NCBI RefSeq assembly: GCF_004010195.1
Contig: NC_057757.1
Location: 1,488,723-1,552,722 of the forward strand
DNA: 64,000 bases
Reading direction: 5' to 3'
Origin: Chiloscyllium plagiosum
Lineage: Eukaryota
The notes under the pieces were generated by a model. It worked only from the letters and a program-made list of their open reading frames with translations. It did no database searches and was not told the DNA's origin. The translations under genes and the position numbers were made by a program. The stretch's first letter is position 1. Each line of letters starts with the position of its first letter. Shown here in pieces: positions 1 through 64,000 of this stretch.

Positions 1-270
1 TATCTCTTTTTCCACCTATCCACTCCACCCTCTCCTCCCTGACCTATCACCTTCATCTCCTCCGCCACTCACCCATTGTACTCTATGCTACTTTCTCCCC
101 ACCCCCACCCTCCTCTAGCTTATCTCTCCACGCTTCAGGCTCACTGCCTTTATTCCTGATGCCCGAAACGTCGATTTCGAAGCTCCTTGGATGCTGCCTG
201 AACTGCTGTGCTCTTCCAGCACCATTAATCCAGAATCTAGTTTTCAGCATCTGCAGTCATTGTTTTTACC
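1..270 (+). mobile_element. Penelope-like element 3' end fragment
   Basis: CT-rich 3' region, partly deleted hammerhead core (ctgatg...cccgaaacgtcg, ~155-175) and the ...cagcatctgcagtc terminus shared with the 56-57 kb copy. Confidence 0.8.
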
Positions 271-271
271 C

Positions 272-3200
272 CATGTAAAATCACAGTGCTAGTCATTAAA
301 GAAAGGCACTGTGGGAAAAGATGTGGTAAAAGAAGCTAAGCCAGTGGCATTAGTGAAGGTAGTAAAGGAGACCCCAAGAAGAGCCGAGGAGCTGCATGAC
401 AGTGCACAGCCGAGGCAAGGGCTGTGTATGGAGTTCGTACCTGATCTTTGCAAAAAATTTGCCTCTGTGTTTAAAGTTTACTTAGAAAGAACAGGGGGAG
501 AAAGACAAGAAGTTATAATTTTGAAAGATACAGGATCTAACCAATCACTGATAGTATGGGATGAGCCAATATGCACTCTTTCTGATCTGTTACCCGAGAG
601 TGTGGCAATTTGTGGGACGGATGGATAGAAATTCAGTGCTTTACTATGTAAGATCAGGTTGGAGTGCCAACCCAAGACTGGGGAAGTAACAGTGGGAGTG
701 ATTGACAGAGTGTCAGTTCCAGGAATTCAGTTTGTTCTTGGGAATGATTTGATAGGATCGAAGGTGGGAGTGACACACCTTATTGTGGGGAAGCCCAAGG
801 AAGACCAAGAAACTGAGGAGTTAAAACAGAAATATTTTGGTATTTTTCCAGACTGTGTGGTAACCAGATCCCACTACCATAAGTTACATCACGAAGCGAA
901 AAGTAAACAGAAAAATTAAGGAGTTGAGGTTCAGTTATCAGATATCCTGTTTGATGTAATGGTGCAGGAAAACCTGCAAAGGTGAAGATCTTTGCTTGCA
1001 GCGGGTCCCTCAGTTCCATGATCAGTCAATAAACACACCTGTAAACGACTCTTTGTCAATCACACAATCAATCATTTATTCTATGATATGGCCCGAGTCG
1101 GTAGACTTTGATTAGCCCAGAAGTATGAATACTTCTAAACCATCAAAAGAATACGACGACCTTACAGAGTTTGCACAGGGTTTATATACATTGTTCATAG
1201 TCAGACATGGAGCATGATCACATAGTAACAATCAGTCAATACATGATATCACTTCATTGATAGTTGCTTGATCCAACAATATTAATTGGTAAATAACTTA
1301 GATCATAATAGTTTTATCGGTCTACTTCTGCATTCTAGTGGTTAGCTATTTATGTAGCTTTAGAGACGAGCTGCAGGTAGTCACGTAGGCGCAGGGAATC
1401 AGCTAGCCAAGTAGGCGCAGGGAACTACTTTGTCTCCAGCTGCAATTTATAATTAACCTTACTTCTGCATTTCGTTGGAATTATATCAATCTGCGGTTTC
1501 TTGTTTCTGTCTGGTTCAGTGCAATCTAATTTAGTAATGCAGAAGCCATTTTGTGCAGCTCCTTCAGCCATTTTGTCCTATCTCCCAGATGCCCATATCC
1601 TCACAGGAAGAGGGTCAGACAGAAGTGTTTAGCCCTGAGAGACTAAGAGACTTGCAGCAGCAAGACAAGACAATAAAAGATATATATGTGGATGTGTACT
1701 CAAAGAAGGAGGCAGAGAATATTCCAGAGGGTCATTATCTGAAAGACAGACTCCTAAGGCAGAAGTAGAGACCACAGCAGGTTAGTACAGAGGAGACATG
1801 GGACGAAGTGCACCAGATTGTGTTGCCAGTAGCATAGGACAGGAGATGTTACGGGTAGCACATGAAATACCTGTAGGAGGTCACCTCGTGGTACAAAAGA
1901 CTCAGAAACAAAAACCTTTTTATTGGCCTGGAATGCACAAGGATGTGGTTAACTTTGGCCAAATGTGGCATACATGCCAAATGGTAGGTAAGCCACAGGT
2001 GGTAATAAAACCAGCACCTTTGTTGCCAATTCCTACATTTGAAAAACCTTTCACGCGGGTTATAATTGATTGTGTAGGTCACCTCCCCAGAACTAAAAGT
2101 GAGAACTAGCACTTGGTAAACATAATGGACGTATCTACCAGATTTCCAGAGGCAATTCCATGAGGGAGTATCAAGGCAAAAGGGTAGTCGAGGAGTTAGT
2201 AGCTTACTTCACATGGTATGGGCTACCCAGAGAGATTCAGTTGGACCAAGGGTCAAATTTTACTGCTAGGCTGTTGAAGGAAGTTGTGGATAGCTTAGGT
2301 ATACAGCACTTTAAATCCAGTGTGTATCATCCTGAATCCTAAGGAGTTTTAGAAAGGTGGCATCTTGAAGACCATGTTGAGAGCATACTATGAAGATTAC
2401 CCAAATGATTGGGATAAAAGTATTCCTTTTGGACTGTTTGCCATTGGAGATGCCTCAAATGAATCTACTCAGTTCACTCCCTTCGAGTTAATATTTGGGC
2501 ATGAAGTGAGAGGCCCTTTGAAATTAACTAAAGAAAAATTAACAGGACCAAAATCAGAGATCTCAGACTTAGACTATGTATCGGAGGTGAGGGAGAGATT
2601 AAATCAAGTAGGTGAGTTAGCTAAACAGCACCCAAAGAGGGCACAGTATAGAATAAAGTAGGTAGCAGATAAAAGCTCTGATGCTCAGTCGTTTTCCCGA
2701 GGGAATGACATATTCATACTGTCACCAGTGATAGGAATCCCTTCAAAGCCAGGTTTAGTGGTCCCTATCAAATTGAGAAAAAGTTGAGTCAGGTGAACTA
2801 TCTAATATCAGGTAGGTCATGTGATCATGCTGAAACCACATTATACTAGAAAGAACAAGAGAAACAGTGTTAATTACTGCTCCGCAGAGCGAGGAATTAA
2901 ATCCAGATTATGTGGATTTTCATGTGCCTCAAAACAGATTAAAAAATGAAGACATCCTTGAGGAGTGGGATAGGTTAGTGAGCTATCTGTCTCAGGAGCA
3001 TAGAATGCAGTTGAAAGATCTGTTACCGCAGTATAAGGACATATGTAAGAATCAGATGGGGAGGACTAATGCTATTGCACATGAAATAGACGTAGGGAAT
3101 ACTGCTCCAATAAAACAACACTTTTCGGCTTAATCCTTTCAAAGCCAGAAAAGTCCAGATGGAGGTGGAGGCCATGCTTGACGAGGACATCATCGAACCA

Positions 3201-4195
3201 AGCCAGAGCGAGTGGAGTTCGACGATCGTCTTAGTTCCCAAACTGGACAGGACTCAACGATTCTGCGTGGATTATTGGAAGATCAATGCCATTACAAAAT
3301 CGGAATCATATCCAATTCCTAGAGTGGAGGACTGTATTGAGAAAGTCAGACAAGCCAGTTACATCACCAAGTTGGACTTAATGCATGATTACTGGTTAGT
3401 ACCTTTATCAGAATCTGCGAAATAATTTTCTGCATTTGTAACCCCAAATGGGCTATATCCAGTTAAAGTGATCCCCTTTGGCATAAAAGAATGCACCTGC
3501 CACATTCCAAAGACTCATGCAGAGAGTTATGGCTAGGTCAACAAACTGCGCAATCTATTTGGATGATGTGGTGATGTTAAGTAAGTCCTGGAAAGATCAC
3601 ATGGTACAGTTGGCAGAGCTCTTTGAACAACTACGAGAAGCAAAATTGGTGATAAACTTAAATAAAATTGAATTCGCAAAAGCAGAAGTGACGTTCTTGG
3701 GACGTAACATCATTCATAGAAGGTTGACCCCATGGAATGCAAAGACGAAGGCCATCGAGGAATTTCCATGACCAATCTTGAAGGAAGAGGTGCTTTGATT
3801 CTTTGGACTCAGCATATTGTATCTGAAGTTTGGAACAAACTTCAGCAGTGTAGTGGCATCGTTAGTCGATTTGCTGAAGAAGAACACAAAGTTTCAGTGG
3901 ACAGAACCATGCCAGGAGGCATTCGACTTTTTGAAATCAACTTTAACCACCAAACCAATTTTAGCTCCACCAAAATTTTCAAAACCTTTTAAAGTTGTCA
4001 TTGAGGCTAGTGACATAGGAGCTGGAGCTGTACTCCAACAGGAAGATGAGGATGGGATTGAACTGCCAGTTGGTTACTTTTCGAAGAATATTAGGCTATT
4101 TCGTTGGAGACTTATGTCACAGAATTTTAATTTAAAAATCGTACATGTTGCAGGTCGCCAGAATTTAATCACAGAAGCGTTATCACACATTTAAC
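272..4195 (+). mobile_element. Decayed Gmr1-like Ty3/Gypsy retrotransposon pol (order PR-IN-RT-RH)
   Basis: Protease ILKDTGSNQSL (~520); integrase HHCC region HEIPVGGHL..FYWPGM..HTCQ (~1860-1980) and core IIDCVG / IQLDQGSNF (2050-2350). RT WSSTIVLVPK..RFCVDY, AIYLDDV (3160-3770); RNase H KPFKVVIEASDIGAGAVL (~3990). Many stops and frameshifts; no 3' LTR. Confidence 0.9.
983..1603 (-). mobile_element. Solo LTR of an ERV family related to the 44.7 kb provirus
   Basis: Minus strand reads TGAGGAT...AGATCTTCA, the same termini as the ERV LTR. TATA-like (~1185) and AATAAA (~1075) on minus; near-TSD aagg/cagg; interrupts the Gmr1 pol. Confidence 0.8.
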
Positions 4196-4269
4196 TAATA
4201 AAGTTTAGATGAGACTTGTATTTATAAAATGTTTTATATATATATATATATAGTTATTTGGGAAGAAAA

Positions 4270-4395
4270 TAATGCATTTTAGTGAATTCAAATTCCACCA
4301 TCTGCCACAGAAAGATTCAAACCTTGGTCCCCAGAACAGTGCCAGGGTCTCTGGATTAACAGTCCAAAGATCCTACCACTAGGCCATTGGCACCC
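4270..4395 (-). mobile_element. tRNA-derived SINE head fragment
   Basis: Minus strand shows A-box-like tggcctagtggtagg and B-box-like ggtttgaatc followed by ggtggaatttgaattc. Confidence 0.5.
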
Positions 4396-4559
4396 CCACT
4401 TTTATTTTACGTTGGCAAAATCATTGCTGGAATCATTGGGTATAAACTCTGAACTTTGTACTGCGTTGAACCAGCAATTTGCGGTGAATAAATTAATGAT
4501 ACTTCAAATGAAATAAGACCATTGTTACCACTTAGAAAACAAAAACAGAACCGCGAACC

Positions 4560-5220
4560 TCTCAGCATGTTCCATCAGTCGCGGCCCGATTTTTCCCGCT
4601 CTTCGCTTTGACCGTTGGGCTTTGAAATCTCCAGCGGTCCCGGCCACCGCCGCCCGATCCGCCAATCACAACTCTCCATCTCCCCTCCCCTCCCCCTCCC
4701 GCCGTCTCGTCCCTTCTCACTTTTTCAATCCTGCCCACATCCACCGCACGTGCTGCCTGATTCACCAATCAAAGTACGTCTTTTCCCGCCCCGGGGAATT
4801 TTCCGTTGCGGTTTGAAATCTCGACCACGCCCAGCGCTCGTGCTGTCTGATCCGCCAATCGCGGCGCGTCCTTTTTTTCCCGCCTTTCCCGAACTCTTCG
4901 CGCTCTTGGTCCGTTGACGGATGTTTTAAGAGCCTCCGATGGAATTGGTATCTCTATCCTTTTCGCTCCGCAGCGGGGTGATTGTCTGGGGTGATTGTCT
5001 CTTTGTATTTCAGCCTCGTCCTTTTTTTTCCCACGACACATAACCAAATTCGATTAGAAATGGAGAGTCCGAGTTGTGGGTGGAAACGCGGGAAAGTTTT
5101 AATTTCCCGTCGCTTTCGCGACAAACAAGAAAGAAAGCATAAGAAATGGTCAAAGAGAGAGCTAAGGAAAGGAAGGTCGCAGGGTGAAGAGGCTCGAGAT
5201 CGGTTTTCTTTCGAAGACTG
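4560..5220. promoter_or_regulatory. CpG island promoter with duplicated E2F/MYB/CHR/CCAAT module (cell-cycle type)
   Basis: Strongest CpG-rich non-repeat stretch in the window. TTTTCCCGC at 4591, 4781, 4875; CCGTTG at 4612, 4803, 4911; TTTGAA at 4621, 4812; CCAAT at 4662, 4765, 4855; CACGTG at 4747. Confidence 0.75.
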
Positions 5221-6584
5221 TGAGAAACAAAGCTCACACATTTCAATAATTTCAGTCCCAAGACAAAATCTGAATCAGTAGTGTCATTTATTTTACTCTT
5301 GCAAGAGGGTGTGATGTCCACTATCTACAAGGCAAGGGACACACACACTGAATTCAACTAATACACACGATTTATATAATTTTTTATTTCATTGCTCCTC
5401 CCCTGTTTACATCTTCCACTTCCCTAAGACCAGCACCCATTACTCTTGTTTATCTCTTGCCTTATCCGGCTTTGTCTGGCCTCACAAGGCCGTTTGACCT
5501 CATCCTGCTGTGGGTCATTGTTAGGCATATCCTTTCTTCACTCATTCCATCTGTGACTTCCCCTACCATACTGATCTTTATGACCCTTTTAATTGGGGTT
5601 TGTTCCTGTGTTTCCGTAAAAGTGGGAAACAGATGTTTATACCTACTGTTTGTACAGGCATATCTAGCTTAACTTCCTCCCCTCGCAGCATCTTATCTAT
5701 TCGTCTGTAATATCTACCATTGTTTTGTAGTCACGTTTCATTCTTGCATACAATTTTAGCTAATACAAAAACAATTATGTATTTCCTCCACATAGTTTCC
5801 ATTCTTGTTGACTCAGCTCTTGGCTGAAACAATTACACCGGTGTGAGTTCAATTACTTTGTATAAGTAATTATAATTACAGAAGTAACACTACTTTACCT
5901 ATATCCCACAAGACTAAACCAAGGTTGATTTACACTGAATGCAGGGTTAAGTATGCCGAGAGGTGAATGTCCGGCAATAAATTGTGATGAGAACTCCAGG
6001 CGTGACTGAGAAGCGGTGTGTATCTCATGAACCTCACTTGACAGTGGGATCAGCTTCTAGCGAAGGTGAAATCGAGTGAGATAAGATAGGGGAAATAGGC
6101 TTGGGCCTTGTGACAAGTCATTTTCAGGTGGAAATAAACACTGATGATTTGGGTCGACTAGGCCGAAACCTGGAACTGCCTGAAACTTGTGTCAAAGTTT
6201 CCAAAGTCCGACGTAGAAATGGTATAAATGAGCGTCAAAGGAACAATGCTTAACGATTTGAGGAAGTTTTCTGAGGTAAGGTAAGAAAATCTCATTTACA
6301 GGAATGCGTGTGGCGACAATTCTATTGTAGGTTAAAAAATAATTCTAGCATTTAAACCCTGACCCCCAATCCTGAACATTAGCCAGACCAGTATTTTTTT
6401 CTTTTAACTCGAAACTGAGCCCAGAGAGCTGATTTTATAACCCCAGTTGCCAACTATTTAATCCCAATCTTGGAATACAATCCAACTGAACCCTAATGTT
6501 AATTGCAGCCACTCAACTCAACCAAGTGCTTTAACCCTGAAGCACAACCCCAATCACAAAGTAAATCCCAACAATTCAATGATT

Positions 6585-6770
6585 GAATGAATGTTTTTAA
6601 AGCTAAGATAGATAATTTTTTGAACAGTAAAGGAATTAAAGATTATGGTGAGAGGGTGGGTAAGTGGAGCGGAGGCCATGAAAATATCAGCCATGATCTT
6701 ATTGAGTGGCAGAGCAGATTCGAAGGGCCAGATGGCCTACCCCTCCTACGTCCTACGTTTTTATATTCGT
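6585..6770 (+). mobile_element. CR1 LINE 3' end fragment
   Basis: NVFKAKIDNFL..KGIKDYG ORF2 terminus plus typical 3' UTR. Confidence 0.75.
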
Positions 6771-7968
6771 AAGACTGTAGTACTTATGCTAGCTGAGTAA
6801 ATAAGGTCATTAATATTTTCCTACAATTGTGTACGTTCCTCCAGATGGCTGAGTCAACTTTAGCTCAGACAGCAACCTTCTACCAGGCTGGCATGGTCTG
6901 TTGTTATGGCTTTCACTAGTAGTCTTTTGGGAAAAGGAAGACGTGTGTTTCACCAACGTGTCCAGCAGGACTCTGTCTGCAAAGCAGGGCGTCGATTTCC
7001 TCCTGTCTGCAATGTCTGGGGCAAATGTAGGGAACTCTGTTGGGCAGTTTCAGACTGACTGTCAGTCTGTGTTCACGACAAGCTTTCAAGGTTGGTGTGG
7101 CTGCAAACAACGCTGATGAATTTCAGGACATCCAGTGAGTGACATGATAAGATGGGACCAGAATTGAACACGAGAGATGCTGTAGGGATGTGGTACGTAC
7201 TTAATGTAATGCATTTGGTTAGATGTGCAAGAAAACTCACCAAGCCTTATGATTGTGGAACTGCCCTGAGTTTCTTAACTATCATTCATCCATTGAGCAA
7301 CACCAACCAAAAAAAGGACCATCTTCGTATCCCTAACTTAGAATATAATTTTTTAATCTCACCTTGAAAGATGTTCCCATCTTGCTTCTCCCCATTTGAC
7401 TATTTTGTACTGCCTTACTTTTCATTGGAAACCTCATGACTAGGCACAATCTTTAGCTCATTCTTAATCACCAAACCTTATGTTGTAATATGATTGGATT
7501 GTTCAGGTCTTGTATTGTAGCTTGCTGGAACATTATTCTTGAGTGTAAGGTTCTGTACCACACAAACAGTTGCCATGGATCATATTTTATTGGAAGAAAT
7601 CTTTGAACTGGCATATTGCAGCAAGGCTAATGTGCATTATTGAAAACTTAAATCCATTTTTGCACTATTCTGTTCCATTTGTTTAAATAAGAAATGTTGC
7701 TCAACAATGTGAGGGATGTTGTACTGTGTCAAACTCCTCTGCGCTGTGCCGTCAAACACTCCCAAGGCAGGTACATAACTCAACAGATGTAAATCTGTCA
7801 GTACCCTGTCCCATTGAACACTTTCAGGACAGATGTAACACCAGCTAAATGCAAAGTAAAGCTTAAACATTGTAATTTTAATCTGCCAGCTTCACAATAA
7901 TTCTCACAAGTTCCAGAAGCCCTGTTACCCATTCATGAAAAGGAGCTGGGAAACAAAGCTCAGACAAT

Positions 7969-8305
7969 GGGCGGCACGGTGGCACGTGGGCGGCACGGTG
8001 GCACAGCGGTTAGCACTGCTGCCTCACAGCGCCAGAGACCCGGGTTCAATTCCCGCCTCAGGCGACTGACTGTGTGGAGTTTGCACGTTCTCCCCGTGTC
8101 TGCGTGGGTTTCCTCCGGGTGCTCCGGTTTCCTCCCACAGTCCAAAAATGTGCAGGGTCAGGTGAATTGGCCATACTAAATTGCCCGTAGTGTTAGGTAA
8201 GGGGTAAATGTAGGGGTATGGGTGGGTTTCGCTTCGGCGGGTCGGTGTGGACTTGTTGGGCCGAAGGGCCTGTTTCCACACTGTAATCTAATCTAATCTA
8301 ATCTA
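7969..8305 (+). mobile_element. HE1-like V-SINE, full length
   Basis: tRNA head (ggcacggtggcacagcggttagcactgc..gggttcaattccc) with a duplicated 5' 19-mer, V-domain (gtttgcacgttctccccgtgtctgcgtggg), CR1-like tail and (taatc)n. Confidence 0.9.
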
Positions 8306-8884
8306 AAAAAATTAACTACATTGACTGTACAATTAATTCAATTCTAACCTTAACCAGAAATATCTTCTTAACAATTTGGCCAAAATTATTTACATGATTC
8401 AGAACTGCATTATGTTGTCCAGAGACTGACAAGGCTTCTTCATCCTCTGGAATCTCAGTGTACCATATCTCTTCACTTCTCCATCCAAACCTAACCATAG
8501 ATTTGTGTGGATGAATTATAGGGACAAGAGGTGACTCTTTATGTGATCCCACCTACCCCACAAGATGGAGCTTCAGAAATACAAAACTGAAGTCTTTGTT
8601 CACAAGGACCTCTAGCAATCCTTTCTGTGTGCCTTGGAGAATATTTCTCCACCATAGGTGCACCTGAACCTTTTATGTGATCAGTGGACACTACAAGGAA
8701 AGATATGACCAAACTATTAAAGTTAGAAAATTCAGTCATAAAAATTGAATTTTACATTAACTGTGTTCCTTTAAATGTGGGCTCAGAATGATATAGAGCT
8801 TTACAGCACAGAAACAAACCATTTGACTAAACAGGTGAAGGCTAGATGATCTTAACTCCAATTTAGTTCACCTTCTCCTGCGTT

Positions 8885-8890
8885 TTTATT
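8885..8890 (-). terminator. Candidate polyadenylation signal of the mucin gene
   Basis: AATAAA on the minus strand about 200 nt after the stop codon. Confidence 0.55.
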
Positions 8891-9087
8891 TATGTCAATG
8901 GAACAACCTGGAATCCAGTATCTCCTAATCATTTACATTCCTAATTATTTAAATTATGCAATGCACAACAATGAAGTTTGCATGAAGAAAAGCATAATCA
9001 CCTTGATAAATCTCCTATCGATCTTACATCAAAACACAAAGTGATGTGAAGTGTATATACAAACAGTAAAACAGCAACGTGAACACA

Positions 9088-9141
9088 TTATAAATGAGAA
9101 GCAGTGTTATAGACATTCATCTGTGGCCTCTGGATTTTCAC
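9088..9141 (-). CDS. MUC3/MUC17-like: Transmembrane mucin, last coding exon
   Basis: Strong acceptor gtctttcttttgcag|, phase 0. Translates VKIQRPQMNVYNTASHL*; the IQRPQ end is characteristic of MUC3/12/17 tails, and S-H-L is a class I PDZ-binding-type terminus. Confidence 0.9.
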   Translation of the reverse strand: MKIQRPQMNVYNTASHL

Positions 9142-9212
9142 CTGCAAAAGAAAGACATAAATATTTTATTTCTTTCTCTATGTAAACTTGTACTTTATAC
9201 TCAAGTTCAAAT

Positions 9213-9425
9213 AGGGGTGGCACAGTGGCTCAGTGATTAGCACTGCTGCCTCACAGCGCCAGGGACCTGGGTTTGATTCCAGCCTCAGACGGCTGTCAGT
9301 ATGGAGTTTACACATTCTCCCCGAGTGTGCATGGGTTTCCTCCCACAATCCAAAGATGTGCAGGTTAGGTGAATTGGACATGATAAATTGCCCATTGTGT
9401 TAAGGGATGTGTAGGTGAGCTGCGT
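9213..9425 (+). mobile_element. HE1-like V-SINE, 3' truncated
   Basis: Same head and V-domain as 7969-8305. Confidence 0.8.
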
Positions 9426-11936
9426 CATAAGAACTAGGAGTGGAGTAGGCTGTCCCGCCCTTCAAGCTTGTTGAGCCACTCAATAAGATCATAGCTAGTC
9501 TCGTCGTGGACTCAGCTGCACTTACCCATGTTTTCACCATATCTCTTAATTCCTTTGTTTTTCAAAAAATTACCTACCTTAGCTTTAAAAGCAATTACTG
9601 AAGTAACGTCAACTATTTCCCTGGGCAAGGAATTCCATAGATTAACAACCCTTTGTGAGAAGAAGTTCCTTCTCAGTTCATCTAAACCTGCTTCCTTTAA
9701 TCTTCAGGCCATGCCCTCTTGTCGCAGTTTCACCTACCAGTGGAACCATCCTATCTATTTCTATTTTAATGATTCCCTTCATAATTTTATATGTATTGAT
9801 AAGATCTCCCCCCCATTCTTCTGAATTCCAATGAATATAATCACAATCTACTCAGCCTCTCCTCATTAACTAACCCCCTTAATGATTCCCTTCATAATTT
9901 TATATGTATTGATAAGATCTCCCCCCATTCTTCTGAATTCCAATGAATATAATCACAATCTACTCAGCCTCTCCTCATTAACTAACCCCCCCAACTCTGG
10001 AATCAACCTAGTGAACCTCCTCTGCACCTTCTCCAGCACAAGTACATCCTTTCTTAAGTAAGGAGACCAAATCTGCGCAGAGAACTCTAGGTGTGGCCTG
10101 ACCAGCACCTTGTACAGCTGTAACATTACCTCACTGCTTTTAAACTCAACCCCTTTAGCAATGAAGGACAAAATTCCATTTGCCTTCCTAATTACTTGTT
10201 GTACCTGCAGACCAACCTTCTGCGATTCATGCACAAGGACACCCAGGTCCCTCTGCACAGCAGCATGCTGCAATGTTTTACCATTCAAGTAATAATCTGT
10301 TTTACTGTTACCCCTACCAAAAAGTATGACTTCACATTTACTAACATTGTATTCCATCTGCCAGACCTTTGCCAACTCACTCAATATATCTATGTTCCTG
10401 TACAAAGTTTCGCAGTCCCCTGCACACTTTGCTCTGCCACGCATCTTCGTGTCATCGGCAAATTTTGACACCGTACGTGTGGTCCCCAATTCCAAATCAT
10501 CTATATAACTTACAAATAATTGTGGTCCCAACACCGATCCCTGAGGCACACCACTAGTCACTGATTTCCATCCAGGATCGCACTCATTTATCCCCACTCT
10601 TTGCTTTCCATCAGTCAACCAATCCTCTATCACGCTAATATTCTATCCCTAACACCATGCACCCTTATCTTATGCAGCAGCTTTATGTGTGGCACCTTGT
10701 CAAAGGCCTTTTGGAAATGTAGGTACACCACCTCCACTGGGTCCCCATTAGCCACCTTGCTTGAAATGTCTTCATAGAATTCCAAAAGTTTGTGAAGCAT
10801 GACCTGCCCTCATGAACCCATATGGTATCTGTACAATGGGACAATTTTTATTGAGATGCCTTGCTAGTTCTTCCTTGATAATAGACTCAAGCATCTTCCC
10901 CACTACAGATGTTATGCTCTCTGGTCAATAATTCCCCATGTTTTGTCTACTTTCCTTTTTCAACAGTGGTGTCACATTTGCTATTTACCAATCTGTTGGA
11001 ACTGCGTCAGAGTCCAGTGAATGTTGGAAAATTACCACCAGTCCATCTGCTATTTCTCCTGCCATTTCTTTTAGTACCCTGGGATGCATTCCATCAGGGC
11101 TAGGAGACTTATCTATCCTTAGATCCATTAGCTTACCCAACACTAGCTCTTTCGTAATAATGATTATTTCCAGGTCCTCGCCTACCTTCATCTCTTCGTC
11201 ACTTACTGGCACGTTATTAGTATCCTCCACTGTGAAGACCGATGCAAAGCACCTGTTCAATACGTCAGCCATTTCATCATATCCCATAACTAACTGCACT
11301 TTCTCATCCTCTAACGGACCAATATTTACTTCAGCCACTCTTTTTATATATAACTTTTGCTATCTGTCTTTATAATTCTGTGCTAGTTTTTTTCTCTTTG
11401 TGGCTTTCTGTTGACCTTTAAAGTTTTCCGAGTCTTCTAGATTCCTGCTATTTTTGGCCATTTTGAATGCTGTCTCTCTCACTTTGATAGCCTGCCTTAT
11501 TTCCTTAGACACGCATGGCAGATTATTGCTCCTTTTACAGATCTCCCTTCTCACCTGAATATACTTTTGCTGAGTACTTCGAAAAATTTCTTTGAAGGTC
11601 TTCCACTGCTCATCAACTGTCACATCATAAAGTCTCTGTTTCCAGTCTACTTTAGCCAGGTTCTCCCTCATTCTCTCATAGTCCCCCTTATTCAAGCACA
11701 AGACCCTGGTATTGGATTTTATCTTCACACTCTCCAGCTGTATTATAAATTCAACCATACTATCATCACTCCTTCCAAGAGCATCCCTGACTTTGAGGTC
11801 ATTAATTATTCCTGTCTCGTTACATAGGACCAGTTCTAGGATAGCTTACTCCCTCATTGGTTCCATTACATGGTGTTCAAGAAAATTATCATGGATAAAT
11901 TCAACGAATCCCTCCTCAAGGCTACCCTGACTGAGC
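9426..11936 (-). mobile_element. CR1 LINE, 5' truncated and decayed
   Basis: RT motifs SGVPQGSVLGP, SKFADDTK, LYKVLVRPHLE, KSPSPDGMHPRVLKE; 3' UTR at the low end. Confidence 0.92.
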
Positions 11937-12725
11937 TGTTATTTTCTATGAACCTCTCTATTAATTAAACCAAATACCCAGGGAAGTTCACCTCTCCTTT
12001 TAATCTGTTAAAATATGAGTGACAGAGAATTATTTAAAGAAAATAACATTGATTTATTGTTAAACTCAAAAGTGAACATTAAACAATTATTCACAACTCT
12101 AAGCCCCCTTTCGCTTAAGTGCTTATTATCTGCATATAATACTATAAGAATATGCTGTTCCAGTAAGACAGTTATTAAAATTACATCAATTTAATTTCAA
12201 AACCACACAGCTGCTGTCATGTCCTGTGTCTGTCTTCTTCTGCTGAAGATCTCTTTGGGTCGTCTTCTTTCTTTTTACTGCGAATATGTTTCACATGGAA
12301 AGGTACCTTTGATAGAGAGTGTTTCCCAATTTCTTGGAGAGCAAGATATTGGCTCTCCATTGTTTCTGCCCCTATGGCAGTTGCTCTCTGACCAATTTTC
12401 AAAAGGTCCGCATTGTGTTTCCCCCCCCACCCCCCCAACATTGGATGATCTCATTGGTTCAATATTGGCAAAACAATAAATTCAAATTTCATTGGATTTT
12501 AGTATTCTGGGACATAATTTAAACTCATTCCTTAAATTTCAATTGTTGTTAAAATAGCAACCAAAACTCAGGTATCCATCTCACAACCAAAGGTTACATA
12601 TTTTCAATTTTCCAGTGCACTCTGGAGCTTCCATCTAGTCATATCACAGGTCCTTGTCATCTCTCAGTTCAGAACTGCATTCATTCTCTCTTAAAGGTAC
12701 AGTACACGCCTTCAACTCCAAAACA
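11937..12725 (-). mobile_element. Solo LTR (same family as 30054-31369)
   Basis: TGTTA...AAACA termini; colinear similarity to 30054-31369 over its whole length; AATAAA on minus near 12055. Confidence 0.7.
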
Positions 12726-12865
12726 CAGTGAATTGGAGGACAGGGAATAACTGGGCTAGGGCATACAAATGTAATTAAATTCTCATTCATGAATTAAGCA
12801 CAGAATGTATGTTTTAAGTGTTTGTCATCAATTTTTTGATGTTGGATTGGGATAGACAAAATCAG

Positions 12866-13695
12866 AAATCACATGACACCAGGTTGCAATCCAACAGGTT
12901 TTTTTGAAATCACAAGCTTTTGTAGTGATGCTCCTTCATCAGGTGGTGAAGTGGAGGAAAACACACAATTACAGAATTTATATGCGGATATATGCCTGCA
13001 AGGTGATTCCAGGGAATTAAGAGTGTCAAAAGATAGTGCAAATGGTGTGAGTGGACTGTCAACAAGTAGCATAACAAGCCCTTGCAGAAGATCAAAAGTG
13101 CCAAATGGTGTGAGTGAAGTGTCAACAGCTGAATAACAAGTGAAGTGATGACCTGTGATCCAATTAAGGCAGAGATGTAATTACGAAAAATCAAAAGTAA
13201 GATTATGCTAGAGACACACTAAATAATTGGAATAACGTGATACGACCCTAGTCATGAGATCATAGGTCATTCCTTCACTTGCTGTTCAGCTGTTGACACT
13301 TCTCTCACACTGTTTGACACTTTTGATCACCTGCAAAGACTTATTATTCCGCCTTCCTAAAAACGGGCTTATGCCCAAAACGTCGATTCTCCTGCTGCTC
13401 AGATGCTGCCTGGCCTGCTGTGTTTTTCCAGCACCACACCTCAACTCTGGTCTCCAGCATCTGCAGTCCTCACTTTCTCCTTATTATTCAGCCTGTTAAC
13501 ACTCCTCACACCATTTGCACTACCTTTTCACACTCTTAATTCACTGAAATTATTTTGCAATTATCGCACCGGTCTATAAGTTCTGTGCCTGTGCGCTTCC
13601 CTCCACCTCACCTGACAAAGGAGCAGCGCTCCAAAAGCTTGTGATCTCAAATAAATCTGTCAGACTACATGTTGGTGTCATGTGATGGCTTACTT
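12866..13695. mobile_element. Fold-back Penelope-like insertion (family B), two ~300 bp inverted arms
   Basis: 12866-13160 is the inverted copy of 13258-13686. Each arm has a decayed hammerhead (cac-ctgatga-aggagc..gctcc-gaaa-gct.-gtg) at ~12915-12946 (-) and ~13610-13643 (+). Confidence 0.8.
13350..13479 (+). mobile_element. Penelope family A 3' end inserted into the family B arm
   Basis: TSD cttattattc at 13340-13349 and 13480-13489; decayed hammerhead gggcttatgcccaaaacgtcg. Confidence 0.85.
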
Positions 13696-13829
13696 TATCA
13701 ATTCCTTTGTTCATATTTACATTGTGAACTATCCATAGAAATGTCTCAGGCAGTAATAATGCCCACCTGTCTGCACTATCACTACAGCACATTGACTAGA
13801 AGAGTAATTACAGTGTGACAATTGCACAG

Positions 13830-14360
13830 AGGCAAAAGTGAGAACTGCTCATGCTGGAGATGAGAAATGAGAGTGCTGGAAGAGCACATCAGGTCAGGCA
13901 GCATCTGAGGAGCAGGAAAATCATCGTTTCGGACAAAAGCCCTTCATCAGGAATGAGGCTGGCAGTCGAGGGGGTGGAGAGATAAATGGGAGGGGGTGGG
14001 GCTAGGGGTGGTAGCTGAGAGTGTGATAGGTGGATAGAGGTGGGGGTAAAGGTGATAGGTCGGAGAGGAGGGTGGAGCGGATAGGTAGGAAGGAAGGTGG
14101 ACAGGTCATGAGGGTGGTGCTGAGCGGGAAGTTTGAAACTGGGATAAGGTGGGGGGAGGGAAAATGAGGAAACTGGTGAAATCCACATTGATGCCATAGG
14201 GTTGCAGGGTCCCAAGGCAGAAGATAAGGCCTTCTTCCTCCAGGTGTCGGCTGGTAAGGGAGTGGCGATGGAGGAGACCTAGGACTTGCATGTCCTCAGC
14301 GGATTAGGGGGGGGAGTTGAAGTGTTCGGCCATGGGGTGGTGGGGTTGGTTGGTGCGGGT
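13830..14360 (-). mobile_element. Penelope-like element 3' fragment (family A)
   Basis: MQVLGLLH...LIFCLGTLQPYGINVDF endonuclease C-terminus; hammerhead ctgatgaagggcttttgtccgaaacg at ~13925-13950. Confidence 0.85.
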
Positions 14361-14547
14361 AGTTGGAGATGGGAGATTTTAATCTACATGTAGAATGGTC
14401 GAACCAGCTCAATCAGGGTAGCCTTGAGGAGAGGTTCGTTGAATGTATCTGTGATAATTTTCTTGACAGTATGTAATGGAACCAATGAGGGAGCAAGCTA
14501 TCCTAGATCTGGTCCTATGTAATGAGACAGGACTAATTAATGACATC

Positions 14548-17500
14548 ATGTTGTGCCAACCTATGAAACCAATCTGAAGCTGATCTAACTTACACTATTC
14601 CATGATTATCTATTTGTTTATTCAATGACCACTTAAATGCCCTTAATGTTGTTGAGTCTACAACTATTGCAGGCAGGGCATTCCACACCCTTACTACTCT
14701 CTGAGTAAAGAACCTACCTCTGATATCTGTCCTATATCTATCATCCCTTAATTTAAAGCTATTACCCCTTGTTCTAGCCATCACCATCCAAGGAAAAAGG
14801 CTGTCACTGTCCACCATATCTAATCCATTGATCATCTTGTATGTCTCTATTAAGTCACCTCTTAACTTTCTTGTCTCTAACAAAAACAGCCTCAAGTCCA
14901 TCAGCCTTTCCTCATAAGACCTTCCCTCCATACCAGGCAACATCCTGGTAAATCTCTGCACCCTTTCCAATGCTTCTACATGCTTCCTATAAAGCGACAA
15001 CCAGAACTGTATGCAGTACTCCAAGTGCAGCCACACCAGAGTTTTGTACAGCTGCAACATGGCGTTATGGCTCTGAAACTCAATCCTTCTACCAATAAAA
15101 GCTAACACACCGTACGCTTTCTTAACAACCCTATCAACCTGGGTGGCAAGTTTCAGGCATCTATGTACATGGACACCAAGATCTCTCTGCTCAACCACAG
15201 CACCAAGAATCTTACCATTAGCCCAGTACTCTTTATTCCTGTTACTCCTTCCAAAGTGAATCACTTCACACTTTTCTGCAATAAACTTCATTTGCCACCT
15301 CTCAGCCCAGCTCTGCAGCTTATCTTTGTCCCTGTGTAAGTTGCAACATCCTTCAGCCCTATCCACAATTCCACTGACCTAAGTGTCCTCCTCAAATGTA
15401 GTAATCCATCCTTCTACATCCTCATCCAGGCCATTATACAAACGAAAAACAGCAGTGGCCCCAAAACAGATCCTTGTGGAACACCACTGGTAACTGAATT
15501 CCAGGATGAACATTTCCCATCAACCACCACCCTCTGTCTTCTTTCAGCTAGCCAATTTCTGATCCAAACTGCTAAATCACCCTCAATCTCAAGCCACCAT
15601 GTTTTCTGCAGTAGCCTACCATGGGGAACCTTATCAAACCTTATCAAACCTTATCAAATCCATATACACCACATCAACCCCTTTACCCTCATCCACTTAT
15701 TTGGTCACCATCTCAAAGAACTCAATACGCTTTATGAGGCATGACCTATCCTTCAAAAAACCTTGTTGACGCTCCCTAATCAAATTATACCTTTCTAGAT
15801 GTTTATACCGATCTCTTATAATCCTTTCCAAAACTTTGCCCATAACCGAAGTAAGGCTCAATGGTCTATATTTATCAGGGTTGTCTCTACTCCCCTTCTT
15901 GAACAAGGGGACAACATTTGCTACTTTATGGCACTTTTCCTGTAGACAATGACAACATAAAGATCAAAGCCAAAGGCTCTGCAGTGTCTTCCCTAGTTTC
16001 TCAGAGAATCCTAGGACAAGTCCCATTTGGCCTAGGGACTTATCTATTTTGACACTTTCCAGAATTGCTAACACCTCATCCTTATGAACCTCAATCCTAT
16101 CTATTCCAAAAGCCTGTATCTCAGTATTCTTCTCGACAACATTGTCTTTTTCCAGTGTGAATACTGACGAAAAATATTCATTGCGTGCCTCTCCTATCTC
16201 TTCGGACTCCACGCACAACTTCCCACTACTCTCCTTGACTGGCCCTAATCTTTCTCTAGTCATTCTTTTATTCCTGATATTCCTATAGAAAGCTTTAGGG
16301 TTTTCCTTGATCTGACCTGCCAAAAACTTCTCATGTCCTCTTCTGGCTCTTCTTAGCTCTCTCTTCAGGTCTTTCCTGGCTAACTGAGTCTTTACGCCTC
16401 ATCTTTACATAAGCCGCCTTCTTCCTCTTGACAAGAGATTCAATGTCTTTAGTAAACCTCAGTTCCCTCACTAGACCACTTCCTGCCTGACAGGTACATA
16501 CTTATCAAGGACGGATGGTAACTGTTCCTTGAACAAGCTCCACTTTTCAATTGTGCCTATCCCCTTCAGTTTCCTTCCTCATCCTATGCATCCTAAATCT
16601 TGCCTAATTGCATCATAATTGCCTTTCCTCCAGCTATAACTCTTGCCCTGTAGTATATACCTATCCCTTTCCATCGCTAAAGATACCTTAACCCAATAAC
16701 ACTATCACCAAAGTGCTCACCTATTTCCAAATTTAATTTCTGGCCTGGTTCATTACCCAGTACCAAATCCAATCTGGCCTCTCCTCTTGTTAGCCTATCT
16801 ACATACTGTGTCAGGAAACCCTCCTGCACACATTGGACAAAAACTGACCTATCTAAAGTACTTGAACTATAGCATTTCCAGTCAACATTAGGAAAGTTAA
16901 AGTCTGCCATAACAACTACTCTGTTACTTTCACTCCTATCCAGAGTCATTTTTGCAATCCCTTCTGCTACATCTCTGGAACTTTTCTTAGGCTTTTCGAA
17001 AACTCCCAACAGGGTGACCTCTCCTTTCCTGTTTCTAACCTTAGCCCATAATACTGTCCTTGACTAACCTCCCAATCTTTTATCTTCCCTGTTCTTACTA
17101 AAATATCTAAACCCCGGAATCTGCAACAACCATTCCTGACCCTGCTCTATCCATGCCTCCAAAGTGGTCACAAGATCGAAGTCCCAGGTAGCAATCCATG
17201 CTGCAAATTCACCCACCTTTTTCCAGGTGCTCCTGGCATTGAAGTAGACAACTTCAAACTACCTTCCTGTCTGCTGGTATACTCCTGTGACCTTGAAACC
17301 TTATTCATGACCTCACTACTCTCAACCTCCTGTACACTGGAGCTATTCTGTGTCAGACTACTCTCCTACGAACCTGACCTTGAGAATTTTTTAAAACACT
17401 GGTATACTCCTGTGACCTTGAAACCTTATTCATGACCTCACTACTCTCAACCTCCTGTACACTGGAGCTACAATTCAGGTTCCCATCCCCCTGCTGAATT

Positions 17501-17575
17501 AGTCTAAACTCTACCAGAGAGCATTAGCAAATTTCCCCCTCCAGGATATTGGTACCTCTCTGGTTCAGGTTCACC
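14548..17575 (-). mobile_element. CR1 LINE, near-complete ORF2, decayed
   Basis: APE motifs VVMADFNFPNVDW and LDLVLGNEP; RT motifs YRPLSLTS, FDKVPHGRL, SGVPQGSVLGP; C-terminus FFTQRVVRVWNALP. Confidence 0.92.
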
Positions 17576-18029
17576 TCAGTGTCATAACAATTGGAAGACT
17601 ATACTCAGTCTGAATTCTTGTTTGCCACACCACAACAGATTACTTAGATATATATTAAAAATGGCCTAAATTGCTGCCTCCTGCACTGAAGTACTTCTGT
17701 TATTCTGTGAGGGCACGCATTTCCTATTTTCAGCTTCACTTCCTGCTGTGATAGTAGGAACAGAATGTATCTTACGCTATTGTCTCCTCTGACAAAGGGT
17801 ATTTGACAGTCTGTAATACAGTTTTGAATGTATTAATGATCATGGAAGATTTTATACCTGACTTTCTGAGAAAAGAGGGAGCTGATAAATTTCACCCAAA
17901 TTTTCTTGACCTGAATAATACATGTTCTCAAAGAGTTATCAATAGAGGTCAGTTTGAGGTCATACATCAATGTGACACTTATGATTTAATTGATCTATCA
18001 TTTAGACTATTAATGGTTTAAACACACAC

Positions 18030-18118
18030 CTGCTCAGTTTTGAAGTTGAATTTGGAGTTTAGCTCCGGTTTCACATTTACAATCGAAAAGTCAGTCAATT
18101 TTCTTTCACCTGTTGAAT
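18030..18118 (-). CDS. MUC3/MUC17-like: Transmembrane mucin, cytoplasmic exon 2
   Basis: Acceptor cattaaacag| (an in-frame alternative cag lies 9 nt downstream), donor |gtgtgt; 89 nt, phase 1->0. Translates (N)STGERKLTDFSIVNVKPELNSKFNFKTEQ. Confidence 0.8.
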
Positions 18119-18869
18119 CTGTTTAATGAAGACATGAAAAGGTCATTATTATCAGGAAAGACTAGCCTTGTATGTATACAGCACTTATATGTCCTGAGTA
18201 TACCACAGTGCTTGAAAGTAATTTCAGTTTGCTGCAATATAGGAAACACTACTTGTTAATATATGCAAGATCCCACAACAGAAATAAGGTCTTTTATTGA
18301 GAGAGGAACATTAGATATCAAGATAAATAGGCAATTCTTTGTTGTCATGGGATCCTTTACACCAGCTGAACTGTTAGCTATGTCCTCACTGTTAAGTACC
18401 ACAAATCAAGAATGATATTGAGAGATCTATAACTGTGATGTAAGATAGAAATATGTGATCTGTTCATTGCTCTTTAAAATACTGTATGAAATAACTTCAC
18501 CAAACATGATGCTGTGTTTCACTTTTAGCATCGCACACTGGAACATCAATTTTAAGACCTCAGTTGAAACAGGCATAAGGCTAGCAACAAAATAGTTCTT
18601 TTAATTTTCAGCTGCTTAAATGCTATTTGTACTTTGCAGTCACCATTACTTTTAGGATGAATAAAATCACTAGCTTATTTGTAACCTATGGAAATAGCGT
18701 CAGTCATCTTTTGCCTCATTCAAAATAGATGAAACCTGAAGTAATTCTGGAACCAAATTAAAATAATAGTCAGCTCAAATTTGAAGTGGTCTTGACTATT
18801 CTGTTGCTAAAATATGTCTGACTAAAATGTCCAATTAAAATTAAAGGGTACAGTAAATATGAACCTTAC

Positions 18870-18979
18870 TGTCAAAGCTGGTATCTTCTCTGTTAGCTAC
18901 TGTGATTGTTGAAGGATTGCAATATTCAAAATCATCTTCTGCCCATTGTTGTGCTATAATTTTGATTTGTTCGTCCTCT
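18870..18979 (-). CDS. MUC3/MUC17-like: Transmembrane mucin, cytoplasmic exon 1
   Basis: Acceptor gtttttcaacag|, donor |gtaagg; 110 nt, phase 2->1. Translates (R)EDEQIKIIAQQWAEDDFEYCNPSTITVANREDTSFD(N). Confidence 0.85.
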
Positions 18980-19534
18980 CTGTTGAAAAACACAGTTGTG
19001 AGAGAATTACACTTCGAATAAAAAGGTAATTGAGGTACTTTGCATTAGTTTAGTTTACCAGATCAGTTGACACACTATACTTCCACTTCTTGAATCATTT
19101 TAGTAATTTGCTTCAAGAGGTGACAGAAATGGCCTGTGGGAGAAGTGGAAATGGCTGCACACCACAATCCAACTGAGAAGGCCGTGAGCAGCATTGGAAG
19201 TGTCATCACCTATGGGATCCTTGCCAAAATGACCTTGCAGCTGCAAGCCATCCCAGTTCCTCTGGCCCCTTAGACAAAGTTCTGCTTCATAGATGATGTA
19301 TTGTTCATTATGCCCCCTTATTGGTTTCTGTTTCTGTCTAGCTAAACCTGCAGTAAAAGATAACATTCAGTTGTGTAGACCTTGAGAAATGTAGGTCTGT
19401 GCAATGTATGTAGCAGGTGTACAAACTGACTGTTTACCCTACAACTGCCCCTAGGTTGAATAATTAATGGACAGTGGGCTTGTGATATATAGGTTGTATC
19501 ACCAAGAGGTAGTTTGTAGAGACATGGGATAGAA

Positions 19535-20020
19535 TTTTCTGTTGCCAATTTCTGCCATCTCCAGCAGGATGCCACTACCAAACACATATCTATCTCCCCC
19601 CCCCCCGGCAGCCTTCTGCAGTATGTTCCTGCCAGGACACCTTGGTCCACTCCTCCTCCACTCTCAACACCTCCTCAAACCCGCGTGGCACCTTACACTT
19701 CAAAAGGTGTAACACCAATCTGTTTACTTCCTCCGTCCTCCAAGGCCCCAAATACACCTTTCAGGTGAAGCAGTGATTTACCTCACTTCACTCAATCTAG
19801 TCTGCTCAACTGTTTTTCTCTCTATGGGCTCTACTTTCACCTATTATTTACTCTTTCTCCCTTCTCCTAACTCTTCTCTAACCTATATACTAACCTTTTC
19901 CTAGCTACAAACAGTTCTGAAGAAGGATTACTCAACCCGAAACATTAACTCTGTTATCTCTCCACAGATGATGCCAGAATTGCTGAGGTTCTACAGCAAT
20001 TTTTGATTTTGTTTTATAAA
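19535..20020 (+). mobile_element. Old Penelope-like fragment with family C hammerhead
   Basis: Decayed similarity to the Penelope C-terminal region; agtt-ctgaaga-agga..aaccc-gaaac-att-aact at ~19913-19950. Confidence 0.65.
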
Positions 20021-21519
20021 TTTCCGTACTTGTACCTGCTGTAACATTGTGACAGTTTTAGGTCAGGAACCTGTTTCATTCCTTGGTGAACTTTTCCGAT
20101 GCTGTTTCCCAGATCCGTGGAGTTAATAACCTGCCTCTGGGTTCCAACCATTCAAGATTGGTTTCAATGCCAGATTTCCATGTAAAAGGCTACAAAACTC
20201 ACTAGTGGTTTGGTTTTGGGGCTATAGCAACCGTAGGAATGGTAACGAGACCTGGGAAAACTCTCTGGGTTTTTCTCTCTTACCTGGAAGCCCTGTTGAG
20301 TTGTCAAGGACAGAAGAAAGAGAACAGTCTTTCTGAATAAGCAGCCAGAGCTGGAAGTGGCTGAGGAAGTCAATAATGGCCATGTGGTCCCTGAACTAAG
20401 ACAGTGCACACGGATGATCCAGGATCTCTGTAATGAATCACAGGCGAATGCCCAAACACACTGTGTTGTCCAGCCTCATGCTCTGATTTTCCCAGCATTC
20501 TCCTACTCAGCACTGTTCTGAAAATACAATATGTCGTTCCACGATACCTCTCTCTGCAGATATCTCACATTCCCATCTGAACAGTTCGTCTTCTTAGCCT
20601 ATTGTTCACTTACACTTATGACCAAAAGTTCCCCCTCTAAGAATGCTGTCTGTCCATCCATTGAACACACACACACATACACACACACTATTAGCTCTCT
20701 CTCCTCAGACACGACAGCAAATAACTTGGCAAGAGGCAGAAACTATGAAGGTGTTGTGAGAGCGTGGTGGAGAAGTGAGTGGGTTTGATGGGTCCCATTG
20801 GTGACAGACACCTCATTGACAACTGGAAGTGAATCGAGCTCATCCATTGGAGGCAGTGGGTATTGGCAAGAACTTTTTATGAGACTGACCCCCCTGCCAA
20901 GGCACTGGTGCTCAGACTTATCAGGGCAGCTGATCATATGGCTGCAGAACCTGTATTGGGAGTCTTGCCTCCTTCCAACAAGATTTCACTGTCCATTTCC
21001 ATTTCCCTTCCATCTGGAAGGGCATGCAGGTGAGGAGAATGAAACTAATGCTGTTCTATTGCTGGTGATATTTTTCGAATGGTGTTGGCTCCGCCCTTGT
21101 TCCTTAAGAGCAGGTACAAATTACCAGTCCTGTATGTTGCTGCCATGCCACAGTGAGGGCTGCTGGTAGGAAATGTAGCTGCAGATAAGTAAAGTGTGTT
21201 TCCAAGACATTTGACAATGACCTGTCAGAGTGTAATAGCACTTTTTGAGAGAAGTACTTAAGCTCCAAGTGAGCCAGGACTGGCCTTGAAACCCACACTG
21301 AAGAAAGCCAGGAGAGTATGATAAGTTGGAATGCCAGGGAATGTAACTGTCCACATGTTTGCAAACCCACCTCCCCTTGGTTGAGAACAATTCCACTCTC
21401 CATGTCTTTCTTCAAGCTTCCCTTACTGGTTTCTCAGGATGTATTTGAATAAATTTGTATGAAATGCAAAGACACAGAGCCAATGTCTTAATATTTTTGA
21501 TGGTTATATTTTACTGTAC

Positions 21520-21696
21520 CTTTCTCTGAAGTAATGCTTTCTGCTCCTTCGAAACCACACCATGTAGACTGCAAAGGCTATAAGGCCCAGAAGAAACAGG
21601 ATCAATGTCGCGGATAAACCACCAATCAAACCATTCTTGTGAATCGGGATGTTACAGAAATCCCCAAGGTACCAATAACTTCCAGTTAAATCACAG
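21520..21696 (-). CDS. MUC3/MUC17-like: Transmembrane mucin, EGF end plus transmembrane helix exon
   Basis: Acceptor ctcttttcccag|, donor |gtacag; 177 nt, phase 2->2. Translates (Y)CDLTGSYWYLGDFCNIPIHKNGLIGGLSATLILFLLGLIAFAVYMVWFRRSRKHYFRE(R): YWYxGxxC motif, hydrophobic helix, basic stop-transfer. Confidence 0.93.
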
Positions 21697-21898
21697 CTGG
21701 GAAAAGAGGAAGGAAAAAATTCACCATTGGCATTGCATCATTACTGTCTGCTGTTCCAGTAAACAACACATCAGGGTCCTGAGGACAGGAGATTCACACC
21801 CGGTATTACTAACCTCCAGCTGCAATATTTACAGATGGAGGAAATGTAAAAGTGAATGGGTGCCTGGCTAATGGCTTAAGTGCCTACTCTCAAACTGC

Positions 21899-22020
21899 AA
21901 CTGATAGGCTGCAGATGCTGGAAATCAGGGTCTAGATTAGAATGGTACTGGATAAGCACAGCAGGTCAGGCAGCATCTGAGAAGCAGGAAAATTGACGTT
22001 TCGGGCAAAAGCCCTTCATC
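21899..22020 (-). mobile_element. Short Penelope family A insertion (hammerhead plus tail)
   Basis: TSD actctcaaactgc at 21886-21898 and 22021-22033; minus strand reads gatgaagggcttttgcccgaaacgtc. Confidence 0.85.
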
Positions 22021-22429
22021 ACTCTCAAACTGCCTCCATGCGTGGTAAGGGTTGGTAAGGCAACAACAGCCTGCCTGCTTTCCCTTACACTTACTAAGGC
22101 CTTTAATGAGCCAATTGATGATCAATTAGTGGCTTGATTCCTCACCCAATGTTGTAAAAAATGCAGTTGTGGCCCTTGTGACACAGAGATAGTGCCCCTA
22201 CTCGTGGATCAGGAAGCCTGGGTCTAAGTCCCACCTGCTCCAGAAGTGTGTACTAACATTTCTGAACATGTTGATTAGAAAAATAGATTTTAAAAAACCG
22301 TGGCTGCTCTTGTTGACACCATCAAAAATGACTTGGTCAGTTTTCCCATGTAGCCTGATGACAAATCACTTTATCTTACCACCACTATTTGTCGAGCATT
22401 TTCATGTTAAACCCCAAGATGCATTATGG

Positions 22430-22740
22430 ACCACATAGCAGCAGCAGCATCAGTAAGACCACCTATTTCCTCATCTGTAACATTGCTTGACTCTGCCTTT
22501 GCCTAGTCTTATCTGCTGGAAACCTCATCCATTTCTTTACTGCCTCTAGATGAGAGTACTCTAATACACTCCTGGCCTGTGTTTCTAGCTCTGATCTTTG
22601 GCAAATTTGAAGCCATTTAAAATTCTATTATCTGTTTCCCAAATTATCATTCATAAATCATCCCAGTGTTGACTGATCTTCACTGGCTCCAAGTTTATTT
22701 TTTTATGACTCAGTTTTTTAAAGATTTCACACCATCACCT
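22430..22740 (+). mobile_element. Old L2-clade LINE fragment
   Basis: Decayed NIA.L...ETLIH.F..SR..YSN.LLA..PVL..LHWL pattern of the L2 ORF2 C-terminus. Confidence 0.6.
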
Positions 22741-23939
22741 CTTCGATTCCCCCACATCCATACTCCCCTCCCCATTCCCCATACCACCCATGCCAAATTA
22801 ATGTCACCTCATGCTGTCCATGCTTTTTCCCCATAACTCCTTGTTACGTCATGCTAATTGTGATGTTGTGTGGCTTTGAGAGAGATTTGCTTGACCTTGT
22901 TCTCTTGAAGAGGGGTGTTTTAAACCTGGTAGTGCTGAGGTGTATGCTCCATGGAAAGCAGAATAAATAGCTTTGGGTTTCTTTTAAATTAGACAAAAGA
23001 AATGTGAATAGGTGGAGTCAGGCTCACGCAGACACAGGGTTTTAGGTTTTGTTTCCAGTTGTTGAAGTTGGGGTTTTGGTGTTGAAGCTGTCTCTTTGCT
23101 GCTGCAAAAGGTTGAATGCTCTCTCTGCTGCTCAATTCATTCTGTTTATGTTCTTTCTCCTAAACTGGAGGAAATCGCATGTGAGATAAGTCTGTTTTGC
23201 TGAATTTGCTTTTGCCAAAGGTGTGTTTATAAGATGCTGCTGTATTGGAACAGTTGATGATTAGCAGTCAAATCATAATATTTTCTTCAGAATTTCTATA
23301 GAGTCAAAGTTATGCCAATTCTTTCTTTCCTTGTATTTTAACTGAAGTGGAAAAGTAAGGTGTAGCTTGCTTAAAGCCAAGTCGTTGAACCAATTGAATT
23401 ACATCTGGAACATAGCACCTTCCACTTGCTTCCAAAAATGAGAAAAGGTAGGGTTTACGCTAGCTTCTTGATATCTTTTAATGGGTTTCGTTTGGTTGAG
23501 AACAAATTAGGGGCTCTTGTCGCAATAAAAATCTTTATTTCCAGGTTGGGTTTAGAGTTGTCGGACTCAAAGACAAATGAGTGGTGGGCATTTGTGTTGT
23601 TTTTTCAGATATTGCATTCAGTTGTTTTAAATAGGGTGTGCCTTGTGTACTAATGGCTTATTCGGTGGCTAAGCATTCCTTGGCTGTTGAAGAAGTCCCT
23701 TGTAGAGGTTTACAGAAGGTGAGTAAGACAAAGCTTTTGGAATTGGTTGCCTTTGATGAAGGAGGAGATGATTGCAGTGATAGCTCAGCATTTACAATGT
23801 CTAGAAATGCAATCAGAATAATTGAAAATGGCCAAAATTCAATTGCACATAAAACAGTTTGAATATGAGAAGGAAATGAAACAGTTTGAGTTATGATTGA
23901 AAGCAGAAGAATTTGATAAAGAGAGAACTTTTGAACTTG

Positions 23940-25440
23940 TAGAGTCATATAGCATGGAAACAGATGCGTCGGTCCAACTCATCTGGGTCAACCAGATATC
24001 CTAATCAGACCTCGTTCCTTATGCCTATAACTCTCTGAACCTTCCTACTTATGTACTGTTCCAGATGTCTTTGAAACATTCCTCTGGCAGCTTGTTTCAT
24101 ACATGCACCATCCTATATATGAGAAACGTACCCCTCAAGTTCTCTTTAAATCTTTCCTCTCTCTCACCTTAAACCTATGCCCTTTAGTTTTGGGCACCTG
24201 CACCCTAGGAAAAAGACCTTGGCTATTCACTATCCATGCCCCTCATGATTTTATAAATCTTTATCATGTTAACCCTCAGCCTCTGACATTCCAGGGGAAA
24301 ATCTCTCCAGAATATTCAGCATCTCCCTATAACTCAAACCCTTCAATCCTGACAATATCCTTGTAAATTTTCTCTGCACCCTCTCAAGTTTAACAACATA
24401 ATTCTTATCGGAGGGTGACCCGAATTGAACGCAGTATTCTAAAAGTGGCCTAATTAATAGCCAGTATAGCTGCAAGATAACGTCTCAACTCCTAAACTCA
24501 GTATTCTGACCAATGAAGGCAAGCGTGCCGAAAACCACCTTCACCATGTTGTCTACCTGTGACTCCACTTTCAAGGAACTATGCATGCACTTGTAGCCCA
24601 GGTCTCTTTGTTTGCCAAAGCTCCCCATGATCCTACCATTAACTGTATTAGTCCTGCCTTGGTTTACCTTACTAAGATGCTGCACCTCACATTTATCTAA
24701 ATTAAACGTCATCTGCTGCTTCTTCAACCATTGGCCCATCTGATCAAGTTTCTGTTTGTACTCTGAGATAATCTTCTTCACTGTCCATGACAACACCTCT
24801 TTTGGTGTCTATGCAAACTTACTAACTATGCTTCCTATATTCACATCCAAATCATTTATATTAATGACAAAAAGCAGTAGAGTTAGCACCAATCCTCATG
24901 GAACATCATGGGTCTCATGCCTCCAATCTGAAAAGCAACTCTCTACCACCACCCTTTGTCTCCTATCTTCAAGCCAATTTTGTATCCAGTTGGCTAGCTC
25001 ACCCTGGATCCCAATGTGATCTAATTTTACTAACCAGTCTACCATATGGAACCTTGAAAGGCTTTGCTAAAGTCCATGTAGACAACGTCTACTGCTGTGC
25101 CATTTTCGATCTTCTTTGTCACCTCTTCAAAAAAATCAAGTTAGTGAGACAGGAATTCCCATGCACAAAGCCACGTTGACTATTCCTAATCAGTACTTGC
25201 CTTTTCAAATGCATGTAAATCCTGTCCCTCAGAATCTCCTTCAACATCGTAACCACCACTGATGTAAGGCTTACCGATCTATAGTTCCCTGGCCTTTCTT
25301 AAATAATGGCACTACATCAGCCAGCCTCCATTCTTGCAGCACCTCACTCATGGCTGACAATGATACAAATATCTCAGCAAGGAACCCAGCAATCTATTCC
25401 CTAGCTTCCTACAAAGTTATAGGAAATATCTGATCAGGAC
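23940..25440 (-). mobile_element. CR1 LINE inserted in Gmr1-like gag
   Basis: RT and C-terminal motifs (IRPLLEYCVQF, FNLDKCEV) and 3' UTR at the low end. Confidence 0.85.
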
Positions 25441-25780
25441 TCGGAAGTTAGAACTATAAAGTAAAATTTGACTTAAAATGGTGAAGGTAGAGGTGAAAGG
25501 TCAGAATAGTGATGAGAACAGGGATGAAAAGCAAACCCGTTGTAGCCAAAGACCTGTTGGGGAATCTGTTTAAATATATCCAAGTGTTGCTTCGGTTTAA
25601 TGAGAAAGATGTAGAAGTGTTTTCTTTAATTTGTGAAAGTGGTTAAACAAATGAAATGGCCACCAACCATGTAGGTATTGTTAATTCAAACAATGGGATG
25701 AGTGAAGTTCTTGCATCACTATCAGAAGAGGTGTCTAGGGAGTATGATGAGGTGAAAAAAGCTACTTAATTACATGTGAA

Positions 25781-25953
25781 AAATCACACAACACCAGGTT
25801 ATAGTCCAACAGGTTTAATTGGAAGCACACTAGCTTTCAGAGCAACGCTTCCAATTCGGAGTGTGCTTCCAATTAAACCTGTTGGACTATAACCTGGTGT
25901 TGTGTGATTTTTAACTTTATACTCCCCAGTCCAACACCGGCATCTCCAAATCA
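25781..25953. mobile_element. Fold-back Penelope family B mini-insertion
   Basis: Perfect ~50 bp inverted arms (aaatcacacaacaccaggttatagtccaacaggtttaattggaagcacac); TSD taattacatgtgaa at 25767-25780 and 25954-25967. Confidence 0.85.
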
Positions 25954-27794
25954 TAATTACATGTGAAGTAGTGCTAGAAGCTGACAGACAGGGTTTTAGG
26001 AATCTAAGCAGGGAACCTGTTTAAGCATGCATAGAGTTTGAAAGGATCAGACAAAGTAACTTTGAGAAGTAGATAAGGGCATTGAAAATAGATGAAACAT
26101 GTGATGTTCTTAGACTGTTGTCTTGGAGGAGTTCAGAAATTCACTTTCTGAAGTAGTGAGAACTCATATGAAAGTAGGGAGTACTCATATCCGCCTTGTG
26201 AAGGTGGGAAAAACAATTATATATTTAAGTTGGACTTACTCAGAGGATACTGGCAGGTACCTTTATCCAAAAACATTGAAGAAAATTTCTGAAATTGTGA
26301 CATTGAATGGACTATACCAATTTAATGTCATGCCATTTGATATGAAGAATGCAAAAGCCACATTTCGGAGACTAACCAATCAGGTCATTTTGGGATTATC
26401 CAATTGTTTGGTGTACATAGACAACCTGATGATTCTGAGTTGCACATGGAAGGAACAGTTTCAGCATCTAGGAGAATTATTTGATCAACTTCAGGAGACA
26501 GGCTTGGTTGTCAATCTGGCTGAGAGTGAGTTCGCAAAAATCGAAGTCATGTTCCTGGGCCATAGCATTGGACATGGACAGATGGCTCCATGGAATGTGA
26601 AAAAAAAAATTATTGGGGAGTCTCTCATTCTTTCGACAAAGAGGGACTCACTATGACTGTTGGGAATGAAGTGATTTTTATGTTAAATTTGTACCAAATT
26701 TTAGTTGCATAATTGACATTTGTTCCCTTGACTAACATGTTGAAGAAGTACAGGAAATTTCAGCGGATGTAGGAGTGTCAGAAGACATTTGACAACATGA
26801 AAGCTGTGTTGACCATTGCTCCGGTGTTGGCAACACCTAACAACCCAGGCTGTTCAAGTCGACTATCGATGTGGGTGTCAGTGAAAAAGACAATGAGAGG
26901 AGTTTTTGGGTATTTTTCCACAAAGTAGAATAATCATCAAAAGAAATACTCCACTATTGAGAAAGAGACCTTTGGTGTTGGCATTGCAACATTTCATCAT
27001 TTCTGCTGCCAGTCATGTATCTAAGAAAACTGTCTATATTGATCATAACCACTTAATATGTTTGGAAAAATATAAGGAGAAAATACCAGCCTTTTTAAAT
27101 GGAATTTGTTATTACAGCCGTTCAATTTGAAAATTATACACATGGCAGGACGGGAGAATGTGGGGGTGTTGTCATGACTTTGATGAAGGAAGGCAGAGAT
27201 GCTTGGTGGCAGAAGAAATGGACTCCGATGAACTGTCGTTTTAAATGTTTGCATGCTTAAGGATTAATGTAACATATATGTAAAATGTAGCGTACTATTA
27301 GTGTGAGACTAAAAGATTTTGAAAATGAAGCTATCTTTGTACATTGATTTTTTTTAAGGGTGAGGTGTGACAATATATGCCTTTAAGAGGGATTTGTCTG
27401 TCTTGGTTCTCTTGAGAGAGGTGTTGTAAACCTGATGCCCCATGGAAAACAGAATAAATAGTTTTGGGTTTCTTTTAAATTCGACAAAAGAAGCATGTTC
27501 TGATTCTGTTCTGAACATGATCAATATGTTCTCAGTGAGAACCAGAACAGCTTTTAGGTAATGGGCAGAAAATCTGGTTTACTGATGTGAGTTGTGGAAT
27601 AAATATTGACACAGGGCAGTGGGAGGAAAGCCCATCTCCTTGTTAGATCTTTTAAATCTGCAGGTGGAGTTCTGATTTAATGGAACTTATGACAGCATTA
27701 ACACTCCTTCATTATGATATTGAAGTGCACTACATTGTGGCAGTAAACGTATATAAAAATAGTGAAGCAGATTTAATTGATTGCTCAGTCTTAC

Positions 27795-27957
27795 TAGCAT
27801 TTGGCTCCCTTATTTGTCATTCCACATTTTCCATTTCCACATTTCAGTGAGTCCTTTCTTGCTTCGTTGCAGATCGAAGCACATATGGCTCCATTATTGG
27901 TCACAGTCAATTCATAATGTTGCTTTAAATTCTCAGGAACCTGTGAAGCACAGTCAC
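27795..27957 (-). CDS. MUC3/MUC17-like: Transmembrane mucin, membrane-proximal EGF-like exon
   Basis: Acceptor ttttgcaatcaacag|, donor |gtaaga; 163 nt, phase 1->2. Translates (G)DCASQVPENLKQHYELTVTNNGAICASICNEARKDSLKCGNGKCGMTNKGAKC(Y), a MUC3/17 EGF2-type Cys spacing. Confidence 0.92.
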
Positions 27958-30053
27958 CTGTTGATTGCAAAAAAGAATTTTTTTTAAATGGATCTCAAAC
28001 ACACTAAAACTCTTACACTTGCAGAAATACTTTGAGAGCTGTTTCTAATTTTGTTACAACATTGCTGGGAGAAGTGCACTGAAAATCAAGTTCCACTTCT
28101 AATGAACTATATCAAAAGCGTAAGCATTTATATAATCAGTAAAATGGTCAATTTGTTTTTCATTATTGCCATGTAGAACAAAAGAGACCTTCACCAGTCT
28201 CTTAATAAAGTCAAACTAACACGTTCGTTAACGGTTAAGTGTATTCTTACAGTCAGTGACAAAATTGTTATCAACTAAGCTACTGTGCTGATTTAAATCT
28301 ATCCCATTTAATCCCAAACACACAGATGTTTATATGTAGACAGGATGGGATAACACAGCTTTACAGAGGAATTGTGAGTAAAGAGATAGCAAAGAAACTT
28401 GTTGACCATGAGTCCAAACTAAAAGGGTAGAATTACTCCTTTCTCACAGCACCTTTGGATTCTTGTCAGCAGGACCATACAGTTGTTGGCTGCAGAGCAT
28501 TGAAAGATCTTCAGTTCAGCTAGCAAGTCAGTCAATCATAGGTATTTCAATTAAGTTAACAGATCGGCTTTCAGAATTTTTTGAGGAGTTCAATGATATG
28601 AATTCCAGGAGCTTCCTCTGATTCCCAGAAAATACTAAGAACATTGCGAATGTGGGGGAGGTTATTTTTGTCCTTGTTGGCACTTTGAGCACTGCAACAC
28701 CAACCTGGCCAGCTAACTTAACTTCTCGCCAACATCTTCATTTTGGATCCCCCTCGATGACCCTTGTAGAATTCAATCAGTATGTAGGTGTGGCAATCTT
28801 TGCTTGCCATCATAAAATACCATGCTGTACGGTGATCTGGTCTTGCTGGGCCCAGAAAGGTTTCAGCTCTGGTTATGATTGCTCTTTAGTTTGCCTCATC
28901 ATCACTAGTTGGTTTAGTTTTGCCAGGAGCAGATCTTTTTCCATGCACAGTCTTATATTGTCAGCAGTGACCAGAAGGGCGTCAAGAAAATTTAAAACCA
29001 GAATGCATTCTTCCAGTGCTGGCTCCCTTAGTAGTGTATCTGCCAGTGGGAGACAGCTGAAGACATCCATATTCACTACTTGGCCTCCTGGACAGTGGTC
29101 CAACTTGTAATTGTATTCACTTAGAATGAGAACCCACCACTGAATTTGACCTGAAGTATGGGGAAGCACAGCCTTGTTCTCTTTGATTGGCCTAGCAGGG
29201 GTTTGTGGTCTGTTGCAATGACAATTTTATGTCTGTAAAGGTATTGGTGGAACTTCCTTGCACCAAAGACGACCGCATCTTTAAGAGTATTTGTGCTCTG
29301 ATCACCCAAAGTCCAGGAAGCATATGCTATTGGGCATTCGACTCCATTCGGCCATCTGTGAGCCAACACAACCCTGAAACAGTAAGGGGAGACATTGCAT
29401 GTCAGCACCACATCTTGCTTGGGATCGTGGTATGCCACCACCTTAGACAATGACAGCTGCTTCTTCACTTCCCTCAAAGTCTACATCTTGGCTATGAGAT
29501 CATTTCCAAGACTGATCCCTTTTTAATAGCAGATGTAAGGGTGCCAGAACGGAGGCCAGGTTATGTATGAATGTTCTGTAATAACTACCAATCCAAGGGA
29601 AGACCTAAGCTTCAGTATAGACATGGGAGTTGGGGCATCTTTGATTGCCCTCACTTTATTTTCTTCTCGACTTCGTAGCCCAAGTAAGTCACTTGGGGTT
29701 CCTGGAATATGCATATTTCCCTCAAGTCTTGGAGAAATGTCTAAGTACTATGTCTAAGTTCTCTAAGTACACTTTGTTGGTCTTCCCTATTTTCACACAT
29801 CCAGCTAAATGACGATCTGGGATAGACCTTATAAAAGTTTTTCATCATCCACTGAAAAATGGCAAGGGCTGATGATACCTCAAATGGTGTCTTGTACATT
29901 GGTATAAAGTGTTATGGGTATTAATTGTAGCGTACGTCTGGAATCCTTATCTAATTGCAGTTGCAGACTTGCATTTGATTTATTAATGTCACATATATCT
30001 AGGTACAGTGAAATGTTTGGTTTTGCATGAAGTACAGCCAGATCATACCACAC

Positions 30054-31369
30054 TGTTACGACATTGAACTGAACCCCTCTGTTATTTGAACTAAACACCC
30101 ATAAAAGCTCACCTTGCCTCATAATCTTTTAAAATATGAGTGACCGAGAACTCTCAGATTACACTATTTAAAGAAAATAACATGGATTTATTTTTGAACT
30201 CTAAAAGTGAACATAAAACAACTATTCACAATTCTAAGTCCCCTTTCTCTTAACTGCTTACTATCTGCCTCCCACTCTATAAAAATATGCTGTTCTACTA
30301 AGACACTCACTACAATTCATCAACGTAATTTTAAAACCACATAGCTGCTGTCGTCTCCTGTGTCTTTCTTTTTCCAGCTGAAGATCTCCCTGGGTCGTCT
30401 TCTTTGTTTTTACTGCGAATACGTTTCATATGAAAAGATACCTTTGGTAGAGAGTGTTTCCTAATTTCTTGGAGATCAACATATTAGATCTCCATGCATT
30501 TTTATCTTGTTGGCAGTTCCTCTCTGACCAATTTTCAAAAGGTCCGTATTTTATACCCCTCAACATTGGATCGCCTCATTTGTTTGATACTGGCAAAACA
30601 ATAAATTCAACCTCGATTGGGATTTAGTATCCTATGGCATAATTTAAACTGGTAAAATTCAAATTGTTGTCAAAACGATGTTGCATCTGTACAAACCTCT
30701 GGTGTGACCGTACTTGCGTACAATTCTTGTTGGTGCATTGTAGAAAGGATGGTGAAGCATTGGAAAGGGTGCAGAGATTTACCAGAATGTTGCCTGGTAT
30801 GGAAGGAAGGTTTCATGAAGGACTTGAGGCTGTTTTCATTAGAGAGAAGAAGGTTAAGAGGTGACTTAATAGAGACATACAAGATGATCAGAGGATTAGA
30901 TAGGGTGGACAGTGGACATTTTTCCTTGGATAGTTATGACTAGCACAAGGGACATAGCTTTAAATTGAGGGGTAATAGATATAGGACAGATGTCAGAGGT
31001 AGGTTCTTTACTCAGAGTAGTAAGGGCATGGAATGCCTTGCCTGCAACAGTAGTAGATTCACCAAATTTAAGGGCATTTAAATGGTCGTTGGATAACTAT
31101 ATGAATAATAATGGAATAATGTGGGTTAGATGGGTTCAAGATTGCTTTCACAGGTCGATGCAACATCGAAGGCTGAAGGGTCTATACCGCGCTCTGATGT
31201 TCTATGTTCTAAAACAGCAACTAAAACAGCCAAAAGTTACATATTTTCAATTTTCCAGTACACTCTGGGACAGTTATCTAATCATATACACAGGTGCTTA
31301 TAAGGTCTCGGTTCAGAACAACATTTATTCTTTTTTAAAGGTACAATACACGCCTTCAACTTCATAGCA
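30054..31369 (-). mobile_element. Solo LTR inside the Rex-like LINE, itself split by a CR1
   Basis: TGTTACGA...TCATAGCA termini; colinear with 11937-12725 once 30680-31210 is removed. Confidence 0.75.
30680..31210 (+). mobile_element. CR1 LINE 3' fragment
   Basis: ALERVQRFTRMLPGME, RRLRGDLIETYK, WNALPA and 3' UTR. Confidence 0.85.
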
Positions 31370-34300
31370 ATTCAAAGTGCATGGGTTAATAAAACAGTGG
31401 GAAGAATGCAATTTTACGGCTACCGAGAAGGTGACAGAGAGCAAGATTGACATTAAATTTAAAATTTGAGAGGTCCATTCAAAAGTCTAATAACAGTGGT
31501 AAAGAAGCTATTCTTGAATCTATTTGTATGCAACTTTTATATGTTTTGCATGATGGAAGAGAGTACAGCAGGGGTGTCAGTGGTCTTTGATTATGTTGGT
31601 TGTTTTCCCAAGGCAGCAGGAAATATTGATGGAGTCAATGGATGGAACACTGGTTTGTGTGATGTGCTAGGCTGTATTGATGACTTTCTGTAGTTTCATG
31701 CGGTCTTGGGAGAGCAGTTGCGATACCATGCTATGATATATCCAGATAGAATGCTTTTTATAATGCATCTATAAAAATTCGTAAAAGTCCTTGTAGACAT
31801 GCCAAATTTCCCTAACCTTCTGAGGAAGTAGCGACATTGTTGTGCTTTCCTGACCACTGTGTCGACATGGTGGACCAGGACAGTTTGTTGGTGATCAACA
31901 CTCCCAGGGACTTGACGCCCTGGATCATCTCCACCTCAGATATGGCTATGCTGTGTAGTTGGTTTCCTGAAATCAGTGACCAGCTCCTTCGTTATGTTGA
32001 TGTAGAGAATGTTGTTTTACACCATACTGCTTATTTCTGTGTTCTGTCTCATCATATCCAGCTATGTGCAGATCAGCCCACTGCCAGCTTTGACTTTAAG
32101 TATTCTTGGTGTTTTGGCTATATATCCAGGTGTAAGAAGCAGTTTACTATTTGTTTAGAAAGACCACAAAAGTGGACTGACCCATCAGGCTTCACAGTTG
32201 GTCTGACTGGCCATTTCACAAACAGTACTCATTTGATGATTCCTTTACCTTTAATCTCCTGATTTCTGCCTGTACTTTTGCACGTAAGGCAAATTACATT
32301 GGGTGGGCCTTGCAGAATTATGGAATTGCTTCCTGGTCAACATGCAAGCTGGCCTTCGTTTCTTTGATAATTTATGGACTTTCATGAAAAATGTTTAGGT
32401 ATTTAGTTAGGACTTCACCCAGGCAGCCATTTTATATTCAAAAAATGTTGGAACCCATCAAGATAAATCTTTCTCAACCAAGTCCATCCTATCAGGTTTG
32501 AGCCTGAGGTTTTACTACGATCAGTGGTAACTGTACCAGTTCTCATAAGAGACTGGAATCAAAGTTGTATCGCTAATCTATAAATGTTTTTTGATACAGG
32601 TTTTCAGTTTAGCCAAGATCTTATGCAAACTTATGGATTGGAATCCAGCACAAGTTTTGTTAATGACTGTTTCTATAATCACTGATATAGCTGCACCATT
32701 ACCAACCTCCATTAACCAGTTGATTTTGATTGGTTTTGATTTGGATGTTCCTAAGCATTTAAACTGTTCCCAACCACATGTAGGTGGGATTTCCAGGGTG
32801 TGCGCACTCTTGAATACTGGCTATAAGTTCTCTTACTCAATTCAGGCCAAGTGGTCCTCTTTTTGCTGTCTTGAGTCCTCATACTGATAGAAATTTCAAT
32901 GGGTTGCCAGCCCAGATCGAGTAGAAAATGTTAACCGTTTGAACAGAGCTTGGCTTTGTTTTGGCGTTTTGCCGTGGGCTGACCTCAATTCCCTCTATTC
33001 AGGATATGTCCCAAGCGAGGCAATTGTCTTCACACAATTAGTGTCTCAACGATGTACCCTGTAACTCATATGCTCTACCTGTTGCATTTTCTAATGACAA
33101 AGCTAATTGTGGTCCCTGTTTGAAGTCTAGTTGGGCTTCAGCTAGTAGATATATTTGCATGGTTACATCATTAACCCCACATACCAAAAGGTGTCTTAGC
33201 ATCTCATTAAGAGTTAAACCCAAGTTACATGCCTCTGCCAGTCTTCTTAACCTAGTCAGAAATCCCGACGCAGATTTCCCTGGTTCTTGATCTGCCAAGT
33301 AAAATCGATAGCGCCTAAGAATTAGAGGAAGCTTGGGTCGTAATATTCCATAACTCAATCCATTGACTCTTAAAAGGTTTTAGTATCTGGTGCCTTAGGC
33401 TTTTAATAACTGAAAAAGCTGCAAGTCCAAATGCTGTCAGTTGCTTTTCATTTGTCCCAGTGTTATTCACCTGAAACAAAATGCATTCATTCCATATACC
33501 AGCCCCGATCTTTGAGAGCAGGATCAAATGAGCCAAGCTTCAAGCTTCCCAAATAATAGGATGATGCCAGAAATGGTTACCCCAACTTAAAGGTGACTGT
33601 TGTGAACGAATTCTTCAGGAAAGTATTTTTTTTCTCTCGTCATAACTGAAATAATTCCACAGAGGCCGGTATTCTGTCACCTAGTCATCTTGTAATTACA
33701 AGTGCATAATACTTGACACTGGTCCGGCTCCCTCAGAGTGAGCTCTCAGTGTGAACAGAACCTCTGACACTTCTGTTTAAATCTGTCAGCTGGGGCTCTC
33801 TGAACTGTGTCAACAGCTCCAGTCATGGATCTCATATTCCATGAGGTCTGCTTGGCTGACCTTGTTACAATCGCCACAAGGAAGGTGGCAGCAAATCTAT
33901 GGTGTAAGTTGGATCTTACACCTTGATGGGTTGCTGTGAGGGTTCTTCTTACAATCGATGGAGGCCCTCCTATTGGAAAATCGGTGACTGTTCCCCATAT
34001 TCTATAGGACTGTGATCTCTATTTGGCCCCAAGTTTAAAATCATGCAAACATACACCATAGATGGAGGTAATTCAGCTCATTGTGCCTTGAAAAGTGATA
34101 TTCATTAGTCCCATTGCCGAGTTGTTTCTCTTCTAATTTCTTCATTCACATATTTATTTAATGTGTTTTAAAAATTATCATTGAACATGTTTGCTTCCTT
34201 GGTTCAGAACAAAATTCCAGATCATAACAAGTCAAAGCAGAAAATACATTAAAATTTCTGTCCTCTAAGTTCCTACTGTCAATTCATTTATATCTGCATT

Positions 34301-34445
34301 CTCTACTTTCCCAATCCCCTCAGTGGAAAAAGTTCCTTTAAATTGCCAGAAATATTAAAAAATGTTATATTCCTAATATGTTATTCTTTGCTTGGAACAC
34401 GTCACCAATATTGCAACAGTAAATTACCGTAAGTGCATCTCTTAC

Positions 34446-34505
34446 CAGTTACAACTGCTTCAACTTTTAAGTAGCCAGGATCAAGTACCAATCGAGTGCT
34501 GTTAC
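34446..34505 (-). CDS. MUC3/MUC17-like: Transmembrane mucin, SEA-EGF linker exon
   Basis: Acceptor tttttaaatatag|, donor |gtaaga; 60 nt, phase 1->1. Translates (G)NSTRLVLDPGYLKVEAVVT(G); phases join both neighbours. Confidence 0.75.
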
Positions 34506-34879
34506 CTATATTTAAAAAGTCAAGATTATATGAGTCACTTCTCAATATGAAGTATCAGAGGATAGCTAATACTCAAACCCTGCTGGAACAAAAGTATTCA
34601 GATTTTGGTGCAGAAAGTACATTAGCGTTAGTATACAGTATTAACACAGAAATATTCTCTCCACACTCTGCCATCAGGCCCTCTCAGAATAAACTTGGGT
34701 TAGAGGTGTAAGTTTTGTTTACATTGTCCCAACAAACATTTCCTGGTTTAGGTTCTGCACATGTAAAACACCAAAATAGAACTCCTGATACACAACCAGT
34801 CCCCAATCTATGGCTTGCAATGACTATTGGAGTTGCAAAAACAGATAATGGAGCTGTATATAATGTTATATAGGCCACA

Positions 34880-35270
34880 GCTGGTACTCTGCATAGTGGC
34901 TCAATTGTTATCGCCACTGCCTTACAGTGCCATGGATCCAGGTTTGATTCAAAACTTGGGCAACTATCTGTGAGGAATTTCACGTTCTTCCTCTGTCTGC
35001 AAGTATTTCTGCCAGGTGCTCTGGTTTCCTCCCACAGTCCAAGATTGAAGATTAGATGGGTTGGACATCATAAATTGTCCCATAATAACCAAATAAATTC
35101 CAGAAGAGACAACAGTGCTTCACAGGAGGCTCCAAAGCACTGAAGATGTCACCTAGACTGGGGACGAAACATCTGCAAATCAACTTCCCAGCTCGGCGAA
35201 CATACCCTCAACTACAATTGTCCCATAGTATCCAGGGATGTGCAGGTTAGGTGAATTAGCCACAATAAAT
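34880..35270 (+). mobile_element. HE1-like V-SINE interrupted by a hammerhead-bearing insertion
   Basis: Decayed head and V-domain, resuming after 35215. Confidence 0.7.
35085..35215 (+). mobile_element. Short Penelope-type insertion with family D hammerhead motif
   Basis: TSD aattgtcccata at 35073-35084 and 35216-35227; gca-CTGAAGA-tgtcacc-tagact-ggggac-GAAA-catc-tgc at 35137-35176. Confidence 0.8.
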
Positions 35271-35271
35271 A

Positions 35272-35785
35272 TGGTCACCACATGATAGGAAAGATGTAAT
35301 TGTATCAGAAGGTGCAGAGGTCTTCATAATAGTGTTGCCTGGACTGGAGCAATGCATTTATGAAGAAAAACAAGATAAGTTGAGGTTGTTTCCCTTGGAG
35401 CAGAGTAGGCTGAGGAGGGGAATCTGATTGATGTGTGCAAAGTTATGATGGCCATAGGTAGGATAGATAAGAAGAAACCTTGTCCCTTAATCGAGAGGTC
35501 AATAACCATGCTACATTGTTGTAAACTAAGGAACAGAAGGTTGACGGGATTTAAAGAAAATGATTTTCACCCAGGGGGAAAGTATGCTCACTCTCTGCCT
35601 AAAATGCTGGTTAAAACAGAATCTTCAGGACATTTAAAAAGTGTTTAGATTAATACTTGGATTGCCATAACATACAATGTCATCGGCTAAATGCTAGAAA
35701 TGGGATTGGAATAGATAGGTGCTAGGTGACTGGTGCAAACTTGATGGGCTGAAGGGCATTGTTTCCATACTGTAAAATCTCTACC
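35272..35785 (+). mobile_element. CR1 LINE 3' fragment (old)
   Basis: Decayed ORF2 C-terminus and 3' UTR. Confidence 0.7.
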
Positions 35786-36695
35786 AGCGTTGGAAGAAAT
35801 AAAATCATATGAAACTCTCCTCCACTTAGATTGTCGTGGCCAAAGAAAGTAACCAATCCAAAGACAAATTCTTGGCTTTGGACATTTTGATTAGCTGTCA
35901 CGGCTCTGATTGCACATGATGTGACATAACTATGTGTCTGGAGTGACAGTGATGCAGTGATTTAGTCACTGCTGGCAGCCCAGGAACTGATGAACTGGAA
36001 TTTTCATCACAGATGTTAGTAGTTATACATCTTTGCAATAATGCACAATCTTTAATAATTGTGTATTTAATAACTGCTTGTTCATAACTTAAACAAAAGA
36101 GATATAGGTAAATGGTTTTCGGTTTGCACTCATCAAGACTTACATGCAAGATACAAAAGTTGGAAACATTAATTTAGTCTGAGAGGAAAGTGCTGATTGA
36201 TTGGACCACAGCTGGCGTAGAATTGCAGCAGGGACTGTTAGCCTTCAAAAACAGAAGCAGCAGGTCTGGCACTCGAAATGTTAACTGTTTTTTTCCCACT
36301 GATGCTGCCAAACATGTTGCATTTCTCCAGTAATTTCTGTTTTTCTTTTTTCATCTGGAGCATTTGCAGTTCTTTGTTTTATTTTAACGTTTAACTGTCA
36401 AATCTGGTTAGCTGGAAAAACTCACTTCAGGCAGATAGAGTCCCCATGGCAACACCATGACAAGTCAGAGTTTACCTATTTGGTCTAAATCCTTTTAGTT
36501 ACAAAGATCAACAGTTAATAGCTCCAATCGGCATCAGTTTTGCTGTACAAAATGGTGTTTTCTAAGTTTGATTCCTTGCAAAACAATCCTAATAAAAGCA
36601 GCCTGAAAAATTTCAACATCTAGCTTCTGTTTGCTTAATGTGACTATACTGTCTGAATGCAGTTTTGGTTTTATTGGCATTCATTTTCAATAGTT

Positions 36696-36898
36696 GGGAG
36701 TGTGGTGCTGGAAAAGCACAGCAGGTCAGGCAGCATCCAAGGAGCAGGAAAATCGACGTTTTGGACATCAGCCCTTCATCGTGAAGGGTTTTTGCCTGAA
36801 ATGGCGATTCTCCTGCCCCTCTGCCTGACCTGCTGTGCTTTCCCAGCACCATACTCTCGACACTGATCTCCAGCATCTGCAGTCCTCACTTTTTCCCA
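36696..36898. mobile_element. Fold-back Penelope family A mini-insertion
   Basis: Inverted arms meeting at the hammerhead cores (~36780); near-TSD attcattttcaatagtt 36679-36695 / atttattttcaacagtt 36899-36915. Confidence 0.8.
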
Positions 36899-37016
36899 AT
36901 TTATTTTCAACAGTTAATGTAGATCAAGTTAGAATGGTTTTGGAAATGCTTTTCCACATGACACTGCCAAATATTCCTAGAGATTGTATAGTACTTATTT
37001 GAGATAGTGACAGTCA

Positions 37017-39350
37017 ATAAATGACGAGCTGGAGATGCACAGCAGACCGCACAGCAGACCAGACAACATCCGAAGAGCAGGAAAGTCAACATTTCAGGGC
37101 AAAGCCCTTTGTCAGGACTGGGGAAGGGGAGGGGAGCCTGTAAATAATTAGAGAGAAGGGGTGGGGCTTGGGATAGGGTAGGAGGGATGATTGTAGGTGG
37201 ATGGGAATGGGTGTTTTGTAATTTGTCAGTTGGAAAGATGGAATAGATAGATAAGTAGGCAGATGGACAGATTAGGTCAGATCAGGGAGGCGAGGATGAT
37301 GGAGAGGGTTGGACATTAGATAAGGCTGGGGGTCAAGGGATTTTAAAGTTGGTGATGTAAATATTAAGACCATTGGGCCTAAGCTGCCAAGATGAAATAT
37401 AAGGTGTTCCTCCAGTTTGCGTTTGGCCTCACTCTGACAGTAGAGGAGGGCAAGAATGGACATGTCGCCAGGGGAGTGGGAGGGGTAAGTAAAATGGATG
37501 GCACCCAGAAAGTCAGGTAAGCTAATGTGTGTGAAGTGTAGATGCTACACAAACTGACCTCTGAGTGTGTGTTTTGTCTTCCCAACACATAGGAAACCAC
37601 ATCGGGAGCAATGGATGTTGTAGATCAGTTTGGATGAAGTGCAGGTGAATCTCTGCTGGATGTGGAAGGATTGTTTGGGGCCTTGGTCATAGATGAGAGA
37701 GGAGGTGTAGGGACAGGGTTGTACCTCTTGCAGTTGCAGTGAAAGATCCGGATGTGGTGGAGAGGTTGCTGGGGAATGTACTTGCGACAAGGGAATTGCA
37801 GAATGAATGGTCCCTGTGGAAATCTGACAGGGGTGAGGAATGCAATATCCTTTTGGTGCTGGGGAATGATTGTAGGTGTCAGAAATGTTGGGGGATGATG
37901 TGTTGGATTCGGAGATTGGTGGGGTGATACGTGAGGACTAAGGGAACTCTACCAAGGTTGGTATTGGAGGGAGGTGGTTTAAGGGCAGAAGTGCAGAAGA
38001 TGGAGCAGATGCAATTGAGGGCATCTTTAATTACAGAGGAAAGGAGAATACAATCCCTAAAGTAGGATGATATGTGGGATGTCCTGGAGTGGAATGCCTT
38101 ATCATGGGAGTAGATGTGGCAGAGGCAGAGGAATTGAATGTATGAGAGGAGGATGCAGGAGGGTGGATGAGAGGAGCTGTGGTTGAGGTAGTTGTGGAAG
38201 TCAGTTTGAAAGAGATGTCACTGGTGAGTTAGTTTCTGGAAATGGAAAGGTCTAGGAAGGGAAGGGAGGTGTCAGAAATGATTCAGGTGAATTTGAGCAT
38301 GGGGTGGAGGTGTCAGCGAAGTTGATGAACTGCTTGATCTCCTTGCAGGAGCATGTGTTTCTCCAATGCAGTCATCAATATTGCGGAGAAAGAGATGAGG
38401 GATGGTGCTGGTGTAGTTGTAGAAGAGGGACTATTCCATGAATCCTAAAAAGAAGCAGGCATCGCTCAGGCCAATGGGGTGCCCATAGCCACCCTTTGGT
38501 ATGTAGGAAGTGTGAGGAATCAAAGGAGAAGTTGTTGAGGGTGAGCACCAGTTATGCCAAGCGGATGAGAGTGTCAGTGGAGGGGGACTGGTTGGGCCTG
38601 TGAGAGGAAGAAGCGAAGGGCTTTTAGGCCCCCCCATACAGGGGGTTACAGGTGGAAAGGGACTGTATGTCCATGGTGAACCTGAGGTGTTGGTGGCCGG
38701 GGAATTGAAAGTTTTGGAAAAGGTGGAGGGCATGGATAGTGTTGTGAATGTAGGTAGGGAGTTCAAGGACCAAAGGGGAAAGAACAGAGTGGAGGAGGTG
38801 ATGGGCTCAGTGGAGCAGGAGCTGGCAGAGACAGTGGGTTGACGGGTTTATGGATTTTGGGTAGGAGATAGAAGTGGGTGGTGCGGGGTTAGGAACTATC
38901 AATTTAGAGGCTGTGGACAGGTGTTCTCTTGAAGTGATGAGGTTGTGGGAGATGATGGCTTGGTGATGGGAGGTAGGGTCATGTTCAAGGGGACTGTAGC
39001 AGAGATGTCAGAGAGTCTGGCCTCAGCGATGTAAAGGTCAGTTCACCATACTACCAATGCGGACCCCCCCACCATCGGGAGGTTTAATAGAGAAGTTGGC
39101 GTTGGAGTGGAGGGCTACGCATTCCAATGGGGGGAGGTTGGAGTAAGTGAGAGAGATGGAGAGATCCAAGCAATTGATGTCTCAGGTGCAGTTTGAAATG
39201 GAGGTTGAGGGAGGGTAGAATTTGGAAGGGGGTGTCCAGGAGGATGAAGTTTGTGGGAGAAGGGGTCGTCAGAGGTTGGATTGGAGTCCCACCCAAAGAA
39301 ATAGATGTGGAGACAGCAAAAAAAAGAGCTTGACATCATGGTGTATGCAG
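37017..39350 (-). mobile_element. Old, long Penelope-like element (RT plus GIY-YIG)
   Basis: AMGTP..ACFFLGFME (~38440-38495), LRNIDD (~38370-38388), QRFTCTSSKLIYNIHCSRCG..VGKT GIY-YIG region, decayed hammerhead near 37085-37115. Confidence 0.85.
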
Positions 39351-39729
39351 AATACGTTCATGCATTGGTACAGGGGAATGAAATTGAGCCCTTTGCTGAG
39401 GACTGACTATTCAGCCTCAGTAAGGGGTGAAGTCTGGGGAATGGTGAATACCTTGCAGGGCTTGGGGCTGGAGCTGAGTGTAGACCTGGAGCCACGAGCA
39501 GGGTGGAAGCATCAACAGGAGTGGGTGTGTGCGCTAGAGTGTGCACATGGGCGGAAGCAGAGGTAATTTGGTCATTAGTGATGTCGGCAGCCATGTGGTC
39601 TTCAATGTTGGCTGAAATGGCAATCACATCGTTTTCAACATCAGCGTAAGATTGTAAAGATTGTTCTACATACTCAATCAAATAGTTATACACAAAGCAC
39701 AATAAATCATTTAGCAGAGAAATAGACTT

Positions 39730-41860
39730 TTCAGCCCTCCATGACTGCACCAACATATTTTGCCTTTCCATACTAAAACTGTCTTCCCGTATCCCTCTAT
39801 TCCTTCCTATTCATGTATTCATCTGGGTGCTCCTTGAATACTGCTGTTGTGTCTGCTTCCGCCACCTTTTCTGGCAACACGTTCCAGGCACTCACCACCC
39901 TTTCTGTGAAAAACTTGCTTTGCACATCTGTTTTAAACCACCCCCACGTATACTGAACTGGTGTGCCCTGGTATTTGACGACTCCACCCTGGGAAAAAGT
40001 TTCATACTTTCCACTTTATCCATGCCATTCACAATCTTATAAATTTCTATCAGGTCACCCCTCAACCTCTTGCGTTCTAGTGAAAACAAACCCAGTCTAC
40101 CCAACCTTTCTTCATAACTAAAAATCCTCCATACCAGGCAACATCCTGGTAAAACTTTACTTTCTCCAAAGCATCCACATCCTTCTGGTAGTAAGTGGGG
40201 TGGCACGGTTGCTCAGTGGTTAGCAGTGTTGCCTTGCAGCGCCAGGGACCAGGGTTCAATTCCTGCTTTGGGTGACTGTGTGGAGTTTGCACATTCTCCC
40301 CGTGTTTGCGTGCGTTTCCTCCAGGTGCTACGGTTTCCTCCCACAATCTACAAATGTGCAGGTCAGGTGAATTGGCCATGATAAATTGCCCATAGTGTTA
40401 GGTGCATTAGTCAGGGGTAAATAGCGGGTAGTGGAATGGGTCTGGGTGGGTTACTTTATGGAGGGTTAGTGTGGACTTGTTGGGCCGAAGGTCCTGTTTC
40501 TACACTGAAGGTAATCTAATCAGAACTATGTGCAATATTCCAAGTGTGGCCTAACTGAAGTTCTATAAAGCTGCAGCATAACTTGCTATCCTTATACTCA
40601 ATGTCTCTTCTAATGAAGGAAAGGATGCAGTAGGCCTTTTTCACAACCTTATCTCTGTGCATTGCCACCTTCAGTGATCTGTGGACCTGTATACCCAGAT
40701 CCCCCTGCATGCCAATAACCCTAAGGGTTCTACCATTCACTGTATAATTTCCACCTGTACTTGACCTTCCAAAATTTATCACCTCACATTTGTGCGGATT
40801 AAAATCCACCTGCCATTTTTCTGCTCATGCCTCCAACTGATCTATATCTTCTATCCACAACTCTACCAATCTTTGTAACCTCCACAAACTTACTAATTAG
40901 ACCAGCAACGTTTTCCTCCAAATCATTTATTTTGCCCACGAACAGCAGAAGTCCCAGCACTGATCCCTGTGGAGCACTACTAGTCACAACCCTCCATTCC
41001 TGTCTCCTGTGATTAAGCTATTCTGTATTCACTTTGTCAGCTCACCCCAGATACCATGTGACTTCATCTCTTGTACCAGTGTGCCATGAGGCACCTTGTC
41101 AAAGGCTTTTCTGAAGTCCATATAGACAACATCAACCAATTTTCCCTCATCAATCATCCATCAAAAAACGATCAAATTAATGAGGCATGACCTTCCCCGT
41201 GCAAAACCATGCCACCTATCACTGATAAGCCCATTTGTTTCTAAATGCGTGTAGCCTTGTCCCTAAAAATCTTTTCCAATAATTTCCCTACCACTGATGT
41301 GAGGCTCACAGGCCTGTAATTTTTGGATTATCCCTGCTACCCTTCTTAAACAATGGGACAACATTGGCTATTCTCCTGTCTTCTGGGACCTCACCTGTGG
41401 TGAATCAGGATACAAAGATCTGTCAGTGCTCCAGCAATTTGTTCTCTTACCTCCCTCAATATTTTGGGATAGATCCCATCAGGACCTGAGGACTAATCTA
41501 CCTTAATACTTTATTAGATGCACAACAGCTCTTTTTAGTAGCAACTTGGCTCAGAAATTCAACACTCCCTACCTGGAGATCATCCTCCACCAATTCCTTT
41601 GGTAAATACCGACAGAAAGTATTTGTTTAGGAACTCACCTACCTTTTCTGGCTCTACACATAGATTTCCTCCTCTCTGGCTACCCTTTTGCTTTTTGTAT
41701 ATGTATAAATAACCTTCGGATTCTGCTTAATCCTGTTTGTAAATGACATTTCCTGACTACTTTTAGCCCTTCTAATTACTTGTTTAAATCCTTTCCCACT
41801 TTCCTTATATCCTTCAAGGACTTTGTCCGTTCCCATCCTCCTAGATCTTATGTACAGATA
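39730..41860 (-). mobile_element. CR1 LINE with nested SINE
   Basis: PQGSVLG, FNPHKCEV, RLRGDLIEIYK; interrupted at 40197-40520. Confidence 0.85.
40197..40520 (+). mobile_element. HE1-like V-SINE
   Basis: Head, V-domain and taatctaatc tail. Confidence 0.85.
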
Positions 41861-42292
41861 CAGCTTGGGTTACATACCAATGAACCTTCCTCTACATTGC
41901 CCCTTCAACACACAAGGCGATGGCATAGCATAAACCTCCTCTGTACCGTCACTTTAAGCATTCCCAGAGCAGCTCTGATGTCTAATGGCTACCTTTTGTA
42001 TTGTTAGTCAATGGATTGAACCTTGGTGGTCAAAGTGATGTTAATGATCACCTAGTATAACACATTCTGCTCCATTTACTGAAGCTGAAGACTTTTGAAT
42101 TAGTAAGTGAAAGTTTTATTGCCTTTGTTTATTCTGGACAGGTTCAACAGCTGTTAGAAATTGTAACATCCTCTTTACACTACCTCAATACTCCTGGAAC
42201 ATGTACAATGTGCTTTTGGATTGAAACTATCTTTACAACTGATTTAAAGAGCATCACCTTTTACCCATTGGGATTTCATGTTTGACTCCTAC

Positions 42293-42432
42293 CTTGTGTT
42301 GCATTGTTGCAAGTTGTTTCTTTCAGTTTGACTTCAATGTCTTTAATTGTCTCAGAGAGATATTCTGGAGTAAGCTCTGCTGGATTGGTCATGTTGATGA
42401 TAATGTCATGATCAACAATGATGCTGCCATTT
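42293..42432 (-). CDS. MUC3/MUC17-like: Transmembrane mucin, SEA domain exon C with G|SIIV autoproteolysis motif
   Basis: Acceptor ttcgcttcatag|, donor |gtagga; 140 nt, phase 2->1. Translates (R)NGSIIVDHDIIINMTNPAELTPEYLSETIKDIEVKLKETTCNNATQ(G). Confidence 0.92.
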
Positions 42433-42749
42433 CTATGAAGCGAAAAGGAAAGCCCATTAAACGCAATGAAATTTTGTCCAACTTATATACAATGAAAGCT
42501 GTAGCTATAACTATTTGAGCTGTGTAGAACAGTCTTTACTTTGTCTCAAATGTGTACTGTACATTCTTCACAAATATCTGGCAGTGCAATATGTAAAAGA
42601 ATTTTCAATGGCATTGCTTTTGAAGTTGAAGAAGAGGAATGTTGTTTTGGATGAGGCTCTGTCAGTGATAACATGCCACCCTCAAAAGGACCTGTAACCT
42701 CAGGTTAACAACTCCTTCAGCTCTCTTGCAGTACTGCATGCAAACATAC

Positions 42750-43395
42750 AAACATAGGAATTAGAAGCAACCATAGGCTATTTGGCCTATTAGCCCTCTT
42801 TGCCATTCAATACGATCATAATTAAACAATTAATGGGATGAACATCACATTCTAGCTTCAATAAAAATTGATTCCCTTGCTAGTCAAGAATCTATTTACT
42901 ATACCTCCGCTGTGTTCTGGGGGAGAGAATTCAAAAGACTTATGACCTCCTAATTGAAACATGCTGAGAAAAATAAGTCCTCCTCATTCCTATCTTAAAT
43001 GGGAGATTCCTTGTTTTTAAGTAATTCCAGTCTTATCTACAAAGGTAAACGTTCTTTCAGCATCCACCCTGTTAAGATGCCCAAGAGGTTCACCCCCATT
43101 CTTCAAAACTCTAATGAATACAGGCCCTACCTGTCCAACCTTTTCTCATAAGATAATTTCCATCCCACTATTAGTTGAGTGTACCTTCTCATCTATATCC
43201 TTTCTTAAATAAGGAGACCAGAATTGTATTCAGTACTGCAGATTTGGCTTCACCAATGGTCGATACAACTGTAGCAAAACATGCCTTCTTTCATATTCCC
43301 CTTGCAATAAGTAACATTCCATTTGCTTTCCTAAACATTTGATGTACTCACATACTGAGTTCTTGTGATGCATGTACCAGGACATCCAGATCCCT
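42750..43395 (-). mobile_element. CR1 LINE 3' fragment
   Basis: Decayed ORF2 C-terminus (VKPNLQY.IQFWSPYLRKDI) and 3' UTR. Confidence 0.7.
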
Positions 43396-43414
43396 CTATT
43401 TCATAGTACATATT

Positions 43415-43626
43415 TTTGATGGTATCAGCAATAACATTAGCAAATTTGCTGATGATACAAAGCTGGGTGGCAGGGTGAAATGTGATGAGGATGTTAGGAG
43501 ATTACAGGGTGACCTGGACAAGTTAGGTGAGTGGGCAGATGCATGGCAGATGCAGTTTAATGTGGATAAATGTATGGTTATCCACTTTGGTGGCAAGAAC
43601 AGGAAGGCAGATTACTACCTCAATGG
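43415..43626 (+). mobile_element. CR1 RT fragment
   Basis: ISKFADDTKLGG..LQGDLDKLGEWADAWQMQFNVDKC. Confidence 0.85.
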
Positions 43627-44068
43627 AGGAGAAAGTGAGGGCTGCAGATGCTGGAGATCAGAGCTGAAAATGTGTTGCTGGAAAAGCGCAGCAGGTCANN
43701 NNNNNNNNNNNNNNNNNNNNNNNNNNNNNNNNNNNNNNNNNNNNNNNNNNNNNNNNNNNNNNNNNNNNNNNNNNNNNNNNNNNNNNNNNNNNNNNNNNNN
43801 NNNNNNNNNNNNNNNNNNNNNNNNNNNNNNNNNNNNNNNNNNNNNNNNNNNNNNNNNNNNNNNNNNNNNNNNNNNNNNNNNNNNNNNNNNNNNNNNNNNN
43901 NNNNNNNNNNNNNTGTCCTTGGTGGAGTGGGAGGGGGAGTTAAAGTGTTGAGCCACGGGGTGGTTGGGTTGGTTGGTCCGGGTGTCCCAGAGGTGTTCTC
44001 TGAAATGTTCCGCAAGTAGGCGGCCTGTCTCCCCAATATAAGGAGGCCACATCGGGTGCAGCGGATCC
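43627..44068 (-). mobile_element. Penelope family A fragment spanning an assembly gap
   Basis: Tail at 43627-43698 and YIGETGRLLAEHFREH GIY-YIG region after the N run. Confidence 0.8.
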
Positions 44069-44074
44069 CTGTGT

Positions 44075-44756
44075 GATACCAATGGACACCACCTCCAGTC
44101 ACACAAACAGCCTTTTATCACCACCCTCTGTCATGAGGCCAGTTTTAGATCCATCTTGCCAAGTTACTCTGGATCCAATGTGCTTTTGCCTTCTTTATCA
44201 GTTTCCAATGTGGAATCTTATCAAAAGCTTTGCCGAAATCCATATAAACTATCTCAATTGCACTACACTCATGTACACATATGATCACCCCCTCAAAATA
44301 TTCAACCAAATTTGTTCGGCATGATCTTCTGACAAAACCGTACTCACTATCCCTGATGAAAGCTTGATGCTCCAAGTGGAAATAATAATAAATACATAAT
44401 TATTATTTCAGAATTTTCTTCAGTAGTTTCCCTGCCACTGATATAATGCTCACTGGACTGTTATTCCTTCATTTAGCTCTACAACTTTCTTGAAAATTGG
44501 AGTCACATTAGCTGTCCTTCAGTCCTCTGATACCTTCCCTGTGACCGGAGAGGTCTTAAAAATATGCGTCAGATTCCCCCGTAATTTCCTCCCTCATCCC
44601 CCACAGCAGCCTAGGATGCCACTCATTTGGACCTAGGGATTTGTCCACTTTTAGGTGTGCCAAAGCCTCCAGCACCTCCTCACTCCCAATGTCAATTAAC
44701 TCAAGAACCTCATAGATCCTTCCCTCAAATACTGTATATACATCCTCCATCTCCCA
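44075..44756 (-). mobile_element. CR1 fragment flanking the ERV
   Basis: MDFGKAFDKIPH, LKVDKSLGPNEWHPRLL. Confidence 0.8.
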
Positions 44757-45444
44757 TGAGGATCTGAAACTTGAATACAAGCCGAGGTAACTAGTTGTCA
44801 GGAACAACCGCTTAATAGATGCTCTTAATAACTTAGGTGGCAACAAAATGGCTTCTCGATACAAATATCATGACAAAATGGCTTCTAGGCTGCAAATTGA
44901 CAGTTCTGCTAAAGCTGCATAAAATGGCTTTTTATTTTACTAACTGCTAATTCTGCTATAACTGCATAAGTGACTAACCACAGTCTGTTTCAATAGAGAT
45001 TAGCAGATAATACTCCCTTTACGCACAGAAATAACTAGACTAGATAAGACATTACTGGCCACCTTCAGATGTAGGTGCAATGGCTAGGTTTGTGAGATAA
45101 GGGTAGCCTGAGTATTGGAAAATAAAGTTGGTTCCCAGGAAATATCATTGGACTGAGTAACTGTCAAATAAAGCAGTATCATGTATTGATTGATAATTGT
45201 TTGAATATACTGTGTGCTCATGGCTTGTATCCAAATGTCTTTGTGTTAAGCCATGTGTGCAGCTCCTCTGAGGAACACGGAAGTGCACAACCTCTGTGTT
45301 TCTGGACGCTCTATGCCCAGCCATATGAAGAAATAAAGAATGAAGTCTTAAAGACTCAGACTGATTGTGAGTGCTTATTGGCTGATCACAGAACAGAGAA
45401 AAAGAGAGACACCCCCCGCCCCCCCATCAGGGTCCAGATCTTCA
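44757..45444 (+). repeat. ERV 5' LTR (688 bp)
   Basis: TGAGGATCTG...CAGATCTTCA inverted termini; AATAAA at ~45332; matches 53123-53572. Confidence 0.92.
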
Positions 45445-45465
45445 TCGCGTGCCATGAGTCAGACT
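45445..45465 (+). promoter_or_regulatory. Degenerate primer-binding site, tRNA-His-like
   Basis: gtgccatgagtcagac matches GTGCCGTGACTCGGAT at 12/16, directly after the LTR. Confidence 0.6.
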
Positions 45466-45672
45466 TGGTACGGATGGATTGTGGGCACCGGTGTAAGACC
45501 CTTGAGTCCTCCACTATAGAGTGTAGAGGAATCAGCTGACCAGACATGAGTATATTCTCCATTTGGTTTTCCTCTCATTCAAGTCACGGTTGACTCGACC
45601 CCTCACTGCTTATCATCTCAATCCAGCCTGAGAAGGATCGGTCTTGGTAAGAATTCGTTCAGAAAAAATTAA

Positions 45673-46030
45673 AAAGGAGTCGGGAACTCACATAAAGATC
45701 GGGGACCTACAGATTGGGGATCCGGAATAAAGTCAGGGACTCTAAAGATTAAAAAGGAGTTGGGGACTCCAGGGAGTCGGGGACTCCACTTAAAAGGCTG
45801 GGGACCTATGGATCAGGGATCCAGAATAGAGGCATGGACTCTAAACATTATAAACGAGTTGGGGACTCCACTTACAGGTCGGGGACCTGCGGATCGGAGA
45901 TGCGGAATAGAGTCAGGGACTCTAAAGATCATAAAGGAGTCTGGAACTCCAGGGAGTCAGGGACTCCACATAAAGTTCCGGGACCTGTGGATCGGGGATC
46001 TGGAATAGAGTCGGGGACTCTAACATTAAA
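45673..46030 (+). repeat. Higher-order tandem repeat in the ERV leader
   Basis: Four units alternating ~80 and ~98 bp, built from gagtcggggactc and gatcggggatc motifs. Confidence 0.85.
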
Positions 46031-48580
46031 TAAACAAGTTAGGGACCTGAGTAAGGAAGTACAAATTAATCAGGGGCTCAAATTCGGTCAAATTGGAGTT
46101 GTCTAAATTGATTTCCAAATTATTCTGTGAAAGACAAAACAAAGATGTTTCGCGATATATGTCAGTTTTAGAATGTTTTGCAGAAATCATTAGTCTTGTT
46201 CGTTGTTGGGTTGTTGATTAGTGAAAGTTTCAAGTCGAGATTATCTTCTCTGTTTGACTTGGCTTGTCTTGCTTTGCTGCTTTGTCTTGTTGTCTGCTAT
46301 GGTTTTGTTCTAGTTGTTTTGGTGTTTGTTCTTTGTTTATGAAATATAGAGGATGGTTGCTACTTTTGTCGCGTTTAAAAAGAAAAGCCGGCCAGTGATA
46401 CAATTCTCACACATTTTGTTAAGCAGCTATGTGCCACAGCCAGATTTAAGCTAAACTCCCTAATTTTGACAGTTCTGGAATGTGAGTGCCTCATTACCCT
46501 TAAAATGTTCATAAGTGTGTATGTGAGAGAGAGAGAGACAGAGGCCAAGACTCAGTGCTGATTCACTGCAGCTTGCAGAAAGTTTAACCCTTTGAGATTT
46601 GGTTTGAATGTACTTTTGCTTGTTGGTGATTGAATGTTTGTCTTTTGTTCCCTGGAGCTCGAGATCCGGGACTGTTTTGAATTTGATTTACATATTGGGA
46701 ATTTAGCATGATTTCAAGGTTAAGGATCCATCAGTGATTATGAAATGAAATATTAGCCCCTGTTCTTTTTACAGGCCATGACTGCCCTACTGTCAATTTC
46801 TAACTAATCACTTTTATGCTACATCAACGCCAATCTTATTTAATTTCTAACCAGTTTAATATGGCGGAAGACAACATTATAATCTTTTTTAGAAAGTCTT
46901 CTCCTTCGATTCTGCATCATTTGACATCAGTATAAACTTGCTGTCAAATTCCCCATAATTTCATGCTACTACCAAAGATCATTTCCATCCCTCTCACCCC
47001 TACGTGTTGTACTAATGAAAGAATTGACTAAAGGAAGTAAAGCAGTAGTACTAAATCTGGGCCTCGGGTGCAGAATCATTCTGTTCCAGGATGAGAGTAG
47101 GTCAATGCTCAACTTTAGTTATAATCTAAACCTAACATTGAGGAAAATCACTTCAGACTTCAACATTTGCATGAACCTTATTTCATTTAGTTAAATTTTG
47201 TAAAACTGAAAGTATAAAGATAGATCCAAAATATCCCATAACAACAGCATTGTTTTCAGAAAATGATACTAGAGATTTAATTTTTGTTTCAGACTCGTTT
47301 GTTTCCACTTAATTTTAAGGCTGTTGTGTCTCATTGGTGATTATGGTGTGCCAGTCGTAGCTTTATTTTATCTCAATTTTCCTCCCTCAATGACAAATGA
47401 ATTTTCAGTTCAACATTATGTTGTAGTAAATCATGTAACAAAATTAACATCTTATTGTTAATATCTGTGTCTTTGGATTCGGCGATTACTTGTGCATTAG
47501 AAGTTTTTTCTTACCATGTGAGTAGACAAGACCTTTGAGGCAGCTGCAGTTATTTCACGGCCGATAGCATTGTAAATGAGCAATGACTGGCCAGGACTGC
47601 TTAAGGAATCTAATCTGGGATCTACATTAAGGGACTAGAACAAGGTAATTATAATGGATTTCAGAGTTGAAAACTGTATACATTTTACATTTTAAATATT
47701 GAATACTGAATAAATGAATTTCCAATTTATACTGATAACTTGTAAAATGTCTTAGCCACTTGTTCAGTTTCCACCTCTGAATTACAGATAATGATTATTT
47801 TATTTATTATTTTTTGATAATCAATTGTTTTGGCCCTGAATCACAAAATCAGAATTAATTGGCAGGATCGCTTGGCTTTATCCCTTTACACATTGTCAGT
47901 GACCTGTCTCATTGCCTCACAGTTAATTTGAAGTATGGTTGCATTAATTCGTTGCTAACTAAAGAAAGGAAAGATACCTTACTGGCCAGATGACGGTATT
48001 CTACATTTGATTGGGGGATAGAGGTATGTATAGCAGATGGAACTCCCAAACGCTGGGAGGTGTTCATAGCTGACTGTGAATGGGGAGATGAAAGAATAAA
48101 AGGGACATGAGAAACAGTATCAGGCCACTAAAGCTAAGGAAAATACAAACAGGGTTAAAGGGTTAAAGCAACAATGCTGTAAAATAAAGAACATAGATTC
48201 TACTCGGAATCCCAAGCCTATGTCTGGCATACTGACCCTCTTTGAGGATGGGGATTTTATTCTTGGATATCTGCTAAGCCCCTGACATCTCCTGATTGTC
48301 CCCAGCACACACACACACACCCTCCCCTTTCCTTCTTTTGAAAATGAAGCATCCAGTCTTCGTAGCCGATATCATGGGGATGAGTGGCCTGCGCCATCCT
48401 AAACCAGGGCCCATCCTGGGAACCAGAGTAATGTTGATGAAGCATGCCCCTGACCGCAAGAACAAACCAGCCCAGTTTGCTCAATACGTCCAAAGGACGA
48501 TACACATGTAAATGCAGTAAAATTCTGGGAGTAGCCTGAATGTGAATGGCTTGCGTTATAAAACTGAAATATGTAGCCAT

Positions 48581-48748
48581 CTAGATTAGATTAGATTAAA
48601 TTACTTACAGTGTGGAAACAGGCCCTTCAGCCCAACAAGTCCACACCGACCTGCCGAAGCGCAACCCACCCAGACCCATTCCCCTACATTTACTCCTTCA
48701 CCTAACACTATGGGCAATTTAGCATGGCCAATTCACCCAACCTGCATC
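48581..48748 (-). mobile_element. HE1-like SINE 3' half inside ERV gag
   Basis: (tagat)n tail and reverse complement of the 8160-8305 segment. Confidence 0.85.
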
Positions 48749-49129
48749 TGTCTGATGGAAGTGGTGTACAATTGAAAAAATAATCAAGAAGCTGAGTCAT
48801 GTTTGTTTAACCCTGTGCTTTTGCAATGTTTTCCTCCTGGTGTCATTGACATGATCCAGACAAACCATATGAACTAGTCCAGGAATTTCCAGTCGCAAAT
48901 GAGGTGAGCAGTGGTTTTCTATTGGGACGGCCAGTATCAGACTGAACCATGATACAAGTTACAGGTAAAACCGATTGTATCCAGCACCCTCGCGATCCCC
49001 AATATCATGTGTCAGCCCCAACGGGGTTGATTGGGACCAGCATACCCAGTGCTGGTGGAAACTACCTCAGATGCCCACCCAGCGACCTCTGCTGAGCAAC
49101 CCTTTCCCGAGGGAACCCTGGAAATGGGG

Positions 49130-50225
49130 TCAGGCAGGCTTCAGAATTACACCTTTGTGACTGGAAACAAGACAGCAAAACCTTTCAGGGACAAATGGCT
49201 GGCCCTTGCTTTAACTGTGGAAATATGGCCACTTGAGAGTGATGTGTCTTTAATGTTACCTTGGAGCTAATGTAGGGAATCGACATGCTTACAAAAGGAA
49301 TATCTGCTAATATACACTGACTCTTAGTTGTGCTTTTGATGTGACCCACCATTTTGGTGCCTTGTGGGAACATAGAGGATTTTTACCCTCCACGAGGTGG
49401 CATTACAGTAATGTTGTTTTGTCCAACCTGTCAGTTATCAAGATGTTCGGCTCACACTGACACCACTGATAGTGTCCAAAGTAATGAGCAGATGGATGCT
49501 GCTGCCAAGCAGGCAGCCTTACACCCCAAAACGTCTGGTCCCATTGTGCCTCCAGCAAAACCTGAATAGAGACAATATGGGGACAGGTGTGCCAGACCTG
49601 GGTATGGTACAGAAATCACAGGGAAAGCCCCCTGCTGAAGAGCACAAACTATGGCCTCAAATAGGGTACTCCCTCGATACTCAAACCAAAATGTGGGTGA
49701 CTCCTGCTGGACATGTTTGTGTTTCTTCTTTGCTGCTGCCTATTTTGGTTGATTATGTACATTATTGTACACACTTGGGCAAGGAAGGAATGGTTAATAC
49801 TTTTACAAACTTGGTGGCATGCAGATTTTCAGAAAGCAGCTAGAAAAAGAGCTGCGGTGTGTTTAATTTTTAAGCAAACAAGACACATGCTGTAAAAGGT
49901 TGTTAACCACTTCCTTGCCTAGTGGGCCTTTTTTACTTGTCTACAGCTTGCTTTTAAAGAATTACCTCACATACATTGTTATGAATATTGGCTAATAATA
50001 GTAAATGTTTTTAGTAGATGAATCAAAATCACCCCAATGACTGATACTGCTGCCACTATAGTGGTGGACAGGTGAGAAGTATTTGCATCAGTAACCAGAA
50101 TTAAATTGGAGCCTAGGTGGAAAGACCTGTTCCTAGTCCGGCTGGTCACCCGTGCAGCAGTCAAGACCAAGGGAAAGCTGCATAGACGCATGGGATGCAG
50201 TGCAAGAGAACACCGCCCCAAGGAG
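49130..50225 (+). pseudogene. pol: ERV pro-pol remnant lacking RT and most of the integrase core
   Basis: Protease end GIDMLTK; RNase H end CSAHTD..SNEQMDAAAKQAAL; integrase HYCTHLGKEGM..WWH..CLI; C-terminal LEPRWKDLFLVRLVTRAAVK. Confidence 0.85.
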
Positions 50226-51117
50226 AAAATCTATTGATTAATGCTTTGTTACCTGCAAAACCCACGACCACAGATGTCCCCAATTGACTGTTTTTGCAAT
50301 TATTATATTGTTTTTAATTGTCCTCGGTATAACCTGGTGGCCTCTACTAAGAAAGAACTGCATTTTAATACTTTCCTTTCAGCTGCTCCCCTCCCTCGAC
50401 AATGGTCCGGCTGTTGGACCTGGCTCATTCATTCTCATCAAGAATTGGACACACTGCAGCCTCCAACCTCGACGACAGGGGCTCTGCCAGGTTCTCCTCA
50501 CCACCCCTACTGCTCTTAAGGTTGCTGGGCATCTCCATCATTGCAAGATCATCGGACGAGCCCCTTGCAAGGGGAGAGATGATGAAGATCAAACTTAACC
50601 TGTTGTGTGGACTCATCATCATCGGCATTAATGCTCAAGAATGGACTATTTATCAGTGTGATCCTAAGCAACCAGAGACTGTATACCATTTGTGCCGAAA
50701 AGATGTCCTTGTGTGCCAAGAGACTGATTCCTTCGATGCATGAAACATTACCAAGAATAACCGTCGCAATGGTCAACTGCATCAAGAAGATCGGACAGTT
50801 CATTTACAGGACAAGTCTCAATGGTCTTTACCCTGTCAAGGTGTTTTATACCAGTTTGATTTCAGTTGTGCTATGGGCAGCCCTGGTAAGCTTTGACCCG
50901 ATCCAAATAGGTCTCAATCTGCACGCCACAAAAGAGAAAAGTGGAAATGTCGTCTTTCACTAACAATTTCTTTTTTTGAAGTCATAATAAAATATTCAGC
51001 CAGGATGTTACGCCCTCTCAGCAGCAAAGGACTCTTTGACCCTTTCCCCCTTCCGAATCCTAATGACGGAGTATGGAATACTTCTAAGGCGTTTACCAGA
51101 CATAATGTTTCCTTTGA

Positions 51118-51357
51118 GGAGAAAGTGAGGACTGCAGATGCTGGAGATCAGAGCTGAAAATGTGTTGCTGGAAAAGCGCAGCAGGTCAGGCAGCATCCAT
51201 GGAACAGGAGAATCAACGTTTCGGGCATAAGCCCTTCTTTAGGAATCTTCAGGAAGCGCACAGATTCCTGAAAAAGGGCTTATGCCCGAAATGTCGATTC
51301 TCCTGTTCCTTGGATGCTGCCTGACCTGCTGCGCTTTTCCAGCAACACATTTTCAGC
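51118..51357. mobile_element. Fold-back Penelope family A mini-insertion in env
   Basis: Perfect 17 bp TSD cataatgtttcctttga (51101-51117, 51358-51374); ~95 bp inverted arms, each with a hammerhead-like core. Confidence 0.9.
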
Positions 51358-51976
51358 CATAATGTTTCCTTTGATTATTATTTATCCCCACCTGCTGTCT
51401 GTTTGTGGACATCCTCTCATAAGTCCAGAGTAGCATATCCAAATTGTTACAACGGTACGGGATGGGAGTGCACTTACGTGAATGTGACTAAGACTATTCC
51501 ATGTGCCTTGGTCAAAAGTAACAACCACTACTGCTCCCCTGTGGGGCCTCTCATCTCATGCATATGCCTACAGGAAGAGTGTGTCTCTGTTAGTGCAGAT
51601 ATTCAGGCTGTATGTGATATGGGTAACAGCACCGCCCACCTTCACTATGAGATCTCTAATGGCACTTCCATCTTCCCAGTTGTGGGATGGAAGGAACCAG
51701 TCTGGGACGATAACCTTACCTCTTACAAGAAGACCCATCTCTTTTTATTGAACATCTTTCACCCTAAGCGCCCAGGGCAACCATACTTTGTAGCCATGGA
51801 CTACCTGTTCGTTTGGGGTAGTCACAAAGATAGGCCTGCTTCTTATTGGGAAGCCCCATCCATTATCTGTACTAAATCTGGTTATTGATTTTTCAGCCAA
51901 GGCAAAGTGACTAACTTCCTTGTTCTTAATGAAATAGGTACTCCCCGTGCTGTAGCTGAGGGATACTTCTATAGAA

Positions 51977-52340
51977 CCATCTATAGAATCCATCTACCAT
52001 GCCCGCTGTCAAGGAAAGGCCGCAAGCATTCTCAAAAATCCATCCCACCCTGGCAATGTTTTTCTACCATCAGGAAGAAGGTACAGAAGCCTGAACACAT
52101 GCACCAGCCAGTTTCGGAACAGTTTCTACCCTACTGTTAGAATACTGAATGGACTCTCAAACTTTTAACATTTGCCTGAACCTGTGTTTTTGTTTTTGCT
52201 GCTGTTTATCTTTTATTTACTTAGCTATGCTATTTAACTCTGTGATCTGCCTGTATTGCTCATAAGGCAAAGTTTTTCACTGTGCCTCGGTACACGTGAC
52301 AATAAATCCAATTCAATCCAATTCAGTTCAATTCAATTCA
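51977..52340 (+). mobile_element. Rex1/Babar-like LINE 3' fragment in env
   Basis: PSIESIYHARCQGKAASILKNPSHPG..LPSGRRYRSL..FRNSFYP and (caatt)n-like tail after aataaa. Confidence 0.8.
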
Positions 52341-53122
52341 TTTTTCCCGATTACTGTTCCCTGGTCCAACTACCTGGGAATGGGGTTGGGGTTTCCCTAC
52401 CAAACGTTCAGTTTCACCTGAATTCTGCACATATTGGAGGGATGCTAAGGCTTTGGGCAACAGTAAAGCCCAGTCTGTGGGCTACACATTTCTTAGTGCT
52501 TTTTCCTTAGGAGGATCTGCAGGAATTATTAGCCACCCAAATTGAAATTATATTATTTGCGGTCTCACCCTCTTGGGCAACAAGACTGCCTCGGCCTTAG
52601 CAGGAGTTAAGGGTATGCTCTCAGAATTATGTCTATTTTCCGGTATGCTCTCGACTACCTACTCACCAAACAGGGTGGGGTTTGCGCCATAGTGAAGGGC
52701 AAATGTATGATGGGGGTTACCAGCCTCATCGAGAATATTAACAAGCATGTGGATAACATCCGCACCTTCGTCAGTTAAATGACAGAAGACTCTGGATGGG
52801 GAGATTGGGGTGTTGACTCATGGTACAACTGGTTGATAAATCTATGTATATTGGTATTATTTTAATTTGTCTCTTTGCTGGCATTGCTATAGTTAAATGT
52901 ATTATTGTTAAGTTAATGAATTCTGTTGACAACATCAGTTCCCCCCAGAAAATGCTTCTTCTCTATCCAAGTGAAGGTGAGGAGGAGCAGTTGCCCACCC
53001 CTGCTTCCTCGGAGGAGGAGGAGGAGGAGGTATGGCAGGCTCTAGCATCCGTTCGATTGGACTAAACTAATCTATGCCCTCCCTCCTACGGTGTGATCAT
53101 TGGAATGACCAAAAGGGGGAGA

Positions 53123-53572
53123 TGAGGATCTGAACCTGAATACTGGCTGAGGTAACTAGTTGTTGTCAAGAACAACCACTTAATAGATGCTCTTAATAAC
53201 TTAGGTGGCAACAAGATGGCCTCTCGATGCAAATATCATGACAAAATGGCTTCGAGGCTGCAAATTGACAATTCTGCTAAAGCTGCATAAATGGCTTTTA
53301 AGTTACTAACTGCTAATTCTGCTATAACTGCATAAGTGACTAACCACAGTCTGTTTCAATAGAGATTAGCAGATAATACTCCCTTTACGCACAGAAATAA
53401 CTAGACTAGATAAGACATTACTGGCCACCTTCAGATGTAGGTGCAATGGCTAGGTTTGTGAGATAAGGGTAGCCTGAGTATTGGAAAATAAAGTTGGTTC
53501 CCAGGAAATATCATTGGACTGAGTAACTGTCAAATAAAGCAGTATCATGTATTGATTGATGATTGATAATTG
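53123..53572 (+). repeat. ERV 3' LTR, truncated before R-U5
   Basis: Aligns to 44757-45199, then passes abruptly into a CR1 fragment. Confidence 0.9.
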
Positions 53573-54450
53573 CCTGTATCATATCTGCCTCCACCACCAC
53601 CCATGAGAGTACGTTCCAGACTCCCACCACTCTCTGTAAAAAAACTTGGCCCTCACATTTTAGATTAGATTAGATTCCCTACAGTGTGGAAACAGGCCCT
53701 TCAGCTCCACCAGTCCACACTGACCCTCCGAAGAGTTACCCATCCAGACTCATTTCCCTCTGACTAATTGATCTAACACTATGGGCAATTTAACGTGGCC
53801 AATTGACCTGATCTGCACATCTTTGGACTGTGGGAGGAAACCGGAACACCCAGAGGAAACCCACGCAGACACAGGGAGAATATGCAAACTCCACACAGTC
53901 ACCCGAGGCTGGAATCAAACCTGGGACCCTGGTGTGTGAGGCAGCAGTGCTAACCACTGAGCCATTGTGCTGCCCCATCTCCTCTAAACTTTCCCTCTGT
54001 CACCTGAAATGCATGCTACTTAGCACAGTATTAGACATTTCAACTCTGGAAGAAATATTCTGAAAGTCAACCCTATCTATGCTTCTCTTAATTTTGTCAG
54101 CTTCAATCAAGTTAGCCCTCATCATCTGCCTTTCCAGAGTTTTTCTAGCCCCTCCTGATAGCTCATACTCTCTAATCAAGGCAGCATCCTGCTAAATCAC
54201 TTCTCCACCCACTGCAAAGCCTCCATATCCTTCCTGTGATATGGTAACCAGATTGAACGCAATACTCTTAAGTGTGAACGAACCAAAATCTTATAAAGCT
54301 GCAACATGAAATCCTGACTCAATTCAGTTGTGCTTGATTCCCCAACCAATAAAGGCAAGCAGTCCATACACCTTCTTTGCCATCCTTTCTAGTTGTGTGG
54401 CCACTTTCAGGCAGCTATGGACTTGAACCCCAATATCTCTCTGTACATTA
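53573..54450 (-). mobile_element. CR1 fragment with nested HE1-like SINE (53660-53977)
   Basis: CR1 C-terminal motifs on both sides of a full SINE on the minus strand. Confidence 0.8.
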
Positions 54451-54769
54451 TATGTTGACATGAAAAGCTCACCTGAATGCATTTTGAGAAATCTGTCCCT
54501 TTAAATCCTTAACACTATGACTATTCCAAATAAGTTGAGGCATTTGAAATCCCTAATAAAGTTGAGCTATTATACACCTCAGTGAATTATCAACATATTT
54601 ACCTGTTGGGGACGTATAATTCACTCCTCTCCTCATTGGACCGAAGGGTCTATTTCTGTGCTGTATATCTCTATGACCCAACTGTCATAACAGATATCTT
54701 AAGTAATAATATAACACCCGCTCCTCCTTTACTGTATCTTGCCAGAAGTTCCTACGATACAGAATGTAA

Positions 54770-55420
54770 GCTGGCAGCCAAGAAGGGAAATGTAATGTTT
54801 CCTTCACGCTGCTAGAATTCAAGTCCAGGAGCAGGGCTGTGTTGCGACAGTTGTACAGAGCCTTGATGAAGTCGCATCAGGAGTATTGTATGCAGTTTTG
54901 GTTTCCTTATCTGAGGAAAGTTGTTCTAGCTATCGAGGGAGAACAACAACGGACTGATTTCTGGGATGGCAGGACTCATGTATGAAGAGAGACGAGATTG
55001 GTTCGCATTATAATTACACTGGTTCAGAAGAATAAGGGGGCATCTCAGAAACATATGAAGTTCTAACTGGGCAAGATGAGGTGAGCACAAGAATAATGTT
55101 CCTGATGACCAGAAATTCAAGAACCAGAGGTTACAATCTAAGGATATGGGATAGATCATTTAGGACAGAGATGAAGAGAAATCTCTCCATCCAAAGAGTG
55201 AAGAACCTGTGAAATTCTCTGCCACAAAAAACAGTTGAGGCCAAAATATTGAATATTTTAAAGGAGTTAGATATAGCTTTTAGTGCTGACGGGATCAAAA
55301 GTACAGGGAGAAGTGGAAACAGGATACTGAATTGGTTGATCAGTCATGATCATCTTGAATGGCAGAGCAGGCTTTGAGATCTGACTGGCCTACTCTTGCT
55401 CCTAATTTCTATGTTTCTAT
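54770..55420 (+). mobile_element. CR1 LINE 3' fragment
   Basis: LYRAL..EYCMQFWFPYLRK and 3' UTR ending ttctatgtttctat. Confidence 0.8.
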
Positions 55421-55615
55421 CCGATAGCTACTGGTATAAAGACAGCTATAGGTGGGCTTGTGACCATGTGGCATACTTTGCAGCTAAAACCATGTGACTC
55501 AGCTTTTCAAGTTTAGGGGGGGTACCTTGATAAAAACATTTGGTGCCAGATGAAGGTATTGGACTTTGGACATACTGAGACCTAATTCTTACCCATGCTG
55601 GCTACATTTTGTATA

Positions 55616-55784
55616 CAGTGAAACCTTGGTTATCCAAACACCAATTATCCGAATCTCTGATTATCCGAACAAGATCTCAATGCTTGGGTAAACTGTGTTA
55701 TCCAAACATTTGATTATATGAACATTCGATTATCCGAACAAAATACTCCCCGCCCGTGTCGTTCGGATAATTGAGGTTGCCCTG
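55616..55784. mobile_element. Tc1/mariner (Tigger/pogo-type) MITE
   Basis: TA on both flanks; 24 bp terminal inverted repeats (TIRs) starting CAG (18/24 match); internal repeated ttatccgaa motif. Confidence 0.8.
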
Positions 55785-56037
55785 TACTCCTCTTCTGTAA
55801 ATTACAACCACACTATGCTTGGTAGATGAGACCCAGTCCTGAGTTCTTAAATCCAGAGGAACACTAGCCTTGATTTGGTTTTGATTAAATTGTGGCACAG
55901 TGGGCCTTGGCCGGCAGGTCAGCTCCCCGATGACACAAGATTCCATCTGAGGAAGTGAGGATTCAAAAGAATACCAGCCCTTTCCTTTCCTGAGACCAGT
56001 TATGATAATATACAATGGTAAGGAGTATTTTGAAGCA

Positions 56038-57208
56038 GGCAAAAGTGAGGACTGCAGATGCTGGAAACCAGAGTTTAGATCAGAGTGGTGCTGGAAAAGC
56101 ACAGCAGGTCAGGCGGCATCCGAGGAGCAGGAAAATCGATATTTCAGGCAAAAGCCCTTCATCAGGAATGGAAGCAGGGAGCCTCCAGGGTGGAGAGATA
56201 AAGGTGGGGGGAGAGGTAGCAAAGAGTGAATAGGGTGGGGATGGAGGTGATAGGTCAGAGAGGAGGGTGGAGCGGTTAGGTAGGAAGGGAGATTGGCAGG
56301 TAGGACAGGTCATGAGGGCTGCTGAGCTGGAAGGTTGGAATTTGGGTAAGGTGGGGGGAGGGGAAATGGGGAAACTGGTGAAGTCCACATTGATGCCCTG
56401 GGGTTCCGAGGTGAACGATGAGGCGTTGTTCCTCCAGGTGTTGGGTGGTGAGGGAGTGGCAGTGAAGGAGGCCCAGGACCTGCATATCCTCGGTGGAGTG
56501 GGAGGGGGAGTTGAAATGTTGGGCCACGGTTGGTGGAGTTGATTGGTGCGGGTGTCCCGGAGATGTTCTCTGAAGCGCTCTGCGAGGAGGCGTCCAGTCT
56601 CCCCAATGTAGAGGAGACTGCATAGGGAGCAACGGATACAATAAATGACATTGGTGGATGTGCAGGTAAAACGTTGATGGATGTGGAAGGCTCCTTTGGG
56701 GCCTTGGATGGAGGTGAAGGAGGAGGTGTGGGCACAGGTTTTGCAATTCCTGCGGTGGTAGGGGACGGTGCCAGGACTGGAGGGTGGGTTGTTGGTGGGC
56801 GTGGACCTGACCAGGTAGTCACGGAGGGAATGGTCTTTGCGGAAAGTGGAAAAGGGATGGGGAGGGAAATATATCCCTGGTGGTGGGGTCTGTTTGGAGG
56901 TGGCGGAAATGTCAGCGGATGATGCGGTTAATGTGAAGGTTGGTAGGGTGGAAAGTGAGCACCAGGGGGGTTCTGTCCTTGCTATGGTTGGAGGGGTGGG
57001 GTTTGAGGGCAGAAGTGCGGGATGTGGATGAGATGCATTGGAGGGCATCTTTAACCATGTGGGAAAGGAAATTATGATCTCTAAAGAAGGGGGCCATCTG
57101 GTGCGTTCTGTGGTGGAACTGGTCCTCCTGGGAGCAGATACGGGGGAAGCGGAGGAATTGGGAATACGGGAGGTAGGTGGGAAGAGATGTAATCCAGATA
57201 GCTGTGGC
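56038..57208 (-). mobile_element. Penelope-like element, 5' truncated, relatively young (family A)
   Basis: TSD ttttgaagca (56028-56037, 57209-57218); CKTC..FTCTSTNVIYCIRC..LYIGETGRLLAERFREH GIY-YIG; hammerhead ctgatgaagggcttttgcctgaaa at ~56140-56165. Confidence 0.92.
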
Positions 57209-57250
57209 TTTTGAAGCAACCTAGTGAGCTACAAGCTGAATCAATATTAC

Positions 57251-57309
57251 CTTATGCTCGTGATCTTCACTCCTGCGTATCCCTCTATATCGTTATAAAT
57301 TATGTCCAT
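57251..57309 (-). CDS. MUC3/MUC17-like: Transmembrane mucin, SEA domain exon B
   Basis: Acceptor ctcttttcaag|, donor |gtaata; 59 nt, phase 0->2. Translates MDIIYNDIEGYAGVKITSI(R), the segment just before the SEA cleavage motif. Confidence 0.9.
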
Positions 57310-58179
57310 CTTGAAAAGAGGAAACATGACAGAAGTTTGTGATTGTAAATGTACTTTTAATTTAATTAAAAGAACCGAGTTAACTAAGTTCAGCACAATC
57401 TCTCCATCGCCCCACCCCCTTCAATCTCTGCTCACATCTGCTATGTTGATGACATTGAAAGTTTGGAGACTGGCATTATGCCAAAGAACTGAAAGCAAAA
57501 AAATCTTAAGACCAATGTTCTGTAAAGGTGCTAGCCATGGCAATTGTGAATTAATTTCAAGTGCAAAATGGATTTGACCATTGGAGCGGAGTAAATTAGT
57601 TGTGGGATCACATTAGATTTGGCCTGATCTACATAACAGTTATCAAATAATTTTCTTTTCAAAAAATAACAGTGCATGAATCAAAAGCATGGATTGGATA
57701 TTGCAACCATAGGTTTTCAGAAAGCTGGATAAGAGATTTTAACCAAGTTAGGATCAGTAATATTAAAGTAATCAGACCTGCATTAGTGGAGAAATGGCTA
57801 AAGAAAGATAAGTTGTTGGTTGTTGATTTGGAGTTTATAATCTATTTCCAGTAAGACATAAATGTGTATAATTGTAGTAAGTTAGTAGAAAATCAGGAAA
57901 ATGAATGAAAGCTGATTGCAAGAAGATTTAGAAAAGCTCATGGACAGGTGGATATTTACAAAAATGCCATTCAAGTGAGAGAAACATTGAAGTCATATAT
58001 CTTGTTACAGGACATATTCAATAGAGATAAATACAAAATAGTAAGGACTGGGAGAACCTATACAGAAATGGCTGTAAAAACAGAAGTTCAATGAGATTGT
58101 ATATATTGGGGCAATTAATATGAAAGCAAAGTAGCAATGTTGAACTGCTGGAGTAAAATTTGCAATCCTGCGCACCAAC

Positions 58180-58298
58180 CTGTTGTTTAAAGTCACTCTC
58201 AAAATTTTGGAACTCAGATGATGTGATGTCATTCAGTTCTGTTGTATACTTCTGATTTATTATTCTGACAGAAATATTGACAGAGATTTCAACAGCAT
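58180..58298 (-). CDS. MUC3/MUC17-like: Transmembrane mucin (MUC3/12/17 family), SEA domain exon A; most 5' exon confidently found
   Basis: Acceptor ttttacag|, donor |gttggt; 119 nt, phase 1->0. Translates (x)AVEISVNISVRIINQKYTTELNDITSSEFQNFESDFKQQ, matching the N-terminal SEA pattern (ELxDxxSxEFxxF) of MUC3/17. Confidence 0.9.
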
Positions 58299-58999
58299 CT
58301 GTAAAACATCAAATAGAGTTTCATTAATCATTCCTCAGACAAAATCTTACCTCAAGAGAGGTGATAAGGGGAATTTTGTTTTCACACTGAGTTGTAATGA
58401 TTTGGAATGCACTGGTGGATAGGAAGATGGAAATGGATTATATAGTTGCTTCAAGAATTGGATACATAGTTGAAGATGACATTTTTTTTGTAGATTTGCT
58501 GTAGGTAGGGATGTCAACCCTCTAGTTGCATGAAGGCTGAAATAATGGAAGAGAAAGATGATCTTAGCGAGTTGTGTGACAAATACAGTGCACGTATAGA
58601 CAATCACCTTGGGAAAGATTAGGACCTTACCATGAGTATCATTCAGCAGTAAGCAATAACATCTACTTGAAAATATGCTGCTTATAGTAAAAGTGACTGT
58701 GCATCCAACCCCCTGGAAGAGGAAAGAATTTGAAAAAGAACTGGGAGGTGGGAGAGGGCTGTGCGGCAGCCATATCACTGTGAAGCAGACTGGGAGAGCA
58801 GACAACAGTGGGATTCAGGACACAATGAAGGATAAAATTCTAAAAATAAATAAGATATTAAAAATATTTTTTCTAGTGTACATGCCACTGCCATCCAGAT
58901 GTGTTGAGTTTCTCCAGCACTTTGTATTTTTATTTCAGATCTGCAGCATCCATAATTCTTTGTTTTTTTTTTCAAAGAAGCAAGCAGTCAGCCCAGAGT

Positions 59000-59990
59000 G
59001 CATCTCACTTAAGGACAGTTTTTCCATGTTGGAATATGGCGAGATTGGTAGATCCTTTGGGGAGTGCATTCAGAGCCCAAGGAGGGAGCATACAGAGAGG
59101 AAGAGCTTTGATAGTGGTAGGGCACAGGCAAGTAACTCTCGGTTCATGGATGTGATTCCAGAATGGTACTTTGCCTCCCAGGGTCAAGGATGCCACTGAA
59201 CAACAACAGGACGTTCTGAAGGGGGGCGGTGAATGGTCAGAGCTAAGGTTCACATTGGAACAAATAGCATAGTTCAACAGAGGGACGAGGTTCTGCAAAA
59301 AGCATTTAATAAATTAGATATCGGTTTGAAAGGCAGAACCTCAAAGGTTATAATCTCTGGATTATTCCAAGTGTCATATGGTACTGCATAAGTGGATAGA
59401 ATGGATGAATTTGTGGCTGAACAGTTGGAACAGGAGGGAGGGTTAAAGATTCCTGGATTATTGAGTCTGTTTCTCGGCATGGTGGGACCTGTACCAGTCC
59501 GGTGGGTTGCACCTGAACTGCAAAGTTGCCAATATCCTCACTAGAGAGTTTGCTAGCGATGTTGGAGTGTGATACAATGGAGGTACAGTAGTGTGTGAGG
59601 CCTGACAGTTTGGCAGTAGAGTGTATGTAATCAAATTAAGACACAAGGGATCTTGGCAAGATTGGATGACATTTATTTTAATGCAACGAGTCTTGTGAGA
59701 AAGCCAGATGAGTTGACGATGTTGATTAACACATGGAGTTATGACATCATACCTCCACAGAGGCATGATTGAGGGAGGTACAAGGCTGGCAGCTCAATAT
59801 TCTGGGTATAGAATGTTCAGGCGAGACCGGGAGGGGTGTGTAAGAGGAGAGGATTTTGCCATATTGATCAAGGAGTCAATTATTGCAGTAAGTAAGTATG
59901 ATATCTTCTTAATTGTTTCTCAAAGGCTTCTCAATTGAGCCATATGAGTAGAACTTCAAAAGCAAAAAAGGGGTCACTCTCATTGCTGGA
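59000..59990 (+). mobile_element. CR1 ORF1 (SGNH esterase-like) and APE start, decayed
   Basis: VHIGTNSI, KVIISGL, GGLHLN; GYRMFRRDREG. Confidence 0.7.
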
Positions 59991-60539
59991 ATTATTAATG
60001 TTAATGTCCTTGTACTTTCCGCTTTAGCTTTCCACAGCAGCCTTGAATAAATCTTCTCTGGACCTGGGGACCTCTCCAGTTGTCAGCTCACCAAAATCAT
60101 TCATACTCCTCCCTCTCAATAGAAAGGTGTTCCAGTGTATCACCATCTTCTTACCTGATTTCTGTACCTACATCATTCTTCTCTATCATGTATAAAGATG
60201 TAAAGTACTCTTTTGAAATCTCATCCAAGTCTATTGGCTACACATACAGATTGCCACTTAGGACTCTGCTCAGTCCTGTACTTTTCCTGATTATCCACTT
60301 GCTCTTAATCTACTTAGAAATGCGTTTGGATTTTTTTTACTCAGTACTTCTCTAATTTCTTTAAGTTACCCCCTATACTTTCAATGTACATCTGAGACAT
60401 GGTTTTCTGAGCCCTAGGCATCCACCAAATCCTGTTTTTCCTTATCCAATCCTGTACATTTCATGATATGCACAGTTCTCTGTTTTGGCCCTACTCCAGA
60501 GAAGGGATGCTAGAGGACTGGAGGTCATCTTTTGTACTA

Positions 60540-61044
60540 ATATTCAGGAAGAATTGTAAGGATAAACAAGGGAACTAAAGGCCAGGGTGCCTGACATGAG
60601 TGGTAGGGAAATTATTGGAAAATAGGCTGAGGGGCAATCTACACTTGGAGAAGCAAGGATTAATCATGGATAGTCAGCATGGCTTTGTCAGAGGAAAATC
60701 ATATCTGACAGGTTTGATTGAGTTTGTTGTGGAGGTGACTAGATGTGTAGATGAGGGCAGTGTGGTGGATGTAGTCAACAAGGACTTTGGTATAGCTACT
60801 GACAAGGTCTGACATGGGAGACTTGTCAAGAATGTAAGAGCCCCTGGAATCCAGGACATTTTGACAATTAGATCCAAAATGTGTTTAGTAGCAGGAGGTG
60901 GAGGGTAATAGTTGCAGGTTATTTTCTTGACTGCAAGCCTGTGTTCAATGGCATACCTCAGAGGTCAGTGCTGGGTCCTTTGCTTTTTATTGTCGACATG
61001 AATGATCCAGACATGAATGTATGTAAACTTGCTCGCTTAGCTGG
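60540..61044 (+). mobile_element. CR1 RT fragment
   Basis: SQHGFVRGKSYLT, GIPQRSVLGP; ends at the gap. Confidence 0.8.
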
Positions 61045-62229
61045 NNNNNNNNNNNNNNNNNNNNNNNNNNNNNNNNNNNNNNNNNNNNNNNNNNNNNNNN
61101 NNNNNNNNNNNNNNNNNNNNNNNNNNNNNNNNNNNNNNNNNNNNNNNNNNNNNNNNNNNNNNNNNNNNNNNNNNNNNNNNNNNNNNNNNNNNNNNNNNNN
61201 NNNNNNNNNNNNNNNNNNNNNNNNNNNNNNNNNNNNNNNNNNNNNNNNNNNNNNNNNNNNNNNNNNNNNNNNNNNNNNNNNNNNNNNNNNNNNNNNNNNN
61301 NNNNNNNNNNNNNNNNNNNNNNNNNNNNNNNNNNNNNNNNNNNNNNNNNNNNNNNNNNNNNNNNNNNNNNNNNNNNNNNNNNNNNNNNNNNNNNNNNNNN
61401 NNNNNNNNNNNNNNNNNNNNNNNNNNNNNNNNNNNNNNNNNNNNNNNNNNNNNNNNNNNNNNNNNNNNNNNNNNNNNNNNNNNNNNNNNNNNNNNNNNNN
61501 NNNNNNNNNNNNNNNNNNNNNNNNNNNNNNNNNNNNNNNNNNNNGTACATTGTGGAACTAACAAACAACAAACTGGAACAACTGACCAGGTTCTCCCAGA
61601 GAGTGAGCAGGTGGACCTATTCCAAACTGAATCAACCTTTCCAGGCCGACTGCTTTATGCAGCATCCTTCATAACCATGCAATCTCCCATCATCAGGTTT
61701 TGTTTTCATTATCAAGTGTCACAACATTATCAATTCTATCCAATTTCACCTGCATTACCCATTTTATCCTCCATCTCCACATTGTCTTCAATTATTAAAT
61801 TACATTTCCAATATCCATCCTATCCTACACTCAATGATCTTACCTATTCTGTTGAATTGTGTTATGGATGTTTGTTTCTATTATCCTTTTAGTCCACCAT
61901 TATCTAATTTTGTCTCTATTTCCTTGTTTGAACTCCAAAATACAGAGTAGCCTCATTGCCAATTCTATCTAGTTTTGACCTAAATTATTGAGTTTGAACT
62001 TGATTATCCAGCTGTCATAGAAACATTGGAACATGAATAGGCTATTCAGCCCGTTAAGCCTGTTCTGTTATTTAATACGATCATGGATGATTGGACACTT
62101 TAATGTCTTCAATGTCCTTCAATAACCAGTTTGATTCAAATCTCCAAACTGCCCTGTATTCGCAAGCTCATCTCCCATTATTCATTTTGCTGCCCATTAT
62201 CATTTACTGTCTCTACTACATACTCGATT

Positions 62230-62522
62230 AGGGCGGCATGGTGGCACAGTGGTTAGCACTGCTGCCTCACAGCGCCAGAGACCCCGGTTCAATTCCTGCC
62301 TCAGGCAGCTGTCTGGGTGGCGTTTGCACATTGTCTGCGTGGGTTTGCTCCGGTTTCCTCCCACGGTCCAAAGATGTGCAGGTTAGGTGGATTTGGCCAT
62401 GCTAAACTGTCTGTAGTGTTAGGTGTAGAGGAATGGGTCTGGGTGGGTTGCTCTTCGGAGGGTAGGTGTGGACTTGTTGGGCCGAAGGGCCTGTTTCCAC
62501 ACTGTAAGTAATCTAATCTATA
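62230..62522 (+). mobile_element. HE1-like V-SINE
   Basis: Head, V-domain and taatc tail. Confidence 0.88.
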
Positions 62523-62684
62523 ATCCACTTTTTCCTCCATTTTACAGCTTGACTTTAAGTATACAGTTTACTTCACTATCCATGGGGTTCTCCATTATCT
62601 ACATTTCCTTCAATATGCAGTTTGCTGCCCATAATCCAGTTTTTCCTCATTCATGTATCTTGCCCATTATTATCCAGTTTTAGA

Positions 62685-64000
62685 GGCATACAGTCATAGA
62701 GATGTGCAGCATGGACCAACTTGTCCATTCCAACCAGATATCCCAACCGAATCTAATCCCACCTGCAAGTACCTGGCCCATATCCCTCTGAACCCTTCCT
62801 ATTCATGTACTCATTAAGATGCCTTTTAAATGTTGCAACTGTACCAGCCTCCACCACTTCCTCTGGCAGCTCATTCCATACATGTACCACCCTCTGCGTG
62901 AAAAAGTTGCCCCTTAGGTCCCTTTTATATCTTTCCCCCCTCATCCTAAACCTCTAGTTCTGGACTCCCCAGCCCAGGGACAAGACTTTGTCTATTTATC
63001 CTGCCCATGCCCTTCATGATTTTATAAGCCTCTATAAGATCACCCCTCATCCACCGATGCTCCTGAGAAAACAGCCCCAGCCTGTTCAGCCTCTCCCTAT
63101 AGCTCAAATCCTCCAACCCTGGTGACATCCTTGTAAATCTTTTCTGAACCCTTTCAGGTTTTACAATACATTTCCGATAGGAAGGAGACCAGATTTGCAT
63201 GCAATATTCCAACCATGGCCTAACCAATGTCCTGTATAGCCGCAACATGACCTCCCAACTCTGATATTCAATACTCTGATCAATAAAGGAAAGCATACCA
63301 AACGCCTTCTTCACTATCCTATCTACCTGCCGCTTCTCAGCCCATTGGCCCATCTGGTCCAAATCCTGTTGTAATCTGAGGTAACCCTCTTCGCTGTCCA
63401 CTACATCTCCAATTTTGGTGTCATCTGCAAACTTACTAAATATACCTCTTATGCTCGCATCCAAATCATTTATGTAAATGACAAAAAGTCGAAGACCCAG
63501 CACCGATCCTTGTGGCACTCCACTGGTCACAGGCCTCCAGTCTGAAAAACAACCCACCACCACCACCTTTGAGCCAGTTCTATATCAAATGGTGAGTTCT
63601 CCCTGTATTCCATGAGATCTAACCTTGCTAACCAGTCTCCCATGGGGAACCTTGTCAAACTCCTTACTGAACTGAAAATGTATTGCTGGAAAAGTGCAGC
63701 AGGTCAGGCAGCATCCGAGGAGCAGGAGAATTGACATTTCAGGCATGAGCCCTTCTTCAGGAAAGAGCTCATGCCCGAAACGTCGATTCTCCTACACCTT
63801 GGATGCTGCCTGACCTGCTGCGTTTTTCCAGCAACACATTTTCAGCTCTGATCTCCAGCATCTGCAGTCCTCACTTTCTTCTCGAAGAAAACACCTTACT
63901 GAAGTCCATATAGATCACATATACCACTATGCCCTCATCAATCCTCTTTGTTACTTCTTCAAAAAATTTAATCAACTTTGTGAGACATGATTTCCCACGC
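62685..64000 (-). mobile_element. CR1 LINE running off the window end
   Basis: SGVPQGSVLG, SKFADDTK, FFTQRVVHVWNELP. Confidence 0.9.
63672..63888. mobile_element. Fold-back Penelope family A mini-insertion in CR1 RT
   Basis: Near-TSD aaactccttactgaa 63657-63671 / aaacaccttactgaa 63889-63903; inverted arms joined at the hammerhead cores. Confidence 0.88.

What the first reader, a model, noticed from the sequence alone, without database searches (positions are those of the whole stretch)
9088..58298. Hidden intact MUC3/MUC17-type transmembrane mucin gene in a probable cartilaginous fish
Seen: nine small minus-strand exons with GT-AG sites whose phases chain exactly (1-0-2-1-1-2-2-1-0). They give 971 coding nt without internal stops over 49 kb of repeats, and the ORF track does not report this protein. 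Established: SEA with G|S[IV][IV]V, an EGF-like domain, YWYxGxxC, a TM helix and an IQRPQ tail define the mammalian intestinal MUC3/12/17 cluster. Inference: this subfamily architecture and exon layout date to the jawed-vertebrate ancestor. The PTS region and first EGF lie upstream, outside the window or in the gap.
Basis: partly seen in the sequence, partly recalled or inferred. Interest (0 to 1): 0.72.

Follow-up and report, generated by a model that had tools for sequence, protein, structure and literature searches.

The report
Shark MUC3/MUC17-type membrane mucin gene
This is the back half of a real bamboo-shark gene for a cell-surface mucin of the family that coats the gut lining in mammals; it is already annotated in public databases, so it is an ordinary gene rather than a hidden one.

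Summary
Nine minus-strand AG/GT exons (58298 to 9088) chain in phases 1-0-2-1-1-2-2-1-0 and give 971 nt including the stop. The 322-aa product is identical to residues 17-338 of RefSeq XP_043539555.1, mucin-3B-like of Chiloscyllium plagiosum, so the gene is not hidden. It encodes a SEA domain with G|SIIV, an eight-cysteine EGF-like module, one transmembrane helix and a tail with KIQRPQ and a class I PDZ-type end (SHL). Relatives named mucin-3/17(-like) occur in sharks, rays, chimaera, gar, paddlefish, coelacanth, frogs, turtle, kiwi and mammals. In the tree it groups with other cartilaginous fishes, outside the mammalian MUC3B/MUC17 group, so it is a family member, not a specific MUC3 or MUC17 orthologue. 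A public contig fits the spliced 3' exons. The PTS and first EGF exons are not in the window. Gut expression, ACHE-TRIM56 synteny, human intron phases and a true MUC13 outgroup were not tested. The papers I could read describe the cluster in mammals only, so the deep origin is under-stated in print but already implicit in database annotation.

The parts
58180..58298 (-). Exon 1 of the nine: N-terminal part of the SEA domain (phase 1 to 0)
   Evidence: Pfam SEA E 1.5e-4 on the exon alone; matches RefSeq model
57251..57309 (-). Exon 2: SEA, helix and strand before the cleavage site (phase 0 to 2)
   Evidence: found blind by family profile, E 0.0024
42293..42432 (-). Exon 3: SEA C-terminal part with the predicted self-cleavage site G|SIIV (between 42426 and 42425) and Cys100 (phase 2 to 1)
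   Evidence: solved ADGRF1 and MUC1 SEA chains end at the aligned Gly
34446..34505 (-). Exon 4: linker; Ser where most relatives have the second linker Cys (phase 1 to 1)
27795..27957 (-). Exon 5: Cys-rich / EGF-like module, six of its eight Cys (phase 1 to 2)
   Evidence: a contig piece of run X2 covers 27795-27958
21520..21696 (-). Exon 6: end of the EGF-like module (YWYLGDFC), transmembrane helix (about 21629-21555), basic stop-transfer stretch (phase 2 to 2)
   Evidence: contig pieces of runs X1, X2, X3 end at 21696
18870..18979 (-). Exon 7: cytoplasmic tail, acidic, with conserved Trp (phase 2 to 1)
   Evidence: X1 depth in its bin 5.66, expected 5.81 for an exon-only signal
18030..18118 (-). 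Exon 8: cytoplasmic tail (phase 1 to 0)
   Evidence: X1 depth 6.27, expected 4.7
9088..9141 (-). Exon 9 coding part: KIQRPQ motif, C-terminal S-H-L (class I PDZ-type), TAA
   Evidence: contig of run X1 covers 8700-9138
   Evidence: inference

Best explanation
The window holds the last nine exons of a bamboo-shark gene for a type I membrane mucin of the MUC3/MUC12/MUC17 family, related to the mammalian cluster as a whole rather than to one member. Shown: exon chain, protein identity to a RefSeq model, SEA fold, eight-Cys module, one TM helix, tail ending S-H-L, family placement. Inferred from the mammalian proteins: a signal peptide, a long O-glycosylated PTS region and a first EGF are encoded upstream; the SEA domain cuts itself at G|S during folding and the two chains stay bound; the tail is held at the apical membrane by a PDZ scaffold; the PTS rod forms a glycocalyx on a mucosal epithelium, most likely the spiral intestine, keeps bacteria off the membrane and is shed when force unfolds the SEA domain.
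For: 322/322 identity to XP_043539555.1. Pfam SEA E 7e-11. AlphaFold model pLDDT 82 with SEA fold; the six Foldseek hits at E<=0.001 are TMPRSS6 and MUC16 entries. 143 of 145 aligned relatives keep all eight Cys columns. Of 20 hand-picked hits among the best 150, 13 are named mucin-3/17(-like), 3 hypothetical, 3 unnamed, 1 mucin-1 that matches by SEA repeats only, 0 MUC13. Atlas: Mucin-12 0.98 and 0.96, Mucin-3B 0.94, ahead of IMPG2 0.92 and HEG1 0.85-0.87. Shark and ray relatives carry PTS + EGF + SEA (P0158, P0012, P0008). Tail ends S-H-L here and in whale shark, S-Q-L in horn shark. Human cluster genes have 10 exons after the PTS (PMC9578598 S6 Table): nine here plus the missing EGF exon. 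A 2979-nt contig fits the spliced exons 6-9. Mechanism in mammals: PMC13643018 passages.
Against: No PTS, signal peptide or first EGF of this gene was seen, and the RefSeq model lacks them too. No MUC13 sequence was in any comparison. The family set was collected with the shark protein as query, which biases profiles. Deep branches of the tree are open; the family versus outgroup split has 88/92 support with long outgroup branches. The run behind the contig is only guessed to be RNA, has no tissue label, and the splice joints were not among the 15 joints shown (582 hidden); the single-cell run showed no depth in the bins of exons 7 and 8 in the 2% read. The cut motif is GSIIV, not the G|S[V/I]VV of the review. 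A class I end is present in only 22 of 74 tails with the RP motif, so it is not universal.
Confidence: 0.9

Rival explanations
1. It belongs to another SEA/EGF membrane family (MUC13, HEG1 or IMPG-like) and the mucin-3/17 names are best-hit labels.
For: Names on predicted proteins are automatic. IMPG2 clusters score 0.92 in the Atlas. IMPG2-labelled bird proteins and a mollusc protein share SEA + Cys-rich + TM. No MUC13 sequence was tested.
Against: Near full-length matches to named mammalian Mucin-3B and mucin-17-like proteins rank in the best 150 of 1.84 billion. A profile of the 23-row mammalian clade scores the product 190 bits against 63 (mollusc) and 53 (IMPG2-labelled). Shared eight-Cys spacing and tail motif. 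HEG1 clusters rank lower and carry EGF_CA. That MUC13 has two EGF domains after the SEA is recalled, not from a call.
Confidence: 0.04
2. It is a 5'-truncated duplicate: a tandem copy that lost PTS and first EGF and makes a short SEA-TM protein or is decaying.
For: The RefSeq model begins with 15 residues unlike the family and has no EGF or PTS. One linker Cys is lost.
Against: All nine exons are open with canonical sites over 49 kb of repeats. The orthologue in a second bamboo shark is 88% identical over the 207 residues matched. Only 5.7 kb lie upstream in the window, with a 500-N gap at 61045-61544, while introns here reach 14.8 kb. PTS exons are commonly missed in assemblies (PMC13643018).
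Confidence: 0.06

Closest known systems
RefSeq XP_043539555.1, mucin-3B-like, Chiloscyllium plagiosum
   Same: 322 of 322 residues identical; same nine exons
   Different: The model adds 15 N-terminal residues that are not encoded in the window and has no signal peptide, PTS or first EGF, so its 5' end looks incomplete
Mammalian MUC3A/MUC3B/MUC12/MUC17 (human 7q22 cluster)
   Same: SEA with G|S site, eight-Cys juxtamembrane module, single TM, tail with xQRP motif and class I PDZ-type end; exon count after the PTS fits
   Different: About 25-30% identity; the mammalian proteins group together apart from the shark gene (87/96); the gene spans 49 kb for nine exons against 6-14 kb for ten in human; one linker Cys is missing; synteny and tissue unknown
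Mucin-17-like / mucin-3-like models of other cartilaginous fishes (Rhincodon, Heterodontus, Scyliorhinus, Mustelus, Carcharodon, Hemitrygon, Rhinoraja, Narcine, Callorhinchus)
   Same: 42-72% identity for the main lineage; grouping follows species relationships
   Different: A second, long-branched lineage exists in Mustelus and Narcine; stingray and skate copies lack both linker Cys
IMPG2-labelled bird proteins, a Mya arenaria PTS-SEA-EGF-TM protein, ADGRF1, MUC1
   Same: SEA domain with G|S site; the first two also a Cys-rich module before a TM helix
   Different: 43-79 bits (newt mucin-1: at most 29 per SEA repeat) against 237 for the window product on the family profile; tails do not align

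Membership tests
MUC3/12/17 membrane mucins | Juxtamembrane SEA domain with G|S[V/I]VV-type self-cleavage site | tested here: met
   Pfam SEA E 7e-11; G61|SIIV, a conservative variant; SEA fold; cleavage itself not assayed
MUC3/12/17 membrane mucins | Cys-rich EGF-like module between SEA and TM | tested here: met
   Eight Cys in the columns kept by 143 of 145 rows, named mammalian members included
MUC3/12/17 membrane mucins | Single TM helix and tail with class I PDZ-binding end | tested here: met
   Hydropathy peak at residues 203-228 and end S-H-L; S-H-L and S-Q-L in two other sharks; binding not assayed
MUC3/12/17 membrane mucins | EGF-like domain before the SEA | tested here: inconclusive
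   Not found in the window; present in the paralog P0007 and in shark relatives; may lie beyond 64000 or in the 500-N gap
MUC3/12/17 membrane mucins | Large PTS domain on one exon | tested here: inconclusive
   No PTS exon in six frames of the window; PTS present in horn shark, white shark and stingray relatives
MUC3/12/17 membrane mucins | Ten exons after the PTS with shared intron positions and phases | tested here: inconclusive
   Count fits (9 + missing EGF exon versus 10). Indirect: 7 of 20 early-ending models stop on Arg 40-43 residues after the last Cys (one is a shark; 45 in the window), and the Galemys Mucin-3B model reads through at the last intron position. Human phases not available
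MUC3/12/17 membrane mucins | Tree placement with MUC3/12/17 rather than other SEA proteins | tested here: met
   Inside the 32-row family set against 3 outgroup rows, 88/92; MUC13 and HEG1 were not in the tree
MUC3/12/17 membrane mucins | Tandem cluster between ACHE and TRIM56/SERPINE1 | not testable with these tools
   No genome held; no other host gene seen in the window. Paralog pairs share a contig length in four cartilaginous fish species, a hint of tandem clusters only
MUC3/12/17 membrane mucins | Expression in intestinal epithelium | tested here: inconclusive
   Spliced-type contig in a run without tissue label
MUC3B or MUC17 as a one-to-one orthologue | Groups with one mammalian paralog to the exclusion of the others | tested here: not met
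   Mammalian Mucin-3B, mucin-17-like and a third type group together (87/96); the shark gene sits with cartilaginous fishes
MUC13 / HEG1 | Best hits and placement with MUC13 or HEG1; calcium-type EGF domains | tested here: inconclusive
   0 of 20 looked-up hits named MUC13 or HEG1; HEG1 clusters rank below MUC12/3B; no EGF_CA hit; no MUC13 sequence was obtained for a direct test

The most novel reading that the evidence does not exclude
The MUC3/12/17 glycocalyx mucin is an ancestral gut-barrier gene of jawed vertebrates, built on a still older SEA-Cys-TM module, which expanded into tandem clusters independently in sharks and rays (two lineages) and in mammals; and the bamboo-shark copies, having lost one linker Cys, carry an unpaired Cys100 (nine ectodomain Cys) that cross-links membrane subunits into covalent dimers, unlike mammalian MUC17. 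The ancestry alone I put near 0.85; the probability given is for the whole statement, dimer included.
Probability: 0.15. Interest if true: 0.5.

Novelty: already known. Interest (0 to 1): 0.2.

Why it matters
The gene is already in RefSeq, so the finding adds no new gene. Its modest value is comparative. A 2006 inventory said MUC3/12/17 seem to be missing in chicken and fishes and might be recent (PMC1552070, section read), and a 2026 review describes the cluster as conserved across mammals (PMC13643018, passages). The database proteins gathered here show the family in chimaera, sharks, rays, ray-finned fish, coelacanth, amphibians, turtle and a bird, which points to an origin at or before the jawed-vertebrate ancestor. 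That makes a short synteny and phylogeny study easy, and makes shark spiral intestine a place to test how old the MUC17-type glycocalyx is.

Tried and rejected
Whole-genome search for the 5' exons, the paralog and neighbours: no genome is held. First EGF exon, PTS exon and the RefSeq model's first 15 residues: not found in the window; Ser/Thr-rich stretches there lie in or beside repeats. A second gene copy in the window: tblastn with 11 relatives hits one set of exons only. Getting a MUC13 outgroup: the profile search returned none among 19 hits. Run search: no RNA holder listed on record; this is no evidence either way. Single-cell run X11, about 2% read: uninformative. Rfam: 0 matches. Earlier findings of the scan: nothing. 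The mollusc tail looks like the xRP motif by eye but does not align, so I do not count it. Paper searches listed no paper describing MUC3/17-type mucins in cartilaginous fish; the library lacks most subscription papers, Lang et al. 2007 was not seen, and figures in supplements cannot be read. A carp paper names a muc17 (PMC11414713, passages) but reports no SEA domain in it, so I give it little weight. No complex prediction was run.
Full report
Observation. Motif scans of the six frames found the SEA, YWYxGxxC and IQRPQ motifs on the minus strand at 42428, 21677 and 9135. A splice-site scan, using approximate vertebrate frequencies recalled from memory, gave the remaining exons. Nine exons, 58298-58180, 57309-57251, 42432-42293, 34505-34446, 27957-27795, 21696-21520, 18979-18870, 18118-18030 and 9141-9088, all have AG acceptors and (the eight internal ones) GT donors. 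They chain in phases 1-0-2-1-1-2-2-1-0 and sum to 971 nt with the stop, giving 322 residues without an internal stop. The introns are 0.75 to 14.8 kb and rich in LINE, Penelope-like, LTR and SINE-like pieces.

Chance. A profile from 128 aligned relatives, with the rows I took for cartilaginous fish removed, scores the product at 236.8 bits; the best of 300 shuffles scored 4.6. On the raw window it returns five of the nine exons as its top five hits, in order on one strand; exon 7 comes at E 1.5 and exons 4, 8 and 9 are not listed. The rows were found with the shark protein as query, so the profile leans towards it.

It is already annotated. Exon 6 alone retrieved a 100% match named mucin-3B-like of Chiloscyllium plagiosum. 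The spliced product equals residues 17-338 of that protein, XP_043539555.1, at 322 of 322 positions. The model's first 15 residues are not in the window, nor is a first-EGF exon or a PTS exon. The 5' half lies beyond 64000 or partly in the 500-N gap at 61045-61544, and the RefSeq 5' end looks incomplete.

Transcription. No listed holder is on record as RNA. Laying four of the 24 listed runs on 8700-28100 showed one 2979-nt contig (run X1, depth 34) with a piece on 8700-9138 and a piece on exon 6 exactly, 199 letters apart; exons 8 and 7 plus three bases predict 202. The difference equals the one-codon deletion seen in the related protein P0002; this fit is my inference. Depth in the bins of exons 7 and 6 matches an exon-only signal, and the intron bin 20346-20992 is empty in all four runs. 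Pieces of X2 and X3 end at the exon 6 edge, and one X2 piece spans exon 5 to within a base. Against: the splice joints were not among the 15 joints shown, RNA status is a guess, no tissue is given, and the single-cell run gave nothing at exons 7 and 8.

Protein. Pfam finds SEA (E 7e-11). The model has mean pLDDT 82, a SEA fold, a beta-rich Cys module, one long helix through the membrane segment and a disordered tail; the six Foldseek matches at E<=0.001 are TMPRSS6 and MUC16 entries. Solved ADGRF1 and MUC1 SEA chains end at the Gly that aligns with G61 of G|SIIV, as expected for a self-cut site. Eight Cys before the TM helix are kept in 143 of 145 rows (11 of 156 proteins were left out for matches under 170 residues). 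Between the cut site and that module 117 of 145 rows have two Cys, 6 have one (this gene and its paralog among them), 10 none and 12 three or more. The ectodomain part therefore has nine Cys. The tail carries KIQRPQ and ends S-H-L, a class I PDZ-type end also seen in two other sharks but in only 22 of 74 RP-motif tails overall.

Family. The search of 1.84 billion representatives gave 435 hits at E<=0.001, of which 150 were listed. I looked up 20, chosen from a first tree: 13 are named mucin-3A/3B/17(-like) (colugo, desman, kiwi, turtle, two frogs, coelacanth, paddlefish, gar, chimaera, skate, electric ray, smooth-hound), 3 are hypothetical, 3 unnamed, and 1 is a newt mucin-1 matching by SEA repeats only. 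None is MUC13, none a cyclostome. The Atlas ranks Mucin-12 and Mucin-3B clusters first, IMPG2 next, HEG1 lower. In a 35-row likelihood tree the gene is sister to whale shark (100/100), inside sharks (98/96), then rays and chimaera; the coelacanth row falls in the same open group; the mammalian rows group apart (87/96); the deep branches are unresolved and the three outgroup rows are long. So it is a family member and co-orthologue at best; the names 3B-like and 17-like are labels. Paralog pairs share a contig length in bamboo shark, horn shark, stingray and smooth-hound, and a second lineage exists in Mustelus and Narcine, which hints at tandem clusters in elasmobranchs. No MUC13 sequence was obtained, so that rival is weakened but not directly tested.

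Exon layout. Human MUC3A, 3B, 12 and 17 each have 10 exons after the PTS, coding 350-368 residues (PMC9578598, S6 Table); nine exons and 322 residues plus a first-EGF exon fit. Gene-model artefacts in other species hint at shared positions for the intron after the TM exon and the last intron. Phases were not compared.

How it works. Inferred from mammalian MUC17 (PMC13643018, passages): self-cleavage of the SEA domain gives a glycosylated outer chain and a membrane chain that stay bound; a PDZ scaffold holds the tail at the apical membrane; the PTS rod forms a glycocalyx that keeps bacteria away and can be shed under force. The parts for cleavage, anchoring and PDZ binding are present here; the PTS part, the tissue and every activity are unshown.

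What is in print. Seen: PMC9578598 (passages, section 16, supplement search and S6 Table), PMC1552070 (passages, section 10), PMC13643018, PMC4948705, PMC11414713 and PMC3680472 (passages). The 2006 paper calls MUC3/12/17 missing in chicken and fishes; the 2026 review speaks of mammals and does not mention sharks; the 2016 paper has no mention of MUC3 or MUC17. Nine searches listed no paper on this family in cartilaginous fish, but subscription papers, Lang et al. 2007 and supplement figures were not visible.

Verdict. A real, well-read gene; right family; already annotated; the evolutionary point is plausible, easy to finish and of modest interest. Novelty: already known. Interest 0.2.

Noticed in passing
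window 44756-53565, + strand, inside intron 2: Degraded provirus-like element of about 8.8 kb opposite to the gene: terminal direct repeats of 444 bp with 427 of 441 aligned bases identical, a purine-rich tract before the second repeat, a weak MLV-type integrase C-terminal hit at 50242-50595 (E 8.7e-6, below cut-off), and 142-171 stops per frame.
   Followed up: partly
window 34505-34446 and 42293-42432: One of the two linker cysteines is Ser in this gene and its paralog P0007, leaving nine ectodomain Cys; stingray and skate copies lack both.
   Followed up: partly
   Followed up: no
P0022 (Mustelus) and P0036 (Narcine): A second, long-branched elasmobranch lineage of the family (100/100); the Mustelus copy shares a contig length with the first-lineage copy P0006.
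   Followed up: no
P0162 (Mya arenaria): A mollusc protein labelled serine-rich adhesin-like has PTS, SEA with G|SIIV, a Cys-rich module and a TM helix aligning to the family profile at 99.3% probability.
   Followed up: partly
P0163, P0164 (birds): Proteins, one labelled IMPG2, with SEA, Cys-rich module and TM; an Atlas cluster of an uncharacterised fish-type protein also scores 0.92. The label may be loose.
   Followed up: no
window 293-4194, 26114-26656, 28873-29480, 33038-33379: Broken Gypsy-like LTR retrotransposon pieces (integrase, RT and RNase H hits for three of the pieces).
   Followed up: no
window 7986-8290 and seven other places: SINE-like repeat of about 300 bp, copies 76-89% alike; one lies in the probable 3' UTR. 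CR1-like LINE and GIY-YIG (Penelope-like) fragments fill the introns.
   Followed up: no
window 43699-43913 and 61045-61544: Two assembly gaps (215 and 500 N); the second lies upstream of exon 1 and could hide the first-EGF exon.
   Followed up: no
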